Shown: positions 1-64,000 of the stretch, in pieces
How the letters are laid out: the number at the start of each line of letters is the position of its first letter
Position numbering within the stretch: position 1 is the stretch's first letter
NCBI GenBank assembly: GCA_964633715.1
Contig: CAZWHQ010000010.1
Coordinates: 26,263 to 90,262 of the forward strand
Direction of reading: 5' to 3'
DNA length: 64,000 nucleotides
Source: an uncultured Eubacteriales bacterium
GTDB lineage: Bacteria; Acidobacteriota; Aminicenantia; Aminicenantales; Aminicenantaceae
Notes under the pieces: model-generated
Databases searched by the model: none
Seen by the model: only the letters and a program-made list of their open reading frames with translations
Told to the model about the DNA's origin: nothing
Program-made: the position numbers and the translations under genes

Positions 1-621
1 CTCTTCATCAATATATCGCTGTCCAAAATAGACATCTTCCATATCTTTTCGGTTCATCTCACCCTCACCGAGACCATCATCGTTAAGATAATCATTCAGA
101 TTTCCCCAATCCACCGGTCTTAATAACGAATCTTTTTTTAGTCTTTTAATGAGCTGGTTGGCCATCTCCTCTCTGGACACAAATTCCCATGAATTCGGTT
201 TAAAACTGTAAGTCTTCAAGGGAGTGCCAACGATCAATATGTCGCTGGGGACTAAAACATTGTTAAAAAAATGCCAGATCGCCTCTTCGACCTCGGGAAA
301 AACATCTCTTATCTCAAAGATGAGAACAAATTGCCTGGACAGTTGGGGAGAAAAGATCTTTTTTTTGTCTTGGGTATCGATCCTCGATTCCCCTCTTTTT
401 GCACTCGTCTTGTTTATCAGATACACGGCATCTATGGTTTGGAGAAAACCATTTTCATACAATTCGAAATCATCGATAGTCAAATCTCCCACAAATTTAG
501 CTCCATCATAAACCCTCACCGGGACTTCAATGTTCACAGCAACGGCTTCATGCTGGATTTCTTGGGCAGCAATAGTCAATCCAAGTATAAGAACGGCTAA
601 GAAGATAAAATGTTTTTTCAA
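1..621 (-). CDS. Secreted VWA-like (TIGR03436-type VWFA-related domain) protein, partial. The gene runs off the left edge; its N-terminus lies at 621.
   Basis: My own translation of the minus strand gives a stop-free frame from a TTG at 619-621, with GGAGG 10 nt upstream. The product starts MKKHFIFLAVLILGLTIAAQE, a signal peptide, followed by a VxVxVxVxDxxGxxVxxLTxDDFxLYENG block typical of the VWFA-related acidobacterial-type domain. The plus-strand track ORFs 224..600 are shadows of this gene. Confidence 0.45.
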   Translation of the reverse strand, partial: MKKHFIFLAVLILGLTIAAQEIQHEAVAVNIEVPVRVYDGAKFVGDLTIDDFELYENGFLQTIDAVYLINKTSAKRGESRIDTQDKKKIFSPQLSRQFVLIFEIRDVFPEVEEAIWHFFNNVLVPSDILIVGTPLKTYSFKPNSWEFVSREEMANQLIKRLKKDSLLRPVDWGNLNDYLNDDGLGEGEMNRKDMEDVYFGQRYIDEE

Positions 622-750
622 GCTGAATTCCCCCTCCTGATACAAATCATCATAATTTTCTTCTGCAATCTTTGTGCCAAGCACATCCAGGGTCACAGAG
701 AACTATTTGCCTGGATCTTTGTCCTCAGTTGATGGCAAATGTCTCCCAAA

Positions 751-1620
751 TTAATATTTTATATCGGTTTCAACCGTGAAAAATTTATAGTTATCATAGA
801 TGACGGTTGTCTTGGAAAGCGTAAATCGCTGTCCTCTGGAGAAAATGTAAATTTCTTCGACATAGTATTTATTGGGGAATCTGATTTTGTTTTTCTCAAA
901 ACCAAACTCAGAGACAAATACAATTTTAGGTTTGGCTTTAAATTCTTTTGCCGTCTGTTCTATCCCTTCATAATTTCCCATGGATTTCGGATTCCACTCA
1001 ATTTTCAAAATGCTAAAATCCTCTTTCCCTATCCAAATTTTCCCATATAAAGCATCAAATGCTTCCGGAAATTTTGGTGTCGCTTCAAGAATAACAGCTT
1101 GGTTCCCTTTATATTTAACGTCTTTGAGTTTCGTGTATTCATATTTTTCCTGCTGCTTCCGGCCAAGAAGACCAATTGGCCCAAAAATAATATACTTATG
1201 AAAAAAGCGCTTTGTTTTGAGCTGAGCGTTTTTTATGTAGGTGGATATGCCTTTTTGTTTTAATAATATTCTCTGCTCATCGATAACCCCTCCAAATCTT
1301 TTTAACTGATAATCATAGACATATATGTTCCTTTCATGAGGAGAAGAAACACGTCCCGACGCATTCAGCTGCATTCGTGTTATTCCAGCCCCTGTAGAAG
1401 TCAATCTGGAAGAAGGGGAATTATTGATAACCTCCGTAATTTTTTCTTCACAAACAAAATAGAGAGCTATATTATCTAGTCTTTCACAGTACTCTGCACA
1501 TTTTTCTAGTATTTTTTCTAAATCGTACTCAGCTTCTTTTTTAACGAATTCTGATCTGCCGGACAAGGGATTTAGAAGAAAGACAAAAAGGAGAACAATC
1601 TTAAGGAATTTGGATATCAT
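751..1620 (-). CDS. Hypothetical secreted protein, 289 aa. It sits directly upstream of the VWA-like gene on the same strand.
   Basis: ATG start with AAGGAG 6 nt upstream. N-terminal signal peptide MISKFLKIVLLFVFLLNPLSG. I recognise no catalytic motif. Confidence 0.5.
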   Translation of the reverse strand: MISKFLKIVLLFVFLLNPLSGRSEFVKKEAEYDLEKILEKCAEYCERLDNIALYFVCEEKITEVINNSPSSRLTSTGAGITRMQLNASGRVSSPHERNIYVYDYQLKRFGGVIDEQRILLKQKGISTYIKNAQLKTKRFFHKYIIFGPIGLLGRKQQEKYEYTKLKDVKYKGNQAVILEATPKFPEAFDALYGKIWIGKEDFSILKIEWNPKSMGNYEGIEQTAKEFKAKPKIVFVSEFGFEKNKIRFPNKYYVEEIYIFSRGQRFTLSKTTVIYDNYKFFTVETDIKY

Positions 1621-1686
1621 TCAATCTCCTTTTTATTTATTATATTCCAACCAGAATTGAAATCCAATTTTAAGATGACTAAAAAA

Positions 1687-1960
1687 GCATTTCCATTTCC
1701 ATGATATCAAGAATGAGTTCTGGAAAGTGATCAGAAATCACGCTACGTTTTTCCCAGCCTCCACCTGTAACCTGCAGTTGAGTCGAATGGACGTCGTCAT
1801 GTCTGTCTCCATGCACATTCGTATGTGATGGAGGCAGAATGCGTAAGGGTTCCGTTCGACTCTAGAATAAATACCATGCCCGCTCGTCCTCCAAACGGAT
1901 TTCTCCATCATGCTGTCCTAGTTCCCAGAACTCTAAATATAATCACGGAAATGGAAATGC
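1687..1960. repeat. 274-bp element bounded by 19-bp terminal inverted repeats (18 of 19 matching), MITE-like or structured-RNA-like, in a 530-bp intergenic spacer.
   Basis: The left repeat gcatttccatttccatgat lies at 1687-1705. The right repeat atcacggaaatggaaatgc lies at 1942-1960 and is its reverse complement with one mismatch. The interior is non-coding and contains internal hairpins such as ctccatgcacattcgtatgtgatggag. Confidence 0.4.
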
Positions 1961-2150
1961 TTAGGATGACTCACACAAACTCAGCTGAATGAACTCTATA
2001 AGAGCAATATTCTTTACACTCAGTAAAGAAGGCTTAAAAGCCGATAACTCAGAGTTACAAAAACCAGGGAATCTTCAATTACATTTAGTCGTAACTGTAA
2101 AAGCCATTACTCCAAGTCAACACACGAAATTTGTTTGTAACTATCAGTTA

Positions 2151-3056
2151 TTAAATCGGGAATTTGATCCTTGTCAACTCTTCGGAAATATCCCAGAGCT
2201 TTTGGGCTATCTCTTTATCATGTGAAGACTCATTCGAATTGACTTTTTTTGGATATCCCTTCTGTTCTTGCCATCCGGATGGGCCGTAATAATCATTTCC
2301 TTTGACATCAGCCGCTGTAGCGGCATAGAGTGTCGGCAGGGCTCCCATATCAATCCCCTGGGAAAAAAAATGATTGAGAAAACCCAATAGACCCACATGC
2401 CTCTGAAGATCTGTGGCCGTCCAACCGGGATGCGCAGCCACTGCGATTGTCTTCGATCCAATTTTTTCCAATTTCTCCTGCAGTGCATAGGTGAAATAAA
2501 GATTGGCGATTTTGCTGTCGCCGTAGGCCTTTGTTTTTTTGTACTTTCGCTTTTCCCAGTTGAGGTCATCAAAATCCAGCTTCCCATATCTGTGACCTGT
2601 ACTACTCACTGTGACAATACGTGAATTTTCTGTCTTTAAAAGCAGGTCCAAGATTTGACCCGTCAGGGCAAAATGCCCCAGATGATTTGTCCCAAATTGG
2701 AGTTCAAATCCATCGGTGGTTTTGGAGTAGGGCGGCATCATGACACCGGCATTATTGATCAGCAAATCCAGTCGCGAATATTTTTTTTTGAATTCTTCGG
2801 CAAAAAAGCCCACCAACTTTAAGCTGGCCAGATCCAGTTCCATAACCTTTGCATCTGCATTTGGATGTGTTTCCTTTATTTTTTCTAGAGCCGCCTGACC
2901 TTTGTCCAAATTCCTGACGGCGATTACCACCGCAGCATTTTTAGCCGCAAGCACACGAGCCGTCTCGTAACCGATCCCGCTGCTGGAACCCGTGACAATG
3001 GCTACCCGACCTTTTTGATCGGGAACATCGTGGCTGTCCCATTTCTGTTGTGACAT
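2151..3056 (-). CDS. Short-chain dehydrogenase/reductase (SDR) family oxidoreductase.
   Basis: TGSSSGIG Rossmann motif near the N-terminus and a YxxxK-type active-site region. Similar to the retinol dehydrogenase / WWOX-like SDR subfamily. Confidence 0.85.
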   Translation of the reverse strand: MSQQKWDSHDVPDQKGRVAIVTGSSSGIGYETARVLAAKNAAVVIAVRNLDKGQAALEKIKETHPNADAKVMELDLASLKLVGFFAEEFKKKYSRLDLLINNAGVMMPPYSKTTDGFELQFGTNHLGHFALTGQILDLLLKTENSRIVTVSSTGHRYGKLDFDDLNWEKRKYKKTKAYGDSKIANLYFTYALQEKLEKIGSKTIAVAAHPGWTATDLQRHVGLLGFLNHFFSQGIDMGALPTLYAATAADVKGNDYYGPSGWQEQKGYPKKVNSNESSHDKEIAQKLWDISEELTRIKFPI

Positions 3057-3187
3057 GTCACTCTCCTCTACATGTAATTTGATATTCTAATTTAAACGAT
3101 CCTTTGAAAATATACTATACTTTCTAGCAGATTTCTTTCTTTCCCTAAATTTGTTGAAGGAATAAGAAGGATGAGGTAATAATAGAC

Positions 3188-4657
3188 ATGAACAAAGGGA
3201 GAAAAACCATGAGATGGCTAAAAATTGTCCTGCTCCTAACACTTTTAACGAGCAGCTGTGTTTCCAATAATCCTCCGGAACCCTACGGAACGGTCCCGAC
3301 CGAACGCCAGCTTATCTGGCACAATATGAAGTACCATGCGTTTATCCACTTTGGGCCCAATACATTTACCGATATCGAATGGGGGCATGGAGACGAGTCC
3401 CCCGATGTCTTCAATCCCTCTGAATTGGACTGCCGCCAATGGGCCAAAGTCATTAAGGACGCCGGTATGAAGGGGGCCATTATCACAGCCAAACACCATG
3501 ATGGATTTTGCCTCTGGCCTTCGGCGTACTCGACGCATACAGTCCGCGAGAGCCAATGGCGAAACGGAAAAGGCGATGTCCTCAAAGAACTGTCAGAAGC
3601 CTGCCGGGAGTTTGGAATAAAATTTGGCGTCTATCTCTCCCCCTGGGACAGGAACCACCCCACCTATTTCACAAATGCATACAACTCGGTGTTTAAAAAA
3701 ATGCTGGAGGAGGTCCTGACCAATTACGGCGATGTGTATTATGTGTTTTTCGATGGCGCCTTCAGCGTCGGGCCAAACGGGAAACGGCAGGAATACGATT
3801 GGGCAGGTTTTACCGAGGTCGTCCGCCGATGCCAACCTAACGCTGTGATATTCAGTGATGGGGGACCCGATGTCCGCTGGATTGGAAATGAAAGAGGATA
3901 CGCGTCCGAAACAAACTGGTGCACCGTAAGAAAGGACACTTTTTATCCCGGAATTGGAGGCGTCAACGACCAGCTGCTCACCGGCCATGAAGACGGCGAA
4001 CTGTGGATTCCCTCTGAAGTCAATACCTCCATCCGCCCAGGCTGGTTCTATCACAAAGAGGAAGATAACAGAGTAAAATCACTGAAAAGGCTCATTGACA
4101 ACTACTATCATTCAGTCGGGATGAATGGCAATTTTCTTTTAAATCTTCCGCCTGATACAAGAGGCCTCATCCATGAGAACGACATCCAGAGATTGATGGA
4201 GCTTAAGGCCTATCTGGATGAGGCTTTTTCACTCAACCTTGCTCTTGATGTCCGTGCGAATGCAACACAAACAAGAGGAAAATCCTTCAGCGCAAACAAA
4301 GCCGTCGATGGGAATCCCGATACCTATTGGGCCCCAAAGGATGATGTTTTAGAGGCGTCAATAGAGCTGGATTTTGGTTTGCCCAAAGAAATCAATGCCC
4401 TGCTTATCCAAGAATATATCCCATTGGGCCAGCGGGTGAAATCCTTTTCAGTTGAAGCCCAAATAGACGATAAATTTCAACAAATCGCCACCGGGATCAC
4501 TATTGGAAACCGCAGAATAGTCAAATTCAACTCGATTTTAACACAGAAAATAAAAATAAATATCTTTGCTAAGGCCTGTCCTTTGATTAGCAACATCGAA
4601 GTCTATCATGTCCCTGAGATAGATGAGAGCCCAGCCCCTCAGAAAGAGGTGATGTAA
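3188..4657 (+). CDS. GH29 alpha-L-fucosidase with a C-terminal F5/8 type C (discoidin) domain. It is probably a lipoprotein.
   Basis: Contains HFGPNTF, the block AKHHDGFCLWPS characteristic of GH29, and ANKAVDGNPDTYWAP characteristic of a discoidin domain. The signal LLLTLLTSSC is present. An alternative start at 3209 (MRWLK) has AGGGAG upstream. Confidence 0.8.
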   Translation: MNKGRKTMRWLKIVLLLTLLTSSCVSNNPPEPYGTVPTERQLIWHNMKYHAFIHFGPNTFTDIEWGHGDESPDVFNPSELDCRQWAKVIKDAGMKGAIITAKHHDGFCLWPSAYSTHTVRESQWRNGKGDVLKELSEACREFGIKFGVYLSPWDRNHPTYFTNAYNSVFKKMLEEVLTNYGDVYYVFFDGAFSVGPNGKRQEYDWAGFTEVVRRCQPNAVIFSDGGPDVRWIGNERGYASETNWCTVRKDTFYPGIGGVNDQLLTGHEDGELWIPSEVNTSIRPGWFYHKEEDNRVKSLKRLIDNYYHSVGMNGNFLLNLPPDTRGLIHENDIQRLMELKAYLDEAFSLNLALDVRANATQTRGKSFSANKAVDGNPDTYWAPKDDVLEASIELDFGLPKEINALLIQEYIPLGQRVKSFSVEAQIDDKFQQIATGITIGNRRIVKFNSILTQKIKINIFAKACPLISNIEVYHVPEIDESPAPQKEVM

Positions 4658-4674
4658 AGTCTCTTTGTTGAAGA

Positions 4675-6246
4675 TTGAAAATGCCCCTAAAGAGGAGAGA
4701 TTTTTTAAAGCTCACGGCCGCGGGTCTGTCAGGACTAGCTCTCCCGCTCAACTTTTCCTGCAGAAACCGCAGAGGCCGTCCCAATATTCTCCTCATCTGT
4801 GTGGATGACCTGCGCCCGGAGCTGGGATGTTATGGTCAAGAGTTTATCAAGTCTCCGCACCTAGACTCTCTCGCTCAAGAAGGTATTGTTTTTTCTCGAC
4901 ATTTTATTCAGGCCCCGACATGCGGCCCCTCGAGGTACAGCCTTTTAACAGGTCTGCGCCCCAGGACTAAAGCGGAGCTGAATAATGCTTTTATGGAAAA
5001 TAACTTTTATAAAAGACCGGAAACAGAAATTCCTGAAACTTTTATACACCATTTCAAGCGCAACGGTTACTTAACAGTAGGGATCGGCAAGATCAGCCAT
5101 ACTCCTGACGGCCGGATCAGAAAAGACAATTCAACATTGGAGCTGCCCTACAGTTGGGATGAGATGCTCAGTGAAAAGGGGCCTTGGGGCGGAGGATTTG
5201 ACACCTTTTTTGCCTATGCCAGCGGGGAAAGCCGGGCAAGTTTGAAGTTTCAGGTTCCTCCGTATGAGTGTGCCGACGTCCCTGACGAAGGGTATCCGGA
5301 CGGATTAAACGCAAATCTGGCTGTCCGGAAACTCAAGGAACTTTCCGTCAAGGACAAACCCTTTTTGCTGGCTGTGGGATTCTACAAACCCCACCTGCCT
5401 TTTAATTCTCCAAAAAAATACTGGGATCTCTATAAACGCCAAAACATATCTTTGTCTCCCAATCCTGATGTGCCAGTCAACACTTCATTGGACCTCCTGC
5501 ATGACAGCCGTGAATTTTTCGGCAACTACCAAAAGGGAAAAGAATATGGAGCGAGAGGAAAAAAGATCAGCGAGGCGTATGCCCGAGAAATTCGTCATGC
5601 CTACTTTGCAGCCGTAAGCTATGTCGATGCTCAAATTGGAAAGGTTCTCGACAATTTAAAGGATCTCGAATTGGACAAGAATACCATTGTCGTCCTATGG
5701 GGAGACCACGGATGGCATTTAGGCGACCACACGATATGGGGGAAACACAGCCCATTTGAACGGTCCACCCACAGCCCGCTTATTATCAAATTCCCCGGCA
5801 TGAAGAGGTCCGGAATCAGCACAAGAGCACTGACAGAAACAATCGATATCTATCCAACACTCTGCAGTCTAACAGGAATTCATCCTCCCCCCGGCCTCGA
5901 GGGAAAAAGCCTTATCAAAATTCTGGATGAGCCGCAGACAGATGGAAAACAGGCCGTCTACAGCTACCAGAATAACCGCATTTCCATGAGGACAGACCGC
6001 TTCCGACTTGTCGCCCAGTATGAAGAGGACCGCCCTTGGACATTTGCCCTGTTTGATCACCAGGCCGATCCCTATGAAACAATAAATATTGCCGAAGACC
6101 ATAAAGATATCGTCGAACAATTACTGCCGCTGCTGAATGAAGGCAACACAGGGATTATCCCAAAAATTGATTTGACAAAGAATGGGGATGGATCTCAAAA
6201 AATTTGCCCCGATAATCAATCCTGTGGTATGTTCAAACCAGAATAA
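4675..6246 (+). CDS. Sulfatase, formylglycine-dependent, iduronate-2-sulfatase-like, with a Tat signal.
   Basis: The N-terminus has a Tat motif RRDFLK. ILLICVDDLRPELGCYGQ closely resembles the iduronate-2-sulfatase N-terminus. The C-x-P-S-R formylglycine motif is present as CGPSR. Confidence 0.85.
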   Translation: MKMPLKRRDFLKLTAAGLSGLALPLNFSCRNRRGRPNILLICVDDLRPELGCYGQEFIKSPHLDSLAQEGIVFSRHFIQAPTCGPSRYSLLTGLRPRTKAELNNAFMENNFYKRPETEIPETFIHHFKRNGYLTVGIGKISHTPDGRIRKDNSTLELPYSWDEMLSEKGPWGGGFDTFFAYASGESRASLKFQVPPYECADVPDEGYPDGLNANLAVRKLKELSVKDKPFLLAVGFYKPHLPFNSPKKYWDLYKRQNISLSPNPDVPVNTSLDLLHDSREFFGNYQKGKEYGARGKKISEAYAREIRHAYFAAVSYVDAQIGKVLDNLKDLELDKNTIVVLWGDHGWHLGDHTIWGKHSPFERSTHSPLIIKFPGMKRSGISTRALTETIDIYPTLCSLTGIHPPPGLEGKSLIKILDEPQTDGKQAVYSYQNNRISMRTDRFRLVAQYEEDRPWTFALFDHQADPYETINIAEDHKDIVEQLLPLLNEGNTGIIPKIDLTKNGDGSQKICPDNQSCGMFKPE

Positions 6247-6297
6247 ATTAAATTTTTGACTTAATAGAAAGGACTTTTACATAAAGGAGAATCAAAA

Positions 6298-6546
6298 ATG
6301 GATGACAAACAGAAAAAATTTGAATGTGCCCACTGCGGCTTCACCGCTGACAACAAATTCACAGGGGATATCTGCCCCGATTGTGGATTGACATTCTGGA
6401 AATGCGGCAACTGTGGATTTCTCCATACTGCGGCTGCTCCACCCAACACATGCCCATCATGCAAACAAAAATGTGAGTTCCGAAATGTCTCATGTTACAC
6501 ACCTGACTGTGGGGGACCGGGCAAAGTGGATCCCCGTTTAGTCTAA
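6298..6546 (+). CDS. Small rubredoxin-like double zinc-ribbon protein, 82 aa.
   Basis: Four CxxC knuckles are present: CAHCG, CPDCG, CGNCG and CPSC. Two of them are the CPxCG form typical of rubredoxin. AAGGAG lies 8 nt upstream of the ATG. Confidence 0.55.
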   Translation: MDDKQKKFECAHCGFTADNKFTGDICPDCGLTFWKCGNCGFLHTAAAPPNTCPSCKQKCEFRNVSCYTPDCGGPGKVDPRLV

Positions 6547-6624
6547 ATCACAACTGCAGATTGACCCCATATCTCCGGTGTGCTAACTTATCCTTCAAGC
6601 TAATTAAACCTGGAGGAAAAAAAC

Positions 6625-7035
6625 ATGGCTAAAATTGAATGGGACAACAGCTTATCCATTGGCGTGGATATAATTGATGAGCAGCACAAAATGCTCATCC
6701 AAAAATTAAAAGATCTTTCCGATGCTTTCCAGATGGGACTCGAACAGAACAAAATGCTGAAGACCATAGATTTTATGATCGATTATACCGACTTTCACTT
6801 CTGTGAGGAAGAGAACCTCATGGCTAAGCATAAGTATCCGGGATTAGAAGCACAAAAAAAACAGCACAGGGAATTTCAGGAAACACTGAGCCATATATTG
6901 GAGGACTATCAGGATGAGGGCCCAACCAAGGCTCTGGCAACGTCTATCAACGTTTTTTTGCTCAACTGGTTAATCAATCATATCAAAGGTGTTGATGTCC
7001 AAATCGGAAAATTTTTATCTGACAAAACGAGCTAG
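6625..7035 (+). CDS. Hemerythrin-like (bacteriohemerythrin) protein.
   Basis: The N-terminus MAKIEWDNSLSIGVDIIDEQHKML is hemerythrin-like. His and Glu ligand spacing (H..H..E..H..H..D) is conserved. A strong RBS GGAGG is present. Confidence 0.8.
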   Translation: MAKIEWDNSLSIGVDIIDEQHKMLIQKLKDLSDAFQMGLEQNKMLKTIDFMIDYTDFHFCEEENLMAKHKYPGLEAQKKQHREFQETLSHILEDYQDEGPTKALATSINVFLLNWLINHIKGVDVQIGKFLSDKTS

Positions 7036-7074
7036 AACTCACAAAGATCCTTTGATTCGAGACAGGTCAAAAAA

Positions 7075-8967
7075 ATGAAAGAATTAAAGCTGTTCGGTAC
7101 CAAAATTATCGATGACGTCTTTACCGACGAAATTTCTTTTTTTAAGCCTAAATTTGAGGTGGATTATGACGCCTATGTGGAAAGACTCTGGAAGGCCAAT
7201 CCGGAGCTCCACAAAATCCTCAAAAACGCGGATGACTTGGAGGCCGCAAGGGATGGTGTCTTTTCCTATCTGGAGCAAGCCGAACGAGAAATATTCGCTG
7301 TGGACAACGATCTCCATATTTTGGAAAAGGCTACCGTGAGGGAAGGAATCCGTGCTTTTAAAAGTATAATCGGTCCGGTCAATGAATACCGCACCGAAGT
7401 GTCTGCCCTGGATATCTTGTGGAAGTTGGCTCAGGACACAAAAGACGACATCAGAACAGAAGTTTCTGTAGGATTTTTAATGGAATTTATCAATCTGTTC
7501 CGGAGTGTCATCGGTCAATCCAATATCTATCATGAGAATGGTGAGGTCAAAAAACATATTCCCGACTTTTTAAAGCTCGAGGGACTTGCAGCAGCTCAGG
7601 CGAGAACGGACATCCTGGATGAATTGGGTTCAACTGTAAAGAAATATTTTAAAAAATATCCTTCCGGACTCGAAGACGAAGTGATTTTTTGGCGAAAAGA
7701 AAATAAGACAAAAATACTCCATTATTTTGGAGGAAAAGAGGCAGATTGGAACGATTATAAATGGCATCTCAAACATGTTATCAGTGATTCCAAACCGCTT
7801 CTGGATCTCATCGAACTGACCAAAAATCAAAAAAATGCCATCGAAAAAGCCAATCTCAACAAAATACCCTTTGGGATCACACCCTACTATCTCAGCTTGA
7901 TGGATTCAAATATCTCCATCGGTTATGATCACGCTATTCGCGCACAGGTGATCCCTCCAAAAAAATACGTGGACTCGATGTCCGAACACCGGGAGGAACG
8001 GAACACCTTTTTTGATTTTATGGGAGAACATGACACCTCTCCACAGGATTTGATCACACGCCGCTATCCCTTAATTTCGATCTTAAAGCCCTTTAATACA
8101 TGCGCACAGATCTGCATCTACTGCCAGCGCAACTGGGAGATCGAACGGGTATTGGATCCAAAAGCCACGGCCTCGAAAGAACAGATCGATTTAGCCCTGG
8201 ACTGGTTTGATGACCACAAAAGTGTCGGAGACATTTTGATAACAGGCGGAGATCCTGTCGTGATGAAAGACAATCAATTGGAGAGGATTTTAGACATCCT
8301 AGCCAAGAAAAAACACATCTACCGCATCCGACTCGGAACAAGGACACCGGTTGTCCTTCCCATGCGCTGGACCGACGACTTGATCAAGATTGCCGCCAAA
8401 TATCACGATCCTCCACGAAGAGAGATTGCCGTCGTCACACATTTTGAACATCCCTACGAAATCACCCCGGAGAGCTTGGAGGCCGTTCAAAAAATTCGAA
8501 AAACCGGGATCGGTGTCTATAACCAGGTCGTCTTCACCATGGAAAATTCCCGGCGTTTTGAACTGGCAAAGCTCCGCTGGGACTTAAAATCCATCGGCGT
8601 GGATCCTTACTACACATTCAACATGAAAGGAAAAGAGGAAACCCAACAGTATATGGTCCCCATTGCACGAATTTTGCAGGAAAGGAAGGAGGAGGCCCGG
8701 CTGCTGCCCGGACTGGACCGCACAGACGAACCTGTTTTTAATGTGCCTAAATTGGGGAAGAACCATCTGCGCTCCTGGCAGGATCACCGCTTAGTGATGA
8801 TTCTGCCCAATGGCTCTCGAGTCTATGAATTTCATCCTTGGGAAAAAAACATTGCTCCGGTTCCACCATATAATTATATCGATGTTCCTATCTACGATTA
8901 CCTGGAAGAGTTGGCGGCCCGGGGTGAAAATATACGGGATTACCGGACAATCTGGTTTTATTATTAG
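7075..8967 (+). CDS. KamA-family radical SAM aminomutase, unusually long at 630 aa, with an extra N-terminal domain of about 220 aa.
   Basis: The CxxxCxxC cluster motif is present as CAQICIYC. The TPYYLSLMD, RAQVIP and ITGGDPVVM blocks match lysine 2,3-aminomutase family cores. The N-terminal 220 aa have no KamA counterpart. Confidence 0.8.
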   Translation: MKELKLFGTKIIDDVFTDEISFFKPKFEVDYDAYVERLWKANPELHKILKNADDLEAARDGVFSYLEQAEREIFAVDNDLHILEKATVREGIRAFKSIIGPVNEYRTEVSALDILWKLAQDTKDDIRTEVSVGFLMEFINLFRSVIGQSNIYHENGEVKKHIPDFLKLEGLAAAQARTDILDELGSTVKKYFKKYPSGLEDEVIFWRKENKTKILHYFGGKEADWNDYKWHLKHVISDSKPLLDLIELTKNQKNAIEKANLNKIPFGITPYYLSLMDSNISIGYDHAIRAQVIPPKKYVDSMSEHREERNTFFDFMGEHDTSPQDLITRRYPLISILKPFNTCAQICIYCQRNWEIERVLDPKATASKEQIDLALDWFDDHKSVGDILITGGDPVVMKDNQLERILDILAKKKHIYRIRLGTRTPVVLPMRWTDDLIKIAAKYHDPPRREIAVVTHFEHPYEITPESLEAVQKIRKTGIGVYNQVVFTMENSRRFELAKLRWDLKSIGVDPYYTFNMKGKEETQQYMVPIARILQERKEEARLLPGLDRTDEPVFNVPKLGKNHLRSWQDHRLVMILPNGSRVYEFHPWEKNIAPVPPYNYIDVPIYDYLEELAARGENIRDYRTIWFYY

Positions 8968-8976
8968 CCGTATTTT

Positions 8977-10062
8977 TTATGCGGCTTGCAGTTCAGCCAG
9001 CAGCCCAGTAATGAGGTCTTTTACTTTGACTATCTTATTAAGGCGATAGGCATTCTGTCCACAGAAAATAAGTCCATGTTCCACATCTCCAAAATAGGAG
9101 TTGAGGAGAGCGCGGGCAATGCAGTATTTCGCTGTACTTACTTTACAGAGCGTCAGGCACCGGTAGGGGCACTTGACCTTGAGCTTCCCTTTAATATCTA
9201 TGTTCTTAAGGAACTTGTTATAGATAGCCCGCCCCGGCATACCAACAGGACTTTTAATGATGGTGATGTCTTCCTCTGTGGCATCAAGGTAGGCCTGTTT
9301 AAACTCCTGAGAAACATCACACTCATCGGTGCAAACAAAACGTGTGGCCATCTGAACCCCGGAAGCACCCATTGATATCATTCGAGCAATGTCTTTTCCG
9401 GTAAATATCCCTCCGGCCGCGATGACAGGAATTTTCTTTCCCTGTTTATCTTCAAAGGGTTTGATGGTCTCCAAAATCTGAGGGAGGAGAATTTCCAGAG
9501 AATACTTTTCCGGTTCCTCAAGCTGCTCCACAGAAAAGCCAAGGTGCCCTCCTGCCAAAGGGCCCTCAAGAATCAATGCATCAGGGATTCGTCCATATCG
9601 TTTATCCCAGGATTGGAGAACAAGCCTGGCGACTCTGGCCGAGCTCACAATCGGAACAAGATTCACCGATGTATCATTGACAGTAGCAGGGAGTTTTATG
9701 GGAAGTCCGGCGCCATAAATGATAATTTTTATGCCTTCCCTTACAGCAGCCAGGATCATATCATCCACATTGGAGAGTACTCCCATAAAATTCACGGCCA
9801 AATGGCCATCTGTTTTACTTTTTGCCTTTCGAATCTCCCTGATTAGCGATTCTCTGGATTCACTCTCATAGTCTTTTATTCCGGCTTTTACGTTTCCCAG
9901 TCCAACACTCGCAATGGTTCCTATCGCTCCTGTATCAGCCACAGCTGCCGCCAGAGAAGAGAGAGACACTCGCACACCCATTCCCCCCTGTATGATCGGG
10001 ATGTCAGCAGTGATCGAGCCAATTTTTAATTTCGGAATATCCACACAATCTTTCCTAAACAT
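8977..10062 (-). CDS. Nitronate monooxygenase / 2-nitropropane dioxygenase family flavoprotein (FabK-like TIM barrel).
   Basis: Contains PIIQGGMGVRVS, AAGGIFTGKDIARMISMGASGVQMATRF and a GAGLP block. The track start at 10074 is a TTG. I prefer the ATG at 10062. Confidence 0.75.
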   Translation of the reverse strand: MFRKDCVDIPKLKIGSITADIPIIQGGMGVRVSLSSLAAAVADTGAIGTIASVGLGNVKAGIKDYESESRESLIREIRKAKSKTDGHLAVNFMGVLSNVDDMILAAVREGIKIIIYGAGLPIKLPATVNDTSVNLVPIVSSARVARLVLQSWDKRYGRIPDALILEGPLAGGHLGFSVEQLEEPEKYSLEILLPQILETIKPFEDKQGKKIPVIAAGGIFTGKDIARMISMGASGVQMATRFVCTDECDVSQEFKQAYLDATEEDITIIKSPVGMPGRAIYNKFLKNIDIKGKLKVKCPYRCLTLCKVSTAKYCIARALLNSYFGDVEHGLIFCGQNAYRLNKIVKVKDLITGLLAELQAA

Positions 10063-10160
10063 TTTTTTTCGCAAGGGATTTTTAATTAAATTATACGATT
10101 TTTTTTCTGAAATTCAATAGTTTTCTCGATTTTTCACGTCACTCAGAACTTATTTCCAAG

Positions 10161-11498
10161 CTATTGACCTTCAATACAGTAGAGATTTTTATATCCGCGC
10201 AGAAACAACTGGTTTCCGACAACAACGGGTGAAGCGTTAAAATTGTCATCCAGTTGGTTTTTTGCCAGTATGTCAAAATTGGGGCCGTGTTTGATCACAA
10301 AGGCCATTCCATTTTGTCCAAGGATGATGATTTTGTTGCTGGCCACAATGGGGGACGCGAAAATATTCCCCATTCCTTCAAGCCGCTGATTGCTGTAGAA
10401 AGCTTTCCCTGTTTTTGCATCAAAGCAGGAGAGGATACCATTATTGCTCTTGAGAAAATACAGGGAATCTTCGAAGAGCAGAGGAGAAGGTGCATAAGGT
10501 GTATCTTGATCAAATTTCCAAATGATCGCATCCGTACCGGTGATGTTCCCCTTGGCCTCGGAAAGACGAATGGCCAGAAGCGCATTTCCTCGATAACCGC
10601 TCATCAGATAGACAACCCCCTTGGCTTCCACCGGCATGGGGATGGCGTTCATTGTCATTCCGGCACATTCCCAGATCAGATCTCCGGTGGCAAGATCATA
10701 GCTCCGGATCAGTGCCGTTGCGCTGGTGATCACCTGAGGTTTTCCATTGTTTTCAACAATCAAAGGTGAAGCCCAGGAAGTTCCTTCATCGCGGTCGACT
10801 TTCCAAATGTCCTTTCCCGTCTTTTTATCGAGAGCGATGATGAACGACTGCCCCTCATGGTCCCATGTGACGACAATTTTATCGCCGTAGAGGGCAGGAG
10901 AACTGCCTTCACCAAAATTCATTCTTTTCTTCAACTGGCCAAAATCCCGATCCCATTTGACATGGCCCTCCATGTCCAGACAATACAGTCCCCGGGAACC
11001 AAAGTAGGCATAGATGTGTTCGCCGTCTGTCAGAGGAGAATTTGAGGCCCAGCTGCCGAACTGGTGCGTCCCTTCCTGAGGCCATTCTTCCTTGACTGTT
11101 GTCTGCCAGAGGATTTTCCCGTCATTCCGGTCCAGAGCCATCACAACAAACTTATGGATTTTATTCGTCCTCGATGAGGGCATCCCGCGGCCTTGTGCAG
11201 TACCTCCAGCCGGCTCTTCGGGTTGGCCCTCTTTTTCGGTCTCCACGGCCGTGGTCAGATAGATTCTATTTCCCCAGATGATAGGGGTGGAATGGCCCTT
11301 CCCAGGGATGGCGATTTTCCATTTGATATTTTTTGTCTCGCTCCACTCAGATGGGAAATTTCCATTGGGAGAGACACCGTTGTCAAGAGGACCCCGCCAC
11401 TGCGGCCAGTTATTTTCGATGTCCGCCCCATTCTCATAAGCTAAAAAAAAGCTCGAACAGACGACTAAAAGACTCATCAACAAAGCAAATTTTTTCAT
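10161..11498 (-). CDS. PQQ-like beta-propeller repeat protein (BamB-like fold), secreted; paralog 1 of 6 in this window.
   Basis: Signal peptide followed by the N-terminal NWPQWRGP motif and PIIWGNRIYLTTA. Repeated W/G-rich blade signatures follow. AAGGAG lies upstream. Confidence 0.75.
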   Translation of the reverse strand: MKKFALLMSLLVVCSSFFLAYENGADIENNWPQWRGPLDNGVSPNGNFPSEWSETKNIKWKIAIPGKGHSTPIIWGNRIYLTTAVETEKEGQPEEPAGGTAQGRGMPSSRTNKIHKFVVMALDRNDGKILWQTTVKEEWPQEGTHQFGSWASNSPLTDGEHIYAYFGSRGLYCLDMEGHVKWDRDFGQLKKRMNFGEGSSPALYGDKIVVTWDHEGQSFIIALDKKTGKDIWKVDRDEGTSWASPLIVENNGKPQVITSATALIRSYDLATGDLIWECAGMTMNAIPMPVEAKGVVYLMSGYRGNALLAIRLSEAKGNITGTDAIIWKFDQDTPYAPSPLLFEDSLYFLKSNNGILSCFDAKTGKAFYSNQRLEGMGNIFASPIVASNKIIILGQNGMAFVIKHGPNFDILAKNQLDDNFNASPVVVGNQLFLRGYKNLYCIEGQ

Positions 11499-11527
11499 TC
11501 TTGTGGATCTCCTTATAAATTGTGGAA

Positions 11528-12901
11528 CTATTCTGCAATACAGTACAAATGGGTTGATGTTCGGATAAAAAGCTGTGATCCTGAGACGGCTGGGGACGCC
11601 AGTGTATAACTCCCGTCAAGCTCATTCGTTGCAAGAAGTTTGAATTCCTTCCCTACAGAAATAATGGATGTCACGGCTCTTTCATTGATGATATAGAGTT
11701 TCCCATCCGAAAGAATGGGAGAGGCGCTCACGATTGCCTCCGTAGTAGATTCCGGTCCCCATATTTGTTCTCCTGTTTTTGCGTCCAGACATGTCACAAG
11801 GCCTCTGTCATCGACCATATAAAAATATGTGCCGTCACAGACCGTGGAGGGAACATCCGGGCCGGCTGCCCCTTCATATTTCCAGACCAGATGGCTCTCC
11901 GTGATGTCTCCTGTCCCTCCGACCTTAAGAGCCAGAAGAGGTTTTTTCCGGGAGGGCGCATAGATTATTCCATCCACAACAATCGGCGTGGGAACGATGC
12001 GGTAATTTGAGCGCTTTAGAGGATTTAATCCGGCGGCCCGCCAGATCTCTTTTCCTGTCTTAAAATCATGGCCTGTGACATAATCCCCTCCCGAGATAAC
12101 GATCTGCGTCTGTCCCCGGTATTGAAGGACAACGGGAGTCGTGTAAGCATCGGGGGATTCCCTTTCTGCATCCGTCGGGCGCTCCTGATGCCACAGGACT
12201 TTTCCTGACTTGGCCTCAAAGGAAACGATATAAGAGGGGTCATCCGTGCGCATCCCATGGAGGACCTCAACAATGAGGCTGCCATCGTGCAGCAGCGGTG
12301 AAGATCCATAACCCCAATTGTGACCAAAGGGACCGTAGTCTTTTTGCAGATCTTTTTTCCAGATTGATTTACCGTCCATATCAAAACAAAAGATTTTGCC
12401 CGTCCCGGTCACTACCCACACATTTTGCCCATCTGTAACAGGAGAAGGCGTAGAGTCGTTTTGTTTGTTGTGTACCTGGTTTTTATTATCCAGCTCTCTC
12501 TGCCAGAGAATCTTCCCATCCTTTTTGGAAATACAGAGTAAAAACAGTTTTGATCCTCCAGGATCCCTGCCGGGCCTCCGGCTTCTTTGAGTGCCCTGAG
12601 CTTGTTCTTTCTGTGCAGGCTTTTCGGAAGGGCCAGGTTCAGGACTGGATTCTGCTTTGGATGGAGATGTGATAAATATCCGGTTGCCCCAAATAATAGG
12701 AGTTGCCGCACTCCAAGAAGGCAGTTCTGTTTTCCAGACTATATTTTCAGTGAGACTCCACTTCATGGGAAGGTTTACGGCATCGGTGATTCCGTTATGA
12801 AGAGGTCCTCTCCAATGAGGCCAATTTTCTTCAGCCTGGAGATATCCAAAAACACCAAAAAGGGCCACTATTGAGGCCAGGGTCAAAATCAATTTCTTCA
12901 T
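11528..12901 (-). CDS. PQQ-like beta-propeller repeat protein, secreted; paralog 2, in tandem with paralog 1.
   Basis: Carries NWPHWRGPLHNG and PIIWGNRIFITSP motifs. A Ser/Pro/Glu-rich linker insert is present. Confidence 0.75.
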   Translation of the reverse strand: MKKLILTLASIVALFGVFGYLQAEENWPHWRGPLHNGITDAVNLPMKWSLTENIVWKTELPSWSAATPIIWGNRIFITSPSKAESSPEPGPSEKPAQKEQAQGTQRSRRPGRDPGGSKLFLLCISKKDGKILWQRELDNKNQVHNKQNDSTPSPVTDGQNVWVVTGTGKIFCFDMDGKSIWKKDLQKDYGPFGHNWGYGSSPLLHDGSLIVEVLHGMRTDDPSYIVSFEAKSGKVLWHQERPTDAERESPDAYTTPVVLQYRGQTQIVISGGDYVTGHDFKTGKEIWRAAGLNPLKRSNYRIVPTPIVVDGIIYAPSRKKPLLALKVGGTGDITESHLVWKYEGAAGPDVPSTVCDGTYFYMVDDRGLVTCLDAKTGEQIWGPESTTEAIVSASPILSDGKLYIINERAVTSIISVGKEFKLLATNELDGSYTLASPAVSGSQLFIRTSTHLYCIAE

Positions 12902-12966
12902 TTACCTTCTCCTGATTTTACTCACTTGGATGTTAAAAACACTTTTTATTTAGACGCAGAAAAGAT

Positions 12967-15900
12967 CTATTCCTTTCTTAAAGCTGGAGAAAGATCTTCT
13001 TTTAAGGCCATTTTCGCCGCTAAATACGTCCACAATGCTCCATTGAGACCAACTATAATAAATACTATAAGTATAGTAGGATAAGGGATTTCAGCACCCG
13101 GTGTCAACAGGGAAGGCAGAGTCGCCATGAGTGCCGCCAAAATTCCATATAAAATGCCAGCCGCTAGAAGTGTTATATGCTCGGACAAAACGATGGCCTG
13201 AATCGATTTTTTCGAAAAACCAACAGCACGGAGCAGGGCCAATTCTCCCTGGCGTTCTTTGATATTGCGCCAAACAACAATCCCCAATCCAAAACTTCCC
13301 AGCAGCAGGCCAAAACTCCCAAGAATAAGAAATATGGACAGATAGGTGTTCTGAACGGCATTAAACTCTGCCAACCGATTCGGTGCAGACATAATATCTA
13401 ATCCCAAATCCTGCATAGCCCAGGCTAGTTCATCCAAAGCTTCTCCACTATTCTCGGGTGAACTGTCAACAAGAAAAATTCTGTAGCCACTGACTGAAGG
13501 ATATTTCTGGATAAAGGCCTCCTCAGAAATGATGACATTCCCCTGGAAGATTGAGTTGGATAATCCCCCGACCAATTTGATTTGGAAATTTTGCCCCCTT
13601 TCATCCACATAGGTCAGAGAGTCTCCTACGGATTTACCTAATGCCCAAACAATGACCGACAAATCTGCAACCGCCGGCACAAGGCCATCTTCCAATTGGC
13701 TATCGAGAACTGACCAAGGATTATCCGGATCGACATCCCCTGAAGTTTCGGCAAAAGTAAAGGCTCCTCTCTCTTCGAATTGTTTGGGATTGACTCCGAT
13801 CAACTGTGGATTTGTGACCTGATTGAGATTCAGGCAGCTCGCGTCATCTCCCTCTTTCACCCGGAATTGTACATATCGGAGGTCTAAAGAACGAACCTTT
13901 TCCAATCCGTAAAATTGCTGACCCTTTGTGCTGTTGAGATCATAAAGGACAGGAATTGAACTTTCCCCAAAAAGCGCAAATCCTCCTGTTCCGGATTCTC
14001 TTTTGTTGGCATCTTTGAAAGAATTGAGCCGGTTGGCCCCAACTGTAAATACAATGAACAATCCGCAGGCAAGGAGCCCGATTAGAGTGACACTGCGCAG
14101 GCGTTTTCTAGCGTTGTTCCGGATCCCGATGCGCAACAGGCTGAGCCGGGAGGACTTTTTCGGTCTGCCGATCCTCAACAGCAGGGCATTTGTCAGCGCC
14201 ATCCCACCTGTCAAAAGCAGCGTTCCCGAAATAAAAAACACCATAAAAGCCTTACCCCCCGTGCCAAAATTCGTAAAAAGCAAAAGGAGGCATACTGCGA
14301 CCACGCAGGCCAATCCAAAAACCAAACTTTTTTTTGGTCTTTTTTTACCCAAGCTGTCAAGCTTTGTTTGGCCTCTCTGCAGTGCGGCTGCAGATTGTCT
14401 GACCTGTCTTCTGGTCACCAGCCAGATTGTCAAAAAAGCGACAACACTCCCTATCAATACACCCAATAGAATGGAAAACACTCTAAGATGAATAAAAAGC
14501 ACAGATGTTCCCACAGCAGCCTGCCATACAGTTTTGAGTGCAAAAAGAACAACCTGATTGTAGATCACTCCCAAAAGAGCACCCAAAATACTGCTGACCG
14601 TGATTAGCACGGCGCCTTCAAAAAGCACCAGTCGTCTCACGCTCTTTTTCGAAAATCCCAGTGCGAGATACAGACCAATTTCTTCAGACCTTTTCTCTGT
14701 ATTAAAACCAAACAGCAGTCCTGTCAGCAACAATGCGGCTAAAACTATAAAAAAGCTCAATCCTAAAAAAAGCTCGGAAAAACTTACTGATTGTGAACTC
14801 GCCTGAAGACCGGTCTCCTTGACCGCCTGAAAGACAAATCCAAGATTGGCCGGATCCAAAACTTCTCTCAGTTTGTATTCGAGATTATTTTTATCTAAAT
14901 CCCGAAACCGGACAGCGGTGAAACTTCCAAACCTGTTGGTCCACATCTCTTGTGCCGCTTCCAGAGACACAAAAGCTTTTGGAGTTCCTCCGAAATTATC
15001 CCAATAGTCCTCATCCTTATCTCGGATTTTATCCAAATCAATAGGGATGCCGGGATTCCAGTCACGGCAGTTATCCTCTCCGGCCAACCCTGGAAAATCA
15101 GGAAGGAGATCTTTGTCAGCATAAGGCCCTTGAATAGAAACAACGTCTTTAACCTTGAAGGTCGACGTTTTTTCCTTCAAATCACGCCCTGGCCCCAACA
15201 CATAATATGTCAACTGGATATTGTCTCCCCCTCTAGCTGAGATATCTTGGGACAGCCAATCATTTATAATAATATCATCCTCTCCCATTTCAGCCGGAAC
15301 TTGAGGCATTCCAGGAGCGGAGACAAATGAGTAGGGCGCCGCTCTTGCCCCAAAGCGTATTTCATTAACAAAATAGGTTAGTACAGGTTGGGCTCCAGGA
15401 AAAAGTTGCAGGACTGTCTCCGCAATAGTGGAATCCAGAAAAATTCGATTTGATCTGAGTTCTAAAACATCAGGCTCAGAAACCTTCCGAACGTCCAGAC
15501 CAGCATCATCCAGGATCCACCTCTTTTTAAAGGCCTCATTGAGAGTGAGGATATCCAGCGGGTTGTTTTTTCGTTCCCCCACAAGCAAAACATTTGCTCG
15601 ATTGGGCAGACCCATTTCCTGAGACAAAAAAGAGATGGACACAAATACAGTCATAGGGGCGATCTGATCTGCCCTGAGATGAAACCGACCAAATTCTTCA
15701 TCTGATGCCACCGCCTTTATCCGGAAACGTCTCGCAAGCGATGACTCAGAATCCAATGCAAGAGGAGCATCCTTTGGCATGGCATCCAGTTTTTCCGCTC
15801 GCAGAAGGATTTCATCTCCGGCCTGGACACCCAATCGATTTGCCAGTTGACGGTTGACAACCGCCTCCTCAGGAGAGAGAGCCCCATAAATATCTTGGCC

Positions 15901-16260
15901 GCTGCTCAATTGACTAAAACGATCATCCACACCTAAAACTTGAATGCGGTTAATCCGGCGAGCCCCCCCATCGGCAACAGCGATTCCCCTTGTTTGAAAC
16001 AGAGGGGCAACAGGAGTGCCGAGATCATTCGAAAGATCATCTGCCAGTTGAGTCCGGAAAAAACGGTCACCCGAAGACAGGGCAAATTCAGTTTGTCCAA
16101 GTCTGTCCAACACGATCTGCCGGAGACTGAAGCGCACAGAATCCCCAATGACAAATGAGCCCACCAAAATGGCCGTGCTGACCATGGCTCCCAACACAAC
16201 CCACCGATGACTTTTGCGATAGTGAATCAGACTGCGGAATATAAGTTTTTTAAAATTCAT
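12967..16260 (-). CDS. Large ABC transporter permease with two FtsX domains (YbbP-like), 1097 aa.
   Basis: Two FtsX-type four-TM bundles are separated by large periplasmic domains. Its stop lies 5 bp before the ATPase gene. Confidence 0.8.
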   Translation of the reverse strand: MNFKKLIFRSLIHYRKSHRWVVLGAMVSTAILVGSFVIGDSVRFSLRQIVLDRLGQTEFALSSGDRFFRTQLADDLSNDLGTPVAPLFQTRGIAVADGGARRINRIQVLGVDDRFSQLSSGQDIYGALSPEEAVVNRQLANRLGVQAGDEILLRAEKLDAMPKDAPLALDSESSLARRFRIKAVASDEEFGRFHLRADQIAPMTVFVSISFLSQEMGLPNRANVLLVGERKNNPLDILTLNEAFKKRWILDDAGLDVRKVSEPDVLELRSNRIFLDSTIAETVLQLFPGAQPVLTYFVNEIRFGARAAPYSFVSAPGMPQVPAEMGEDDIIINDWLSQDISARGGDNIQLTYYVLGPGRDLKEKTSTFKVKDVVSIQGPYADKDLLPDFPGLAGEDNCRDWNPGIPIDLDKIRDKDEDYWDNFGGTPKAFVSLEAAQEMWTNRFGSFTAVRFRDLDKNNLEYKLREVLDPANLGFVFQAVKETGLQASSQSVSFSELFLGLSFFIVLAALLLTGLLFGFNTEKRSEEIGLYLALGFSKKSVRRLVLFEGAVLITVSSILGALLGVIYNQVVLFALKTVWQAAVGTSVLFIHLRVFSILLGVLIGSVVAFLTIWLVTRRQVRQSAAALQRGQTKLDSLGKKRPKKSLVFGLACVVAVCLLLLFTNFGTGGKAFMVFFISGTLLLTGGMALTNALLLRIGRPKKSSRLSLLRIGIRNNARKRLRSVTLIGLLACGLFIVFTVGANRLNSFKDANKRESGTGGFALFGESSIPVLYDLNSTKGQQFYGLEKVRSLDLRYVQFRVKEGDDASCLNLNQVTNPQLIGVNPKQFEERGAFTFAETSGDVDPDNPWSVLDSQLEDGLVPAVADLSVIVWALGKSVGDSLTYVDERGQNFQIKLVGGLSNSIFQGNVIISEEAFIQKYPSVSGYRIFLVDSSPENSGEALDELAWAMQDLGLDIMSAPNRLAEFNAVQNTYLSIFLILGSFGLLLGSFGLGIVVWRNIKERQGELALLRAVGFSKKSIQAIVLSEHITLLAAGILYGILAALMATLPSLLTPGAEIPYPTILIVFIIVGLNGALWTYLAAKMALKEDLSPALRKE

Positions 16261-16264
16261 TTTT

Positions 16265-16954
16265 TCAGAGTAATTTCAGATCCCCATCCTGAAGGCTGTA
16301 CACCTTGCCCATTAACCGAGCCATTTCTATTGAATGCGTGACTGTGATAAGGGCCACACCTTCCTCCTTGTTCAGATCTACAAGCAGATGGCCGAGCTTT
16401 TCCGAGGAGACTTTATCCAAGGATCCCGTTGGCTCATCAGCAAGGATCAGTTTGGGTGTATTGATAAGAGCCCTGACAACCGCCACCCTCTGCATCTCTC
16501 CTCCCGACAGCACAGCCGGAAAAAAGTCCAAACGTTCTTTTAGCCCGACTTTTTCAAGAAGGATTTTAGCCCTATTCATGACCTCTTCATCCGTTCTTTT
16601 CCCTCCGAAAGGTATCGTGGGGATGAGCACATTTTCCAAAACAGTGCATTGAGGGAGAAGATGATGGAGCTGAAATATAAATCCGATCTCCCTGTTTCTT
16701 ATGGCTGACAGTTCAGCGTCATCAAGATCTGCCAGGTTTTTCCCACTAAAAAAAACTTGTCCTGATGTGGGTTTATCCAGAGCACCTATTATATTGAGGA
16801 GAGTGCTCTTCCCTGATCCTGAAGGCCCTACCACAGCAACTGATTCACCCGCTTCTATTTGAAAGGATATGTTTTCCAGGACTGTCATTGCCTTTTGATC
16901 CGATTGGCCTTCAAATGATTTTGTAATTTTTTTGAGTTCAAGCAACATCGTCAT
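16265..16954 (-). CDS. ABC transporter ATP-binding protein (MacB/LolD/YbbA-like).
   Basis: Walker A GPSGSGKST, signature LSGGEMQRV and Walker B ILADEPTGSLD are all present. Confidence 0.9.
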   Translation of the reverse strand: MTMLLELKKITKSFEGQSDQKAMTVLENISFQIEAGESVAVVGPSGSGKSTLLNIIGALDKPTSGQVFFSGKNLADLDDAELSAIRNREIGFIFQLHHLLPQCTVLENVLIPTIPFGGKRTDEEVMNRAKILLEKVGLKERLDFFPAVLSGGEMQRVAVVRALINTPKLILADEPTGSLDKVSSEKLGHLLVDLNKEEGVALITVTHSIEMARLMGKVYSLQDGDLKLL

Positions 16955-18224
16955 AAATCCTCGCTATATTTTTCGCCATTGAGTCTATGGAAAACTGTTC
17001 CATAACCACCCGATGCCCCTCCTCTGCCATTTTTTGGACTCTATCCGGATCGACAAGCAGAGAACCCAGGGCATCGGCCAGCCGTTCACTCGTGTTTGGA
17101 TCGTAGAGGATTCCTCCGTTTGTCCTTTCGATGAATTCCGGATAGCAGCCCACATTTGGCTGCACAACCGGAACACCAGCGGCCAGCGCTTCGACCTGAT
17201 AGGCCCCAAAAGCTTCACCACTGGGGACAGGAACAGAAAGAAGCGTCAAGGATTTGAGAAATTGGACACGACTAAACTTTTCAAAATCCTTGAATATCTG
17301 GACATCACTCCCAAATCCATTCTTCGAGATTTTATCCAATTGTGCGTTAACATAAAATTTGTCGTCACCCGAATATCCTCCTGTCAGGTGAAGTCGAAGG
17401 TCTTTAAAGCGATTGTCTTTTTTGAGCTGAATAAAAGCGCCCACCAGTATCCCAAGACCAAAATACTCAGACATCCTGCACATGTACCCAATGACTGGAG
17501 GATCAAAGGGAAGGGGGGATTTCACATAGCCATCCAGGCATAGGCCTCCGTAAATAACTTTGATTTTTTCTGCGGGGATTTTCAGCTGCTGTTGAGATTT
17601 CTCGGAATAAAACCGGCTGGCGGTCACAAAGAGATCGACGTCTGCTGCCTTTTTGGCCATCAGATTCCATACCTGTTCCTGATAAGGTTTTTCCATCAGG
17701 TCCACCCACTCGTTCTCATCTTGAAGGGAACACACAACGCTTACACCAAGCTCACTTTTAAGTCTATGCGCCAATCCGAGCAAGAGGGCATTGGATAAAT
17801 GGACAACATCGGGAGCGATTTCATTTTCGAGATACTGGATGAGATGCTCCAACTCGGAAGCCTGCCGCCCCGTTTCTCCGTGAAGCATGGAAAGCGTCAT
17901 ATCCTCAAGCCCTGCTGCCCTTGTAGATCCAGACTTTTTTGCCGCGATGTTCAGCAGAATCTTAGAATCAAAAAACCGCTCCAACCATGCGGGCGCATGC
18001 CTGTAGAACGGTAGTTTTTCCTTCAAATAGACATTGATCGCCCCATAGAATACTGGAGTCCCAGTGATTTTTTCGCTGCTATCCAGATTTGTTGGGAGAT
18101 ACATAGGCATGCTGACAACATCATGATCCAATGAGATAAGCGATTTGAGGAGCGCCGCATCTCTAAAACAATTTTGGCAGTAGAATGTCAATCCCGATCC
18201 TGGTGTAATATACACAATTTTCAT
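16938..18224 (-). CDS. Glycosyltransferase family 4 (GT-B, group 1).
   Basis: Has the C-terminal EAFGAYQVEALAAGVPVV motif typical of GT4. It overlaps the downstream ATPase gene by 17 bp and the upstream propeller gene by 4 bp (ATGA), consistent with translational coupling. Confidence 0.8.
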   Translation of the reverse strand: MKIVYITPGSGLTFYCQNCFRDAALLKSLISLDHDVVSMPMYLPTNLDSSEKITGTPVFYGAINVYLKEKLPFYRHAPAWLERFFDSKILLNIAAKKSGSTRAAGLEDMTLSMLHGETGRQASELEHLIQYLENEIAPDVVHLSNALLLGLAHRLKSELGVSVVCSLQDENEWVDLMEKPYQEQVWNLMAKKAADVDLFVTASRFYSEKSQQQLKIPAEKIKVIYGGLCLDGYVKSPLPFDPPVIGYMCRMSEYFGLGILVGAFIQLKKDNRFKDLRLHLTGGYSGDDKFYVNAQLDKISKNGFGSDVQIFKDFEKFSRVQFLKSLTLLSVPVPSGEAFGAYQVEALAAGVPVVQPNVGCYPEFIERTNGGILYDPNTSERLADALGSLLVDPDRVQKMAEEGHRVVMEQFSIDSMAKNIARIYDDVA

Positions 18225-19381
18225 GACTGTTCTCCAAAGGCATAAACTCGGCCATCTTCTGATCCAATAACAACGAGTCCTCCGGCCACAGCAGGACTTC
18301 CGATAATGGCTCCACCGATTTCATAGGACCAGATTTTTTCCCCATCTTTGAGATTCAAGATGTACAGCCTGCCGTCAATCGATCCGAAAATGACTTTATC
18401 GCTCGAAACAACAGGGGATCCGTCTATTTCATCCAAAGTCTGAAATTCCCACAACTTTTCACCTGAATTTCTGTCCACACAGTGCAGATAACCATCACGG
18501 GAGCCAATGATCACCCTGTCTTTCGTGACAGCCGGGGAAGAAAAAAATGGACCGGGATGGTTTTTATCCTCATATGTCCACACGATTTGTTCAGCGATAA
18601 GATCAATAGCCACCAATTGATTATCATAATGGCCAAGATAGGCCAAATTGTCAACAAGAGCGGCCGACCCGGGGATATAGGAACCCGCCCAAACTTCCCC
18701 TGTTTTTGTCCCATCAGAAACAGAGATAATATGAAGGATTTCATCACATCCACCAAAGATGACATGTGTGCCATCTGTGGATGGAGCACCATTGATAAAA
18801 TTTTCAGTTTCATATTCCCAGATGAGTTCTCCCGTGATTGAATTCAAACAATACATCCTATTGTCGTAGCTGCCTACGAGAATCCTTGCTTCTGGATTGT
18901 TTGGACTAATCACCCAATTGGCTGATCCATAAATAGAGCTGCCGCACTTATATCTCCAGAGCTCCTGCCCGGTGAGGGCATCCAAACAAAGGAATTCTCC
19001 ACTCAAATTTCCAATATAGACCGCATCTTGAAACAGAAGTGGCGAGGCTTCGATATCATCTTCTGTGTCAAAGGTCCATATCTGGCGGCCGGTGAGAAAA
19101 TCGAGTGAATAGACTTTTCCATCCGTAGATCCGATATAAACATTCCCGTTGCCGAGGACGGGAGACGAAATGATGTATGACTCTGTATTGAAGGACCAGA
19201 GAAGAGACAGCTCATCCGGGACTTGATCCTCTGCGATCCCGGTCAAGGCTGAATCCCCGCGAAAAATCGGCCAACTCACACTATCCACATCCAAAATCCT
19301 TTCCCCTACATCTTTTTTGGCACACGTGTACACCAGCAGAGGGAGGATCAAAAGAAAAAAAATATATTTAATCTTGCACAT
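18221..19381 (-). CDS. PQQ-like beta-propeller repeat protein, 386 aa, secreted; paralog 3.
   Basis: Signal peptide followed by repeated blade motifs with YxG and GxxDGxxY patterns. The N-terminal WPxWRGP motif of the other paralogs is replaced by WPIFRGD. Confidence 0.7.
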   Translation of the reverse strand: MCKIKYIFFLLILPLLVYTCAKKDVGERILDVDSVSWPIFRGDSALTGIAEDQVPDELSLLWSFNTESYIISSPVLGNGNVYIGSTDGKVYSLDFLTGRQIWTFDTEDDIEASPLLFQDAVYIGNLSGEFLCLDALTGQELWRYKCGSSIYGSANWVISPNNPEARILVGSYDNRMYCLNSITGELIWEYETENFINGAPSTDGTHVIFGGCDEILHIISVSDGTKTGEVWAGSYIPGSAALVDNLAYLGHYDNQLVAIDLIAEQIVWTYEDKNHPGPFFSSPAVTKDRVIIGSRDGYLHCVDRNSGEKLWEFQTLDEIDGSPVVSSDKVIFGSIDGRLYILNLKDGEKIWSYEIGGAIIGSPAVAGGLVVIGSEDGRVYAFGEQS

Positions 19382-19609
19382 AATCTTTTCCCTCTAAGAA
19401 AACATTTGAATCCTTATAAAATAAAAATATAAGCGTAAGGGTGTACAGTGAAAAAGGTGGTATGGAGGCTGAAGCGAGCATGGTTTCCGGTCGAAGACCG
19501 GAAGAGCGAAGCCGGAATCCAGCCGTTGTTCCTCGCTGGGGAAAAACGAGCGTGCCTTTAAGCTGTATTCCCTGAGCATTATTTTTTATTTTATGAGGTC
19601 TTAAATTTT

Positions 19610-21193
19610 TCATTCTTTTGTTCTGTCCAGCCAGGAAAGCGCGGCCGTCGGGCAGGACGTCACGCATTCCTCGGCCACTTTTTCCAATCCTTCGCTGAGC
19701 GGTTTCCCAAACGGCGTGTCCACATGGACATCAAAACCGCGTTTTACAAACGTCAAACCGAGATGTTCTCCTGATTGTTTGGTGATCTGCACACACAAAC
19801 CACATTTGATACATTTTCCCGGTTCATAGATCACAAGATCATGTTGAATAACTTTACTGAGAGTTTTTCGTTGAGAAAAATGGAACCGCCGTTGGTTTGA
19901 ATCGTACTCTTCGGCATACTGCCTCAGCTTGCATGAATTGGATTTCCGGCAGTCACAGCCAAAACAGCGTGAAGACTCCAGAACGGCCTCTTCTTTTGAA
20001 TACCCTATCTCGAATCCACTCCCATATGTTAATCGTTGAAGCTCTTGTGCCTCTTTGAGCAGTTCGGCTGTGTCTTCTTTGCTGATTTTTCCAAGAATGG
20101 AATTAAAATTTCTGGACGGGCCGGTTTGTCTTTCACCTTTGAGAAACCGGTTGGCGGAATCTGCTAGAAATTTTCCATGCGCCGAAGCACGGATGGCCAT
20201 CCGGGATTCTGACACGGCATTCCCTCCGGCAAAAACACCGGGAATACTGGTTTCAAATGTTTTTCGATTTATAGAGATTCCCTTGTTAGACAAGGACAAT
20301 GCTGACCTGCCCAACAGTTCAGGATTAAAGGTCCCAAGAGCCAATACAATCGTTTCATAATCTGATCTTAACTTGTCCCACTGCAGGTCTTTCCCAAGGG
20401 ATCGTTCCAAAAAAAACTTGACTCCCAACTCGGCGATGCGTTCGATCTCAGCATCGAGTACTTTCCTGGGCAACATATCCTCTGAAACTCCGTAACGAAG
20501 TTTACCGCCGGGCAGCGGATTTTGATCATAAATATGACAGGCATGGCCATATTGAGCAAGATAATAGGCCGCAGAAAGACCTGCCGCTCCGGCCCCAAGG
20601 ATAGCCACAGTTTTCCCAGAGCTGGATTTAACATATGGCCGGAAGGGAGAATTTTTAGCCAAATCCACGTCGGCCACATATCGTTTCAGAGAACATATTG
20701 AGACAGAATCATCAAAGGATTTTCTGTGGCACCCTTTTTCACATGGGGCAGAGCAAATCCGTCCCAATATTGCAGGAAGTGCAATATTTTTTTTGACGGT
20801 GATAAGAGCTTCCTCAAACTGCCCGTCTTTAATCTGCCGGATCATAAGTGGAATATTCATCTGGGCCGGACAAGCGCGAAGACAAGGGGCATCACAGTCC
20901 CCAATATGTTCGCTCAACAAAAAATCCAAGGCATCCTTTCTGGCCTCCCTTACCTTTTCGCTGTTTGTTTCGATCTTCAATCCTTCGGATAAAAGGGCCG
21001 AACAGGACGGGATCAACCGGTCCGACTGGATATCGTGAACGACACAGATCATGCACGAGGTCGTGGGATCATATCCCTTAAGATGACACAACGTAGGGAT
21101 GTGAATATCCAAGCCTGCAGCCGCTTCAAGGATCGTGCTATCACTAGGGACAGACACATTCAAATTGTTGATCGTGATGTTGACGTTCTTCAT
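19610..21193 (-). CDS. Fe-S flavoprotein: an N-terminal 2Fe-2S ferredoxin plus a GltD-like NAD(P)H-binding pyridine-nucleotide oxidoreductase. It resembles StnA / glutamate synthase small subunit.
   Basis: N-terminal CHLKGYDPTTSCMICVV is a NuoG-type 2Fe-2S motif. The CDAPCLRACP Fe-S region is followed by the FAD/NAD(P) motif VAILGAGAAGLSAAYY and by GVFAGGNAV. A C-terminal Cys-cluster ferredoxin region follows. Confidence 0.75.
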   Translation of the reverse strand: MKNVNITINNLNVSVPSDSTILEAAAGLDIHIPTLCHLKGYDPTTSCMICVVHDIQSDRLIPSCSALLSEGLKIETNSEKVREARKDALDFLLSEHIGDCDAPCLRACPAQMNIPLMIRQIKDGQFEEALITVKKNIALPAILGRICSAPCEKGCHRKSFDDSVSICSLKRYVADVDLAKNSPFRPYVKSSSGKTVAILGAGAAGLSAAYYLAQYGHACHIYDQNPLPGGKLRYGVSEDMLPRKVLDAEIERIAELGVKFFLERSLGKDLQWDKLRSDYETIVLALGTFNPELLGRSALSLSNKGISINRKTFETSIPGVFAGGNAVSESRMAIRASAHGKFLADSANRFLKGERQTGPSRNFNSILGKISKEDTAELLKEAQELQRLTYGSGFEIGYSKEEAVLESSRCFGCDCRKSNSCKLRQYAEEYDSNQRRFHFSQRKTLSKVIQHDLVIYEPGKCIKCGLCVQITKQSGEHLGLTFVKRGFDVHVDTPFGKPLSEGLEKVAEECVTSCPTAALSWLDRTKE

Positions 21194-23544
21194 AATATTT
21201 TCACAGAATCAGTCTGGCAAACCTGCTTGCATGTCCCACATTTCGTGCATTTGTTTTGGTCGATGATGTGTCTTTGGTAGGGCACCGCTTGAATAGCACT
21301 CACTGGGCATTTCTGTGCACAGATCGTACAGCCTATGCATGACTCGTCAATAGAATATGTTATAAGGGCTGCACAGCGTTTGGCCGGGCACTTACCTTCT
21401 AAGTGGGCCTCATATTCTTCTCTGAAATACTTCAGTGTCGTGAGAACCGGATTTGGTGCTGTTTTCCCCAGCCCGCAGAGACTGCCCTGTTTTGTCTTGA
21501 GGGCGATCTCTTCCAATTTTGCCAGGTCTTTCTCTTGCCCTTTTCCAATACACAGGTCCTCGAGTATCTGAAGCATGTGTTTTGTCCCAATACGGCAGTA
21601 TGTGCACTTTCCACAGGACTGGCTGCAGATAAATTCCATAAAATAGCGGGCGATGTCCACCATGCAGTCCGAGTCGTCCATGACCAAAAGCCCCCCTGAA
21701 CCCATCATGGCACCAACTTTTTTTAGATCCTCATAATCCACACGCGTATGAGCCAATTCGGCTGGAATGCATCCTCCAGACGGCCCCCCGATCTGTACAG
21801 CTTTAAATTCTCTGTTGCTTTCGATACCTCCTCCAATATCCTCGACAATCTCCCGGATCGAGATGCCCATGGGAACTTCGATAAGCCCTCCCCTGGCAAT
21901 TTTCCCTGCCAGGGAAAAGACCTTTGTGCCTTTGCTCTGTGTTGTCCCTAATTTCGCAAATTCATCAGGTCCATTCCGGAAAATCCAGGGAACAGTGGCC
22001 AAAGTTTCACAGTTGTTAACCAGGGTCGAATGGCCCCAGAGCCCCTTTTGCGCAGGATAGGGAGGACGAAAACTTGGATTCCCCCTATGCCCTTCAATGG
22101 AGGCAATGAGTGCGGTTTCTTCCCCGCAGACAAAGGCACCAGCACCCTCCAAAATCTTTAATTCCAGAGAAAAGCCTTTCTCTAAAATATCCAGGCCCAA
22201 CAGCCCTTGTTCGCGGCTTTTTTTGAGCGCCTCTCTAACGCGCCGGACAGCCAGAGGATATTCTGCACGGATATAAAAATACCCTTCATGAGCCCCAACT
22301 GCGTAGGCGGCAAAAATCATGCCTTCGATAACCCGAAAAGGATAGGACTCCAGAATCATGCGGTCCATAAATGCCCCGGGATCACCCTCATCTCCATTGC
22401 AGATGATGAATTTTTTATCGTCTTTAGATTGGCGAACGATGTCCCATTTTTGTCCTGAAGAGAATCCCGCTCCTCCACGGCCTCTTAAGCCGCTGGTTTT
22501 TACACAATTGACTATCTCTTCTGGAGAATAATTGGAAAGACACCTGTCCAGAGCTTCAAATCCTCCTTTTGTGCGATACTCTTCAAGATCAAGAGGATCG
22601 ATCTGGCCAGAATTCTCTGTGGCGATGTGCTGCTGTCTCCCGAGAAAAGCTTGGATCTCCTTGTCCCGCCCATGCAGAGGATGCCGAGTGAATCCATTGG
22701 AATTTGGACTATCAAGAACATTTTCGATAAGTTGATAGGCTGCATTCTTTATGCGCTGAGGGAGAGATTTTGGTTTGTAATGTCTGAGAATGATGTTTTT
22801 GACATCTTCAGGCTGAACACTGTCATAGAGGACCGGCTCTTCACCTTGTGGACTCACTTCAAGAAGTGGTGTCCTGTGACACATGCCCACACATCCAACT
22901 CTTTTGACCTGTGTCTGAATCCCGGTTTCACGAAGGCTTTTTTCCAGCTCCTGCTGCACCCGGCTGCTGCCGCTGGCCACACAGCAGGAACCCAGCCCAA
23001 TCTTTATTTCTCCTCCATTGTTCGGCTTCGATTTCCGAGGGCCAGAGCTTTTTGCAGCCTGTCCCTGATTCAGGAGGAAATCTTTGAGGATATTCCCAAC
23101 CCCATCTGTTTGGACATGCCCATACGTCACATCATCGATCTGTACAACAGGAGCAATCGTACAGCAACCCAAACAGGCAATTTTTTGGACAGTAAATTGA
23201 CTTTTTGGATCGGTATCTCCATCTTCAGGAATATCCAATTCGCGAAGGAACGCATCATATACCAGGCCGGATCCTTTGACATGACAGGCTGTACCTGTAC
23301 ACACACGGATAATATGCTGACCGACAGGGGTATGGCGGAATTGAGAATAAAACGTCGACACTCCAAAAATGTCAGCGAATGTGATGTCTGTTTTTTCGCA
23401 GACCCGCTGGAGGGCCAGCTCTGGAAGATAATTATATTCATTTTGGATGGCATGAAGAAGGGGGATGACAGCGCCATTATTGGATCCGACATCATCGACA
23501 ATCCGGTCAATGAACGAATGGATGCGGTCCTTTTCCAGCTTCAT
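21190..23544 (-). CDS. Fused NuoE-like (2Fe-2S thioredoxin-fold) and NuoF-like (FMN, NADH-binding, 4Fe-4S) subunit with extra ferredoxin domains. It resembles HydB/HndC/StnBC type.
   Basis: The NuoE motif is CTGTACHVKGS. NuoF blocks include NGDEGDPGAFMDR and GAGAFVCGEETALIASIEGHRGNPSFRPPYPAQKGLWGHSTLVNNCET. C-terminal CxxCxxCxxxCP ferredoxin motifs are present. It overlaps the GltD-like gene by 4 bp. Confidence 0.8.
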   Translation of the reverse strand: MKLEKDRIHSFIDRIVDDVGSNNGAVIPLLHAIQNEYNYLPELALQRVCEKTDITFADIFGVSTFYSQFRHTPVGQHIIRVCTGTACHVKGSGLVYDAFLRELDIPEDGDTDPKSQFTVQKIACLGCCTIAPVVQIDDVTYGHVQTDGVGNILKDFLLNQGQAAKSSGPRKSKPNNGGEIKIGLGSCCVASGSSRVQQELEKSLRETGIQTQVKRVGCVGMCHRTPLLEVSPQGEEPVLYDSVQPEDVKNIILRHYKPKSLPQRIKNAAYQLIENVLDSPNSNGFTRHPLHGRDKEIQAFLGRQQHIATENSGQIDPLDLEEYRTKGGFEALDRCLSNYSPEEIVNCVKTSGLRGRGGAGFSSGQKWDIVRQSKDDKKFIICNGDEGDPGAFMDRMILESYPFRVIEGMIFAAYAVGAHEGYFYIRAEYPLAVRRVREALKKSREQGLLGLDILEKGFSLELKILEGAGAFVCGEETALIASIEGHRGNPSFRPPYPAQKGLWGHSTLVNNCETLATVPWIFRNGPDEFAKLGTTQSKGTKVFSLAGKIARGGLIEVPMGISIREIVEDIGGGIESNREFKAVQIGGPSGGCIPAELAHTRVDYEDLKKVGAMMGSGGLLVMDDSDCMVDIARYFMEFICSQSCGKCTYCRIGTKHMLQILEDLCIGKGQEKDLAKLEEIALKTKQGSLCGLGKTAPNPVLTTLKYFREEYEAHLEGKCPAKRCAALITYSIDESCIGCTICAQKCPVSAIQAVPYQRHIIDQNKCTKCGTCKQVCQTDSVKIL

Positions 23545-23550
23545 GGGATT

Positions 23551-25263
23551 TTATTTTCCAATGCAAAACAGATGTTTTATTCCACGAATAAAGATGCGGT
23601 TAAACATGAATGCGGGAATGGTCATGGCATCTTCTCCAAGTTCATTCTGGTTGATGAGTTCGAATTCCTTCTGAGCTTTAAAGATAGACATAACACCGTC
23701 CATATCCATGCAGTATATTTTATCTCCAGCTAAAATAGGGGACGAATAGAAGCCATCATCAAAGTCGTGGAACCAATATCTCTCTCCCGTTTTTGCGTCA
23801 AAGCAGGATACCGTCCCGAAGCTGGTCGGCATAAACACCAGGTCCCCGATAGCCACGGGACTGGAGACTTCGGAGAGGTCGTCGAGGACCTCCCAGACAA
23901 CTTCCGGCGTATCCCCGAGTTTTATCCCCACAAGCCTGGCGTAGTCGTTGACGGCAAACACCATACCGTCGGCATAGGCGGGTGAGGGGGCGACTTCCCC
24001 CATCATACACGCGACACGCCATAACTTCTGCCCGGTCCGTGGATCATGGGACATGACAAAGGGATTGGAGCTGAGGATCAATTCAAACCGGTTCCCCGTG
24101 TCAACAAGAATCGGCGAAGACCAGGAGATCTCCACTTCCCGAGGTTGGTCATACGCGACATCACCCGTTGCCGCCTTTAAACCCAGAACCCGGCCACCGG
24201 TGTTCTGGTCATAGGGGACGATCAGCAGATCCTGGTAGGTGATCAGTGAAGCCGAATGGCCGTAGTGGTTGTCGGGCACACCCAGATTTTTAGCCCAGAT
24301 TCTCTGTCCCTCGAAGTCGAGACAGGCCACATCGCCCGTGGCGAAAAGGGCGAACACCCTCTTTCCATCCGTGGTCATAGTGGGTGCGGCGTATCCCGTG
24401 TCCTGCCCGACATCGGGTTTGCGATCGGGCGTACCGGGGATATCGTTGAGCTCCGACTGCCAGAGAATCTCCCCTGAGTCGGCATCAAAACAGATGACAA
24501 CCTGAGTGTTTCTATCCGCGCCCGATAGGAAGATTTTCTTCCCCCATATAATGGGAGAATTGTACCCAGGGATAGGAATGGGTGTTGTCCAGAGGATGTT
24601 TTCCCCTGAAGTCCCGTCCCAGACGGTAGGAAAAGAGCCATCCGATGCAATTCCTATTCCTCCCGCCCCTCGAAAGCCGGGCCAGTTTGCTTTTTTCTCT
24701 TCTAAACTTGCATAGTCAGAGTCCCCGGAGCCGCCACTCCGGGCGACGCCGATTTTTTTAATTTCCGACTGGGAGAATACTCCGAGCAAAAGAGCGAGGA
24801 CAAACAGACCGACCCCACCAAAAACAATGTATTTTCGGGATAACAGTTTGTTCTCCCAGGTTTTCCCGGCATCGGAATCCGAGTTCAAATCAGGCAGCTG
24901 GGGTTGAAGTGAATGCATAAACTTGAGCGACAGAAGCAGCAACAGAACAAAGGCAAAGAGAAGGTAACTTCCCGTGCGGATTTGCCATTGGTAGGTGAAA
25001 TAGGCTTTCCTGGCCAGAAGATCGAGAGCGCGGATCTGCTCCTTGAGGGCCGTGTCCTGGGGATTGTCCTGAAGCTGGGCGATCAGCTGAGTGATGACCT
25101 CGCTGTTGAGAGGATCGTTGGATTTTGTCTGGAGATAGTTCGCGATCATCAGAACGCTGAGAATTCCGGCACACACCGCTGCAATCACCACAACCTTTTG
25201 GGCAATTCCATACCACAGACGTGTTGGATCTTTTTTTATGGTCTTGTCGTTTTGTCTATTCAT
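23551..25263 (-). CDS. Membrane-anchored PQQ-like beta-propeller repeat protein; paralog 4, with N-terminal TM helices.
   Basis: Contains NILWTTPIPIPGYNSPIIWGKKIFLSGA, and two N-terminal hydrophobic segments. The track start at 25413 would overlap the upstream gene by 146 bp. The ATG at 25263 (MNRQNDK) directly abuts the stop of the NapH-like gene. Confidence 0.65.
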   Translation of the reverse strand: MNRQNDKTIKKDPTRLWYGIAQKVVVIAAVCAGILSVLMIANYLQTKSNDPLNSEVITQLIAQLQDNPQDTALKEQIRALDLLARKAYFTYQWQIRTGSYLLFAFVLLLLLSLKFMHSLQPQLPDLNSDSDAGKTWENKLLSRKYIVFGGVGLFVLALLLGVFSQSEIKKIGVARSGGSGDSDYASLEEKKANWPGFRGAGGIGIASDGSFPTVWDGTSGENILWTTPIPIPGYNSPIIWGKKIFLSGADRNTQVVICFDADSGEILWQSELNDIPGTPDRKPDVGQDTGYAAPTMTTDGKRVFALFATGDVACLDFEGQRIWAKNLGVPDNHYGHSASLITYQDLLIVPYDQNTGGRVLGLKAATGDVAYDQPREVEISWSSPILVDTGNRFELILSSNPFVMSHDPRTGQKLWRVACMMGEVAPSPAYADGMVFAVNDYARLVGIKLGDTPEVVWEVLDDLSEVSSPVAIGDLVFMPTSFGTVSCFDAKTGERYWFHDFDDGFYSSPILAGDKIYCMDMDGVMSIFKAQKEFELINQNELGEDAMTIPAFMFNRIFIRGIKHLFCIGK

Positions 25264-25267
25264 CCCA

Positions 25268-26623
25268 TCAAGCCCTAAACTGTTTGATTTTTTTCTCACC
25301 GGTTCCCAAAGAATCGGCCTGTTCCTGCGTGAGCAGGCCCAGACGCACCTGTTCATACGGACAGTATGAAAAGCACCGGCCACAGCTGAGACAGGAGCCC
25401 TTGTCCACGTCATATTTGAGCTGCCGTTTGCGGCTGAAGAGGCCGATAAACTTCAGACAGATGACGAAACCGATAAAGCCTCCAAGGATCCATCCCCCGG
25501 TTTTGAACTGCTTCTGGATCGCTTTGGCTTCACTAAATAGCTCCTCGGTCGGTTTCCCCGAAGTGCGGAAGGCTTTGGTTTCATCGGTCATTTCTGTGCG
25601 CTGTCCGGAATTTTCGAGTAGAATTTCCTCGGCAAGAGAGACCGTGGCGTGCTGACGCGAAAGAGGAATGTTGAGAAGAGACCCCACCCAACCGGTACCA
25701 AATACCAGAAGCGGCAGGAGAATGAAAACCAGGGCCAAGCGGCGGATGTCCACATCCTTTCCCTTGGAGGGAGGGCCCTCATCGGCTTTTTGGATGGCTC
25801 CAAAGGGACAGGATTCTTCACACAACCGGCAGTTGTTGCACTCATCGGGAGTGATCGATACATGCCGTTTCGACAGGCGGGACATCCAGCTCAAGAGAAC
25901 TCCATAGGGACAGAGGAACCGGCAGTAGGGTCTGGCAATGACCGTCCCCAAAACCAGCATGGACATCCCAAAAATCACCATATTAAAATCCGCACCGAAA
26001 CGGAAAAAACCGATAAAAGGATCGTACTGACAGATGATAAAACCTGTTCCTGTGACCGCAAACAGCACGGCCAACCCCAGGTAGATATAGGGCAGCAGTC
26101 CGAGCACATTTTCCAGGCCTATGGAAACTCGGACAGGTTTGAGAACGACAACGTCCTGAATGGCGCCGAGCGGACAGACCGCCGCACAAAAAGTCCGGCC
26201 GTAAAAAAGCGCCACAAAGAGCGGCAGGATAAAAAAGACGATGACAGATACAGGGATGGCATAGGCGGGATTAAACAACGCCAAACTCACATTCTGGATG
26301 GCCCCGATTGAACAGACACATCCTCTCCTGATAAAGCCAAAGTACACCAGAGAAAACACCATCAGAATAAATATGTTGCGCCGTGATCTCAACTTGTAGG
26401 CAAAATAGGTCGCCAAAAACAACGCGGCCGCCAAAACAAAAATATCGACATACTCCCATACCGTGGCCCGGGGTGAAGGAGAGAGCAGCTCAGGCCGGAC
26501 ATATCCCGATTCAAAATCGGGTTTGGGAAAACGCTCTTGAATCTGAGAGAGGCCGAGGAGAGGGAGAAGCAACAACATCGATCCAAGAAATACTTTCACT
26601 CTGAACTGTCGTCTATTTTTCAT
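25268..26623 (-). CDS. NapH/MauN-family membrane polyferredoxin (4Fe-4S binding integral membrane protein).
   Basis: Two membrane-embedded CxxxCP motifs, CAAVCPLG and CRFLCPYG, are present. Cytoplasmic 4Fe-4S motifs CNNCRLCEESCP and CLSCGRCFSYCP are present. Several TM helices. The start is placed at MKNRRQF, 26623. The track ORF extends to 26839 with a non-signal-like extension. Confidence 0.7.
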   Translation of the reverse strand: MKNRRQFRVKVFLGSMLLLLPLLGLSQIQERFPKPDFESGYVRPELLSPSPRATVWEYVDIFVLAAALFLATYFAYKLRSRRNIFILMVFSLVYFGFIRRGCVCSIGAIQNVSLALFNPAYAIPVSVIVFFILPLFVALFYGRTFCAAVCPLGAIQDVVVLKPVRVSIGLENVLGLLPYIYLGLAVLFAVTGTGFIICQYDPFIGFFRFGADFNMVIFGMSMLVLGTVIARPYCRFLCPYGVLLSWMSRLSKRHVSITPDECNNCRLCEESCPFGAIQKADEGPPSKGKDVDIRRLALVFILLPLLVFGTGWVGSLLNIPLSRQHATVSLAEEILLENSGQRTEMTDETKAFRTSGKPTEELFSEAKAIQKQFKTGGWILGGFIGFVICLKFIGLFSRKRQLKYDVDKGSCLSCGRCFSYCPYEQVRLGLLTQEQADSLGTGEKKIKQFRA

Positions 26624-26634
26624 GGGATGGCACG

Positions 26635-27222
26635 TTATCCTTGGAGATAACTCTGGCTCTCGTCTCCTCTCAGAATATAGGGCCGGCTCGCCGGCACACG
26701 TTTCCACGCTTGAGAAGGACATCTCCGAGCGATCGAACATTCGTTGCAGTTTAAACAGCGGTCGTGTTTGTTCTGCAGATAGAGGGAACCGTTTCCGAAG
26801 GAGGCGCAGCCTTTCACGCATTTTCCGCAACCAATGCACAGTTCCTCGTCGAGGGTGTACTCAAAATAGGGTATTTCCACAAAGCTCCGCGTGATCGCCC
26901 CGGAGGGACAGAGCTGGCTCTCCGCCCCTGTGTCCCTGTCCTTGGCCCCAGGCTGAAGATACCCGCTGCACAAATCACAGTAGCCGCACATGGAAAAGGA
27001 GTGAACACATTTTACCGAAGATTGCGGAAGAACACAGTTGACCGCACACTTTTCACATTGAATGCAGATGTTGGGATCCAACTGCCAGACCATCTCTTCC
27101 GAAGACGACTTGCTGAACAAAATCCCTGCAAGGCCAGCGATAGTCAAACCGGTTATGGAATGAAGGCTCTTCCTGATAAAATCTCTTCGTTTTATCGGAT
27201 TTTTTTGCCCAGTTCTTTTCAT
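26635..27222 (-). CDS. NapG/MauM-family periplasmic ferredoxin with a Tat signal.
   Basis: Tat motif KRRDFIRK plus hydrophobic segment. Four 4Fe-4S cysteine motifs are present: CIQCEKCAVNC, CGYCDLCSGY, CIGCGKCVKGC and CLNCNECSIARRCP. Confidence 0.75.
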   Translation of the reverse strand: MKRTGQKNPIKRRDFIRKSLHSITGLTIAGLAGILFSKSSSEEMVWQLDPNICIQCEKCAVNCVLPQSSVKCVHSFSMCGYCDLCSGYLQPGAKDRDTGAESQLCPSGAITRSFVEIPYFEYTLDEELCIGCGKCVKGCASFGNGSLYLQNKHDRCLNCNECSIARRCPSQAWKRVPASRPYILRGDESQSYLQG

Positions 27223-27476
27223 TTACCCCCCCCAGCTTCCGACAATTTATTCCTTGCCTTTAGGGCTGAAGGTTTCTGGCAGTCAGAGATTTTCGAACAA
27301 TTCCTGCAGGGCAGATCTAAAGAACAGGATTCGCTTTTCCCGGAATTGGCCTGTCCTCTCCACCCCAGAAACAATCCCGAAAAGACGAGACCACTCAAGA
27401 CAACTGCCCTCATACCATCCTTTAAAAAATCACGTCTAGTTTTCACTTTTAATTGATTCCTCATTTGAAATCTCAC
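27219..27476 (-). CDS. Small Tat-signal protein with a Cys-rich C-terminus, about 80 aa, function unknown.
   Basis: Twin-arginine motif TRRDFLK and hydrophobic segment AVVLSGLVFSGLFLGW. Mature part CSLDLPCRNCSKISDC. 4-bp overlap with the NapG-like start. Confidence 0.35.
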   Translation of the reverse strand: MRFQMRNQLKVKTRRDFLKDGMRAVVLSGLVFSGLFLGWRGQANSGKSESCSLDLPCRNCSKISDCQKPSALKARNKLSEAGGGK

Positions 27477-28479
27477 CTTGTTGCTTTTCCTGTTCCTGAT
27501 TTTTTGTAAAAATCCGAACGAGTTTTTGTTTGGGATCCAGAATAAGTATCCTTTGGTCTGAATCCACGGCTAAATCCAGACCAACCGTGCCTTCGATAAA
27601 CTTGTCAGGTCCGGCTACAACGGACACCATCTCTCCAATCTGATTATAGACCTTAACTCTGGCTATCCCTTTTTCACTTGTTACAAAGGATCCATCTTCC
27701 AGAACAATAAAATGCGATGGATTACAGCAACCGCAGAATCCACCTATGTCCATGGAGAATTCTCCCCAAGAAGTCCTGAAACCTCCGTCCAATGTATAAT
27801 TTTCGAGTGAATGCCGGCCGGTGTCGGCTGCCCAGAGAAAACCATCCGGATCGACAGCCACATCGAAATACGGGCTGGGAATGATAAATCCAGGAACATC
27901 TTTGTCCTCGTCTTTCTCCCCAATTCTTTGAAGAAGGTTTCCATCTTTATCAAACTTCCAGACAATCAGATTTCCGGCATCGGCCACAAAGACAAATTTT
28001 TCCGACAGAGCTATCGAAGTGAAAATCGCGCCCGTACTCGGTGATTTCCAATTGGCTTTTTTTGTGCCGGACAAATCATAAACCTCAACAATATCATTCA
28101 TCCCAACATAGACATCACGATTGTTGTCGACTGCCAGACAGTGAACGGATTCGTCCACAGAAAAAGTGGATAAATGGATTCCATCCCTGCTGAAAATGAA
28201 AAATGTATTGTCCCCAGAGACATAGATGTTGTCCTCCGGCCCGACAGCAAGTCCGTAAACATGGGGCAGTTCGAGTGGAATTCGGCCAACCTCAGAAAAA
28301 TGAACAAGACTGGGATCACTCACCTTGAATCGATCTATGTCATATTCAAAAGGATTTTTCTGTTTTCTCAAAGAATTTTCACGGACAGCTCTGTAACCGA
28401 AAAAAAGAATTCCTGCCAAGGAGACAAGAATGATGATCCCCGTCAAAATCTGATTTTGTTTTGAACTGTTTCCTTTCAT
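27436..28479 (-). CDS. NHL-repeat (six-bladed beta-propeller) protein with an N-terminal membrane anchor.
   Basis: N-terminal TM segment ILTGIIILVSLAGILFFGY. Repeated blade motifs such as VYVSGDN, VYVGMND, VFVADAGN and LWAADTG are typical of NHL repeats. Confidence 0.6.
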   Translation of the reverse strand: MKGNSSKQNQILTGIIILVSLAGILFFGYRAVRENSLRKQKNPFEYDIDRFKVSDPSLVHFSEVGRIPLELPHVYGLAVGPEDNIYVSGDNTFFIFSRDGIHLSTFSVDESVHCLAVDNNRDVYVGMNDIVEVYDLSGTKKANWKSPSTGAIFTSIALSEKFVFVADAGNLIVWKFDKDGNLLQRIGEKDEDKDVPGFIIPSPYFDVAVDPDGFLWAADTGRHSLENYTLDGGFRTSWGEFSMDIGGFCGCCNPSHFIVLEDGSFVTSEKGIARVKVYNQIGEMVSVVAGPDKFIEGTVGLDLAVDSDQRILILDPKQKLVRIFTKNQEQEKQQGEISNEESIKSEN

Positions 28480-28487
28480 CGTTTTTC

Positions 28488-29924
28488 CTATTGCGGCCGT
28501 GCTCTCAAATCGATGCAGACCAAGTTGTGTGAATCCCTCGCCAAAAGCTGGCCGCGGACAATGGCTAGAGGCCCCCAGGCATCCACCCCATTGAGCACCT
28601 TGGCCTGCGCAAGCGGTTTGTATTCCGTGGCGCTGGCTTCGAAAACCGTCAATACGCCATCGTCACTCATGACAAAAAACTTGTCGTCGGCCACGATATA
28701 GGGGCCCAGGCCAAAACGGTGGGTTTTCCCGCTCGACCAGATAAAAGAGCTGATGTCATCGGGATTGACACAGACCATCTGGTTGCGGAGCGGCCCCGCA
28801 TCTTTGGGAAGAATCGAAAAGAGATGGCCTTTGTAATAGATGGGCGTCTGTTGCTCCGAGGCCATCCCCTCCTCCGGTTTTACGGACTGAAGGGCTTCGA
28901 CGCTAAAGACATCCCCTTCACGCGTTAACCTCACCATGAGGCTTCCCGCACCGTAGCCCGCCGTTAAGAATACCCTCCCGTCACCGATTGAAACAGGAGA
29001 AGGAGCAATTACGTTGTTGTTCCACAGTGTGGATTCGAACAGAACCTGACCGGCGGAATCCTCTTCCGCAGAGACGCCAATAAAACCGCCAAGGGCACAG
29101 TAGATGTACATCCTAACGCCATGGATGGTAAAGGGTAAAACCGACGAATGAGACATCCCCCATTGGTTTGGATTGGGGACTTCCCATACGATCTCCCCTG
29201 TTTCCAGATCCACTGCAATGAGGAGAGACGAGCCTCCGACTCCAATCACGGCCAGCGAACCGTCGATCAGAGGACACTGGCCGGTATACCAGAGCGGCTC
29301 TGGAGATTCATATTCTCTTTGAAGGTCAATCCCCCATTTAAAATCACCCGTAATCGCGTCTACACACATCACCTGGCATTTAGGGCCGATGGTCACCACA
29401 TATTTGTCTGTCACCGCGGGAACCGTCCGCGACATCCCATGGTTTCTTTTGATGTTGATCTCATAACCCCGCCGCCAGATTTCGGATCCGTCCTCGAAGG
29501 AAAAACAGCGCAGAATATCCGCCCGTTCTTCTTCATCGTAGTCGAGCACATAAATACATCCGTTGGCCACGACAGGACCCGCGTGCCCTTCCCCAAGAGC
29601 GATGGAGTATAAAATATCCGGCCCCGACTCCCCCCAAGAGTGAGATAGAGAAACATTTTCCCTGCTGATGTTGTCGTAGAAGGCACCGCGGAATCTCGGC
29701 CAACTCCCCTGCAAAGTTGAAGGCAGACCTTCGAATGACGTAAACAGGGCTCCAATCTCTACGGCTTCCCCCAGGCTGACAAAACCTTCAGGCCGGTTGT
29801 CCCTGCCCGGAAGGCCCTCGACAAAGTCTTTGACGGGATTGTGGTAAAACCACCAGCTCAAAAGGAACAGGGCAACAAATGCTGTCGCGGTGAAGGTTAT
29901 TCGTTGAAGAGTTTTTTCATTCAT
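28488..29924 (-). CDS. PQQ-like beta-propeller repeat protein; paralog 5, with an N-terminal anchor or signal.
   Basis: N-terminal hydrophobic segment, then repeated propeller blades. Related to the other paralogs but more divergent. It lacks the WPxWRGP motif. Confidence 0.65.
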   Translation of the reverse strand: MNEKTLQRITFTATAFVALFLLSWWFYHNPVKDFVEGLPGRDNRPEGFVSLGEAVEIGALFTSFEGLPSTLQGSWPRFRGAFYDNISRENVSLSHSWGESGPDILYSIALGEGHAGPVVANGCIYVLDYDEEERADILRCFSFEDGSEIWRRGYEINIKRNHGMSRTVPAVTDKYVVTIGPKCQVMCVDAITGDFKWGIDLQREYESPEPLWYTGQCPLIDGSLAVIGVGGSSLLIAVDLETGEIVWEVPNPNQWGMSHSSVLPFTIHGVRMYIYCALGGFIGVSAEEDSAGQVLFESTLWNNNVIAPSPVSIGDGRVFLTAGYGAGSLMVRLTREGDVFSVEALQSVKPEEGMASEQQTPIYYKGHLFSILPKDAGPLRNQMVCVNPDDISSFIWSSGKTHRFGLGPYIVADDKFFVMSDDGVLTVFEASATEYKPLAQAKVLNGVDAWGPLAIVRGQLLARDSHNLVCIDLRARPQ

Positions 29925-30045
29925 CTAACTAAAATTATTATAGCCCATATCCGCATCTCTTTTACACACTAATCCTATTGAATTACTTGAATAATCCAAG
30001 ATGAGTAATAGCGTTTTTTTGTTCGACACTTCAAGTACGCACTCT

Positions 30046-31407
30046 TTATTTCAGGCTTACGGCCACCAGATTGTGCTGGGTTCTGAAGTACAACCTGCCC
30101 TCTGAAATCGCGGGTGTGGCCAGCATTTTTTCATTCATGGAATTGGTCGCAAGGATCTCGAACTCCGGGCCGCCTTTGACAACATACACATTTCCCTCCT
30201 CGCTCGTGAAATACAGGTTTCCGCCGGACGCCACTCCTGAGGCGGCAAAGGCCTCCATCTTGGCCAGTTGCTCTTTGTAGACGGATTCACCCGTTTTCGC
30301 ATCGAAACAATTCAGCAGGCCGTTCCAGTTCATGTTATAGAGATATCCGTCGTAGACAAGAGGGGACGGAATGTAAGCCCCTCCCCGTTTTACACTCCAG
30401 ACAATCTTATCACTGGTAGTGGTGTCGGCATCGAGCGAGATATCTCCCTTCGCATCCAGCTTTATGGCATAAATCGGCGACAGTCGCCCGTGCGCCCCGT
30501 TGATGTACACCAAATCGCCCGCCACCACGGGAGTCGGGATGGGGATGTCTCCGCCGCCTGAAATCTTCCAGATCTCCTTTCCCGTCCGGAAGTCATAACT
30601 TCCGATGTGTTTAAAACCGTTGACAATGATCTGAGTATTTTGTTCGCCGACATAAATCGTTGGGGTGCTCCATGTGGGGTAATCCTCCCGAGGGGTTCGC
30701 CAGAGTTCTTTGCCCGTGGCAGCGTCCAGAGCCGCCAGAAAGGCGGTGTTCAGGGCGTCACACTGAACCACAACCACGCCCTTGTGGATGACGGGCGAAC
30801 TGGCAAATCCCCACTGGGCCGTGGGCATAGTAAAAAAAGCCGAATCCAAAAGCCCAAAATTCTTTTTCCAGAGCAGCTCCCCCTCCATGTCGTAGCAGTA
30901 GAGGCCTTCGGAGCCGAAAAAAGCCACAACGTGCTGCCCATCGGTCGCCGCCGTTGAGTTGGCGTGTGTGGCCATTGGATGGCGTTTGACTTTGGGCACT
31001 CCCTCGTACGCCGTCTTTTCCCAGAGGATCTCTCCGGAATTTTTATCCAGGCAGAAAACCTTCCATGTCTGCACGGAATTATCATAGACAGGAGTGACAC
31101 TCCCATAAAGGCCAGTTTTGAGTTCGGGAGATTCATTTTCACTGACTGCGGTCGTCACAAACAACCTGTCCCCCCAGATAATCGGGCTGGAATGGGCCAA
31201 CCCGGGAATGAGTGTTGTCCACAGGATGTTTTCCCCTGCCTCCCGGTTCCAGGACACAGGAAGAGGCGATCCCTCAACAAATCCGCGGGCGTAAGGGCCT
31301 CGGAAACTCGGCCAGTTTATCCCTTCATCTTTATTCTGGCCCATAGATACAAAACCAGTACACATCAGAATAAATAGGACTAACAAACATCTGTATACTC
31401 TTGACAC
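30046..31407 (-). CDS. PQQ-like beta-propeller repeat protein, secreted; paralog 6.
   Basis: Contains INWPSFRGPYARG and PIIWGDRLFVTTA motifs. The track start, a TTG at 31437, abuts a -10 box. I prefer the GTG at 31407 (MSRVYRCLLVLFILMCTGFVSMG, a clean signal peptide) with AGGAG about 10 nt upstream. Confidence 0.7.
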   Translation of the reverse strand: MSRVYRCLLVLFILMCTGFVSMGQNKDEGINWPSFRGPYARGFVEGSPLPVSWNREAGENILWTTLIPGLAHSSPIIWGDRLFVTTAVSENESPELKTGLYGSVTPVYDNSVQTWKVFCLDKNSGEILWEKTAYEGVPKVKRHPMATHANSTAATDGQHVVAFFGSEGLYCYDMEGELLWKKNFGLLDSAFFTMPTAQWGFASSPVIHKGVVVVQCDALNTAFLAALDAATGKELWRTPREDYPTWSTPTIYVGEQNTQIIVNGFKHIGSYDFRTGKEIWKISGGGDIPIPTPVVAGDLVYINGAHGRLSPIYAIKLDAKGDISLDADTTTSDKIVWSVKRGGAYIPSPLVYDGYLYNMNWNGLLNCFDAKTGESVYKEQLAKMEAFAASGVASGGNLYFTSEEGNVYVVKGGPEFEILATNSMNEKMLATPAISEGRLYFRTQHNLVAVSLK

Positions 31408-31437
31408 TATTGACTCTCTCCTTTGTATAGAACTCAA

Positions 31438-31466
31438 ATATTAGCAGAACCGGTGCGAAAGGACAA
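31438..31466 (-). promoter_or_regulatory. Putative sigma-70 promoter for the long minus-strand operon (TTGTCC-N17-TAATAT).
   Basis: Read on the minus strand, the -35 ttgtcc is the complement of 31461-31466, the spacer is 17 nt, and the -10 taatat is the complement of 31438-31443. It lies directly upstream of the first gene of the 21-kb co-directional array. Confidence 0.35.
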
Positions 31467-31496
31467 ACCTCCTTCCATCATGAGTTATCCCATTTG

Positions 31497-31524
31497 TTGA
31501 CTTAAAACCGGAAGGCCCTATAAA
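31497..31524 (+). promoter_or_regulatory. Putative sigma-70 promoter for the lipocalin gene (TTGACT-N16-TATAAA).
   Basis: The -35 ttgact is at 31497-31502, the spacer is 16 nt, and the -10 tataaa is at 31519-31524. RBS AAGGAGG at 31529-31535. ATG at 31542. Confidence 0.4.
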
Positions 31525-31541
31525 ATTATAAGGAGGCACTT

Positions 31542-32093
31542 ATGAAGAATTGGTTTTTGCTTATAATTATTCCTTTGGGATTTTTGTTTTTTCTTAGAGC
31601 AAGCCACGCGGTTTTGGATCCTCCAAAAACAGTCTCTTTTGTGGACTTAAATCGTTATACAGGGCTCTGGTACGAGATCTCAAAAATTCCCAACAGCTTT
31701 CAAAAAAAATGTGCGGCTGGGACTACGGCCGAATACAGCCTGAGGGAAGATGGCCGCATTCAGGCCGTCAATAAATGCTTCAAATCCGACGGAAGCCTAA
31801 AGCAGGCTACAGGTGTCGCTCGAATTGCCGATTCTGTAACCAAGGCCAAATTGGAAGTCAGTTTTGTGCGGATTCTTGGGAGAAACAGGTTTTGGGGAGA
31901 TTACTGGATCATCGAGTTGGATGAAGACTATCAATGGGTGATCATCGGTCATCCAAAGCGTAAATATGGATGGATCTTGAGCCGAACGCCGGAGATATCG
32001 GCTGAACTGAGACAACAACTCAAAAAGCGATTAAGGGCTCAGGGCTATGATCCGCAAAACTTTGTGGACACACCAAAAAAGAAGACTCTTTGA
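31542..32093 (+). CDS. blc: Bacterial lipocalin (Blc-like outer membrane lipoprotein).
   Basis: Signal peptide followed by YTGLWYEISKIPNSFQKKC, a lipocalin SCR1-like motif. Size 183 aa. Confidence 0.8.
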   Translation: MKNWFLLIIIPLGFLFFLRASHAVLDPPKTVSFVDLNRYTGLWYEISKIPNSFQKKCAAGTTAEYSLREDGRIQAVNKCFKSDGSLKQATGVARIADSVTKAKLEVSFVRILGRNRFWGDYWIIELDEDYQWVIIGHPKRKYGWILSRTPEISAELRQQLKKRLRAQGYDPQNFVDTPKKKTL

Positions 32094-32116
32094 GTACGCT
32101 GCAACAGATTTTAAGC

Positions 32117-35100
32117 TCAATTTAATGCAGCAAGGCTTTTATCTACAAGTTTTATCTGGATTTGAATCTCTTCGAGTTTGGCTTTTTCAGCTTCGACGAC
32201 TTCTGTTGGGGCTCTGCTGACAAAGCTGTCATTAGCCAATCTGGCTTTGGCTTTTTCAGATTCCTTCTCGAGTTTAGTACGCTGTTTCACCAGCCGTTCT
32301 CTTTCCCTATCCGGATCCACCGCCCCAATCAGGTAGATCTCCGTATTTCCAACTACCTGAGTAGTGGCCAGAGCCGGCCTTTCCACAGTGCTTGAGACCG
32401 TGAGTGAAGACAAGTTGGCCATGTGAAGAACCAATTTTTTTAATCGGTCCAAAACTATTGTTTCTTCATTTTCTGCCTTAATAAGGGCTTCAAAGGCTTT
32501 TCGGGGTGGAATGTTGTGCCGGGACCGGATGTCCCTGATGGAACGGATCACATCCTGAACCAAAGAAAAATTTGACTCGACTGTCGAGTCCTCCCAATCC
32601 GGAAAAGCGTTCGGCCATGTCGCATTTATCAACAGATCTGAGGAAGGAAGAGGTTCAAAAAGGCCTCGAATTGGGGATTGGATTTGGAGTCTCTCCCAGA
32701 GGACTTCGGTAATGTAGGGGACAAACGGATGAAAAAGCCGGAGAACCAAATCGATGGCCAGGGATAAAACCGTCCTTGCAACGGGTGCCGAATCTTCGCT
32801 CTTAAAGCGGGGTTTAATGAATTCCAGATACCAGTCACAGAGTTCCGACCAGAAAAATTCTCTGGCTTCACCAATAGCCGCAGAAGGATTATAGGCCTTA
32901 AGTTGAAAAGTGACTTTATCAATCACACGTGACAGTCGAGAGAGAATCCATCGATCTTCGGGCTCCAGCTGGTCTGGATCCAAAGGAGAAAAAGACAGCT
33001 CTCCAAGATTGATCAAGGCAAAACGAACCGCGTTCCAAAGTTTTGTGCAAAACGCACGCCCCACATCAAATCGCTCACTGATGATTTTGGCCATGGGCAT
33101 ATCCGGGATAGTGCCCAAGACGTCAAACTCTTCCCCGCTTCCGGGGCAGATATACGTAAAAATTGTCTGGCCGTGTTTGGCCGTAGCAAGATCGACCATC
33201 TCTCCCGTAAAAGGTGATATGGCCTGTACTGGCAGACGGATATCCTGTGTGCCTGTCTGCATGTCACAGAGAACATATCGCATAGCATCGGCCCCATATT
33301 TTTCGACGATATCCTCAGGATCGATGCCATTTCCCTTGCTTTTGCTCATCCGCTCGCCCTTGCCGTCCTGGATGTTGGCATGGATGAAACAGTCCGTGAA
33401 GGGGACATCACCCAGCAGGTAGAGCCCCATCATTTGCATGCGGGCCACCCAGAGTGTGATAATATCGCGTGCTGTGACAAGACAAGACCCTGGATAGTAG
33501 TATTCAAGACAGTTTTTGTTGCTGCCTTTTGCACCCAATGGTCTCTGTCCCTCGTCCACTAGAGCTGTTTCTGGATTAGGCCAACCTAGCGTGCTGAACG
33601 GCCAGAGAGAGGAGCTGAACCAGGTGTCGAGCACATCCGGATCTTGTTCTAGGCCAAGAGATTCCAGCCGATCGGCAAATTGTTCTTCGGCTTGACTGTC
33701 TCTGAGAGATACGAGCAGATCATATCTCCTGGTCTTTTCCAGTTTTCCTATTTCAACTAGGCTGTAAAGTTTTCCATCAGAATCAGCAATCCAACTCTGC
33801 AGCAAATCGCTTTGCGGAAGAGTCGCAACAATCTTTTCGATCTCGTCAGCAAAAAAGCTTTTATGCCAGATGGGAATCCTGTGGCCCCACCAGAGCTGGC
33901 GGCTTATACACCAGTCCCTTTTCTCAGCAAGCCAACTGCTGTATGTGCCTCCATAACGGGTATGATCGGGATAGAACGTCAACCGCCTTCCTGATGGCGT
34001 TTTGTACTCTCTTCCAACGGCATCGATAGCAGCCTGGGCAAGGCCGGCTGCACGAAATTCATTCTCTGTTTCGGCTCCACAGAGGATACCTCCATCCACA
34101 TCCCCCATATGGATAAACCACTGTTTGGAAAGATAGGGCTCTATCGGGCTTTTAGAACGGTCGGAATGACCGATTTCGATCTCTCTATCTTCTATATCCT
34201 CCATCAAACCCTGAGTTTCCAGGTCTGCAACAATTTGTGCGCGTGCGTCAAATCTGTCCAGTCCGCTGTAGGGACCTGCATTCTCATTGAGAGTTCCATC
34301 CGGATTTAATATATTGATAATGTCGATTTTATCCTTATGACGAATCCACACATCATAGTCATTAGGATCGTGAGCCGGGGTGACCTTGACACAACCAGAT
34401 CCGAGTTCCGGCTTGGCCCAAATGTCGAGGATTAGAGGGAGCTCTCTTTCTAAAAGCGGGAGCCTGACGTTTCGGCCGTCTTGGGCCATCTCTCTAAGTT
34501 TTAGAAGATGCGGGAGGAGGTCTCTCTTTTTCTCCTTTATGTCCTCCAACGTTTTTTCCAACTGCACCTTGTCCTTTTTCGGGGCGGATTTTATTCGTTT
34601 TGGCAGTTCGTGAAGAAGTCTGTCCAGTTCTTCTTCAGGATTAGGATGGCAGGCTACGGCTGTATCTCCCAACATGGTTTCGGGCCGAGTTGTCGCCACT
34701 GAGATAAATTCGGGCTCATCCGGTTTTGGATCGATAACTGGATATCGAATAAGCCAAAAATAACCCTGGATTTTTTCATAAATGATTTCATCATCACTGA
34801 CAGCGGTCTGCAGCTGACAATCCCAGTTGACCAAACGATCTCCACGAAAAATCAAGCCGTCACGGAACAGGCGGAAAAAAGCCTCCCTGACCGCCCTCGT
34901 ACAGACCGCATCCATAGTGAAACGCACACGGCTCCAATCACATGAACTCCCGATGATCTGCAGCTGCTCAATGATCCGCTGCTGGTATTCATCCTTCCAT
35001 GCCCAAATTCTTTCCACCAGCGCTTCGAGGCCAATATCATGCCGGGTTTTCTTTTCCAACTCGAAGAGCCTCTTTTCAACCACAGCTTGAGTGGCTATTC

Positions 35101-35392
35101 CGGCATGGTCGGTGCCCGGCATCCAAAGGGAATTATCCTTCATCATCCTATGCCAGCGAATCAAGAGGTCCTGCATAACGTTATCCATGGCATGCCCCAT
35201 ATGCAGGGCCCCGGTCACATTAGGCAGGGGCATCATGATGACATAAGAATTTTCCCGGCTGTCCGGAAGTGCAGCAAATGCATCGGAGTCCATCCACTTT
35301 TTATAAATTTGTTTTTCATAAGAAGAAAAATCAAAATGTATGGGAAATTTTTCTGATTTTTTTTCTGTGTCTTTTGATTCGTTATTTTTCAT
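32117..35392 (-). CDS. valS: Valine--tRNA ligase, 1091 aa.
   Basis: Class I HIGH motif HMGHAMDN and KMSKS motif KMSKSKGN. Long C-terminal coiled coil typical of ValS. There is an N-terminal extension of about 25 aa and internal insertions relative to the usual 880 aa. Confidence 0.95.
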   Translation of the reverse strand: MKNNESKDTEKKSEKFPIHFDFSSYEKQIYKKWMDSDAFAALPDSRENSYVIMMPLPNVTGALHMGHAMDNVMQDLLIRWHRMMKDNSLWMPGTDHAGIATQAVVEKRLFELEKKTRHDIGLEALVERIWAWKDEYQQRIIEQLQIIGSSCDWSRVRFTMDAVCTRAVREAFFRLFRDGLIFRGDRLVNWDCQLQTAVSDDEIIYEKIQGYFWLIRYPVIDPKPDEPEFISVATTRPETMLGDTAVACHPNPEEELDRLLHELPKRIKSAPKKDKVQLEKTLEDIKEKKRDLLPHLLKLREMAQDGRNVRLPLLERELPLILDIWAKPELGSGCVKVTPAHDPNDYDVWIRHKDKIDIINILNPDGTLNENAGPYSGLDRFDARAQIVADLETQGLMEDIEDREIEIGHSDRSKSPIEPYLSKQWFIHMGDVDGGILCGAETENEFRAAGLAQAAIDAVGREYKTPSGRRLTFYPDHTRYGGTYSSWLAEKRDWCISRQLWWGHRIPIWHKSFFADEIEKIVATLPQSDLLQSWIADSDGKLYSLVEIGKLEKTRRYDLLVSLRDSQAEEQFADRLESLGLEQDPDVLDTWFSSSLWPFSTLGWPNPETALVDEGQRPLGAKGSNKNCLEYYYPGSCLVTARDIITLWVARMQMMGLYLLGDVPFTDCFIHANIQDGKGERMSKSKGNGIDPEDIVEKYGADAMRYVLCDMQTGTQDIRLPVQAISPFTGEMVDLATAKHGQTIFTYICPGSGEEFDVLGTIPDMPMAKIISERFDVGRAFCTKLWNAVRFALINLGELSFSPLDPDQLEPEDRWILSRLSRVIDKVTFQLKAYNPSAAIGEAREFFWSELCDWYLEFIKPRFKSEDSAPVARTVLSLAIDLVLRLFHPFVPYITEVLWERLQIQSPIRGLFEPLPSSDLLINATWPNAFPDWEDSTVESNFSLVQDVIRSIRDIRSRHNIPPRKAFEALIKAENEETIVLDRLKKLVLHMANLSSLTVSSTVERPALATTQVVGNTEIYLIGAVDPDRERERLVKQRTKLEKESEKAKARLANDSFVSRAPTEVVEAEKAKLEEIQIQIKLVDKSLAALN

Positions 35393-35600
35393 TTTCTCTC
35401 TGAGTATTTCAGCGCAAATGACTGCACTAAAAGCAGTTAAGTTCAGCTATCTTACAATAGCCGTTTTTTGAAGTCAATGAAGAGAAGAACAGGAGGGATC
35501 GGATGTTGAGATGCGGCTCCTCTTTTTAATATAATCATAAAGACCTCAATCATTGTTCCCCTTAGGCATCTCGATGAAAAACACAATTGGGAGAAGGCAT

Positions 35601-35914
35601 TATGTCCTCAAACAACTACAAAATCATCAATCTGAGTGAAAATAATATCGACAAAAAGGATATCTGCTGTGGATTCTCCTAGAAAAAACTCGCTGAAGGC
35701 ACACGGCTACACATTTATCCACTGCTTCTGGGTATCCGGCCGCTATAAAAGACAGGGCCTCGGAACCAGGCTTTTGGATGAATGTATAAAGGATTCAGGA
35801 GAAAAGAATGGAATTGTCTGTGTGACCTCTAAAAAAGTCATGCCTTTTCTAACTGACAAAGGTTTTTTTTTAAAAAAGGAATTTATTAAGCTCGTACAAG
35901 AAAAGATGGTCTAA
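35601..35914 (+). pseudogene. Degenerate YoaP-like GNAT N-acetyltransferase remnant, with a frameshift plus an internal deletion.
   Basis: The frame from 35601 encodes MSSNNYKIINLSENNIDKKDICCGFS, the conserved N-terminal CCGF motif of YoaP-type GNATs. It then hits TAG at about 35679. The conserved core HGYTFIHCFWVSGRYKRQGLGTRLLDECIKD continues in the +1 frame, which is the track ORF 35636..35914. About 60 aa between the two blocks are missing. Confidence 0.5.
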
Positions 35915-36303
35915 AGTTCCCGTACACCCATCTGTTCAGCCTGAGGACACACAAACTTGGCATAACAGTGCAGACAGCCAATCTTGGAAAATATTATAAA
36001 GATGCGGAATATCAATAGTCCGACAAGAACCAGAAACACACAAAGGACTAGAAGAGAAAAGTGGAGAACAATGGCAGGGATCAAGGCCACAATGGGAGCA
36101 ACCAATGAAAACAAGTAAAGATTATTAGGACAAAGAAGTCCTTTGGAGCGATTAGGAAATTCATCATCATTCTGTTCCCGGGCGATTTTTCGAGAAACCA
36201 CATTGAGTCCCGATATACACAATCCTCCCTCCATTCTTCGATAGACACAGGAGGGACAGACTATTAGCGGCATCAGCACATACATCTCGCTAAAAGCAAA
36301 CAC
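35911..36303 (-). CDS. Hypothetical membrane protein, 130 aa, GTG start; possibly a truncated gene.
   Basis: Three hydrophobic segments. GTG start with no SD. The in-frame stop-free region upstream (36304-36432) also looks membrane-like but has no start codon. Confidence 0.3.
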   Translation of the reverse strand: MFAFSEMYVLMPLIVCPSCVYRRMEGGLCISGLNVVSRKIAREQNDDEFPNRSKGLLCPNNLYLFSLVAPIVALIPAIVLHFSLLVLCVFLVLVGLLIFRIFIIFSKIGCLHCYAKFVCPQAEQMGVREL

Positions 36304-36568
36304 AAGATAAAGTATTCCAAGTGAAGTGCTAACAGTTGTACGGCCGAAACCATAGATGATCCCAAATCCACTCAGCGAAAATGAAGAATTGTCGTGCCGT
36401 TGTAGATAAAAAGACTGGATAAAGGATACCTTTTATAGAGATTAGCCTTCGTTTTTTTTTGTCCGGGCATTATTCTATAAATGTAAACAGTTGATAACAC
36501 CTATCCAATATGATATCTCATAGAGACACGATGATAATCTCTCAAAACACCGAGACAAGGAGGTTAAG

Positions 36569-37921
36569 TTGAAAAGGCAATTTATAATCCTAACAGTACT
36601 ATTACTTACTCCACTCCTGGTTTTATGCGGGTATGATTTTGAAAATAAAGAATTTGCCGCACGGCGGGCCGCATTTATGGAACAAATTTCAGACGGAATC
36701 GCGATTATTCTTGGGGCCAACACCCCCACAGGAGACAGTCACTTTACTCAAACCAACGATTTTTACTATTTTACCGGAGTCGAAATTCAAAATGCGTTCC
36801 TCATCATCGATGGCCTGAACAAAGAAAGCCACATTTTTTTTGACCTCAGTGAAGATGGAGCTCGCGGTGAAGGCCTCCCTATTGAACTCGTTGACAATCC
36901 CGCTGAATTCACAGGGATTGAAAGAACCTATCCACTCGATCGTTTTTCATCCGTCCTCACACGGCTGAGTATGCAGACTCCTATTTTTTATACAGCCTTT
37001 AAACCCGGAGAGATCAGCATGGTCAATACCAATGAAAAGTTCAATTCTCTGCAGCGGACCATGACTATGAATATCTGGGATGGCCGGCTCACACGAGAGC
37101 TGCAGTTTGTTAAAAACCTCAAGGACAAATTTCCACAGATTACGGTCAAAGACTGCTCTCCTCTCATCTGGAATATGCGAAAAATCAAATCTCCCTCTGA
37201 AATCAATTTTATCCGCCGAGCAGCACAACTGGGAGTTGAGGCACACAAAGTCTTTATCGAGGCCACTGGCCCAGGGGTCAGTGAAAAAGAACTGGCTGCT
37301 TTGTTTACATACACATGTATGAGAAACGATGCCAGGGATTTGGCCTACAACGTGATCATTATGTCCGGCCCTAACCATAAATATGGTCACTACCATATAT
37401 ATGACCGGACGCTCGAGGATGGGGATTTTATCATTTTAGATGCGGGTCCGGATGTCGGATACTACAATGCGGACGTGTCCAGCACATTCCCCGCCAACGG
37501 CCGATTTTCACAAAAGCAAAAAGAAATCTACGTACTCGCTTATGGAATTTATGTCACCTGCCTTGAAAACTACAAGCCGGGAATAACATTCAAAGACGTA
37601 GGGAACAAAGTGCGGGAACACCTCATTAAAAACGGCTTTGATCCTGAGGAGCGAAGATTCAGGGGATTCATCCGCTACGGAGGATACAACCACTCCATCG
37701 GTATGGCCACACATGATCCCATGGGCTCGTTCGCCGGGCCAGATGAAAAACTCCAACCCGGTTTTGTCTTTGCCTGTGACATCAATATGCCCTACCCAGA
37801 CCAGGAAATGGGGATTCGTATCGAGGACACCATAGTCATCACGGAAGATGGCTACGAAAACCTGTCCCAGGGGCTTCCGCGATCATTAAAAGAGATTGAA
37901 GCCTTTATGAAAAAGAAATAA
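36569..37921 (+). CDS. M24 family metallopeptidase (Xaa-Pro aminopeptidase-like), secreted.
   Basis: TTG start with AAGGAGG 7 nt upstream. Pita-bread fold metal-ligand blocks HYHIYDRTLEDGDFIILDAG and DVSSTFP, GMATHD, and EDTIVITEDG. N-terminal signal peptide. Confidence 0.85.
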   Translation: MKRQFIILTVLLLTPLLVLCGYDFENKEFAARRAAFMEQISDGIAIILGANTPTGDSHFTQTNDFYYFTGVEIQNAFLIIDGLNKESHIFFDLSEDGARGEGLPIELVDNPAEFTGIERTYPLDRFSSVLTRLSMQTPIFYTAFKPGEISMVNTNEKFNSLQRTMTMNIWDGRLTRELQFVKNLKDKFPQITVKDCSPLIWNMRKIKSPSEINFIRRAAQLGVEAHKVFIEATGPGVSEKELAALFTYTCMRNDARDLAYNVIIMSGPNHKYGHYHIYDRTLEDGDFIILDAGPDVGYYNADVSSTFPANGRFSQKQKEIYVLAYGIYVTCLENYKPGITFKDVGNKVREHLIKNGFDPEERRFRGFIRYGGYNHSIGMATHDPMGSFAGPDEKLQPGFVFACDINMPYPDQEMGIRIEDTIVITEDGYENLSQGLPRSLKEIEAFMKKK

Positions 37922-38028
37922 ATATTCCAACAAGAAAAGATTAGATATGAAAAAAAAGAGCCGCCTATGCGGCCATTAAAGAGGTCAAGGAAAGAATTTA
38001 ATCTTAAGGTCTCATTAGGAGGGAAAAA

Positions 38029-39612
38029 ATGAAAAGACGGCAGTTCATTCATTCAGTTGGAATGGGCGTGGCCGCAATGGCTTTGCCCGGATGTCTGAAT
38101 AAAACAAAAACAGCTCAACAAAAACCCAATATTTTATTCATCATGACAGACGACCATGCCTCCCATGCTATCAGCAGCTACGGAAGCCGTATCAACACAA
38201 CACCCAATATCGACCGCATTGCAAATGAAGGCGTGAGATTCGAAAATTGCTTCTGCACCAACGGTATCTGTGCGCCGAGCAGAGCTGTTATCCTCACCGG
38301 AAAACACAGCCATCTCAACGGACTCCGGGATAACAGCCAGGTCTTTGACGGCACACAGCAGACATTCCCCAAACTTCTTCAGCAGGCCGGATACCAGACT
38401 GTTATGCTCGGCAAGTGGCACCTCAAGAGCGATCCCACAGGCTTTGACTACTGGAATATCCTTCCCGGCCAAGGCCAGTATTACAATCCCGATCTGATCG
38501 AGATGGGAGAACGGAAAAAGCACACCGGCTATGTGACAGATCTCATTACAGATATCGCCCTAGACTATCTTGAAAATAAACGGGACAAAGAGAAACCCTT
38601 TATGATGATGCTCCACCACAAGGCTCCTCACCGTAACTGGCAGCCTGCCCCTCGGCACCTGACCATGTATGACGACGTCAAGTTTCCTGAACCGGACACA
38701 CTCTTCGATGATTATTCCAACCGCTCGAAGGCAGCGGCTGAGCAGGAGATGTCGCTTCGAGACCACATGCAGGAGGCCTATGATCTGAAAATGGAACCTG
38801 CGCCTAAACGACTCAATGATGAACAGCGGGCTGCATGGGAAGCGGCCTACGGGCCCAAGAGAGAGGCCTTCGAACGGGATAATCCGCAGGGCGATGACCT
38901 CGTGCGGTGGAAATACCAACGGTATATGCAAGATTACCTGGGCTGCATAGCCGCCGTAGACGAAAATATCGGGCGCGTGCTGGACTTTCTGGAATCATCC
39001 AGTCTGGCAGAGAACACAATTGTGCTCTACACATCAGATCAGGGATTTTATTTGGGTGACCATGGCTGGTTCGACAAGCGCTTCATGTACGAAGAATCCC
39101 TCCGGATGCCTTTATTAGCCATGTCTCCAGGAAAAACAAGACCAGGATCGACCAACGCCGAACTGGTCCAAAATCTCGATTTTGCCCCAACTTTCCTCGA
39201 ACTGGCCGGAGTGGATATCCCAAAAGACATGCAGGGCCTATCCCTGGCAGGTTTTCTGCAAAACAAATCCCCCGGTAGGTGGAGGGAATCCATCTATTAC
39301 CACTACTACGAATACCCTGCTGTCCACATGGTGAAACGTCACTATGGCATCCGGACGAAACAATACAAACTCATGCACTATTATCACGATATCGATGCCT
39401 GGGAATTGTATGATTTAAAAAACGATCCACACGAACTCAACAATGTTTATGACAATCCAGACTATGCCGCTGTTATCACGGAGCTTAAGGCCGAACTGAA
39501 GCGGCTTCAAACAATGTATGGGGATTCAGACGAATTATCACAGAAACTCCTCGCAGAGGATATGGAAAGAAGGCGTAAGGCTCAGGAAGCCCGCAAAAAG
39601 AAATTAATTTAA
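38029..39612 (+). CDS. Sulfatase, formylglycine-dependent, with a Tat-like signal.
   Basis: Contains [20 protein letters not shown], the CAPSR formylglycine motif in [18 protein letters not shown], and GKWHL. The N-terminus [22 protein letters not shown] is Tat-like. Confidence 0.85.
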
Positions 39613-39693
39613 TCTTCTTTGGAGGAACGGTACAGAGAATAGACAAATCCTCCTATACAAACACCGAAGATTAAAATCATCGTGATTAGGGTT

Positions 39694-41214
39694 TCAATTT
39701 CCATTATTTTCACTAAACATTTTTTTTGTGATGACTTTATTAAAGACGATAAACACGGTTATGGCCACAGCCCACTGAAAGAGGACCGTGCCCACCGAAG
39801 TTGTAGCAAATATCTTCAACCAATTTCCCGGATTGGCAGAATAGCTGTCCCAGAACCACCAGACAAGCATGGCCACTAATTGGAGAGGCAGAAAAAACAT
39901 CACGAGGTAATCAAACCATTTTCCAATCTTGATCTTTTTCTCAGAAGTGGAAATGATCTCTTCACGGAACTTCTTTGGTCCAACTTTTAATACAAGGATT
40001 ATCAGGAACGCTCCACTCACCATGAGTCCAAGCCCCCACACCCAATCCTGATTGTTAAAAAAGCCGATACTGATAGCAGAAGGAAGTCCCATAAGAAAAC
40101 ATCCTGCACCAACAATGACCACCGCTTTTTTTCTTGTGAGACCAGAGTCGATAAAAATTCTGCTTATAAGCTCAAGCTGAGCAATCAATGAGGAAAAGGC
40201 GGCAAAACATAGAGCCAAAAAGAAAAGGGCGAGAAAAAAGGAACCCGAGGGGATTTTCGAAAAGAGAATAGGGAGCCATTTAAAGGTCAATCCTTCATTG
40301 CCTTGCTGCATGACTCCAATGACACTCTCTTTGGCCATGTTTTGACCAGCAAAAAAAGAAAAAACTGTTGGGATAACCACAAGGGCAGCCAGGAGAGAAG
40401 CGACATAGTCTCCGAATCCAAGAGTCGTAGAGGTCAAGACGGGATTTTCTTTTCTCCGGGAGTAAACTCCATAGGTCAGCATCAAACCCCATCCTGCGCC
40501 TGTGGACCAGGCAGCTTGACTCAATGCGTTCAACCAGATTTTTAGATTCCCCAGCTGCGAGAGATTTGGAGAAAAAAGAAAATTCAATCCCTGTACAGCA
40601 CCCGGAAGAGTTAAAGAGCGAGCCACCGCGATCAGCAGCAGAATAAGAAGAGAAGGGATAAGAATCTTGTTGGCCCTTTCAATGCCTTTGATTACTCCAA
40701 AATAGATGATCGAACATCCGATAAAAATAGCAATAAAATGAAAGGCCACCGGTTCCCATGAAGATTGGAAGGCCTCCCAATACTGATTGGGCTCTTTTTT
40801 GATCAATCCTTGAAAACATGTGGCAAAAAAATATTTCACACACCAGCCTGTGACAACAGTGTAATAAAATGTGATAGCGGCAGTCACAAAGGTGACAAAC
40901 GTCCCCATCCATGCAAAATTTTTTCCCATCAGTTTTCCAAAAGAACCAACCACTCCCATACGGGTTTTTTTCCCAATGGACAATTCAATGGTCAGCAGAG
41001 GCAGGGCCCAGACGAAAAGAAAAATAATCCAAGCGATCATGAATGCACCGCCGCCGTACTGAGAGACAATCCGAGGAAAACGCCACAGGTTCCCCGTGCC
41101 CACAGCCATTCCCAAACCCGCAAAAATGATTCCCCAGCGTGAAAAGGATTCTTTTTTACTCATGTCAAGAACTTTACTTATAGGGACATGTTCTGTCAAA
41201 TAAAAATAATTCAA
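39694..41214 (-). CDS. Sodium-dependent transporter, NSS (SNF) family.
   Basis: Contains GLGMAVGTGNLWRFPRIVSQYGGGAFMIAW, the NSS signature. About 12 TM helices. Confidence 0.85.
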   Translation of the reverse strand: MNYFYLTEHVPISKVLDMSKKESFSRWGIIFAGLGMAVGTGNLWRFPRIVSQYGGGAFMIAWIIFLFVWALPLLTIELSIGKKTRMGVVGSFGKLMGKNFAWMGTFVTFVTAAITFYYTVVTGWCVKYFFATCFQGLIKKEPNQYWEAFQSSWEPVAFHFIAIFIGCSIIYFGVIKGIERANKILIPSLLILLLIAVARSLTLPGAVQGLNFLFSPNLSQLGNLKIWLNALSQAAWSTGAGWGLMLTYGVYSRRKENPVLTSTTLGFGDYVASLLAALVVIPTVFSFFAGQNMAKESVIGVMQQGNEGLTFKWLPILFSKIPSGSFFLALFFLALCFAAFSSLIAQLELISRIFIDSGLTRKKAVVIVGAGCFLMGLPSAISIGFFNNQDWVWGLGLMVSGAFLIILVLKVGPKKFREEIISTSEKKIKIGKWFDYLVMFFLPLQLVAMLVWWFWDSYSANPGNWLKIFATTSVGTVLFQWAVAITVFIVFNKVITKKMFSENNGN

Positions 41215-41300
41215 GGAAATTTTAGCATTACAGGGCCAGTCGTGTTATGATTCAGGATAATTGGGATAATTTCAGATTTAATTGAAGAAGGAGTGAATCG

Positions 41301-41693
41301 ATGGATTTTAACATTCCAGTGAATGTTTCTTCCAGTCAATCACTGATTGTGGATCAAGAGCATACAGCAAAAATCCTTGGATCGGGACAGGTCGAAGTAC
41401 TGGCCACTCCAATGATGATCGCACTCATGGAATCAGCAGCGCTCATTGCGGCACAAGTCTATCTTCCTCATGATTGGACAACAGTGGGCACCAAAGTCAA
41501 TATCGAACACCTTCGACCAACTCCGCTGGGGAAACGGATCTCAGCCAAGGCCACTCTTGTGAAAATTGATGGGCGGAGACTCCATTTTCAGGTCGAGGCC
41601 CGCGATAATCATGGCCTCATCGGACAGGGAACGCATGAGCGTTTTGTCATTCAGAACGAAAAGTTTATGAATAAGGTCAACGGCCAAAAATAA
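41301..41693 (+). CDS. Hotdog-fold thioesterase (FlK / 4HBT-like).
   Basis: 130 aa. The pattern LGSGQVEVLATPMMIALME...TVGTKVNIEHLRPTPLG matches the thioesterase superfamily. Confidence 0.7.
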   Translation: MDFNIPVNVSSSQSLIVDQEHTAKILGSGQVEVLATPMMIALMESAALIAAQVYLPHDWTTVGTKVNIEHLRPTPLGKRISAKATLVKIDGRRLHFQVEARDNHGLIGQGTHERFVIQNEKFMNKVNGQK

Positions 41694-41718
41694 AAATCTG
41701 CCGTTTCGTTCTATTTTT

Positions 41719-43605
41719 CTAATTGCCTACCTTAATATTGACTCGTTTCTTGTCCATTCCTCCATTTTTAGACTGGATAGTCAATTCCACCCAGCCCGAA
41801 GAACCGTTTATCTCAACCAAAGCACAAAATCGAAGAGTCTGCTTTCCCTGGAGCCGGAATTCGGCCGCTCCTTTGATCATCGCTTCACTTGAAGTGGTGT
41901 TATTCAGAGGATCGACAATTGTTGAACCCTTCGGGATGTCGACGACAGTGATATTGTTCGAGGAACTGAGCGTAAGTTTATCCTTGACTGCTCTTTTGAG
42001 CTGAACGGACCTATCTGAGGCAGTGGGATATACCCTGTCGTTTTTGACCTTCACTTCAATCCAGTACAAGTTTTGAGTCGCCGGTGTAACGGTCACTTCA
42101 TCGATCTCGACTTTCGGAAACTGACTGGCACAGTAAAGGACATACTGAGTATTTTTGAATGTTTCCTGCTCGATGTACCTGGAGGGAGGCGTCCGCTGTG
42201 TGTGTTTTTTCTGGGATCCACCTATCCAGATCTCCCCCAAATCAGGATGGTTGAACTTGTGCGGATTGATCCATCCTTCACCTGCCAGTTCGATATCGAT
42301 CCATTTGAGGGTTTCCTCATCTGTAACTCTCCCGTCACCGTTCTCGTCAGCATCAAAGGCCGGAGATCCCCACAATTCAATAAGATAGGAATAGGCTCCA
42401 AGCATGTAATAGGTTGTTGCATGGGCTTGTCCGCTGAGCCCTGCAATCGTTGCCCGGTAATTTTTCAGGATACGTGCTCCCATTGTTGCTATCTCTGTTT
42501 GAACATTCATGTCGTGCTGGTAAATGGGAGCCACCTGGCGGTCGAATAGCTGCGCGTATTTATTTGTTTGGCGCATGGCTTCCAAGCGCTGCACCATTAT
42601 TTGCTGCTGGCGCTGCTGCTGCTGAGCGGTTTGGGTCCTTGCCTGTACAGCCGGAGGGGCCTGGAACATGATGATCCGACCTGTGTTGTGGTAGTGAAAA
42701 CTGGCAAAAATATTGGGATGGGCCAGTTGAAATTCGACGACATTTCGGGTTTCAGGTTCAGAGAGGGGATAAAATTCACCTGCTTGAAGAGTCCAACCAT
42801 ACGGGGTGTTTCTGTTTGGATCAGGACCTCCTATATCATCCTCGTTGATCATCCCGTCGCCGTCATTATCAAATCCCTCAGAACCGATCCTTCGGAATCT
42901 GAGAACATCTTCCTTCTCATCTATAACCGGCACAAAACGGCGTTTATCGGGAGAAAGTTTGTAAGTTCCCTCTGGATCCTCGATGTACATGGTGGAAAGT
43001 TCACCGTCACCGTCGACATCCTCAGTCTGATCCTCATCATACAGCCCGTCCTTGTCATTGTCCTCAGGTCGATAAGGTTCCCGGGGATTATTGGGTGTAT
43101 TAGGAAAGGCCACAAATGAGTCGTTGGCATCCACATTCAAACCGGGAAGGATGTAAAATGTCGTGCTGTTGACGATATCATAAACGTAAGGATCATAGTC
43201 ATATCTCGTCAGCAGGTACCACATAATATAAAGCGAGCACATGACTCCATTGACCTCGTTTCCGTGTATAGCCCCATCGACCCACATCGCACGCTTGGAT
43301 GCATGATCTCCCGTTGATTTGGCGGTAATGGTGATGAGGTATTGATCACGGCCCATCCGGCTCTTGCCGATGCTTTCGATATCTGCCAAATGGGGATACT
43401 TTTTCTGGATATCGTGCAAAATCTTGGTCCAATCCGCATAGGAATAATATTGCTTCCAGCTTATGGGAAAGTCCAGTTCTCCATGGTATCCGCCAGGACT
43501 TTTCTGAAGTTTCTTCTGTGCAAAAACCACTGGAGAAAAACAGATCAAAAGGAAAAGGGCTAAGGATGCGGCTGTAATGGTTTTTAAAATAGTTTTCTTG
43601 TTCAT
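41719..43605 (-). CDS. M14 family zinc carboxypeptidase, secreted, with C-terminal beta-sandwich domains.
   Basis: Signal peptide. The M14 zinc-binding HxxE motif is present as IHGNEVNG. Confidence 0.8.
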   Translation of the reverse strand: MNKKTILKTITAASLALFLLICFSPVVFAQKKLQKSPGGYHGELDFPISWKQYYSYADWTKILHDIQKKYPHLADIESIGKSRMGRDQYLITITAKSTGDHASKRAMWVDGAIHGNEVNGVMCSLYIMWYLLTRYDYDPYVYDIVNSTTFYILPGLNVDANDSFVAFPNTPNNPREPYRPEDNDKDGLYDEDQTEDVDGDGELSTMYIEDPEGTYKLSPDKRRFVPVIDEKEDVLRFRRIGSEGFDNDGDGMINEDDIGGPDPNRNTPYGWTLQAGEFYPLSEPETRNVVEFQLAHPNIFASFHYHNTGRIIMFQAPPAVQARTQTAQQQQRQQQIMVQRLEAMRQTNKYAQLFDRQVAPIYQHDMNVQTEIATMGARILKNYRATIAGLSGQAHATTYYMLGAYSYLIELWGSPAFDADENGDGRVTDEETLKWIDIELAGEGWINPHKFNHPDLGEIWIGGSQKKHTQRTPPSRYIEQETFKNTQYVLYCASQFPKVEIDEVTVTPATQNLYWIEVKVKNDRVYPTASDRSVQLKRAVKDKLTLSSSNNITVVDIPKGSTIVDPLNNTTSSEAMIKGAAEFRLQGKQTLRFCALVEINGSSGWVELTIQSKNGGMDKKRVNIKVGN

Positions 43606-45746
43606 CTTGCACCTCCACTTTTAATGTCCAGTTCTTTGACTTTTGTGCCGCCCTTCTGCGAAGTAAAAACAATCTTAAGTGGTGTATCCCCCTCTACAGC
43701 AATCAGCCATTTTACAGTGCGTTTTGCGCCTGGTTGGTTGACTTGAGTCGGTTGAAATCGCGACCCAAACCGCCTCTGCATTTGCATAGGCATAGCCGGC
43801 ATCATCTGCTGCATTTGAGGTTGTCCCTGGCTAGAACCTGCAGCCCCTCTCCCTGAAAAACCGGGAATACTCATGGTTCCCTCCAACACACCGAGCTGTT
43901 GAAAGGCCGTTCCCTGTAAATATGTGATTTTGTCGCGATCCCCAACAAGCCAGACCACATCCTGTCTGTTTTCAGGGATCTGGGCGCCCCTTGCAATATG
44001 AGTGGCCAATTTCCCTTTGTTCTCAATGGTTGCCGTCACTTCAACTATTTTGTACCTTCCAACTGATTTTCCTTTTTTAACTGTCACTTGATCACCTTTC
44101 TGAGCCACGTCAGCCTCACTGGCATTATTTGCCGTATAAAGTACTTTCGCCTTGGCATCACTGATGACGATATCTGGTTGAAGTCCAGCTCTAAAAAGCT
44201 CAAACTTCCAGTGATTATCACAGACGTATCGTAAAGGGTCCCCAGGCAGTGCATTGCTCTGGTATTTGGGAATCCATCCGCCAATCTCACCTTCACCCAA
44301 TTCAGGATGGTTATAGGCCTTCCAGGGGACAAACAATTTGCCCCCATATTTTTCATCCTGGTATTTCATCAGAGCTCTTTGTTGACCTGTCCTGCCACTC
44401 TGGCCTTCAAGCTGGGGAAAATCCTTTATATCTTTCGCCGGATTCCAGAGTTCAGTGGTTAAAGCATAAATCCCAAGCTGCACATACATCCAATCGGTGG
44501 CCATCCCATAGGAATACCTTTGGTCGCGGTCTTCGTTGTAGCTAACCCTCCAGCCCCGGGGAAGATCATAACCGCGCATAAGGTCATATTTGTTGCTGCC
44601 CGGTGCTTTGAGTTCGGCCTTCAGCGCAGGGATCTTTGCGGGGGACTTCCAGGCTTCGGGAACCTCTTCACCAATGATTTCCAGGTACTTCTTACCCATA
44701 ATAAAGTCTAAAATAGCCACATCTTTGGGATGCATGGCGGTATGCGGGGCCGTCCCCATGGGCCTGTAGGTAAATCCACCAGAAGTATGGTAGTTCTGGG
44801 CTAAAAGGATGTTCGTATGGTTCATAAAAAATTCGGCCTGGGCATGAACCTCCGGAGAAGAGGTCGGGTAAGCGCCAGAACCCCCTGGCATGGTGTCATT
44901 CCACCATCCCTCGGGATAATTGCGATTGAGATCGATTCCTCTCTCCGGATCTTCTCCGTGTTTTCCATCGCCATCGTTATCCTTATCTTCCCGAATAACA
45001 GAATACCGCTGCTTTTCAGTTTTTTCATTCTGTCCAACCCGAACCATTATACGAGGATCTTCATCATCGAGAATATAACCGCCTTCTGGATCTTTGTAGC
45101 GGAATTGTGTGATAAAACCGTCCCCATTCAAATCATCAAGGTCATCCTCATTGATCTTGCCATCTCCATCATCATCAATTTTTTGGCTGTTCTGTCTCTG
45201 CGATATTCCTCTTTCAACACTATTGTAGAGTCCATCCGGATTGACAACCGGGCAGATGTAAAATGTTTGGTTATCAATAATCCGTGTGATTTCCTGATCC
45301 GATCCGTAACCGGAAACCAGTTTATCGATGGAATAAAGGCAAACCTCTGTTCCTGTGTACTCATTCCCGTGTGTGGTTCCACAAATCCAGAAGCCAGGTT
45401 TTCCCTGGTATGGCTTCATAGGTTTAACATTTTTCACATTTTCCTTGCGCGGATTACGCAGCTGCACATGGGCATCGATTGTGGTGCCTTTGTTCATGTT
45501 AGATATGACCAGCACATAAATCGACCGCCCCATCGTGCTTTTCCCAATCTCAAGAAGAGCCGTGATGTTTGGGTAGGCCTTAGCCACATCCTTGACGTAC
45601 TGCACAGTCCCGTTGTAGCCATGGTAGTCATCGAAGCTAATGGGAACTTTTTGTGCGGCAAAAACTGAGGTGGATGTCAAAATAAACACAAACATCAATG
45701 CCGCAACTGAAAAAAGCCTGAAAAATCTAGATAAGTTATACTTCAT
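43602..45746 (-). CDS. M14 family zinc carboxypeptidase, secreted; tandem paralog.
   Basis: Signal peptide. The zinc-binding motif is GTTHGNEYTG. It overlaps the downstream M14 gene by 4 bp. Confidence 0.8.
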   Translation of the reverse strand: MKYNLSRFFRLFSVAALMFVFILTSTSVFAAQKVPISFDDYHGYNGTVQYVKDVAKAYPNITALLEIGKSTMGRSIYVLVISNMNKGTTIDAHVQLRNPRKENVKNVKPMKPYQGKPGFWICGTTHGNEYTGTEVCLYSIDKLVSGYGSDQEITRIIDNQTFYICPVVNPDGLYNSVERGISQRQNSQKIDDDGDGKINEDDLDDLNGDGFITQFRYKDPEGGYILDDEDPRIMVRVGQNEKTEKQRYSVIREDKDNDGDGKHGEDPERGIDLNRNYPEGWWNDTMPGGSGAYPTSSPEVHAQAEFFMNHTNILLAQNYHTSGGFTYRPMGTAPHTAMHPKDVAILDFIMGKKYLEIIGEEVPEAWKSPAKIPALKAELKAPGSNKYDLMRGYDLPRGWRVSYNEDRDQRYSYGMATDWMYVQLGIYALTTELWNPAKDIKDFPQLEGQSGRTGQQRALMKYQDEKYGGKLFVPWKAYNHPELGEGEIGGWIPKYQSNALPGDPLRYVCDNHWKFELFRAGLQPDIVISDAKAKVLYTANNASEADVAQKGDQVTVKKGKSVGRYKIVEVTATIENKGKLATHIARGAQIPENRQDVVWLVGDRDKITYLQGTAFQQLGVLEGTMSIPGFSGRGAAGSSQGQPQMQQMMPAMPMQMQRRFGSRFQPTQVNQPGAKRTVKWLIAVEGDTPLKIVFTSQKGGTKVKELDIKSGGAR

Positions 45747-45786
45747 TGCAGACTCCCTCCTGTTAGATTTTGAAACGATTTATAGA

Positions 45787-45820
45787 ATAATCCATCCTCT
45801 TAAGATGTATGATGGATTAT
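45787..45820. repeat. Perfect 10-bp inverted repeat with a 14-nt spacer (ataatccatc N14 gatggattat) in the M14 promoter region.
   Basis: Read directly: 45787-45796 and 45811-45820 are exact reverse complements of each other. No adjacent U-tract is present, so it is more likely an operator than a terminator. Confidence 0.4.
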
Positions 45821-45916
45821 ATCGAAAAATTATCGAAAGAGGGAAGGAAAACTTTTTTATAGTGGGATGAATTCTGGAAGAATCACATTATTAGTGGGTA
45901 CACAGCCGTTTGATCG

Positions 45917-46168
45917 CTATTGAATGAAGCGCTGCCAACGCCTGGTTGTGATATCACTTTTAACCATCTCAACCAATTCCTGTACAGGCTCTTTATCTAG
46001 GAAATCTTTGGCATTCCATTTTTTTGGAATTTTGATCTGATGCCGAAAACCGCTAGCAGGGTAATTATATAAAAAAGCAACAACATTGATGATTTGATTT
46101 TCACAGTATACCCGGATCTCGTAGTTCTTGTCTTTAAAAGGCATCTTATATTTTTTATAAAGCAGCAT
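45917..46168 (-). CDS. Small hypothetical protein, 83 aa, in an AT-rich islet.
   Basis: The ORF has a start and no family I can name. It is paired with the upstream 72-aa ORF. Confidence 0.3.
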   Translation of the reverse strand: MLLYKKYKMPFKDKNYEIRVYCENQIINVVAFLYNYPASGFRHQIKIPKKWNAKDFLDKEPVQELVEMVKSDITTRRWQRFIQ

Positions 46169-46195
46169 TTTTATCTGTTTTATGTTTCACAGAGC

Positions 46196-46414
46196 CTATA
46201 ACTCGAATTCCTCAGACTCAGCATTCTCAAATCTCTCTTTGCATTTTCCCAATTCCTTATTGACGGCTTCCCATATTTTATTGAGTTGCTTTTCATTCCA
46301 TTTGTACATACGCTTGTTTGCACATTGTGATAACTTCCTTAGACTTTCGAGGACAAGTTGAACCCGTTTTTCTGCAATGCGTTTAAAGCGCTGCTCTTTG
46401 GTTTCGCCTTTCAT
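46196..46414 (-). CDS. Small basic hypothetical protein, 72 aa, possibly a DNA-binding regulator or antitoxin.
   Basis: Lys/Arg/Glu-rich and predicted helical (MKGETKEQRFKRIAEKRVQLVLESLRKLS). AGGATC lies upstream. No named family. Confidence 0.35.
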   Translation of the reverse strand: MKGETKEQRFKRIAEKRVQLVLESLRKLSQCANKRMYKWNEKQLNKIWEAVNKELGKCKERFENAESEEFEL

Positions 46415-46470
46415 AGATCCTCCATTTTGAACTATAATTTATACACCATTCAATCTCTATCACTATTATA

Positions 46471-46514
46471 AATATAATGTTTTTTTATATAATGTCGATA
46501 TATTTAATATAATG
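46471..46514. repeat. Three direct copies of ATATAATG, spaced 16 and 19 nt apart, in the divergent promoter region.
   Basis: Copies are at 46472-46479, 46487-46494 and 46507-46514. They lie between the small-ORF pair and the aminotransferase gene. Confidence 0.35.
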
Positions 46515-46596
46515 ATAATCAAATGACTCACAAAACGGGAATTTCTCCTGTTCTTTGACCCAGCTTTTTTTCATATGATATATTTATTCATAGCAA

Positions 46597-47880
46597 ATGG
46601 AGAGAGAAAAAATGAAAAAAGAATATGAAAAAGGCCTGTATTCCAAAGAGTTAATGGAAAAAATCAGGAGCCGGTTTATATATGTCGATAGGGATCCCTA
46701 TTCGGTTAAACGGATTTTCTTTGAAGCCGCTTCAGGCTCCTTAAGACCAAAAACAGTCATCGAAGCAATGGAAAAAGAGACATGTCTGCCTGACCAGCAA
46801 GGAAGAGCGAATCCCGGATCCAACCACTCAGTTGAGGTCACGGCCAAAGGGATTGAAGACCTCATGATCTTTTTCGGGGCAAAATCCGGGCAAACTATTC
46901 CAGGGTGGAGCAGCAGCCATGTGATATACCGCATCACAAATGCGGTTCTCTCCACAATCCCCGGAACCAATGTTGTGACGACTGGCCTGGATCATGCTTC
47001 GGTCCGCAGCGCCATAACCCAGTTTGCCGCGAAGTATGGGAAAGAGGAGCGTATTGCCGAACCCAATCAAGAAACAGGTTCCGTCTCTCTGGATACAATT
47101 TTCGAAAAAATTGATCAGGACACCTGTTTTCTTGCTGTCATTCATGCCTCTAACGTTACCGGTGAAATCTATGATGTAAAAACCATTGTCAAAGAGGCCA
47201 GGAAGATAAAAGCTGATTTGTGCATCATGGTTGATGGAGTTCAGTATTCGCCAACCGATCTGATTGACGTCGAAGATATTGGAGCTGATGCTTATGTCAT
47301 AGCGCCGTATAAGAACTATGGTGTTAAAGGATGTGGATATGCCCACGTCTCAGATCGACTGGCAAAACTTCCGCATTGGAAATACGTTTTTAAGCCCGAA
47401 ACAAGTTGGGATATCGGTGGTGTAGAACATCAATCCTATGCAGCCTGGTCAGCTGTGGTGGACTATCTGTGCTGGCTTGGCGGCCATTTTACGGATTCCA
47501 CAGATCGACGCGCCCTGATTGTCGCGGCCATGAAAAGCATAAAGGCCCATTCGACAGGCCTGCTATCCACACTCATTTATGGAACGGATAAAATTGAAGG
47601 CTTCAAGGATATGAAGCATGTCACCGTCTATGGAATGGGGGAAGATCTAACAAGACATGTTTGTCTAGTAGGATTTAACCTGAAGGGAATTGAATCCACT
47701 CGAGGTTGTCAACTCTACAGAGACAAGCAGCTCAGGCTTCATGCCCCGGGACAAGATCCGTTTTTTGCGGCCATGCTTAAACAGCTCGATATACAGAGCT
47801 TTATCAGATTGTCAGCATGCCATTATAATTCACCCGAGGAGATAGAGCTTTTTCTCAAGGCTACCGCAAGTTTTGCCTAA
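46597..47880 (+). CDS. Aminotransferase class V-fold PLP-dependent enzyme (cysteine desulfurase / isopenicillin-N-epimerase-like).
   Basis: Length and block order match class V. The candidate PLP lysine lies in APYKNYGVKGCGY. HASNVTGEIYD and DGVQYSP blocks are present. Confidence 0.65.
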   Translation: MEREKMKKEYEKGLYSKELMEKIRSRFIYVDRDPYSVKRIFFEAASGSLRPKTVIEAMEKETCLPDQQGRANPGSNHSVEVTAKGIEDLMIFFGAKSGQTIPGWSSSHVIYRITNAVLSTIPGTNVVTTGLDHASVRSAITQFAAKYGKEERIAEPNQETGSVSLDTIFEKIDQDTCFLAVIHASNVTGEIYDVKTIVKEARKIKADLCIMVDGVQYSPTDLIDVEDIGADAYVIAPYKNYGVKGCGYAHVSDRLAKLPHWKYVFKPETSWDIGGVEHQSYAAWSAVVDYLCWLGGHFTDSTDRRALIVAAMKSIKAHSTGLLSTLIYGTDKIEGFKDMKHVTVYGMGEDLTRHVCLVGFNLKGIESTRGCQLYRDKQLRLHAPGQDPFFAAMLKQLDIQSFIRLSACHYNSPEEIELFLKATASFA

Positions 47881-47921
47881 CAGGAGAAAAAACGGAATGG
47901 GATCTTGGAAGAGAGGTGCAG

Positions 47922-47950
47922 TTGCGAAAATACTTTTTTTTCACTATAAT
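47922..47950 (+). promoter_or_regulatory. Sigma-70 promoter TTGCGA-N17-TATAAT upstream of the cytochrome P460 gene.
   Basis: The -35 ttgcga is at 47922-47927, the spacer is 17 nt, and the consensus -10 tataat is at 47945-47950. RBS AAAAGGAG precedes the ATG at 47986. Confidence 0.5.
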
Positions 47951-47985
47951 ATCTATATGATGACTCAAGTATAAAAAGGAGCCCA

Positions 47986-48462
47986 ATGAAAAAAGCACTT
48001 ATAAGCACTTGTGCAATTTTGGCAGTGACCTTTCTAGCTGCCCATGCCCTAGAAGACAAGATGCCGGGTCCCAATGCCGCAGAATTCTGGACCTATATCA
48101 CCGAAACTTCTCCCTATACAGAGTGGAAGTCCTGGGATGATTTTTCAGGCATCCAGCCCAGCAACTCTCCACACGGAGCCTTTGTCAGGGTCTATGTGAA
48201 CGATAACCTGTATAAAGCCGCAAGTACCCCAGTTCCCAATGGTTCTATCATTGTCAAGGAAGGCTACAACAAAGACAAAAAAATGTCAGCTCTCACGGTG
48301 ATGTACAAGATCAAGGACTATAACTCCGAGGCCGGAGACTGGTATTGGGCCCGTTTTAACACAGATGGAAAAGGCGGCCCGGAGGGAAAAGTAGCCATGT
48401 GCATCGGCTGCCACAAGCCCAAAGCCAACAACGACTACATTTTTGTCCACCAGATCAAATAA
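47986..48462 (+). CDS. Cytochrome P460 family protein (a periplasmic mono-heme c protein with a single C-terminal CXXCH).
   Basis: Signal peptide. The blocks FVRVYVND, GSIIVKEGYNKDKK, GDWYWARF and the C-terminal CIGCHKPKANNDYIFVHQ align by eye with the CytL / P460 pattern, which is FHNVYID, TVKELVS, GNWAFYIF and CAACHKENAKTDMVFTQ. Confidence 0.7.
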   Translation: MKKALISTCAILAVTFLAAHALEDKMPGPNAAEFWTYITETSPYTEWKSWDDFSGIQPSNSPHGAFVRVYVNDNLYKAASTPVPNGSIIVKEGYNKDKKMSALTVMYKIKDYNSEAGDWYWARFNTDGKGGPEGKVAMCIGCHKPKANNDYIFVHQIK

Positions 48463-48493
48463 AAAAACTGACATTTCAGCCCTAAACAATAAA

Positions 48494-48525
48494 CTTCCTT
48501 CACAAGGAAGATTAACGCTTTTTTT
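48494..48525 (+). terminator. Weak candidate intrinsic terminator after the P460 gene.
   Basis: Stem cttcctt / aaggaag of 7 bp with loop cac, then 8 nt, then a T7 run at 48519-48525. Low GC and spaced, so low confidence. Confidence 0.25.
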
Positions 48526-48578
48526 AAGTCTAAAGGTATAAAACTGGAAATGAACAGAATGTTTTTAGAGGAGCTAAT

Positions 48579-49247
48579 ATGAAAATATTCCAAAAAAAAT
48601 CTATTCCATTTTTATTAATTTCAGCCTTGTTTGTCATGTCCATATCCCTCATCAGCTATTCAACCAGGGCTCAAAATGAGGATCTCGATGCTCGAGTCAA
48701 GGAATTTCTCGACAGCCACTATTGGGGCAGAGGCAATATGAACGTGCCAAAAGTAGACGGTCAGACCTTACATGACATCATCGTCAAAAACGGATATATA
48801 AGAGCCCTTGAGATCGGAACATCGACCGGCCATTCCGGGACATGGATCGCCTGGGCACTGAGCAAGACAGGAGGCAAATTGATCACCATCGACATCGATC
48901 AACGTCGGCACAATGAAGCTCTGAAAAACTTCGAAGAAGCGGGACTTTCTGAATTCATCGATGCACGGCTCGGAGATGCTCATGAAATCGTCCCCGCTCT
49001 TGATGGCCCTTTTGACTTTGTCTTCAGCGATGCGGATAAGTACTGGTACAAAAACTATTTGATTGCCGTGCTCCCTAAACTGGAAGTCGGCGGCTGCTAC
49101 ACGACGCACAATGTCTCCATGAGGAGATATGGAAGAGGGGGAGGAAGCGGTGATTACATGGATTACCTGCTCAATTTGCCCAACTTGGAAACGACGGTTG
49201 ACGAGCGGGGGGGAGGCCTCTCTATCAGCTACAAAAAGTCAAAATAA
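48579..49247 (+). CDS. Class I SAM-dependent O-methyltransferase (catechol / caffeoyl-CoA OMT family 3), with an N-terminal signal or anchor.
   Basis: The SAM motif is LEIGTSTGHSGTWIA. The acidic residues DIDQ and FDFVFSDADK are typical of family 3 OMTs. Confidence 0.8.
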   Translation: MKIFQKKSIPFLLISALFVMSISLISYSTRAQNEDLDARVKEFLDSHYWGRGNMNVPKVDGQTLHDIIVKNGYIRALEIGTSTGHSGTWIAWALSKTGGKLITIDIDQRRHNEALKNFEEAGLSEFIDARLGDAHEIVPALDGPFDFVFSDADKYWYKNYLIAVLPKLEVGGCYTTHNVSMRRYGRGGGSGDYMDYLLNLPNLETTVDERGGGLSISYKKSK

Positions 49248-49253
49248 AGTGAT

Positions 49254-49520
49254 TTAAATATCCTGGCTGAATTCTCTGGCTAAATCAGCTTCTGCGGCTA
49301 TATATCCAAATGACGCCCAACCCTTGCTTTTAAGTATTCTTTCATAAATTTCCTTGGCCCTAGCCTTGTTTCCATTATAAAAATAGTGATTCGCCACCCC
49401 ATATTCGACAGCCGCGTTCGCTGAATCAGACAAATCCTTATCAAAAATGTCTTCCTCGGACAGTTCACCTTTGTAAAATAGACAAAGGTCAAAATAGGCC
49501 ATATTCTCAATAATATTCAT
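49254..49520 (-). CDS. Hypothetical protein, 88 aa.
   Basis: ORF only, no motif. Confidence 0.25.
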   Translation of the reverse strand: MNIIENMAYFDLCLFYKGELSEEDIFDKDLSDSANAAVEYGVANHYFYNGNKARAKEIYERILKSKGWASFGYIAAEADLAREFSQDI

Positions 49521-49603
49521 GCCGAAACCTCCGCTGATTTGACAATCCTTACAAATCCAGTTAAGTAATAGTTGATGATATATTACATAAAAGGATAAAA
49601 AAA

Positions 49604-50566
49604 ATGAAAAAAATTCTGATTGGTGGAGCAGGAGGTTTTATAGGGGGACACCTGGCTTCTGCTCTTTTAAAAAAAGGGCACACAGTCAGAGCTGTGGACA
49701 TAAAGCCCGTTGCTGAATGGTATCAATCTTTTCCTGATGCAGAGAATCTTGTTTTAGATTTAAGGGAAAAGGAAAACTGCTACCAAGCTGCTGAAAATTG
49801 TGACGAAGTGTACAACCTCGCGGCCGATATGGGGGGGATGGGATTTATTGAAAACAACAAGGCCCTCTGCATGATCAGTGTATTGATCAACACCCATCTC
49901 TTAATGGCAGCAAGAGACAAAGGCGTCAATCGCTATTTTTATGCCTCTTCCGCCTGTGTTTACAATGCCGAAAGGCAGATGGAGACGGACAATCCCGGAT
50001 TAAAAGAATCCGATGCCTATCCAGCCATGGCAGAGGACGGGTACGGTTGGGAAAAACTGTTCAGCGAAAGGATGTGCCGTCATTTCCGTGAAGATTTTGG
50101 GATAACAACACGTGTACCCCGGTTTCACAATGTCTACGGTCCTCACGGCACCTATGACGGCGGCAGGGAAAAGGCTCCGGCAGCCATCAGTCGTAAAGTG
50201 ATCCAAGCCCAGTTGGACGGAAGTGATGAGATTTTTATTTGGGGGGACGGCCTTCAAACCCGAAGTTTTATGTACATCGACGACTGCATAGAAGGAATCG
50301 ACAAAATCATGTACAGCGATATTGAAGAACCGATCAATCTCGGCAGCAGTGAAATGGTCAGCATCAATGAGCTAGTTGATATGGTCGAAGAAATTGCCGG
50401 CGTTAAACTTAAAAGAAATTACCAACTGGACGCCCCAAAAGGTGTCCGCGGCAGGAACAGTGACAACACCTTGATCCAGAGTTATCTCCACTGGGAACCA
50501 TCCATTCCCCTGTTTGAGGGAATGAAAAAGACCTTTGAATGGATTAAAGGGGAGATGACAAAATAG
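49604..50566 (+). CDS. NAD-dependent epimerase/dehydratase, GDP-mannose 3,5-epimerase-like.
   Basis: Rossmann motif GGAGGFIGGHL. The catalytic block YASSACVYNAERQMETDNPGLKESDAYPAMAEDGYGWEKL closely parallels the GME core YASSACIYPEFKQLETN..LKESDAWPAEPQDAYGLEKL. Confidence 0.75.
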   Translation: MKKILIGGAGGFIGGHLASALLKKGHTVRAVDIKPVAEWYQSFPDAENLVLDLREKENCYQAAENCDEVYNLAADMGGMGFIENNKALCMISVLINTHLLMAARDKGVNRYFYASSACVYNAERQMETDNPGLKESDAYPAMAEDGYGWEKLFSERMCRHFREDFGITTRVPRFHNVYGPHGTYDGGREKAPAAISRKVIQAQLDGSDEIFIWGDGLQTRSFMYIDDCIEGIDKIMYSDIEEPINLGSSEMVSINELVDMVEEIAGVKLKRNYQLDAPKGVRGRNSDNTLIQSYLHWEPSIPLFEGMKKTFEWIKGEMTK

Positions 50567-50611
50567 AACTCAGTCACTGAAACTGCGATATTATTAAAAC
50601 CTAGCTGATTT

Positions 50612-52318
50612 TTACTCTTCAATTATCCTCAAATACTTATAAATGGGATACACGATGGAGTGTTTTTCAGCACCAAGATCTTTGAGGTAATCATTCAATA
50701 GATTCCAGCCGACGAACCCATCTCCGATTTGGGGTTCGAGGCAGTAAAAAGCCATATTGGCCAGAGGTTGGGCTAAATCGATTTGGAATGTGCCGGCAGG
50801 AAATTCCTTGCGCTCCGATTTAAAAAAGCCACCTTCCAGCTTGGTCATGTTATAACCACCTTTTCTTATGGGCAGCAACTTGTCGATGATGAATTCTTCG
50901 CCGCTAACGGTTATGGGCTTATCGAGAACCGTTATTTTAATATTGTGAATCCGCAGTTTTTCCAAGACAAATTCCATGTCAGCCGGTATCAGATACCCTC
51001 GGGGAACCATTGCTTCTTTAGTGCCAACCGGTTTGGTGACCAGCTCCACATCATGGATCAATTCCGGCGGTTCGTTTTCGATGTGTCTCTGCCGAACGCT
51101 GGTGCCTGGAATTATTTCTGATGGGATATTTTGATAGGCGTAAATATCAAATTTTCCGTAGGATTCGTAAATGCCTTCGACATAGTTTTTTAAATGACCA
51201 GTTTCGGCTTCGGTTTGAACCTTGTTCACCACCTCTTCATCTGCCTGGAGACAAACCTGCTGCATCTCTTCCCCGTGTTGGTAACTGTATTCCAACAGTT
51301 CCCGCATATAGACATACTGGCTGTAAATTTTCTTTTCGAATGATTCATACCCCGGTGTTTCCACCAAAATCGACATGCGGTTTCGCAGGCCATAACCGCT
51401 GACCATGAATTTCCCTTCCGTTGACCAGATGGAATTATCGTGAGTGAATTCTGTGGGAGGCCAGCCGCGGTCCAGACCGGCGTGAAAATGAATCTCGATG
51501 CCGCCGTTCTCTCGGGTCATATTCCTTAGGGCGGGAAATATTTTTTCAGTGACGTAGCCGCGCGGCCCCGGATGAGCTGTTGTCACATTGGACGCGGCCT
51601 GCACAATAGCATAGCCGTGCCTCGCTCCCCCCATGCGGTGAGTATCGTGAATAATTATGGGATCCCATGTATTAAATATATTCTGATACGCACCCTGCAT
51701 ATTGGTGGTTTCCAGTTTAATGGCATCACGATTGACATCATATCCCTGGGCATTTTGCCGAGTCCCGGATAGTTTAGGCAAACCATCGCTGACACTTAAT
51801 GTTTCACCGCCATCAAGATTAAAATTGGGACAACTCAAAATGATCAGATTATCCAGCCAGTAGTTTTTTTCTCCAAACAGGATATCCCGCATCAACATCA
51901 GCATGGCCTCCTTGCCCTCACATTCACTGGGATGAATGCCGCCCTGCAGATAAACAACCATCTTTCCAGAACGTTGAGCCTCTCGTGCCGATGTAATTCT
52001 GGGATTGGCCATAACAATGACCGGACAGCTTCTCCCCCGGTCGCTGACAAACATACTAAATACATGGACATTTTCACTCTTCCATTTGAGTGTAGTAAAA
52101 TAGTCCAATATATCTTGAGTGGTGGCTGTGCGGGCAAAACTGGTCTTTTCAACCGGTGTTCTAAGATTCTCCTCCCAGTCACCATTCCACCCCATCGGAA
52201 CTTCGCTGCCCCAGTAAATATTCTTCTCTTGAGCTTCGGCTAAGGGTGCCACCAAAAGACACACAACAAGCAAAACAAAACAAGCAAATGATTTTCTCAC
52301 TTTAATCTCCTTCAACAT
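50612..52318 (-). CDS. M14 family zinc carboxypeptidase, secreted; third M14 in the window.
   Basis: Signal peptide at MLKEIKVRKSFACFVLLVVCLLVAPLAEA, the preferred start at 52318. The track start at 52567 adds an unlikely 83 aa. M14-like blocks AMLMLMRDIL and NLDGGE are present. Confidence 0.7.
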   Translation of the reverse strand: MLKEIKVRKSFACFVLLVVCLLVAPLAEAQEKNIYWGSEVPMGWNGDWEENLRTPVEKTSFARTATTQDILDYFTTLKWKSENVHVFSMFVSDRGRSCPVIVMANPRITSAREAQRSGKMVVYLQGGIHPSECEGKEAMLMLMRDILFGEKNYWLDNLIILSCPNFNLDGGETLSVSDGLPKLSGTRQNAQGYDVNRDAIKLETTNMQGAYQNIFNTWDPIIIHDTHRMGGARHGYAIVQAASNVTTAHPGPRGYVTEKIFPALRNMTRENGGIEIHFHAGLDRGWPPTEFTHDNSIWSTEGKFMVSGYGLRNRMSILVETPGYESFEKKIYSQYVYMRELLEYSYQHGEEMQQVCLQADEEVVNKVQTEAETGHLKNYVEGIYESYGKFDIYAYQNIPSEIIPGTSVRQRHIENEPPELIHDVELVTKPVGTKEAMVPRGYLIPADMEFVLEKLRIHNIKITVLDKPITVSGEEFIIDKLLPIRKGGYNMTKLEGGFFKSERKEFPAGTFQIDLAQPLANMAFYCLEPQIGDGFVGWNLLNDYLKDLGAEKHSIVYPIYKYLRIIEE

Positions 52319-52429
52319 CAAATAGGAATCCTTCTTCTGACGACAGGGTTCCCTTGATAAAAATTGTGCCTCTATTATTCCTGAATTTATGGTAAAAATG
52401 CAATAATCAGAAAAAATTGATACCATGAG

Positions 52430-52458
52430 GGAATAAATAGGATCAACCTGTTGTCTAA
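52430..52458 (+). promoter_or_regulatory. Possible ECF-type autoregulated promoter GGAATA-N17-GTCTAA.
   Basis: The AAC-containing -35 ggaata is at 52430-52435. The -10 gtctaa is at 52453-52458. It lies immediately upstream of the sigma-factor reading frame. Speculative. Confidence 0.25.
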
Positions 52459-52574
52459 TTGAGTGTTGAAACAGAAGGCCAAAGATCCAAGAGACATTCG
52501 AGGAGTGGACACTGAACGAACGGGAACTGCTCAACAAAGCAAGGAAGGGGGACCATACCGCCTTCAAGGAAATA

Positions 52575-53057
52575 GTGCTAAAAAATGAAAATCAGGTGGC
52601 AGCAACGGTGATTGGGATGCTGGGACACTGCACAGAGGCCGAAGATATCGGTCAGGAGACATTTATTAGATTTTATAAGTCATTGGACAAATTTAGAGGA
52701 GAATCCAGCATCAGCACGTATCTGATACGCATCGCCATAAATCTTTCTCTGAACGAAATCAAACGACGCCAGCGCCGCCGCAAACATATTTCTGATAATT
52801 TAGAAGATGGGATGGACAACATTCCAGGGAAAACTGTTTCAAAGAATAGGAGTGAAACAAGAGAGATTGTCAATCAGGCCATTCAAAAATTAGAGCCAAA
52901 ATTCCGTTCTGTACTCGTTTTACGACTCATCCTGGGCTACACCTCGCAGGAAACTGCAAAACTTCTAAAGCTGCCAATGGGAACGGTTCTTTCCAGGCTG
53001 ACCCGGGCACAGATGAAACTTAAAGATATATTGACTCCATCTTATGGGGGAGAATAA
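52575..53057 (+). CDS. ECF-family RNA polymerase sigma factor (sigma-70 regions 2 and 4).
   Basis: Region 2 DIGQETFIRFYKSLDKF and region 4 HTH TSQETAKLLKLPMGTVLSRL are present. The track start is the GTG at 52575. Conserved region 2.1 sequence (EEWTLNERELLNKARKGDHTAFKEIV) continues in frame upstream to a stop at 52467, but I see no canonical start codon there. Confidence 0.8.
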   Translation: MLKNENQVAATVIGMLGHCTEAEDIGQETFIRFYKSLDKFRGESSISTYLIRIAINLSLNEIKRRQRRRKHISDNLEDGMDNIPGKTVSKNRSETREIVNQAIQKLEPKFRSVLVLRLILGYTSQETAKLLKLPMGTVLSRLTRAQMKLKDILTPSYGGE

Positions 53058-53489
53058 ATGAAGACATCGGGGAAATCTTACAAAAAAGTCCTCAAGCTTC
53101 TCTACAGGTCTTTTGATACCGAACTAAGCAAAAAGAAAATTTTGCGACTGGAAAAAGCGCTCAATGAATTAAAAGATCTTAGAGTTGAAAAAGGGCTTAT
53201 TCAATCCAGGCGACAGGCTGTTGTAGACAGTGCCAAAAGAGCCTTTAGACCTTATTTTGCCGACCGGGTGATGGCCCATGTTGCCGCAATCGGAGATAAA
53301 AAGGAACCACAAGAGTCTTTCTATGACGCTCTGATGTTTGGATTCAAACGCCTGGCTCTTGTCGGAGCCCTGGTTATGATTATTTTGCTATTTTTCAATG
53401 TTTTTCAAGGGCGAATTATTCCTGTGAATGAAGTTTTTTTTGCTTCAGATTTTACACTCGAAGAGATTTTAAATCTGCCGATTCTTTAG
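53058..53489 (+). CDS. Putative membrane-anchored anti-sigma factor, 143 aa.
   Basis: Its ATG overlaps the sigma-factor stop (TAAATG). It has a single TM segment LVGALVMIILLFFNVF. Position and topology fit an anti-sigma factor. No strong motif. Confidence 0.45.
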   Translation: MKTSGKSYKKVLKLLYRSFDTELSKKKILRLEKALNELKDLRVEKGLIQSRRQAVVDSAKRAFRPYFADRVMAHVAAIGDKKEPQESFYDALMFGFKRLALVGALVMIILLFFNVFQGRIIPVNEVFFASDFTLEEILNLPIL

Positions 53490-53499
53490 GGAGAGAGAA

Positions 53500-54150
53500 A
53501 TGAATGTTAAGACAAAAACATATTTAATCATTATTTTTACACTGATTACTGGAATCGTCATCGGCGCATTGATTAACAGAGCCCTTCTGCAGGATCGCGT
53601 CCAGCGTGTCTTTTCGATGCGGAGTCCAAATGTTCTGACTCAATCCTACCTGGAGATCCTCAACCCCGATCCCGAACAGCGAGAACAAATCAAAGAGATT
53701 CTGGAGAGGAACGGCCAGGTTATGGATGACATTCGCTCAAAATCCCGCGAGGACCTGGAATCGGCCATGACTGCGATGATGGCCGAACTGGAATCTGTCC
53801 TCACCGCGGAACAGATCGAGAAGCTCAAAGAAAGATCCTCTCGAGGCCGCATGCCCTTCGGCAGGCCATTTGAAGAAGTTGAACTTGCCTTTCTTTCCTC
53901 AGAACTGGAGCTTACAGACGAGCAAGCTTCAAAACTGGCAACGATCCTTGAAGAATTCAGAATGCAGCCTCCGGACAAAAAGATCCCTGGAAGACCTGAT
54001 GAAATGAGGACAAATTTCAGGGGGCGAATGGATAAAAGAGAAGAGGAAATAAAAAAGATACTGAACGATGAGCAGAAACAAAAGTACGAGGAGCTCATAA
54101 AAGAACGCCGGAAAAAACCTCCGGAGGAGTTTCGATTCTTTCCCTACTGA
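53500..54150 (+). CDS. CpxP/Spy/ZraP-family periplasmic protein (LTxxQ motif) with a Glu/Arg/Lys-rich tail.
   Basis: N-terminal anchor or signal. The LTAEQIEKL and LTDEQASKL repeats are the LTxxQ motifs of the Spy/CpxP family. Confidence 0.55.
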   Translation: MNVKTKTYLIIIFTLITGIVIGALINRALLQDRVQRVFSMRSPNVLTQSYLEILNPDPEQREQIKEILERNGQVMDDIRSKSREDLESAMTAMMAELESVLTAEQIEKLKERSSRGRMPFGRPFEEVELAFLSSELELTDEQASKLATILEEFRMQPPDKKIPGRPDEMRTNFRGRMDKREEEIKKILNDEQKQKYEELIKERRKKPPEEFRFFPY

Positions 54151-54238
54151 ATTAATCAGGGAATAAAATCCCGAATCTGATTGTCTAACCTTTGTGAAAC
54201 CATTACATTCGTGTTCCTATCTCCTTCTCTGTTCCTTT

Positions 54239-54276
54239 AGGGCCGGGATTTTCCTCCTCCACCCCGGCCTTTTTTT
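54239..54276 (+). terminator. Rho-independent terminator after the sigma / anti-sigma / CpxP-like operon.
   Basis: GC stem ggccggg (54241-54247) and cccggcc (54263-54269) with a 15-nt loop, followed by T7 at 54270-54276. Confidence 0.6.
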
Positions 54277-54474
54277 CACCTCTTCAAAATGAAAGAAATC
54301 AAAGTCAGTTTTGAGACGATACTCAATCTGATCTTTATTATCACGGTTTTGCTCCTCCTTTTTCTTTAGCCGGCCTCACAATTTCTTCAACTCATAGGCT
54401 CCATTGGAATAAACTCCACGGTTCAGGTGTCTAACCAATGTTATGAAGAAACACATTCAGAAAGGAGCAGAAAA

Positions 54475-55758
54475 ATGAAAAAGAAAGTCGTATTCGGGTC
54501 AATTCTTTTACTGGTAGCAACTAGCGTTGTTTTGGGATTTGCACTTTTTCGCAACGATAAAAGCGACATTTCCCTTTTTAAGACCGAGGTCATTGAACGA
54601 GGCAATGTTGAAAACGAGGTTATCACAACAGGAACACTCAATCCTGTAATGCAGGTCGATGTCGGCAGCCAGGTTTCCGGGATCATTAAAGAAATTTATG
54701 TAGATTTTAATTCTCTTGTCACAAAAGATCAGGTTCTCGCAATATTGGATCAATCCGTTTTTTTAACAAAACTGAACCAGAACAAGGCCAACTTTCAAAG
54801 CGCTGAAGCATCTCTGGAGAAAGCCCAAATCACTCTCGAAAATCTAGAGAAAAAACACGACCGGTATGCTGAACTTTTTAAGAAAGATCTCGTGTCTTAC
54901 GAAGAAATGGAAACCATAGAAACGCAGTTCTTCAATGCAAAGGCCGATCTCAAATCCACAGAAGCCAAGCTCTCCCAAGCGCAGTCACAGCTTGAAGCAA
55001 GCCAGGTCGATCTCACATACACGATCATTAAATCACCTGTCGATGGAGTGGTCATCGATAGAAAAGTTAACGTGGGACAGACGGTAGCGGCAAGCATGCA
55101 GACCCCCGTGCTCTTTCGTATTGCTCAGGACTTAAGCCAGATGCAGGTAGAATGCAGCATCGATGAGGCTGACATCGGGATCGTCAGGGAAGGACAGGAT
55201 GTCCGATTCTCTGTGGATGCCTATCCCGATGAAAATTTTATCGGAACAGTCAGTCAGGTTAGATATTCACCTGTCATCACTCAGAATGTTGTCACATACA
55301 CAACACTTGTTGCTGTAGAAAATCCAAATCTCAAACTCCTGCCTGGAATGACAGCTACTGTGTCCATTATAGTCGCTCAAGCCGATGACGTTCTGCTCAT
55401 TCCGAATGCAGCCCTTCGGTACTCTCCCCAGTTCGATGAAAAGGATTTGGCGCAGATTAAGGAAGATCGAAGGAAAGAAGGCTCTGAATCGGATATGAGT
55501 CCCTCTAAAAAGAGGAATATTGAAGGTCCAAGTCAGAACAGAGAGGAAAGTCAACGTATATGGATTTTGGATGAAAACAACAATTTGAAACCAATCCCCG
55601 TTAAAACCGGCGTAACCGATAACTCTTACTCCGAATTGATAGAAGGACATCTGGAAGAAGGGCAGTCTATCATCACAGGAGAAGAAGTCACAAATGCTAA
55701 AACTCCAAACTCAAATTCCAGCAGCTCCATGAACCAGATGATGAGGATGATGCGCTAG
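54475..55758 (+). CDS. Efflux transporter periplasmic adaptor subunit (HlyD / MacA family).
   Basis: Start MKKKVVFG with AAAGGAG 8 nt upstream (the track start at 54427 is unlikely). It has a signal anchor, a coiled-coil hairpin region, and the lipoyl/beta-barrel blocks VSGIIKEIYVDFNSLVTKDQVL and YTIIKSPVDGVVIDRKVNVGQTV. Confidence 0.8.
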   Translation: MKKKVVFGSILLLVATSVVLGFALFRNDKSDISLFKTEVIERGNVENEVITTGTLNPVMQVDVGSQVSGIIKEIYVDFNSLVTKDQVLAILDQSVFLTKLNQNKANFQSAEASLEKAQITLENLEKKHDRYAELFKKDLVSYEEMETIETQFFNAKADLKSTEAKLSQAQSQLEASQVDLTYTIIKSPVDGVVIDRKVNVGQTVAASMQTPVLFRIAQDLSQMQVECSIDEADIGIVREGQDVRFSVDAYPDENFIGTVSQVRYSPVITQNVVTYTTLVAVENPNLKLLPGMTATVSIIVAQADDVLLIPNAALRYSPQFDEKDLAQIKEDRRKEGSESDMSPSKKRNIEGPSQNREESQRIWILDENNNLKPIPVKTGVTDNSYSELIEGHLEEGQSIITGEEVTNAKTPNSNSSSSMNQMMRMMR

Positions 55759-55769
55759 AAGGAAAGACA

Positions 55770-56990
55770 ATGAACATCACAAAAACAGCACATGTATCGC
55801 TCCATGCCCTATCACGGAATAAAATGCGTTCTTTCCTAACTGCCCTGGGAATCATCATTGGTGTCGGTGCTGTGATCGCCATGGTCAGTATTGGTCAGGG
55901 GGCAAAAGAGCAAGTGGAAAAAACATTCAGCTCGTTGGGAACAAATGTTCTTACTATCCGTCCTGGAAGTTCGTCTTTTCGAGGTGTTTCCGGAGGAACA
56001 GGAACAACCTACTCCCTAACAAACGCGGATGCCCAAGCTATCCATGATGAGTGTGAGGCCGTATTGGCCGTCTCTCCCAGTGTGTCAACACGCACACAAG
56101 TTATATACGGAAACAAAAACTGGAACACATCTATTCAAGGCACCAGTGAAGATTATCCTCTTATTAAAAATTGGGACATTTCCGAAGGCATATTCTTTGA
56201 CGAATCCATGGTTAAATCCGGACAAAAAGTTTGTGTCCTAGGGCAGGATGTCAGTAAGAGCCTTTTTGAAAACTCAGATCCCATTGGGCAGATAATCCGT
56301 ATAAAAAACATCCCTTTTAAAGTTCTTGGAGTTCTGGAGCAAAAAGGCGAGGCCGGGGGCTGGGGCAGTCAGGACGACATGATTCTTATCCCCTACACAA
56401 CAGCTCAGCGCCGACTTCTCGGCACTGTGGATACCCTTCAATCCATAGAGCTATCAGCTATCTCAGCCGAGCTCACAAATGATGCCCAAAAACAAATTGA
56501 AGAACTCCTCAGGATCAGGCACAGAATCGCCCCTGGTTCTGAAGATGATTTTAATGTTCGGAATATGACAGATATCGCAGAAGGGGCCACAGAATCTACG
56601 AAGGTTCTTACTCTCCTTCTCGGAGGAGTGGCTTCAGTTTCACTTCTCGTTGGAGGAATCGGGATCATGAATATCATGCTGGTGTCTGTCACAGAGCGGA
56701 TTAGGGAGATAGGCATCCGGATGTCTGTAGGCGCCAAAGAAAAGGATATCCTGATGCAATTTATGGCTGAAGCTATCGTTCTGAGCGTATGTGGAGGTTT
56801 CATTGGCATTATTGTAGGCCTATCTGGATCAAAACTCATTTCACAGATAGCCGGATGGCCAACCATTATTTCTATCGGAGCCATGGTTCTGGCTTTTTGC
56901 TTTTCAGCAGCTGTAGGGATCTTTTTCGGTTTTTACCCGGCCCGCAAAGCTTCAAGGCTCGATCCAATTGTAGCCTTGAAATACGAATAA
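55770..56990 (+). CDS. MacB-type ABC transporter permease (FtsX family) without an ATPase domain.
   Basis: Has an N-terminal TM, a large periplasmic domain, and a C-terminal three-TM FtsX domain with the block TERIREIGIRMSVGAKEKDI. Confidence 0.85.
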   Translation: MNITKTAHVSLHALSRNKMRSFLTALGIIIGVGAVIAMVSIGQGAKEQVEKTFSSLGTNVLTIRPGSSSFRGVSGGTGTTYSLTNADAQAIHDECEAVLAVSPSVSTRTQVIYGNKNWNTSIQGTSEDYPLIKNWDISEGIFFDESMVKSGQKVCVLGQDVSKSLFENSDPIGQIIRIKNIPFKVLGVLEQKGEAGGWGSQDDMILIPYTTAQRRLLGTVDTLQSIELSAISAELTNDAQKQIEELLRIRHRIAPGSEDDFNVRNMTDIAEGATESTKVLTLLLGGVASVSLLVGGIGIMNIMLVSVTERIREIGIRMSVGAKEKDILMQFMAEAIVLSVCGGFIGIIVGLSGSKLISQIAGWPTIISIGAMVLAFCFSAAVGIFFGFYPARKASRLDPIVALKYE

Positions 56991-57055
56991 AAAAAGAAGT
57001 GGATGAAGGAATAGAGGAGGAAAATAAAATCTAATTTATTGTAGGAGGACTGTAC

Positions 57056-59536
57056 ATGAGAATTGCAGCACTGACTCTTTTTTCTCTTTTTCTTCTTTTT
57101 TGTCTTAATCCGGCCTATGCCCAGACTGGAAAAATCCAAGGAACCGTTACATTGGAGGACGGAGAAGGACTGCCCGGAGTGGCCATCACCATTGAGGGGA
57201 CAAAAATGGCCACTTTTACTGATACAAACGGATTCTTCTCTCTTACAGGAATAACCCAGGGAGAGGTCACGCTTGTGGCTGAGTTGGAAGGCTTTGAAAA
57301 GATGAGGCGGACAGTTTTAGTCCAAAATGCAACAACAATCGTTGTCAATTTCACAGTAGAAATGCTTAAAATTTCAGAAGAGGCCGTTGTTGTGGCTGAA
57401 AAGCCGCTGCTCAGCAATACCGAAGAAATCAGCGAAACTATCCTGACGCCCTCTCAAATTTCCACTCTTCCAAGTCTGGGGGAAAAGGACATCTTCCGGG
57501 CCTTTCAGCTTTTACCTGGGATCAGTGGAAGCAATGAAGCATCATCTGGGCTCTATGTCAGAGGTGGGACTCCTGACCAAAACTTGATTCTGTATGACGG
57601 TTTTACGATATACCATGTCGATCACCTCTTCGGCTATTTCAGCGCTTTTAATATGGAGGCAGTAGAAGCGGTCCGGCTGAACAAAGGCGGATATTCAGCC
57701 AAATACGGAGGACGCCTATCGAGTATCGTGGAGCTTTACGGAAAGACCGGAAGCCCCACGGAATTCCACTTCGGCGCTGGACTCAGCATGCTCAGCGTAA
57801 ACGGTTACGCCGAAATCCCTCTTTTTAAGAAAGGATCGCTAGTGATTGCAGCACGCAGATCGTTTCAGAGCCCACTCTACAACAACATAGCCGACATGTT
57901 CGAAAATGAGCAGGGAGGAATGATGGCCAGGCAGCGTCCCGGCGGAGGACGTTTCGGTTCCACGTATGAATCCGATCCCTCTTCCTATTTCTATGATCTG
58001 AATGCAAAAGCTGAAATTCTTATCTCGTCCAAGGACACTTTCTCTCTGAGTTTCTACAACGGGAAAGATGACCTGGATAATTCCCGCACTATGACCACAC
58101 CTTCGATGATGGCGGATAGAGGAATGACCATGGAAGGAGAGGTGGTTGACGTTACAGAATGGGGAAACACAGGATTGAGCTTCCAGTGGGAAAGGAGCTG
58201 GAACCAATCGTTCTACAGCCAGTTTACAGCGGCCTATTCAAATTACTTTAATAACCGTGACAGAACCAACTCCACGACCATTTCTTTTGATCCTGATTCA
58301 GGTATAGAACCACCCCCATGGATGAACACAGACCAACCCCGAAGTTTTGAACGCGGTTCGATCGAGGATAACGATCTCAGCGATCTTACCTTTCGTCTGG
58401 ATAACAGTCTCGATATCGCCTCAAATAACCGTTTGGAATTCGGGATCCAGGTGACAGCAAACCACGTTACCTACGATTATGAACTAGACCAGTTTCAGGA
58501 AGAAAACGAAAACATAACAGAGAACCTTCAGCCCGGTGGCAGAAGACAACTCGTGGGCATCCTGGACCGAGAAGATGAAGGAACGCTATACGCTTTTTAC
58601 CTGCAGGACAGATGGACTCTTTCTGACAAACTGACTATTACACCAGGACTGCGTGTCACTTATTTTGATTTGACAGAAGACTGGTATTACGAGCCAAGAT
58701 TCTCCTTCAACCTTAAGCTGACAGATACATTCCGGTTCAAGGGGGCTTGGGGAAATTATTATCAATTCGCCAAAAAAGTGGTTAGAGAGGATATGATGCA
58801 GAGCAACAGGGAGTTTTGGGTTTTATCGGATAAAGACAACATTCCTGTGGGTGCGGCGACTCATCATATCGCCGGCGTGAGTTATGAAACCGATGAGTTC
58901 CTGATCGACATCGAGGGATATTATAAAGATCTTACTGGGCTGTCAGAGTTCGCCCTCAGGTTTACTCCAGTGTCAACCGAGGAAGACTACAATCAGTTCT
59001 TTTATGAAGGAACTGGAATCGCCAAAGGCATCGAGCTGCTGCTCCAGAAAAAATTCGGGGATTATACAGGATGGCTGGCCTACACATTGGGTCAAGTGAA
59101 GTATGAATTCCCAGATCTAGAAGATAGACCTTTCCCGGCTCTCCAGGACCAAACCCATGAATTCAAAATGGTCAACAGCTTTACACTAGGGAGCTGGACT
59201 CTGGCAGGAACATGGATTTATGCGACTGGAAAACCGTATACAGAACCTGAAGGAATCGAAAGCACAGAAATATTTTCCGGCCGGACGATAGACCGAGTGG
59301 TTATGGGAGATAAAAACGGTGCCAGGCTGCCTGCATACCATCGCATGGACCTGTCCGCCACTCTCGACTTCGAGCTGTGGGCTGGAGAGGCACAACTGGG
59401 TTTAACCGTTTTTAATGCCTATGACCGGAAGAACGTCTGGTATAAAGAATTCGATGTCATCGAAGGCGAAATAATCGAGAACAATTTTAACCTCATGGGT
59501 TTGACATTCAACCTGTTTTTCAATATTAAATTTTAA
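57056..59536 (+). CDS. TonB-dependent outer-membrane receptor with an N-terminal carboxypeptidase-regulatory-like domain.
   Basis: Signal peptide. The CarbopepD_reg block is QTGKIQGTVTLEDGEGLPGVAITIEG...TDTNGFFSL. The plug motif is YVRGGTPDQNLILYDGFTIY. The C-terminus ends in an aromatic residue (NIKF), typical of outer-membrane beta-barrels. Confidence 0.75.
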   Translation: MRIAALTLFSLFLLFCLNPAYAQTGKIQGTVTLEDGEGLPGVAITIEGTKMATFTDTNGFFSLTGITQGEVTLVAELEGFEKMRRTVLVQNATTIVVNFTVEMLKISEEAVVVAEKPLLSNTEEISETILTPSQISTLPSLGEKDIFRAFQLLPGISGSNEASSGLYVRGGTPDQNLILYDGFTIYHVDHLFGYFSAFNMEAVEAVRLNKGGYSAKYGGRLSSIVELYGKTGSPTEFHFGAGLSMLSVNGYAEIPLFKKGSLVIAARRSFQSPLYNNIADMFENEQGGMMARQRPGGGRFGSTYESDPSSYFYDLNAKAEILISSKDTFSLSFYNGKDDLDNSRTMTTPSMMADRGMTMEGEVVDVTEWGNTGLSFQWERSWNQSFYSQFTAAYSNYFNNRDRTNSTTISFDPDSGIEPPPWMNTDQPRSFERGSIEDNDLSDLTFRLDNSLDIASNNRLEFGIQVTANHVTYDYELDQFQEENENITENLQPGGRRQLVGILDREDEGTLYAFYLQDRWTLSDKLTITPGLRVTYFDLTEDWYYEPRFSFNLKLTDTFRFKGAWGNYYQFAKKVVREDMMQSNREFWVLSDKDNIPVGAATHHIAGVSYETDEFLIDIEGYYKDLTGLSEFALRFTPVSTEEDYNQFFYEGTGIAKGIELLLQKKFGDYTGWLAYTLGQVKYEFPDLEDRPFPALQDQTHEFKMVNSFTLGSWTLAGTWIYATGKPYTEPEGIESTEIFSGRTIDRVVMGDKNGARLPAYHRMDLSATLDFELWAGEAQLGLTVFNAYDRKNVWYKEFDVIEGEIIENNFNLMGLTFNLFFNIKF

Positions 59537-59548
59537 GGAGAAGAAATC

Positions 59549-60406
59549 ATGAAGAAAGAATGTAGAAAGAATATCTTTTGCGTAAATCCCAGGGCCATTA
59601 TCGGGATATGTGTCTTAGGTTTGATCGCTCTTTTTTTCACATCCTGCGCGAGTTTGGAATTGCAAAGTTCTTGGAAAAACAGCGACATTTCAATCGACGG
59701 AAAGAGCGATGACTGGGTGGGACATTTAATGTATGTGGACAACCAGAATATTTCCATTGGAGTGATGAACGACACAAACTATCTCTACGCCTGTGTGGTC
59801 GCTGAAGACCAAATTTTGATCAGCAAGATTATGAGACAGGGAATGACCCTGTGGTTCAATCCGGAAGGTGGAAAGAACAAATTTTTTGGCATCAAATACC
59901 CAAAAGGAAGAGAGGACATGCCACAAGAGGACAGGGAAAACATGAGGCCAGGCACTAAGGCCGATCCTCAAAATCGGAGGCGGGAACTCTTGGCCATCTC
60001 TAACGAAGTCGAAATCTTGCAGGAAAGAAAAGTCCCTATCCAAAGGACCACAGATAACTTAAAAGGGATCGAAGTGTTCTTAAACAGATCGACTGGATTG
60101 ATTGTGTACGAAATTAAAGTTCCGCTTCAAACTGATACCGAGCATCCTTTCGCCATCAATGCTCAAGAAGGAACCGAGATTGGCATCGGAATTGAAGTGC
60201 CGAAAATGACCCTAACCATGAACAGGCCTGCAGGAGGTATGGGCGGAGGTGGCATGGGTGGCCGAGGCGGAGGCATGGGCGGTCGAGGCGGTGGTATGGG
60301 AGGTGGAGGTATGGGCGGCCGCAGTGGAGGCATGACCGGACAACGGACGAACATGCAGAAAAGCATCAAAATCTGGGCTGTAGTCGGGCTGGCCACAGCA
60401 AAATAA
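59549..60406 (+). CDS. Lipoprotein with a C-terminal Gly-Met-rich GGMGG tandem-repeat tail.
   Basis: Lipobox-like LFFTSC. The C-terminal stretch is GGMGGGGMGGRGGGMGGRGGGMGGGGMGGRSGGM. The globular N-terminal domain is unrecognised. Confidence 0.55.
   Translation: MKKECRKNIFCVNPRAIIGICVLGLIALFFTSCASLELQSSWKNSDISIDGKSDDWVGHLMYVDNQNISIGVMNDTNYLYACVVAEDQILISKIMRQGMTLWFNPEGGKNKFFGIKYPKGREDMPQEDRENMRPGTKADPQNRRRELLAISNEVEILQERKVPIQRTTDNLKGIEVFLNRSTGLIVYEIKVPLQTDTEHPFAINAQEGTEIGIGIEVPKMTLTMNRPAGGMGGGGMGGRGGGMGGRGGGMGGGGMGGRSGGMTGQRTNMQKSIKIWAVVGLATAK
60229..60336 (+). repeat. In-frame coding tandem repeat encoding GGMGG(R/G) units.
   Basis: Read directly: ggtatgggcggaggtggc atgggtggccgaggcggaggc atgggcggtcgaggcggtggt atgggaggtggaggt atgggcggccgc. 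The minus-strand Pro-rich ORF 60163..60396 is its shadow. Confidence 0.7.
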
Positions 60407-60478
60407 TCACAGATTTTTATAATTCTTTGTACTAGAATGAAATAACATTGATTGAAGAGTATATAAGGGTAAGAGAAC

Positions 60479-63400
60479 TTGGCTAATTTTTACTTTGTCG
60501 GACGGATCGCCTTTTACGAAGCCAGGCTGTTGATGCGGTCATGGGGATTCCGTTTGTTCGCAGGTCTTGTTTTGATTATCCTCGCTATCGTCAATATCGC
60601 CATTGCCACACCCGCCTTTTACACGCCTTATTTCATGAGATCTCTCTCAGGCTTCTTGCCCTTAAACAGCCTTAAACTCTTTAATGTCTTCCAGGGAATC
60701 ATCGTCGCCTTTATGGCCACGGAATTTTTCAAGCGAGACAGACGGCATGACTCCGTCCAAGTGGTCTTTGCCCGTTCCTTTACCAATGTAGAATATTATC
60801 TAGGAAAAGCCCTGGGGATTTTTTCGGTGTTTCTTCTGCTCAATCTGGCCGTGCTGTTGTCAACTATTGCTATACACATCTTCTTTTCAAATACGCCTTT
60901 TATGCTGCAGCCCTATCTTTTGTACACACTGCTGATCTGTCTGCCCACGCTTATATTTATGATCGGCCTGTCTTTTTTTCTGTCCTCGCTCCTTAAAAGC
61001 CAGGTCGTGGTTTTTCTGGTGCTTCTGGCCTATTCCTTCCTTGTCCTGATCTTTTTGGGGACACCTTTTTTTGGCCTGTTGGATTCTTATGCGTTTTACC
61101 TGCCCCTTATGTGGTCGGACTTTATCGGTTTAGGGAACATCAGCGCTGTCCTGCTCATCCGCCTATCCTATGTGTTTCTGGGCTTAAGTTTTATTTTTGT
61201 CTCCCCCCTGCTTTTCAAACGGCTGAGGCAGTCAGCACTTTCAAATATCGTTGCGGGATCCCTCTCCGCCCTGTTTATGATTTTGGCTCTTGTTTTCGGC
61301 TTCAAATCCATGAGCGGTTTTTACGCCGACAGAGAATTCCGGCAGCAGCTTAAAGCTTTAAACCAGGAAATCGTGGGAATGCCGGTTTTAACGGTTTCGG
61401 ATTACAACATTGAGCTGGAACATTTAGGGGAAACAATCAATGTCTCTGTGGATATGAAGATGACAAATAACACACCGGCATCTATGGATTCTTTTTGGTT
61501 AACGCTAAATCCCGGACTTGAGGTTCAATCGATAACCTGGAAAGGCAATCCGCTTAAATTCAGCCAGGATAAACATCTCATCCACATCACTCCTTCCTCT
61601 ACAGTGGAACCTGGCCATTCACTCGACCTGAACATAGAATATACAGGCCAAGTCGATGAACGCTATTGTTTCCTCGATATCGACAGCAGCCGCTACGAAA
61701 ACCGGTTCCGTCTCTGGCTCTACGATATCCCCAAACACTATGCCCTGGTCACATCCGACTATGTCCACCTCACGCCGGAATCCGGCTGGTATCCAGTACC
61801 CGGGCTCTCCACAGGAAAAGCCTTCCCTGCTCCAGCCGCACCTCAATTCTCTACATATTCCCTTTCAGTTTTAACCTCTGAGGGGCAAACCGTCATTTCC
61901 CAAGGAATTCGTGAAACGCGATTTGAAAACGGACAGACCTGGCACTCATTCAAATCCGAAACAAAACTGCCGCAGATTTCACTCACGATCGGTCTCTACG
62001 AAAAAAAAGAAATCCAGGTCGATGACATCCATTACTCTGTCTACGTTCATCCCGGACATGATTATTTCACACCTTTTCTGGATGAACTGGGCGAAAATCT
62101 GCCGAACATAATACGCGAACAAAAGGATGAATACGAGGTGGTTCTCGGTTTGGACTATCCCTACAAACAGATCTCTCTTGTGGAAGTGCCGATCCACATC
62201 TACAGCTATCAGCGGCTCTGGACCGTGGCCTATGAAACCGTACAGCCCCAACTTGTTTTTCTCCCGGAAATGGGAACCTTCTGCAGCAATGCAGACTTCG
62301 AGGGCCAGGCCCGCAACTGGGAGAAATGGGGAAAATTCAAGAAAGGCGGCCCTGTCCCTCTCTCAGAAGTCCAGTCCTACTTCCTCGTCCAATTTATCAG
62401 ATCGAATCTGCTGAATGAAGGAAGTGAACAGCTGGGCTACATCAAAGGAGAGGGAATTGTAATCACCTTTCAGGCAGATATCGAACCGCAGTTCGAAGTC
62501 TTCCCGAACTTTGTCTCTTACTCCACATATTTTTCCTCGAGTGACTGGCCCGTGCTTAATGTGGCCTTCGAATCCTATATAAGGGAACGCTTTTCCCCGC
62601 CCCAGATAATGGGTAAACGAGGCGGCTTGGGTATCTCCAGAGAAGAGGAGACCAACCTGGATTTGAAGGATTTATCCCTGTCCGCGATGCTGGAGAATTC
62701 AGAAATTGAGGCAGCCGCCATCAATGACGCTCTCCATGCCAAGGGAAAAATGCTCCTGACTTTACTCGAAGCTCAAAGTGCAGATGTGGATTTTAATTTT
62801 TGGATGACTGATTTTCTAAAACAAAACAGATTCCGCACGATCTCTCAACAGGATTTAAGTGATTTCCTGTCGACATATTTTGAACTCAATCTTCCCGAAA
62901 TTATCGATCCCTGGTACACGGACAGCCAAATCCCCGGCTATATTTTCGGGGATGTCGAGAGCTATGATGTCATCGACAGAGAAAGAACCTGGACTCAGAT
63001 CAATTTCAAGGTCGCCAATCCAACCGCTGTGGATGGTGTCATAAAAATTGATTTGCGCTACCGATCGAATAAAAATTCAAAGAACGTCCAGGGGGGCCAA
63101 AGCGACTACTCCAAAGCCCTTCTTGTTCCTGCCGAGACAACGATTGACTTGGGGATATCACTTGACCAACCGCCAGCCTTGATGACCATCGACACCTTTG
63201 TGTCTCAAAATATTCCTGCACTCATCAACGTGCCTTTTTTGGGGAAACAATCTCAACGTGAGGGCGAGCCGTATGACATGGAAACGACAAAGCCCTATGA
63301 TCCTTTGGATTTTATCAGCCGCAGTGAAACCATCGTCGATAATGAAGATGAGGGATTTAAAATCCTCAGTACAACTAAGAAGAGCTGGCTCAGCCGCACA

Positions 63401-63934
63401 CTAAAGAACTTGTTCGGAACAAGAGAAGAGGAATCTCCATTCACGCTTATGAACGTGTACGATCCCCCCGCCTTCTGGTCGCTCTCGGCCAACCAGCAGT
63501 TTTACGGACAAATCATCCGTTCGGCCTATTTAAAAAAAGCCGGTGATGGAGACGATTCTGTAGCCTGGAATGTGGAACTCGAGGAAGGGGGCAGCTATGA
63601 CATTTTCTTCTATAACAGCATCCCCCTCAGGATGCTTAAGGAGATTGAGATGAGTCGGGCCGGTAAAAATACGGGGAAATCAAATTCTACTTCAGGGATA
63701 AGAGGACGATTCAATCGCGGTCCCGGAAAAAGGACCTTTAAAATACCTCATCTATATGGGACGGATGAAGTGGAGATCGATCTTTTGAGTGCCGAGCAGG
63801 GTTGGAACTTTATTGGATCATTCCAGCTGGATGCCGGGCCAAACAAAGTTGAACAGACCGATAAAAACGACACTCTCTATGTTTTGGCCGATGCCATAAA
63901 ATGGGTGAAAAGAAAGGAAACGGAAGAAATTTGA
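60479..63934 (+). CDS. ABC-2-type permease domain (about 270 aa, 6 TM) fused to an extracytoplasmic domain of about 880 aa. 1151 aa in total.
   Basis: The N-terminal hydrophobic helices have the ABC-2 family topology. The rest is soluble-looking. I could not find HEXXH or any other catalytic motif. TTG start. Confidence 0.55.
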   Translation: MANFYFVGRIAFYEARLLMRSWGFRLFAGLVLIILAIVNIAIATPAFYTPYFMRSLSGFLPLNSLKLFNVFQGIIVAFMATEFFKRDRRHDSVQVVFARSFTNVEYYLGKALGIFSVFLLLNLAVLLSTIAIHIFFSNTPFMLQPYLLYTLLICLPTLIFMIGLSFFLSSLLKSQVVVFLVLLAYSFLVLIFLGTPFFGLLDSYAFYLPLMWSDFIGLGNISAVLLIRLSYVFLGLSFIFVSPLLFKRLRQSALSNIVAGSLSALFMILALVFGFKSMSGFYADREFRQQLKALNQEIVGMPVLTVSDYNIELEHLGETINVSVDMKMTNNTPASMDSFWLTLNPGLEVQSITWKGNPLKFSQDKHLIHITPSSTVEPGHSLDLNIEYTGQVDERYCFLDIDSSRYENRFRLWLYDIPKHYALVTSDYVHLTPESGWYPVPGLSTGKAFPAPAAPQFSTYSLSVLTSEGQTVISQGIRETRFENGQTWHSFKSETKLPQISLTIGLYEKKEIQVDDIHYSVYVHPGHDYFTPFLDELGENLPNIIREQKDEYEVVLGLDYPYKQISLVEVPIHIYSYQRLWTVAYETVQPQLVFLPEMGTFCSNADFEGQARNWEKWGKFKKGGPVPLSEVQSYFLVQFIRSNLLNEGSEQLGYIKGEGIVITFQADIEPQFEVFPNFVSYSTYFSSSDWPVLNVAFESYIRERFSPPQIMGKRGGLGISREEETNLDLKDLSLSAMLENSEIEAAAINDALHAKGKMLLTLLEAQSADVDFNFWMTDFLKQNRFRTISQQDLSDFLSTYFELNLPEIIDPWYTDSQIPGYIFGDVESYDVIDRERTWTQINFKVANPTAVDGVIKIDLRYRSNKNSKNVQGGQSDYSKALLVPAETTIDLGISLDQPPALMTIDTFVSQNIPALINVPFLGKQSQREGEPYDMETTKPYDPLDFISRSETIVDNEDEGFKILSTTKKSWLSRTLKNLFGTREEESPFTLMNVYDPPAFWSLSANQQFYGQIIRSAYLKKAGDGDDSVAWNVELEEGGSYDIFFYNSIPLRMLKEIEMSRAGKNTGKSNSTSGIRGRFNRGPGKRTFKIPHLYGTDEVEIDLLSAEQGWNFIGSFQLDAGPNKVEQTDKNDTLYVLADAIKWVKRKETEEI

Positions 63935-64000
63935 AAAAAGACTGTCTAAATAAATAAACCCGATCTCCAAACTGAAAAGGGAGAATTGAACATGGATATA

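Follow-up and report, generated by a model that had tools for sequence, protein, structure and literature searches.

The feature at 1683-1964 of the window, as we call the whole 64-kb stretch of DNA that was analysed, is very probably a MITE, that is, a 282-bp non-coding and non-autonomous DNA transposon of an ISKra4/ISLre2-type (UPF0236) transposase. It has terminal inverted repeats, is flanked by a target-site duplication, belongs to a multi-copy family with sharp edges, shares its ends with an autonomous IS and occupies a promoter-proximal target in a window devoid of the transposase. An earlier note, made from the sequence of the window, had considered a MITE or another non-autonomous element as one option and a structured ncRNA closed by the inverted repeat as the other. 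The first option is now supported by copies at other loci, by target-site duplications and by an autonomous IS with the same termini.

A repeat search returned two inverted arms of 21 nt at 1685-1705 and 1942-1962, 95% complementary with one mismatch and separated by 236 nt. The 19-mers described earlier (1687-1705 and 1942-1960) are real and lie inside these arms as reverse complements with one mismatch, A1701 versus C1946 on the plus strand, which corresponds to a G.U pair on the minus strand. In the 64-kb window, the 19-mer occurs at exactly these two sites; 0.03 matches are expected by chance, and two matches were obtained in none of 100 shuffles. The interior had been described as non-coding and moderately GC-rich. 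Indeed, its internal ORFs do not exceed 57 aa and have zero Pfam matches, and its G+C content is 45%, compared to 23% and 35% in the flanks. The long spacer that had been pointed out, 530 nt (1621-2150) between a LolA-like gene and an SDR gene, is as described. The contig itself stems from a marine-sediment metagenome (JGI 3300002231, L001), and the names of its best protein relatives assign it to Candidatus Aminicenantes / Acidobacteriota. The element together with the duplication makes up 291 of these 530 nt, and a MITE insertion would account for the length of the spacer. The coordinates of all features of the locus are collected in Table 1.

Table 1 Features of the locus, in order of position in the window
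Feature	Position	Strand	Sequence or details
LolA-like (lipoprotein-sorting) gene	751-1620	-	
Promoter-like, sigma-70-type site of the LolA-like gene	1639-1667	-	-35 TTGGAT 1667-1662, 17 nt, -10 TATAAT 1644-1639
Target-site duplication, left copy	1674-1682		GATGACTAA
Element, very probably a MITE, 282 bp	1683-1964	- (sense, set by the family core)	Delimited by family alignments, register of the target-site duplication and terminal consensus
Terminal inverted repeat, promoter-proximal, 3' end of the sense strand	1683-1705		AAAAGCATTTCCATTTCCATGAT
P2, 3' arm	1715-1726	-	UUUCCAGAACUC on the sense strand, pairs with 1922-1933
Kept 3' remnant of the core	1727-1758	-	GCUGGGAAAAACGUAGCG 1741-1758, GUGAUUUCUGAUCAC 1727-1741
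Long-hairpin module, 103 nt	1770-1872	-	Own 12-bp inverted repeat 1780-1791/1851-1862
Kept 5' part of the core	1874-1909	-	P3 5' strand AGAAAUC 1898-1904, CCGUUUGGAGGACGAGCGG 1880-1898
P2, 5' arm	1922-1933	-	GAGUUCUGGGAA
Terminal inverted repeat, other end	1942-1964		Reverse complement CTAAGCATTTCCATTTCCGTGAT
Target-site duplication, right copy	1965-1973		GATGACTCA
SDR oxidoreductase gene	2151-3056	-	

Comparison with the rest of the family places the true ends of the window element 4 nt beyond the 19-mer on each side. The resulting 23-bp terminal inverted repeats are identical at 20 of 23 positions when one is compared with the reverse complement of the other. The family terminal consensus reads G-N-A-A-GCATTTCC. 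Outside the 19-mer, G is found at position -4 in 64% of the ends, A at -2 in 57% and A at -1 in 69%; bases further out are random. The target-site duplication falls in the corresponding register, 4 nt outside the 19-mer. In this register, the flanks of the family agree at a mean of 4.15 of 9 positions, compared to 2.38 +/- 0.24 when right flanks were exchanged at random between elements (2000 permutations, highest value 3.12), and matches are far more numerous than in any other register. Hence, the target-site duplications that the earlier note had proposed to look for beside copies do exist. The cleanest ones are those of L075 (9/9) and of L061, L066, L093 and the window copy (8/9 each). The flanks of the window element also contain an 11-nt direct repeat, TTAAGATGACT / TTAGGATGACT, in the same register as the 9-bp duplication; its extra matches beyond 9 bp are treated as chance or as overlap with the last four bases of the element. 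At the outermost position, the window copy has A at the promoter-proximal end and C at the other end, versus the consensus G (64% of the ends). Because both outermost bases are off-consensus and the duplication carries one mismatch, the window copy is probably now immobile or nearly so.

Further copies of the 19-mer, which the earlier note had also proposed to search for, are plentiful in related genomes and in metagenomes. An exact scan with the 19-mer GCATTTCCATTTCCRTGAT retrieved 113 metagenome stretches and 57 stretches in species-representative genomes, and single Aminicenantes MAGs contain six to nine exact matches (JBKHJA01, JAUWVG01, and CAYSCW01 labelled 'Eubacteriales'). Many of the matches are no more than about 150 nt away from the end of a contig, where repeats that break assemblies should be found; the family fragments assemblies of Aminicenantes genomes. 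When copies are aligned on the 19-mer, similarity sets in precisely at the repeat, with unrelated flanks on the outside. Inside the 19-mer, several interior families share the same ends, and some of them do not contain the conserved core described below. With up to four mismatches allowed, paired ends delimit elements of 48-330 bp, with a common form of 198 bp and internal-deletion derivatives of about 70 bp. In the 64-kb window, this contig carries one copy with intact ends and one relic. In viral contigs, a core pattern had no match and the 19-mer a single one, attributable to chance; the plasmid collection gave no DNA match. An empty site was searched for with 48 reconstructed queries, and no junction-spanning match was found among the loci collected. 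For the window insertion, relatives do not have the element at this position, and close relatives differ in gene order at this place: in those recovered through the SDR protein (81-84% identity), the LolA-like gene is absent, the order of genes is different and no empty site can be read.

A 1376-bp IS of L093 (3633-5016) has the same 19-mer ends, with 0 and 2 mismatches, and an 8/9 duplication. It codes for a 423-aa transposase ORF that matches Pfam UPF0236 (E 8e-26, 91 bits, above the 24.3-bit cut-off). The ORF also matches the NCBIfam models of ISKra4 (E 4e-53, 181 bits, curated cut-off 205), ISLre2 (E 2e-42, 146 bits, curated cut-off 200) and ISH6 (E 4e-28), in each case below the curated cut-off, and its nearest annotated plasmid-borne relatives are ISKra4 family transposases with 22-24% identity. 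Because of these sub-threshold scores and low identities, the transposase is best placed in the ISKra4/ISLre2 group at the superfamily level only. Between the IS and the short elements, common sequence is restricted to the terminal 26 bp or so at each end. A tblastn search with the L093 transposase revealed no homologue in the 64-kb window, and none in 1683-1964. Since the window element is non-autonomous and has only its ends in common with an IS, it is classed as a MITE.

ISKra4, ISLre2 and TnGBS rely on Mutator-like DDE transposases of prokaryotic type (p-MULT 3 and 4); the duplications that these produce measure 8-9 bp, and many of the enzymes choose targets 13-17 bp upstream of the -35 box of a sigmaA promoter (Guerillot et al. 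2014, PMC3942029). We read outward from 172 distinct ends of the family. Hexamers resembling a -35 box (TTG...) peak at offset 16 (26 of 172 flanks, for a background of about 5) and those resembling a -10 box at offset 39 (22 of 172 flanks, for a background of about 1.6), which corresponds to a 17-nt spacer between the two boxes. On the opposite strand, the same 172 ends show no -35/-10 hexamer peak. In addition, 44 distinct paired elements were scored against TTGACA-16/18-TATAAT. A match of at least 9/12 was found at the expected offset on one side in 22 of the 44, including the L093 IS and the window copy, compared to 2 of 44 in a control with the scored interval displaced by 30 nt. The L093 IS has TTGACG-17-TAAAAT at offset 16. 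In the window, the promoter-like site scores 9/12; its -35 box is weak (3/6) and starts 15 nt from the element end, not 16. Downstream of the -10 box come AAGGAG (1631-1626) and the ATG (1620-1618) of the LolA-like gene. The analysis also locates the likely promoter of this gene; TTGGAT-17-TATAAT is probably the active one. The element would then sit where the ISKra4/ISLre2 transposase group inserts, directly upstream of the promoter of the downstream gene. A promoter scan pointed to a hybrid site whose -35 box lies inside the repeat; this is no more than chance (2 found, 2.0 expected), and the candidate was rejected.

Full ISKra4/ISLre2/TnGBS elements have a conserved orientation relative to the promoter (PMC3942029). 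In contrast, the short copies studied here have no such fixed orientation: the core points in either direction with respect to the adjacent promoter, without bias (5 versus 5, counted by hand). Terminal inverted repeats, 8-9-bp duplications and insertion upstream of promoters are common to these elements and to the window family, L093 included. The window element differs in having no transposase, being a non-autonomous dependant and not an IS; its partner transposase is a distant member of the ISKra4/ISLre2 group, and its host belongs to an uncultivated Aminicenantes lineage. Promoter-proximal targeting by Mutator-like transposases may thus extend to short non-autonomous elements and to an uncultivated phylum. 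Insertions of the family could also serve as ready-made markers of sigma-70-type promoters in organisms that lack experimental promoter data.

We propose the following course of events for the window copy. The 23-bp terminal inverted repeats would be the recognition ends for a prokaryotic Mutator-like DDE transposase encoded elsewhere, which would have mobilised the element in trans. This enzyme would have cut the target GATGACT(A/C)A with a 9-bp stagger and inserted the element so that it ends 15 bp upstream of the -35 box in the promoter of the LolA-like gene. It is probable that the window copy was moved by this very transposase. In this copy, a different repeated hairpin module has taken the place of the middle of the core.

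As a repeat family, the elements appear to be undescribed: among full-text literature pairing ISKra4 with MITE, we found no earlier description of the family, as judged by titles and abstracts. They belong to a known kind, bacterial MITEs that use a prokaryotic Mutator-like transposase. Bacterial MITEs such as the Correia elements of Neisseria, ERIC, RUP, BOX and Nezha are short, non-coding and multi-copy, with inverted repeats and target-site duplications. They often lie between genes and can influence the expression of their neighbours, and their transcripts form long hairpins. The window family is distinguished from them by its end sequence, its 9-bp duplication (Correia elements duplicate TA), its transposase superfamily, its fixed distance to promoters and its interior, a covarying multi-helix core rather than a simple palindrome. 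Eukaryotic Mutator-derived MITEs are also non-autonomous and are mobilised by Mutator-superfamily transposases, with 9-bp duplications. They resemble the window family in transposase superfamily and in the length of the duplication and differ in the domain of life and in their long terminal repeats; to our knowledge, no targeting of sigma-70 promoters is known for them. Palindromic elements derived from IS200/IS605, as well as REP/BIME repeats, have no terminal inverted repeats and no duplication; they rely on subterminal hairpins and a Y1 transposase acting on one strand. The terminal inverted repeats, the 9-bp duplication and the DDE partner rule them out here.

The subfamily of the window copy contains a conserved core. 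In its common form of 198 bp, the sense strand consists of P1, P2 and a core of about 115 nt. P1 corresponds to the terminal repeats, and P2 is a subterminal helix found in all subfamilies, with sequences that are unrelated from one subfamily to the next. The core is common to subfamilies that are otherwise unrelated in sequence. It comprises the closing helix P3, the invariant GAGCGGGCAUGGU, the variable hairpin P5, the invariant AGAGCGA and the hairpin P6. The P5 stems are fully compensated among copies (CCUCC/GGAGG, CAUUUCC/GGAAAUG, UCCGGUC/GACCGGA, CCUUUCCC/GGGAAAGG). P6 has an invariant loop region, UCGCUGG, and compensated outer pairs (GCGAA/UUCGC, GUGGA/UCCAC, GCCAA/UUGGC, GCUAA/UUAGC). 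Hence, the unpaired GAGCGGGCAUGGU, AGAGCGA and UCGCUGG are invariant while the helices vary, and sites of variable length fall at the hairpin tips.

Covariation in the core was quantified on a MAFFT alignment of 21 cores. Ninety-three percent of the cells pair, compared to 43-61% with slid partners, and changes on both sides affect 11 pairs and 40 cells, compared to at most 6 pairs and 9 cells with slid partners. The observed values were reached in none of 500 shuffles. With 28 cores, 94% of the cells pair and both-side changes rise to 13 pairs and 65 cells, in an alignment that was fitted to the covariance model and is biased towards it. Over all slid-partner controls, 43-63% of the cells pair, with at most 6 pairs and 13 cells. 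In 27 of 27 copies, the G-rich sense strand folds more stably than its complement (mean difference 14 kcal/mol), and G.U pairs in the core far outnumber A.C. Two resemblances to ribozyme motifs and one candidate pseudoknot were examined and rejected; neither of the two motifs fits the helix topology of its ribozyme. The hammerhead likeness of the L122 subfamily (CUGAUGAG) has no third stem, its motif is missing from other subfamilies and Rfam is negative. An HDV-like motif (GGCAUGG, CCUCGCUGG) has a hairpin stem of 7-11 bp rather than 3 and a nested helix order. A pseudoknot between the loop and the 3' tail in P6 was discarded on steric grounds and is not conserved.

The window copy has lost half of this core; what is left comprises the outer helices, the 5' third (1874-1909) and a 3' remnant. 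Its sense strand is the minus strand, the same as for both flanking genes. On this strand, the invariant GGGCAUGG of the core is kept at 1874-1881 and the 3' strand of P3, GAUUUCU (1733-1739), within GUGAUUUCUGAUCAC. Alignment with 198-bp members shows that the 103-nt module stands in place of P5, of the junction GAGAGCGAG and of the 5' half of P6. The same module occurs beside another copy at L076 1033-1135 (94% identity) and also in L099; L094 and L111 have it within other copies, at another position. Scored with the covariance model, the window copy reaches 18.3 bits, versus 100.5 bits for the intact core at 19449-19563, and its nhmmer and covariance model matches are confined to 1874-1909. 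The internal hairpins noticed earlier are present in the form of nested helices, 1715-1726/1922-1933 and 1780-1791/1851-1862. Folding energies are -102.6 kcal/mol for the plus strand of the element (z -6.9 versus shuffles) and -110.2 kcal/mol for the minus strand (z -7.4). The terminal and subterminal repeats and the secondary module account for much of this strong folding, and the core remnant for another part. Of the structured ncRNA suggested in the earlier note, what stands is a covarying fold in the family interior, half of which is lost in the window copy.

The intact core mentioned above belongs to a second, older element. Profile and covariance model searches locate it on the plus strand within the relic at 19397-19612, between two minus-strand genes that encode a 527-aa oxidoreductase-like protein and a BamB-like protein. 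A/T-rich inverted arms (19400-19427 and 19583-19610) enclose the relic core and resemble decayed ends. The same intergenic site is also occupied in relatives. In L180-L183, whose BamB-like protein is 81% identical, the whole core is kept at the orthologous site. The window relic and that of L180-L183 differ by four double changes that compensate each other (in P2, P5 and P6), by one change that repairs a mismatch and by loop changes; only four changes fall at unpaired positions. In L178 (BamB-like protein 88% identical), a clean deletion has left P2 alone, and in L184 (82%) the relic is partially deleted. The core can thus apparently outlast the ends and stay under structural constraint, yet it is dispensable to the host: two of four orthologous lineages have deleted it, and in the window copy it is disrupted.

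These observations raise the tentative possibility, which would add to the MITE explanation, that the inverted repeats are the vehicle of a mobile module of structured RNA (or single-stranded DNA). The subfamily might then carry an undescribed class of structured RNA, whose core of some 115 nt would combine no fewer than four covarying helices with invariant junctions and a hairpin of variable length. Conceivably, this core has spread through Aminicenantes on Mutator-type ends and has sometimes been kept long after these ends decayed, as at 19397-19612 and its orthologue; on such a reading, which we consider doubtful, 1683-1964 could be a decayed copy and 19397-19612 a retained one. Candidate roles for the RNA would include processing, stability, regulation, control of the transposase, or catalysis as a ribozyme. 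The arguments in favor are that the core recurs in subfamilies unrelated elsewhere, that its pairing far exceeds that of slid partners, that its unpaired motifs are invariant while its helices change, that length variation is confined to hairpin tips, that the sense strand is consistently favored with G.U in large excess over A.C, and that compensatory changes separate the relic from L180 although the terminal repeats have decayed.

Several observations weigh against an RNA function. In Rfam 15, neither intact family members nor the second window element match any family, at E up to 5. The 198-bp form has no evident internal promoter, and the core shows no preferred orientation relative to the neighbouring promoter. 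Losses at the orthologous sites and in the window copy argue for dispensability, and other interior families have the same ends and no core. In addition, the copies share a common descent, and quasi-palindromes that are corrected from a template during replication could give the appearance of compensation. Compared with the transposon RNAs in Rfam (HEARO, IS605-orfB omega-type RNAs, retroelement ribozymes), the window family is alike in that a conserved fold travels with a mobile element. It differs from these RNAs in having no Rfam model match, and the DDE transposase here needs no guide RNA. If the core were a functional RNA, the family would offer an example, rare in bacteria, of a cut-and-paste DNA transposon that spreads a complex RNA fold.

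An immobile chromosomal ncRNA gene, or a riboswitch-like leader of the LolA-like gene closed by the 19-21-bp helix, is a most improbable explanation. It would fit with the strong folding on both strands and with an intergenic position 5' of the downstream gene, on the same strand. However, for the window copy, Rfam 15 returned chance-level matches only, even at E = 10. The closing helix is the repeat predicted to be recognised by the transposase and recurs at unrelated loci, with unrelated flanks and interiors, and the target-site duplication flanks the element as a whole. Moreover, the element stops 15 bp upstream of the -35 box, so that it lies outside the likely transcript of the gene. Finally, the nearest LolA-like genes (61-68% identity) have no such leader: their upstream neighbour is at 65-130 nt, which leaves no room for the element. 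The ncRNA option is thereby not retained for this locus.

Equally hard to sustain is the idea of a full-length IS whose transposase gene was removed here by an internal deletion, with the MITE as its remnant. The window copy and the 1376-bp IS do have identical ends, and the family is rich in deletion derivatives, but past the terminal repeats nothing is shared with the interior of that IS. The interior of the window copy has its homologues in dozens of other short copies, which indicates that this copy arrived as a short element.

A chance inverted repeat (0.03 matches expected) or a large intrinsic terminator of the SDR gene has a negligible probability: on the minus strand, UUUUUU (1686-1681) does follow the closing helix, but a terminator scan made no call there, and this run, absent from other copies, is made up of the last four bases of the element and two bases of the duplication.

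The LolA-like gene beside the MITE (window 751-1620) is absent from relatives whose SDR is 82-84% identical (L188 5906-6076 and L189 3634-3838 were compared). In these relatives, the SDR gene has as its immediate downstream neighbour the homologue of the next gene, which encodes a 38x-aa lipoprotein. Because the LolA-like gene is missing between the SDR and lipoprotein genes there, the LolA-like gene and the MITE occupy a variable spot. Just past the SDR stop codon, and overlapping it, is an inverted repeat. Roughly the first 50 nt past this stop are recognisable in a further locus, L190, as well (73% identity over 93 nt). Over 7.6 kb, window 1-7614 and the public JGI contig L001 are 99.9% identical, with 1 mismatch and 7 gaps between them. 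Gene calling splits the SDR gene of L001 into two pieces (235 and 65 aa), whereas the gene is intact in the window (301 aa), a difference that probably reflects a homopolymer error in one of the two assemblies.

The window contains a second member of the MITE's superfamily, located between two minus-strand genes. Its inverted ends are A/T-rich and decayed, and its core is intact. The element has orthologues in relatives: it is kept by L180-L183, with four compensatory double changes, and the core of the orthologue is deleted in L178 and L184. Immediately upstream of its subterminal helix P2, a promoter-like TTGAAT-16-TATAAG is observed.

Nested in the MITE is a long-hairpin module with an inverted repeat of its own. 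This module adjoins another MITE copy in L076 (94% identical), is found at a different position within the MITE copies of L094 and L111, and also occurs in L099 and L030. The module has the look of a small repeat family in its own right, of unassigned type.

The 19-mer ends of the MITE also bracket other interior families that do not contain the core (L019, L025, L039, L073, L081, L091, L119 and others). Several of these have a long palindrome around GGTTCCTNTCCATCC...GGGTCTTGGCNAGGATGG, found in either orientation. In one subfamily (L122, L121, L167, L008), P2 and P3 (the closing helix of the core) are separated by an internal loop that has UGAUGA on one strand and, on the opposite strand, CUGA. 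The other subfamilies do not conserve this loop, which is similar to C/D-box kink-turn motifs.

In L034, another insertion interrupts one copy of the ISKra4-like IS, close to the 5' end of that copy. Judging by sequence, this insertion encodes a putative integrase-core (rve-like, IS481/IS3-type) transposase. Two further inverted-repeat pairs of the window, with arms 300-400 nt apart, are unrelated in sequence to the MITE at 1683-1964.

Coordinates of the features (window positions unless a locus is named)
Feature	Position	Strand	Details
Repeat at SDR stop	2044-2061 / 2134-2151		18 nt, 89% complementary
Hairpin module	1770-1872		103 nt
Inverted repeat of module	1780-1791 / 1851-1862		12 bp
Module in L076	1033-1135
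Second element	19397-19612
Core of second element	19449-19563	+	100.5 bits (covariance model)
Inverted-repeat pair near 46 kb	46064-46079 / 46478-46493		16 nt, 94%
Inverted-repeat pair near 59 kb	59150-59172 / 59481-59503		23 nt, 83%
IS copy in L034	386-2863
ORFs of insertion in L034	539-820 and 735-1586	opposite to IS	from sequence

Follow-up and report, generated by a model that had tools for sequence, protein, structure and literature searches.

A KamA-family gene and its neighbourhood

The window, by which we mean the whole 64,000-nucleotide stretch of DNA analysed, carries three co-oriented open reading frames on the + strand, and the ORF list places them at the coordinates that an earlier note had given for them. 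The first (6298..6546, +) encodes an 82-aa cysteine-rich protein, the second (6625..7035, +) a bacteriohemerythrin of 136 aa, and the third (7075..8967, +) a 630-aa protein predicted to be a long-form KamA-family radical SAM/PLP aminomutase. Position 7075 is the earliest possible start of this gene past the upstream stop. The three genes are separated by gaps of 78 and 39 nt, and a consensus scan detected no terminator-like site between them and one at the KamA 3' end, a hairpin with a T-rich tail (8942..8966, +) that is a pattern match only. A convergent gene follows on the - strand and encodes an NMO/FabK-like FMN oxidoreductase (8977..10074; PF03060, 198.6 bits).

The earlier domain calls for all three proteins stand in the Pfam and NCBIfam searches. 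The 82-aa protein has four CxxC pairs, forming two rubredoxin-like or zinc-ribbon knuckle pairs, and matches the Pfam model RUBY_RBDX at residues 34-60 (46.8 bits) as well as DUF7129 at residues 4-30, the latter under the cut-off. Its family is small (about 141 proteins). The hemerythrin scores 114.8 bits against NF033749 (cut-off 84), although comparison with DcrH-Hr (2AVK) places a glutamine, Gln77, at the first His of the HxxxH pair, a diiron ligand position.

These genes had been proposed to form an oxygen-buffered three-gene system, in which the rubredoxin-like protein, as an Fe(Cys)4 donor, would reduce the SAM cluster and the hemerythrin would scavenge or sense O2. Several features are in keeping with such a system: the shared orientation and the gaps given above, the single terminator-like site after the KamA gene, the O2 lability of radical SAM clusters, and the occurrence of Cys-rich homologues, in otherwise unrelated contexts, near oxidative or general stress genes such as desulfoferrodoxin. 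However, a phmmer search of every ORF within +/-6 kb of 80 related KamA loci detected no homologue of either upstream gene. The two closest loci lack both genes at the same position: in the 92% identical relative (L001) a sulfatase stop lies 21 nt ahead of the KamA start, and in a 90% identical relative (L005) a divergent SDR gene is directly upstream. Conversely, the 13 loci with homologues of the Cys-rich protein contain no hemerythrin gene and no KamA gene. The arrangement is absent from all of these loci, the outcome that the earlier note had itself named beforehand as counting against its proposal. Together with the glutamine at the hemerythrin ligand position, these observations make the oxygen-buffered system very improbable, and a conserved three-gene operon is contradicted by the 80 KamA loci, the two closest relatives and the 13 Cys-rich loci. 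Judged from gene order, the rubredoxin-like and hemerythrin genes are a lineage-specific insertion that lies outside the enzyme system, and it is possible that the three genes are co-transcribed in this one genome.

When the neighbours of the 80 loci were clustered, no partner gene was common across phyla; the KamA gene is, on this comparison of loci, normally stand-alone. A homologue of the convergent oxidoreductase gene is found downstream of KamA in L001, and this adjacency is conserved only in that closest relative. Synteny at the level of an order was detected only in Bacteroidales, where gliding and OmpA-like genes recur and where lysine-ketoglutarate reductase (LKR) and saccharopine dehydrogenase genes lie downstream of the KamA gene in about 15 loci. 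Rfam searches covered the window and the long upstream regions of 13 family members and gave no match to a riboswitch, osmoregulatory ones included, or to another RNA; Na+ or c-di-AMP elements control eam and ablA elsewhere (PMC9337991).

Catalytic core and substrate pocket

The radical SAM and KamA-family identity proposed for the 630-aa protein is borne out by TIGR00238, which it matches with 329.2 bits (cut-off 199.2). The match is limited to residues 213-561, and these residues form the KamA core, a radical SAM barrel (7711..8757, +). The only relative detected by sequence in the PDB is the lysine 2,3-aminomutase of Clostridium subterminale (2A5H; E 2e-38 with the protein, 9e-45 with the profile), which aligns over its residues 11-307 with residues 221-532. 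The radical SAM core is homologous in 2A5H and in the AblA/KamA enzymes, and the 630-aa protein shares with them the CxxxCxxC triad, the arginine that contacts the alpha-carboxylate, the GGD motif and the PLP lysine.

The motifs CAQICIYC, FNMKGKE and PVFNVPKLGK were recovered by translating the window DNA. The first, a CxxxCxxC [4Fe-4S] motif (8101..8124, +), provides C343, C347 and C350, which pair with the cysteine triad of 2A5H (CSMYCRHCTR), and is followed by R352, which pairs with Arg134. Among the 243 full-length family members over which conservation was counted, each of these four residues is kept in 242. The motif NVPKLGK (8740..8760, +) contains K562, which corresponds to the PLP lysine (Lys337) and is likewise kept in 242 of the 243 members, and N556, at the D330 position of 2A5H. 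The bridge for both residues is AblA of Peptoclostridium acidaminophilum (DAPGGGGK within VVDAPGGGGK, against VFNVPKLGK), with a register that requires a deletion of one residue relative to AblA, that is, a shorter loop. The D293 position of 2A5H is occupied by K518 (8626..8628, +), on which phmmer and MAFFT agree. Lysine is found here in 237 of the 243 members and asparagine at the D330 position in 242.

Two aspartates of the lysine enzyme, D293 and D330, are said by Lepore et al. in 2005 to bind the epsilon-ammonium group of lysine. Their replacement by Lys and Asn reportedly defines glutamate 2,3-aminomutase, according to Ruzicka and Frey in 2007. We take K518 and N556 to be this reported signature, by comparison with the positions of lysine 2,3-aminomutase; a tblastn search of plasmids for eam found ablA, blsG and epmB, and no eam. 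Since both aspartates that hold the lysine ammonium group are replaced, the substrate is most likely an acidic amino acid. The earlier note had left the substrate as unknown, and the pocket residues now narrow it to an amino acid whose side chain is acidic, with glutamate as the most likely candidate.

A lysine 2,3-aminomutase, as which JGI annotates many of the members, would be consistent with the homology to 2A5H and with the lysine-catabolism genes nearby in Bacteroidales. We nevertheless regard this function as barely credible for the 630-aa protein: with Lys and Asn in place of both aspartates, a positively charged side chain would be repelled or left unbound, the lysine 2,3-aminomutase equivalog TIGR03820 (AblA) is matched with 189.8 bits against a cut-off of 525.4, and the name of the members at NCBI is only "KamA family radical SAM protein". 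The C-terminal domain (residues 562-630; 8758..8964, +) is highly conserved, with invariant columns, and differs from that of AblA. No cysteine occurs beyond residue 350, whereas the AblA sequences carry a Cys cluster (CxxCxxC) in the aligned C-terminus, and the domain thus lacks an AblA-type CxCxxC zinc site.

The NCBIfam equivalogs rank glutamate 2,3-aminomutase first (237.5 bits), followed by AblA, arginine 2,3-aminomutase (164.6) and EpmB (125.1). The top-scoring model, TIGR04368, represents the bacterial Eam of the Clostridioides difficile type, and its match (residues 182-531) is far under the cut-off of 650 bits; the 630-aa protein is outside the characterised bacterial Eam family. According to Ruzicka and Frey (2007), Eam reportedly has the same Lys/Asn replacement; it is about 420 aa long and lacks the N-terminal domain.

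The N-terminal domain and the long-form clade

The ~210 residues ahead of the core (residues 1-212; 7075..7710, +) are a feature that 2A5H and the AblA/KamA enzymes lack. No Pfam or NCBIfam model matches residues 1 to ~210, and the region is nevertheless conserved, which confirms the extra domain that the earlier note had left unassigned. Its sequence is kept at 41-92% identity across at least 519 species and thousands of metagenome proteins, alignments with full-length homologues (598-660 aa) begin at about residue 3-9, and wherever a full-length member was examined the domain lies ahead of a KamA core. Between the gene of the 630-aa protein and that of L001, the domain differs at 18, 16 and 66 sites in codon positions 1, 2 and 3; of the differing codons, 55 are synonymous and 27 non-synonymous. 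This codon pattern indicates that the domain is under purifying selection. A mis-called KamA start is ruled out by the conservation and the purifying selection together.

The predicted fold of the isolated domain is all-helical and confident (pLDDT 84), and no relative was found for it among solved structures; the AF2 model of the full-length protein is too poor for use (pLDDT 52). The conserved core of the domain begins near residue 30, and three residues, R59, R177 and G198, do not vary across the family. We suggest that the helical domain is integral to the enzyme and defines the family. Speculatively, it may stand in for the zinc-mediated oligomerisation domain that is absent from the clade or, alternatively, its invariant Arg59 and Arg177 may form part of the active site.

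Relatives of the 630-aa protein were found in at least 519 species, with 3786 matching database proteins, and in the 80 loci kept for comparison nearly all match from residues 1-9 through 630. The closest relative is encoded by a Candidatus Aminicenantes MAG, and identity between phyla is 73-76%. Of the 80 loci, just one, from Prolixibacter denitrificans DSM 27267 (70% identical, L055), comes from a record that does not carry a MAG label. The carriers include Aminicenantes, KSB1, Marinimicrobia, Zixibacteria, Ignavibacteria and Bacteroidales as well as archaea of the ANME or methanogen type, whose members are 598-615 aa long. One archaeal member adjoins an MTD gene and another a P-type cation ATPase and an MscS channel. 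A search from an AT-rich divergent representative (P0268) detected members in Methanosarcinales and in Euryarchaeota MAGs, and no Methanococcales name. The homologue searches set the long form apart, in line with the earlier suggestion that the N-terminal domain marks a separate group, and by sequence the 630-aa protein belongs to a very widespread and strongly conserved long-form KamA clade.

Two other long forms can be compared with this clade. A 704-aa "KamA family protein" of the gut Bacteroidales species Parabacteroides distasonis (WP_009275016) is related through part of its N-terminal region to residues 108-212 of the 630-aa protein (hhalign probability 97%, E 9e-11). It likewise carries a lysine where 2A5H has D293, together with the N-x5-K and YRTIWxY motifs. 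However, its core is only ~29% identical and contains several large insertions, and a gene with a DUF2148 ferredoxin domain follows it. In the archaea, MmarC7_1783 of Methanococcus maripaludis C7, a KamA homologue with an N-terminal extension, has reportedly been identified as a glutamate 2,3-aminomutase by Tunckanat et al. in 2022. Its extension is reportedly ~160-200 residues long, and we take MJ0634 to be grouped with it as an archaeal type. The 630-aa protein resembles it in having an extension ahead of a core that begins at residue 213, and the window protein is bacterial whereas MmarC7_1783 is archaeal.

The extra domain also bears on the possibility of an aminomutase for another acidic or larger substrate, which could convert L-2-aminoadipate to 3-aminoadipate or act on saccharopine or on peptide- or protein-bound glutamate. 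The score under the Eam equivalog cut-off, the additional conserved domain with its invariant R59 and R177 and without a known fold relative, the LKR and saccharopine dehydrogenase genes after KamA in Bacteroidales, and an identity between phyla well above what is usual in small-molecule enzymes are all consistent with this. Yet the linkage to saccharopine genes is restricted to one order, no conserved precursor-peptide or partner gene candidate occurs among the neighbours, Lys and Asn at the D293 and D330 positions are reported for glutamate enzymes, and the N-extended archaeal homologue is said to be a glutamate enzyme. On balance, we consider such a substrate unlikely, while giving it clearly more weight than lysine. 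Were it correct, an enlarged or different binding site would be built from the invariant N-terminal arginines, and the protein would represent a new aminomutase subclass.

A bolder form of this idea, and to us a somewhat less likely one, is that the helical domain with its invariant arginines might confer a substrate or partner beyond those of the characterised 2,3-aminomutases, such as 2-aminoadipate, saccharopine-pathway intermediates or macromolecule-bound glutamate. The clade would then be a new aminomutase subclass found in anaerobic bacteria of sediment and gut, accompanied by catalytically dead paralogues in which both the cluster and the PLP lysine are gone.

A candidate glutamate 2,3-aminomutase

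We consider it very likely that the 630-aa protein is a genuine long-form KamA-family aminomutase that is neither lysine-specific nor part of a conserved three-gene system. Its more specific assignment, which we favour with moderate confidence from the pocket residues, is a glutamate 2,3-aminomutase with an N-terminal extension, encoded by a gene that stands alone and producing beta-glutamate. By analogy with the family, the reduced cluster on C343, C347 and C350 would cleave SAM and generate a 5'-deoxyadenosyl radical. The substrate would be bound as an external aldimine with PLP, which would rest on Lys562, with Arg352 at the alpha-carboxylate. Loss of the C3 hydrogen from the substrate would then be accompanied by migration of the amino group from C2 to C3. 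The substrate would most likely be acidic, and the reaction most probably the conversion of L-glutamate to beta-glutamate. We note that the linkage to saccharopine genes in Bacteroidales fits another acidic substrate, for example 2-aminoadipate, equally well. The match far under the Eam cut-off, the one-residue deletion needed around N556 and K562 and the negative riboswitch searches also count against the glutamate assignment.

Beta-glutamate serves either as a compatible solute or as an intermediate of catabolism. Its role as an osmolyte in methanogens, Methanosarcina among them, is well established (PMC1224877), and a glutamate 2,3-aminomutase from a methanogen is named in the title of a published paper. 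The locus also shows how genes that sit together suggestively in one genome may reflect an insertion peculiar to its lineage. On a well-studied radical enzyme, the N-terminal domain is a conserved but structurally unassigned module, and its role is a tractable question. If the assignment to glutamate is right, many uncultured anaerobes would have a one-gene route to beta-glutamate, the widespread "lysine 2,3-aminomutase" annotations would be corrected, and a solute known mainly from methanogens would be extended to much of the sediment biosphere.

The KamA protein and its neighbours in the window

Downstream of a fucosidase and a sulfatase gene, the window carries three co-oriented open reading frames on the forward strand, present exactly as the earlier note described them. 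The first (6298-6546) encodes an 82-aa Cys-rich protein with four CxxC pairs, whose second half scores 46.8 bits with Pfam RUBY_RBDX, the rubrerythrin rubredoxin-like domain, and whose first half weakly matches DUF7129. The second (6625-7035) encodes a 136-aa bacteriohemerythrin (NF033749, 114.8 bits versus a cut-off of 84). In an alignment with 2AVK, the hemerythrin domain of DcrH, Gln replaces the leading His of the HxxxH pair of iron ligands (residue 77, nt 6853-6855; ..LEAQKKQHREF..) and the remaining ligand positions are retained; the diiron site is possibly non-canonical. The third (7075-8967) encodes a 630-aa protein whose KamA family membership is borne out by TIGR00238 (329 bits versus a cut-off of 199). 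That match is limited to residues 213-561, the KamA core, and residues 1-212, hereafter the N-domain, have no match in Pfam or NCBIfam. A convergent NMO/FabK-like oxidoreductase gene lies downstream of KamA. The reverse strand also carries two tandem PQQ_2/BamB-like beta-propeller genes with signal peptides (10161-12901), then a gene for a 1097-aa FtsX/MacB-type permease (12967-16260).

The N-terminal domain

A protein search returned 3786 matches to the window KamA protein. The best 120 of these are all 602-661 aa long, with 73-92% identity and 96-100% query coverage, and their source names include Acidobacteriota, KSB1, Marinimicrobia, Bacteroidota, Eremiobacterota and an 'archaeon'. When one genome was scanned for each species, at least 519 species proved to have a relative; nearly all of the 80 loci kept from these align from residues 1-9 through 630. 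The closest is a Candidatus Aminicenantes MAG (locus L001, 92% identity), and the sole record without a MAG label is Prolixibacter denitrificans DSM 27267 (70% identity). Between the window and L001, the N-domain has 18, 16 and 66 differences at codon positions 1, 2 and 3 (55 synonymous and 27 non-synonymous codons), a pattern indicating that the region is translated and constrained. The first start codon past the upstream stop is at 7075, and the ~15 nt preceding it (AGGTCAAAAA-ATG) are common to both genomes. A mis-called start, which the earlier note had allowed for, is ruled out by the homologues aligning from residues 1-9 and the constrained codons, in agreement with the start position, and the extra domain is genuine. 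Identities of 73-76% over 630 residues across different phyla, an 'archaeon' and a 'Ferroglobus sp.' MAG are unusually high, which points to recent horizontal transfer, contaminated bins or very strong constraint.

Residues 1-220 matched 182 clusters in a phmmer search of 1.84 billion cluster representatives. Most matches are short, with the domain close to their N-terminus, and we take them to be fragments from short contigs. The N-domain lies upstream of a KamA core in all the full-length matches that were aligned or scanned. An AlphaFold2 model built from a 46-sequence alignment (24-88% identity) is confident and all-helical (pLDDT 83.9, and at least 90 over most of residues 30-150 and 200-230). 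Across 243 full-length members (41-92% identical), R59 is kept in 242 and R177 in 241, and G198, W225 and W230 vary little or not at all.

The domain also occurs in more divergent proteins. Three long-form paralogues (P0133, P0134 and P0135, 657-926 aa) keep it upstream of a degenerate core that is mostly retained but lacks the PLP lysine and the entire cluster cysteine triad; two have ~300 extra low-complexity N-terminal residues. From their sequences they look like catalytically dead relatives. Parabacteroides distasonis has a 704-aa 'KamA family protein' that shares part of the N-domain (hhalign probability 97%, E 9e-11), so long forms reach gut Bacteroidales. The gene for this distant relative (locus L083, 2407-6110) is on plasmid NZ_OY725748 and is followed by a DUF2148 ferredoxin-domain gene and a hypothetical gene; similar genes occur on plasmids of Bacteroides finegoldii and Phocaeicola massiliensis. 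In a 1357-aa protein (P0196), a DnaJ domain and the N-domain occur together with a radical SAM core and a Peptidase_M54 (archaemetzincin) domain; the protein is either a genuine fusion or the product of merged gene calls.

Gene neighbourhoods

The earlier note proposed that the hemerythrin, the Cys-rich protein and KamA form an oxygen-buffered or redox-supported aminomutase system. In the window, the three genes are separated by gaps of 78 nt and 39 nt, with no terminator-like site between them and one at the KamA 3' end, and co-transcription is possible. We called open reading frames within 6 kb of KamA in the 80 loci, and the window hemerythrin and Cys-rich protein had no match in any of them beyond the window itself. 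The Cys-rich family is small (about 141 proteins); at 13 loci its members adjoin desulfoferrodoxin/Usp/CBS genes, YflT/BON stress genes or PmbA/TldD-like genes, and at none of the 13 is a hemerythrin or KamA gene beside them. A conserved three-gene system is therefore contradicted, whereas the KamA family call and the extra domain from the same interpretation stand.

The gene order in L001 is fucosidase, sulfatase, KamA, NMO, with 21 nt between the sulfatase stop and the KamA start. In L005 (90% identity), the gene directly upstream of KamA is an SDR gene, found at 2151-3056 in the window. These orders indicate that the small genes were inserted in this lineage or lost in relatives. The window sulfatase (4675-6246) has a C-terminus 27 residues longer (..KIDLTKNGDGSQKICPDNQSCGMFKPE) than its L001 orthologue (2059-3549), and this extension sits at the same junction and forms part of the same insertion or loss as the two genes.

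The only recurrent linkage is found in ~15 Bacteroidales loci (L060, L063-L065, L075, L076 and others), where genes for lysine-ketoglutarate reductase (AlaDh_PNT) and saccharopine dehydrogenase lie 0.1-2.5 kb downstream on the KamA strand. This ties the long KamA locally to lysine and glutamate metabolism. No further neighbour common across phyla was found around the KamA loci.

Active site and probable function

The window protein falls below the cut-off of every equivalog model: glutamate 2,3-aminomutase (237.5 bits versus 650), AblA, the lysine type (189.8 versus 525), arginine (164.6 versus 600) and EpmB (125.1 versus 369). We aligned it to the Clostridium subterminale lysine 2,3-aminomutase (2A5H), carrying the equivalences on through AblA of Peptoclostridium acidaminophilum. 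C343, C347 and C350 correspond to C125, C129 and C132, the [4Fe-4S] cluster cysteines, and R352, K518, N556 and K562 to R134, D293, D330 and K337. Each of the seven is kept in 237-242 of the 243 family members. Relative to AblA, the loop from N556 to K562 has one residue fewer, and the window protein lacks the C-terminal Cys cluster that AblA-type enzymes carry. Lepore et al. reportedly showed in 2005 that R134 binds the alpha-carboxylate, D293 and D330 the lysine epsilon-ammonium, and that K337 is the PLP lysine; Lys plus Asn at both aspartate positions is said to mark glutamate 2,3-aminomutases (Ruzicka and Frey, in 2007). Many members are labelled lysine 2,3-aminomutase by JGI, but K518 and N556, basic and neutral at the ammonium positions, speak against lysine and in favour of an anionic side chain, so this label is unlikely to be right. 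The top-scoring equivalog, the glutamate model, agrees with an anionic side chain. The failed glutamate cut-off, the invariant N-domain arginines and the Bacteroidales saccharopine linkage would fit a macromolecular substrate or a different acidic one (2-aminoadipate or an intermediate of the saccharopine pathway); we regard this as rather improbable beside the residues and model that point to glutamate. On sequence grounds, the protein is probably an N-extended type of glutamate 2,3-aminomutase, and the simplest interpretation is that it works as a stand-alone enzyme making beta-glutamate.

The archaeal homologue MmarC7_1783 of Methanococcus maripaludis C7, which Tunckanat et al. reportedly showed in 2022 to be a glutamate 2,3-aminomutase, has an N-terminal extension of ~160 residues, and the TIGR00238 notes reportedly give MJ0634 ~200 extra N-terminal residues; we infer that the long-form clade is the same as theirs. 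Archaeal genomes of the methanogen or ANME type hold clade members of 598-615 aa (L097 5001-10401 and L098 4025-6797). One is flanked by P-type cation ATPase and MscS mechanosensitive channel genes, and another adjoins a methylene-tetrahydromethanopterin dehydrogenase gene, which indicates a methanogen or ANME genome. Beta-glutamate is an osmolyte of marine methanogens, Methanosarcina among them (PMC1224877), and eam, for the bacterial glutamate enzyme, and ablA are handled as osmoprotectant genes in other systems (PMC9337991). The window KamA is widely present and already annotated publicly as 'KamA family radical SAM protein'; its main interest lies in the uncharacterised, fold-unassigned N-domain and the breadth of the clade that carries it.

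Follow-up and report, generated by a model that had tools for sequence, protein, structure and literature searches.

A collinear cluster of exported beta-propellers and electron-transfer genes shared by anaerobic bacteria of many phyla

Pairs of NuoEF and GltD-like proteins function alone in other anaerobes, as Stn/Nfn-type enzymes. Among beta-propellers, tetrathionate hydrolase has been described as a PQQ-family enzyme (PMC11818568). No published description was found of the cluster reported here. The window, a 64,000-nucleotide stretch of contig CAZWHQ010000010.1, contains the following array, listed in the direction of its coding strand.

30046-31407, minus: P6, exported 8-bladed PQQ_2 propeller of the Wxx[WF]RGP subfamily, accessory and variable in position; motif WPSFRG at 31297-31314
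28488-29924, minus: P5, PQQ_2 propeller with an N-terminal anchor; motif WPRFRG at 29685-29702
27436-28479, minus: NHL-repeat 6-bladed propeller with an N-terminal anchor (in 51/54 loci)
27219-27476, minus: small Tat 4-Cys protein, an unannotated ORF of 81-85 aa
26635-27222, minus: NapG-like periplasmic ferredoxin, Tat signal KRRDFIRK at 27172-27198 (58/61 loci)
25268-26623, minus: NapH/NosH-type polytopic membrane Fe-S protein, 451 aa (68/71 loci)
23551-25263, minus: P4, three N-terminal TM helices followed by a PQQ_2 propeller; motif WPGFRG at 24667-24684
21190-23544, minus: NuoE-NuoF fusion, 461.6 bits against TIGR01959 (71/75 loci)
19610-21193, minus: GltD-like flavoprotein, 412.7 bits against PRK12814, under the cutoff (60/63 loci)
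18221-19381, minus: P3, PF13570-type regular-repeat propeller with a lipoprotein-like signal; motif WPIFRG at 19256-19273
16938-18224, minus: cytoplasmic GT4-family glycosyltransferase (42/53 loci)
16265-16954, minus: ABC ATPase of LolD/MacB/FtsE type (38/42 loci)
12967-16260, minus: duplicated FtsX-domain permease, 1097 aa (31/31 loci)
11528-12901, minus: P2, secreted Wxx[WF]RGP propeller, accessory; motif WPHWRG at 12806-12823
10161-11498, minus: P1, secreted Wxx[WF]RGP propeller, accessory, last gene of the array; motif WPQWRG at 11391-11408

A sequence-only reading of this DNA had noted six propeller genes on one strand within 21 kb, and this is borne out: all six ORFs are on the minus strand and exceed the PF13360 (PQQ_2) gathering score of 27.6 bits (98.5, 112.4, 134.7, 86.0, 48.7 and 83.5 bits for P1 to P6). 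When every ORF of 200 aa or more in the window was scanned with HMMs, only these six came up as propellers and the remaining 43 kb yielded none, so their clustering goes beyond chance. Each is preceded by a signal peptide, a lipobox or a TM anchor. P1 to P6 are exported 8-bladed beta-propellers of the PQQ_2 superfamily and are neither PQQ dehydrogenases nor BamB, in keeping with the earlier description of a set of related, PQQ-like exported proteins whose function is uncharacterised. In none of the propellers could a redox cofactor site be recognised, and the CxxCH motif is absent from all 15 proteins of the array. P6 has an alternative TTG start at 31437. A longer P4 ORF, reaching 25413, would overlap the upstream gene; the start at 25263 is supported by ortholog lengths of ∼552-586 aa in 120/120 among the matches listed. 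The window is also rich in sulfatases and peptidases and contains a fucosidase.

The motif WPx[WF]RG marks where each propeller starts (residues 31, 27, 37, 194, 75 and 32 in P1 to P6). It had been taken for a near-identical N-terminal signature of four proteins, whereas it occurs in all six; the fourth of those signatures, ILWTTPIPIPGYNSPIIWG, is the first blade of P4, whose motif is NWPGFRGA. Of 110 full-length family representatives, 103 have the motif in its relaxed form, Wxx[WF]RG. The motif lies downstream of the signal or anchor, is modelled confidently in P1 (residues 31-50, pLDDT >90) and is found as deep as residue 439 in multidomain relatives, which rules out a role as a secretion tag.

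Pairwise blastp comparisons align P1, P2, P4 and P6 over their full length (28-34% identity, E 1e-51 to 1e-91), P5 collinearly with these four (21-24%, E 1e-8 to 1e-11), and P3 with the others at the level of repeats only; P3 is also the sole propeller to pass the PF13570 cutoff (210 bits, cutoff 133). The claim of six paralogs is therefore narrowed. Judged by these alignments, P1, P2, P4 and P6 are true paralogs and P5 is a distant relative, whereas P3 is no close paralog and belongs to a different, regular-repeat subfamily.

A genome scan anchored on P4, using one genome per species, gave 120 confirmed matches, of which 80 loci were kept. Neighbour counts are given as present over loci where the region is available and, the loci having been chosen via P4, are conditional on its presence. 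Eighty species-level genomes have the cluster, and in 78 of these its genes are collinear and on one strand. Its carriers are anaerobic bacteria labelled as at least 10 phyla, including Aminicenantes, KSB1, Calditrichota, Latescibacterota, Bacteroidota, Spirochaetota, Lentisphaerota and Hydrogenedentota, with the qualification that taxonomic labels of MAGs are partly unreliable. With 38-60% protein identity, it is unlikely that the cross-phylum loci are mis-binned copies of one lineage. The core gene order is P5, NHL propeller, small Tat 4-Cys protein, NapG-like, NapH-like and P4, followed by NuoEF, GltD-like, P3, GT4, ABC ATPase and the duplicated FtsX permease. The collinear core thus comprises ∼12 envelope and electron-transfer genes, of which P5 (47/52 loci), P4 and P3 (49/58 loci) are fixed members. 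That the intervening genes form a coherent system with the propellers had gone unnoticed.

These comparisons bear on the proposal that one secreted propeller was recently duplicated in this lineage, in tandem, to give a substrate-binding family with unrelated genes in between. Six superfamily members on a single strand within 21 kb, the adjacency of P1 and P2, and the variation of P6, P2 and P1 in presence and position among genomes would all fit such an expansion. Positional orthologs of each copy, however, are 50-90% identical whereas the paralogs are 21-34% identical, indicating that the duplications are ancient; the constancy of the P5, P4 and P3 slots in genomes labelled as at least 10 phyla places them before these lineages; and P3 comes from another subfamily. 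Local expansion by repeated duplication, as first proposed, is already largely refuted by synteny, and we consider it very improbable. In other phyla a full locus has 3-7 propeller ORFs, so multiple propellers are a property of the system. At the edges of the cluster, P1, P2 and P6 are accessory paralogs from the P4-type subfamily that vary between lineages. In loci of Aminicenantes type the P6 ortholog (61-74% identity) is found upstream of P5, but one ortholog (60%) sits between GT4 and ABC in locus L030, and in L003 and L004 the slot holds a different propeller (24% identity). A P2 ortholog (79%) is present in CP070750 (L001) and none in L002, and P1 orthologs follow FtsX in both. The comparison with PVC-type genomes does not hold for this window: the genome is one of Aminicenantes/Acidobacteriota, its nearest relatives being labelled Candidatus Aminicenantes or Acidobacteriota. 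The propeller family also occurs in Planctomycetota and Verrucomicrobiota.

The cluster genes are under purifying selection (dN/dS among orthologs, 0.02-0.15), and conservation of the top face, formed by the blade D-to-A loops, is specific to each ortholog group. Each group keeps its own residue set in these loops, in agreement with the earlier view that the copies are specialised. The Ser/Pro/Glu-rich insert attributed to P2 is likewise real (aa 81-118, 12548-12661); it is disordered, and its site corresponds to disorder in the P1 model (pLDDT <50 at residues 96-103). P4 does carry three N-terminal TM helices (24769-25263) in place of a signal peptide, with a near-invariant loop helix, QIRALDLLARKAYFT, within 24979-25053, but it is not the only such propeller, as P5 also begins with an anchor and has no obvious cleavable signal.

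The NapG-like protein has 17 cysteines, sufficient for about four [4Fe-4S] clusters, and conservation reaches at least 93% for its R12, R13 and F15 and for the clustered Cys motifs (58 sequences). The NapH-like protein contains two CxxxCP and two CxxCxxCxxxCP motifs, all at least 93% conserved, and scores 50.6 bits against TIGR02163, under the cutoff; a gene caller also gives 451 aa on the JGI copy of the contig. The small Tat protein has a twin-arginine signal or anchor (TRRDFLKDG) followed by C-x5-C-x2-C-x5-C; it matched no Pfam or NCBIfam family. tblastn finds homologous ORFs at the corresponding position in at least 35 loci, and a strict pattern finds them in 34/50. In the NHL protein, vicinal cysteines C251-C252 lie in a conserved G-C-C-N-P (27712-27732), a loop modelled at low confidence (pLDDT <50, residues 240-251). 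The NuoE-NuoF fusion, a cytoplasmic NADH/FMN module, has additional 2Fe-2S and 2x[4Fe-4S] domains, and the GltD-like protein combines an N-terminal 2Fe-2S domain, a GltD-type Fe-S domain, an FAD/NAD(P)-binding fold and a C-terminal Cys-rich region. GT4 and ABC/FtsX have no evident place in a redox system.

The array might instead consist of two or three independent operons (a periplasmic propeller/NapGH module, a cytoplasmic NuoEF-GltD transhydrogenase and a P3-GT4-ABC-FtsX export module) that are neighbours by chance or through shared regulation. Such a division would accommodate the 228-nt gap ahead of P3 with its weak promoter-like site (19454-19426), the sharp dS contrast between the window and locus L005 (1.6-3.7 for NapG, NapH and P4 vs 0.5-0.8 for NuoEF through ABC), the loci in some Planctomycetota, Verrucomicrobiota and Lentisphaerota that hold partial sets without P3, GT4 and the upstream half, and the stand-alone Stn/Nfn-type pairs elsewhere. 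It is nevertheless distinctly unlikely in view of the constant order in 78/80 loci, with P4 placed between NapH and NuoEF at 4 and 6 nt; GltD and P3 are ∼10 nt apart in other genomes, and promoter and terminator matches are no better than chance. Adjacent genes overlap by 4 nt at NuoEF/GltD, P3/GT4 and small Tat ORF/NapG.

P5 is the best-conserved propeller of the cluster (ortholog identity 50-79% across phyla) and is as conserved as the redox subunits (50-56%, Aminicenantes vs Bacteroidota). Conservation of 93% or more across 48 sequences applies to 112 of its 478 residues, mostly in polar D-to-A and B-to-C loop motifs; KRNHGxSRTxP, WYTGQCP, MSHxS, EQQTP, PKDxGxxR, RFGLGP and DxW all lie in top-face loops. 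Its best PDB sequence match reaches an E value of 2e-4 only. We infer that P5 is a candidate catalytic or ligand-binding subunit. The propellers could alternatively be stand-alone, cofactor-less periplasmic hydrolases or lyases that receive no electrons, each paralog having its own substrate, either sulfur compounds (as for tetrathionate hydrolase) or glycans (as for lambda-carrageenase-type propellers). The group-specific top faces and the abundance of sulfatases, a fucosidase and peptidases in the window agree with this, as do the structures of tetrathionate hydrolase (6L8A, 7CQY; E ∼1e-16), which with BamB and YxaL are the best structural neighbours of the P1 AlphaFold model (8 blades, pLDDT 89.5). 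Identity to that enzyme is only 14-16%, however, its catalytic residues are unmatched, and it is left unexplained why two Tat Fe-S proteins, NapH and NuoEF are invariably linked to the propellers, so that we hold this account to be decidedly improbable.

BamB structures are the best matches of all to P1 (E 2.5e-17; TM 0.62-0.79, normalised to target length), and the propellers might be non-catalytic scaffolds that, with the Lol/MacB-like ABC transporter and GT4, assemble or export an outer-membrane protein, lipoprotein or glycolipid, the Fe-S genes serving another purpose or just supplying reducing power for maturation. P3, with regular repeats of ∼40 residues, is of BamB size and has a lipoprotein-like signal in several phyla (LVYTC-AKK in the window); the ATPase is nearest LolD, MacB and DevA (253 bits against LolD, cutoff 307.75 not reached); and the FtsX permease has ∼10 TM helices and two large periplasmic domains (∼457 and ∼235 aa). 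All six propellers, however, score 49-154 bits with BamB models whose cutoffs are 285 and 423, and identity to BamB is 15-18%. The conserved polar and charged residues around the axis of the P5 top face are typical of a ligand-binding or active site and less so of edge-strand docking, and the tight coupling of P4 and P5 to NapG, NapH and NuoEF would be unexplained. A scaffolding role is on balance unlikely.

We tentatively favour, at somewhat less than even confidence, a reading of the cluster as a heme-free and molybdenum-free relay that passes NAD(P)H electrons to the periplasm and ends at membrane-tethered propellers. As a counterpoint, NuoEF and the GltD-like protein could be a self-contained, Stn/Nfn-like transhydrogenase that is merely co-transcribed. 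In the relay, the cytoplasmic NuoEF/GltD-like flavo-Fe-S proteins would oxidise NAD(P)H and pass electrons to the cytoplasmic clusters of the NapH-like protein, and from there across to the Tat-exported NapG-like ferredoxin, perhaps also to the small Tat 4-Cys protein, with the tethered propellers facing the periplasm as the endpoint. We infer that electrons run in this direction, that the components associate physically and that P5 is catalytic, as well as all that concerns the substrate. The polar top-face pocket of P5, together with the vicinal Cys-Cys of the NHL protein, would be the candidate terminal site for a periplasmic or envelope substrate. P3, GT4 and ABC/FtsX would constitute an associated export or assembly module, and the soluble P1, P2 and P6 may serve as accessory binding modules.

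All six propeller genes (P1-P6) proposed in the sequence-only reading were found as open reading frames on the minus strand, and each product exceeds the PQQ_2 (PF13360) gathering cutoff of 27.6 bits, applied to the whole-protein score. A profile scan of all ORFs of at least 200 aa in the window returned P1-P6 as the only propellers and none across the other 43 kb; the clustering is therefore real. The genes are interleaved with redox and transport genes, mostly with overlaps or spacings of a few nucleotides.

Genes of the array in order of transcription. Bits refer to PF13360. Fractions give loci with the gene over loci where that region is available, among loci chosen through P4, and are conditional on P4 being there.
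P6: 30046-31407, minus strand, propeller, signal peptide, 83.5 bits
P5: 28488-29924, minus strand, propeller, N-terminal anchor, 48.7 bits; 47/52
NHL-repeat propeller; 51/54
Small ORF: 27219-27476, minus strand, unannotated Tat protein of 81-85 aa with four Cys
NapG-like Tat ferredoxin; 58/61
NapH-like polytopic Fe-S protein; 68/71
P4: 23551-25263, minus strand, propeller, three TM helices, 86.0 bits
NuoE-NuoF fusion (NuoEF); 71/75
GltD-like flavoprotein; 60/63
P3: 18221-19381, minus strand, propeller, lipoprotein-like signal, 134.7 bits; 49/58
GT4 glycosyltransferase; 42/53
LolD/MacB-like ABC ATPase; 38/42
Duplicated FtsX permease (1097 aa); 31/31
P2: 11528-12901, minus strand, propeller, signal peptide, 112.4 bits
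P1: 10161-11498, minus strand, propeller, signal peptide, 98.5 bits

The start of P4 at 25263 is favored because a longer ORF runs into the upstream gene and because the orthologs measure ∼552-586 aa in all 120 cases listed. P4 is also the paralog for which membrane helices in place of a signal peptide had been predicted, correctly. The sequence WPx[WF]RG directly follows the export signal in all six propellers; what had been taken as a fourth N-terminal signature is the first blade of P4 and not the motif. Of the P1 orthologs, 117/118 carry the motif in its relaxed form, Wxx[WF]RG, as do 120/120 P4 orthologs and 103 of 110 full-length family representatives; in multidomain relatives it can sit as far in as residue 439. 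In the AlphaFold model of P1 (44 sequences; pLDDT 89.5, pTM 0.88), residues 31-50, which include the motif, have pLDDT values >90, suggesting that this region is an ordered piece of the propeller domain. Order in this model, near-universal occurrence, and a deep position in multidomain proteins together identify the motif as a family signature of the propeller N-terminus rather than a secretion tag.

DSSP assigns eight four-stranded blades to the P1 model, closed by the N-terminal strand 58-63; the eight-bladed fold refers to P1, the one propeller modeled, whose best structural matches are also 8-bladed. Among solved structures, BamB, tetrathionate hydrolase, and YxaL come closest, with identities of 14-19%. 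BamB (YfgL), the top Foldseek match, is likewise an exported, 8-bladed PQQ_2-type protein without a cofactor, and P3 resembles it in size and in carrying a lipoprotein-like signal. The propellers may thus be BamB-like scaffolds. However, identity to BamB is 15-18%, redox and ABC genes surround the propellers here, and family annotation finds no Bam component among the cluster genes. BamB is not known to carry the Wxx[WF]RGP signature at its N-terminus. Membership in the BamB families was rejected: against cutoffs of 285.2 (TIGR03300) and 423 (NF008351), P3 scores best with 153.6 and 112.4 bits, respectively, and the others reach 18-58 bits.

Alternatively, the propellers may act as stand-alone hydrolases in the manner of tetrathionate hydrolase from Acidithiobacillus ferrooxidans (PDB 6L8A/7CQY), a cofactor-less, periplasm-facing, 8-bladed enzyme of the PQQ family that is similar in length to P1 and among its best structural matches. 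This likeness is at the level of the fold only (14-16% identity, E ∼1e-16), and the setting of tetrathionate hydrolase is acidophile sulfur oxidation without Fe-S partners. A P5 profile gives marginal matches in the PDB (E ≥2e-4), tetrathionate hydrolase among them at 1.5e-3. PQQ-dependent alcohol and methanol dehydrogenases share the superfamily and show weak local sequence matches, but are ∼600 aa long compared with ∼445 aa here. The six proteins score 17.9-102.4 bits against a cutoff of 480 for TIGR03075 and also miss the cutoff of 833 for TIGR03074, and membership was rejected. No cytochrome partner for the propellers was recognized, CxxCH being absent from all cluster proteins. P1-P6 add new members to an already known superfamily.

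The sequence-only reading had treated the six as paralogs that arose by repeated local duplication. All-versus-all blastp upholds the paralogy of P1, P2, P4, and P6, which align with one another over their full length and collinearly at 28-34% identity (E 1e-51 to 1e-91). P5 is distant, matching these four collinearly at 21-24% identity (E 1e-8 to 1e-11), and P3 is no close paralog, its similarity to the other five (∼19-29% in local segments, best E 4e-12) consisting of out-of-register, repeat-level matches. P3 scores 210.1 bits against PF13570 (Beta-prop_ACSF4; cutoff 133), versus 17-60 bits for the other five. The blastp levels and PF13570 thus resolve the array into four true paralogs and one distant relative (P5), with P3 falling in a sister subfamily. 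P3 also matches the designed 'Cake' repeat propellers (E 7e-69) and, as judged from sequence, resembles the highly regular propellers that served as templates for them. With the Wxx[WF]RGP subfamily defined operationally by full-length collinear similarity plus an N-terminal Wxx[WF]RG(P), P1, P2, P4, and P6 belong to it, P5 does so only distantly, and P3 has the motif without the collinear similarity. A P1 search sizes the family at 30,011, 12,999, and 3,243 clusters at 50% identity for E thresholds of 1e-3, 1e-10, and 1e-30, with members labeled Acidobacteriota, Blastocatellia, Planctomycetota, and Akkermansiaceae.

Orthologs of the individual propellers are 50-90% identical, compared with 21-34% for the paralogs. 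The duplications are therefore older than the spread of the cluster, which effectively refutes a recent local expansion. Because synonymous sites are saturated between paralogs at 21-34% identity, dN/dS was taken between orthologs, where it is 0.02-0.15 with dS often saturated. The expectation that the copies differ at the top face held: each ortholog group keeps its own set of residues in the D-to-A loops, which ring the top-face axis of the propeller. In blade 2, for example, the loop reads E..H..GSWAS.SP in P1, P....DTG.AA.T in P4, and KRNHG.SRT.PA in P5. On these sequence patterns, the copies are specialized at the top face and non-redundant.

P5 is conserved at the level of the redox subunits, with 112 of 478 residues ≥93% conserved among 48 sequences from many phyla. 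Its conserved polar motifs (KRNHGxSRTxP, WYTGQCP, MSHxS, TAGYGxG, EQQTP, PKDxGxxR, RFGLGP, and DxW) fall in top-face loops when aligned to the secondary structure of P1. Within the TM domain of P4, one loop helix is near-invariant. In the NHL protein, a G-C-C-N-P sequence is kept across phyla, F248 is conserved as well, and H256 does not vary within Aminicenantes. The NHL model renders the Cys-Cys loop poorly, and a fold search with it returned generic NHL domains only (TRIM, Brat, PknD) and no functional lead.

The NapH-like protein is polytopic, with multiple TM segments, and contains two CxxxCP and two CxxCxxCxxxCP motifs; C146/C150-P151, C234/C238-P239, C262..C272-P273, and C411..C421-P422 are ≥93% conserved (n = 63). 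Its score of 50.6 bits against TIGR02163 (cutoff 213) marks it, by sequence, as a distant relative and not a NapH equivalog. The NapG-like protein carries the twin-arginine signal and four 4Fe-4S Cys motifs of NapG-type proteins, with R12-R13-x-F15 and the clustered Cys motifs from C53 to C168 ≥93% conserved (n = 58), and no NCBIfam model scores above its cutoff. The small ORF fills an apparent 213-nt gap between the NHL and NapG-like genes. Its product carries a twin-arginine signal or anchor and, after it, C-x5-C-x2-C-x5-C; the stop codon of the ORF overlaps the start of the NapG-like gene. The ORF has no Pfam or NCBIfam match and is missing from the gene calls of three related contigs. It is conserved in place: tblastn finds it in at least 35 loci from several phyla, and a strict pattern finds it in 34 of 50.

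On the cytoplasmic side, the array encodes NuoE 2Fe-2S, NuoF FMN/4Fe-4S, and ferredoxin domains together with a GltD-like FAD/Fe-S protein whose N-terminus is a NuoG-like 2Fe-2S domain. This domain set is identical to that of Stn/Nfn-type transhydrogenases (NuoEF/HydBC-like plus GltD/NfnB-like); here, however, NuoE and NuoF are fused, the genes sit between membrane-anchored and exported propellers, and the activity is a prediction. The transport genes have the make-up of a MacB/LolCDE-type (type VII) ABC system: an FtsX permease with two FtsX stretches (80.8 bits) and large periplasmic domains of ∼457 and ∼235 aa, and a LolD/MacB-like ATPase that scores 253 bits on LolD, under the equivalog cutoff of 307.75. 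Promoter and terminator scans gave matches at chance level, and no operon boundaries were therefore set. Rfam and tRNA scans of the whole window found none.

Other genes of the window are also of note. Downstream of P1, after 86 nt and on the same strand, comes a nitronate-monooxygenase/FabK-like gene (8977-10074, minus strand), which is probably outside the system because it is not conserved beside the cluster in CP070750. Just downstream of the array, on the opposite strand, is a KamA-family radical SAM aminomutase-like protein (7075-8967, plus strand; TIGR00238, 329 bits) with an unusual ∼210-aa N-terminal extension. Degradative exoenzymes at 3188-6246, 38029-39612, 41719-45746, and 50612-52567 comprise an alpha-L-fucosidase that bears an F5/8 type C domain, two sulfatases, and three genes of the M14 carboxypeptidase-like kind, of which two lie side by side, a richness that fits a polymer-degrading sediment anaerobe. 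A 285-aa exported protein with a C-terminal GGMGGRGGGMGGRGGG repeat tail and without a Pfam match (59549-60406, plus strand) precedes a multi-TM protein of 1151 aa (60479-63934, plus strand) that matches Golvesin_C at its C-terminus and no other domain.

The array may also be made up of juxtaposed independent modules. The DNA was placed taxonomically by the labels of its close relatives, Candidatus Aminicenantes or Acidobacteriota, and four contigs of this lineage have an identical gene order. A scan of one genome per species with a P4 ortholog alignment and the patterns QIRALDLLA and [DE]Fx[ED]GFYSSP gave 120 confirmed matches, from which 80 loci were kept; these are labeled Aminicenantes, Acidobacteriota, Latescibacterota, KSB1, Calditrichota, Bacteroidota, Spirochaetota, Planctomycetota, Verrucomicrobiota, Lentisphaerota, and Hydrogenedentota. 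By tblastn with the window proteins, the core order is kept on a single strand in 78/80 loci. Full loci have three to seven propeller genes, namely the core P5, P4, and P3 plus zero to four divergent extras upstream of P5. P6, P2, and P1 are the variable members of the array. P6 orthologs lie upstream of P5 in Aminicenantes-type loci and between GT4 and ABC in one Calditrichia locus; P2 has no copy in one related locus (L002); and loci labeled KSB1 and 'Cytophagia' have P1-like genes in the interval from GT4 to ABC.

Within the 80 loci, the only further recurrent genes are the small Tat ORF and a 123-aa ORF with the motif GPGLLESxYE. The latter occurs in four Bacteroidota loci (L050, 9174-9545; L054, 11990-12376; L057, 15892-16263; L068, 14389-14760), inserted on either the P4 side or the GltD side of NuoEF, leaves the gene order undisturbed, and looks like a small selfish insertion. 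In a comparison of one contig pair, the window and its closest relative (L005), dS is 1.6-3.7 for NapG, NapH, and P4 and 0.5-0.8 from NuoEF through the ABC ATPase; this abrupt jump at the P4/NuoEF junction suggests a recombination breakpoint inside the cluster, at ∼23545. Several metagenome-assembled genomes bear labels that are evidently wrong ('uncultured Eubacteriales', 'Bathyarchaeia archaeon', 'uncultured Cytophagia', 'Promethearchaeota archaeon'; L005, L007, L011, L033, L074, L029/L032/L036/L042/L045, and protein P0217). Their P4 copies are 56-77% identical (41% in L074), and these genomes are likely mis-binned or mislabeled.

The analysis shows a conserved system of ∼12 genes with three components. 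The first is the cytoplasmic NAD(P)H/flavin/Fe-S module, the second pairs a transmembrane with a periplasmic Fe-S protein of the NapH/NapG type, and the third comprises several periplasm-facing propellers with the GT4 and MacB-type ABC module. Clade II nos clusters place NosGH beside a periplasmic beta-propeller N2O reductase, an ABC transporter, and a lipoprotein. NapGH/NosGH and the present cluster have in common a Tat poly-ferredoxin and a NapH-type membrane Fe-S protein adjoining a periplasmic propeller, whose activity here is putative, an ABC transporter, and a lipoprotein, and NosGH feeding the NosZ propeller would follow a similar logic, with only NapG and NapH homologous to nos genes. 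The NapG- and NapH-like proteins both score under the NCBIfam cutoffs, however, the propellers are of the PQQ_2 type without a cupredoxin domain, the ABC partner is of the MacB/FtsX type, and a NuoEF/GltD NAD(P)H module stands in place of the quinol route. The cluster was rejected as a nos cluster, as family annotation reports no NosZ, cupredoxin, NosD, NosY, or NosL among its proteins and only the NapG/NapH-like pair is common to both. Among known kinds of system, we would place it with the NapGH type, in which electrons are delivered in the periplasm to a propeller protein. Curated family sets hold no match for the cluster as a whole, and full-text literature searches found no published description; it stands a fair chance of being a new kind of system.

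This organization leads us to infer that electrons are relayed from NAD(P)H into the periplasm, with P5 and the NHL protein as end points. P4 may serve as a membrane adaptor, P3, GT4, and ABC/FtsX may form an assembly or export arm, and P1, P2, and P6 could be accessory binding modules. A bolder proposal, which we offer tentatively and consider rather doubtful, is that the cluster is a new type of periplasm-directed electron sink or repair system in which an Fe-S relay leads into beta-propeller catalysis. The relay would be fed by NAD(P)H and independent of quinone, heme, and molybdenum; electrons would pass from NuoEF/GltD through the NapH-like protein and the Tat ferredoxins to P5, the candidate catalytic subunit, assisted by the Cys-Cys NHL propeller. 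P1, P2, and P6, and one to four divergent copies in other phyla, would define the substrate range; candidate substrates are sulfur species, oxidants, or an envelope glycoconjugate that GT4 would synthesize and the FtsX transporter would export. Such a sink or repair system would be widespread among anaerobic bacteria of sediments, in the FCB and PVC groups as well as in Acidobacteriota and Spirochaetota.

The system can be recognized by the P4 loop helix QIRALDLLA, KRNHGxSRTxP and WYTGQCP in P5, GCCNP in the NHL protein, and the small Tat ORF. PQQ-like 'BamB' is among the commonest uninformative annotations in sediment and PVC/FCB genomes, and the P5, P4, and P3 ortholog groups now have a fixed setting of Fe-S, NADH, and ABC genes, which gives them a first testable functional frame. 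If the relay is true, it would be a cytochrome-free NAD(P)H-to-periplasm route common to fermentative anaerobes labeled as at least 10 phyla, with a bearing on redox balancing and on sulfur or oxidant turnover in sediments, as well as on beta-propellers as scaffolds for redox enzymes.
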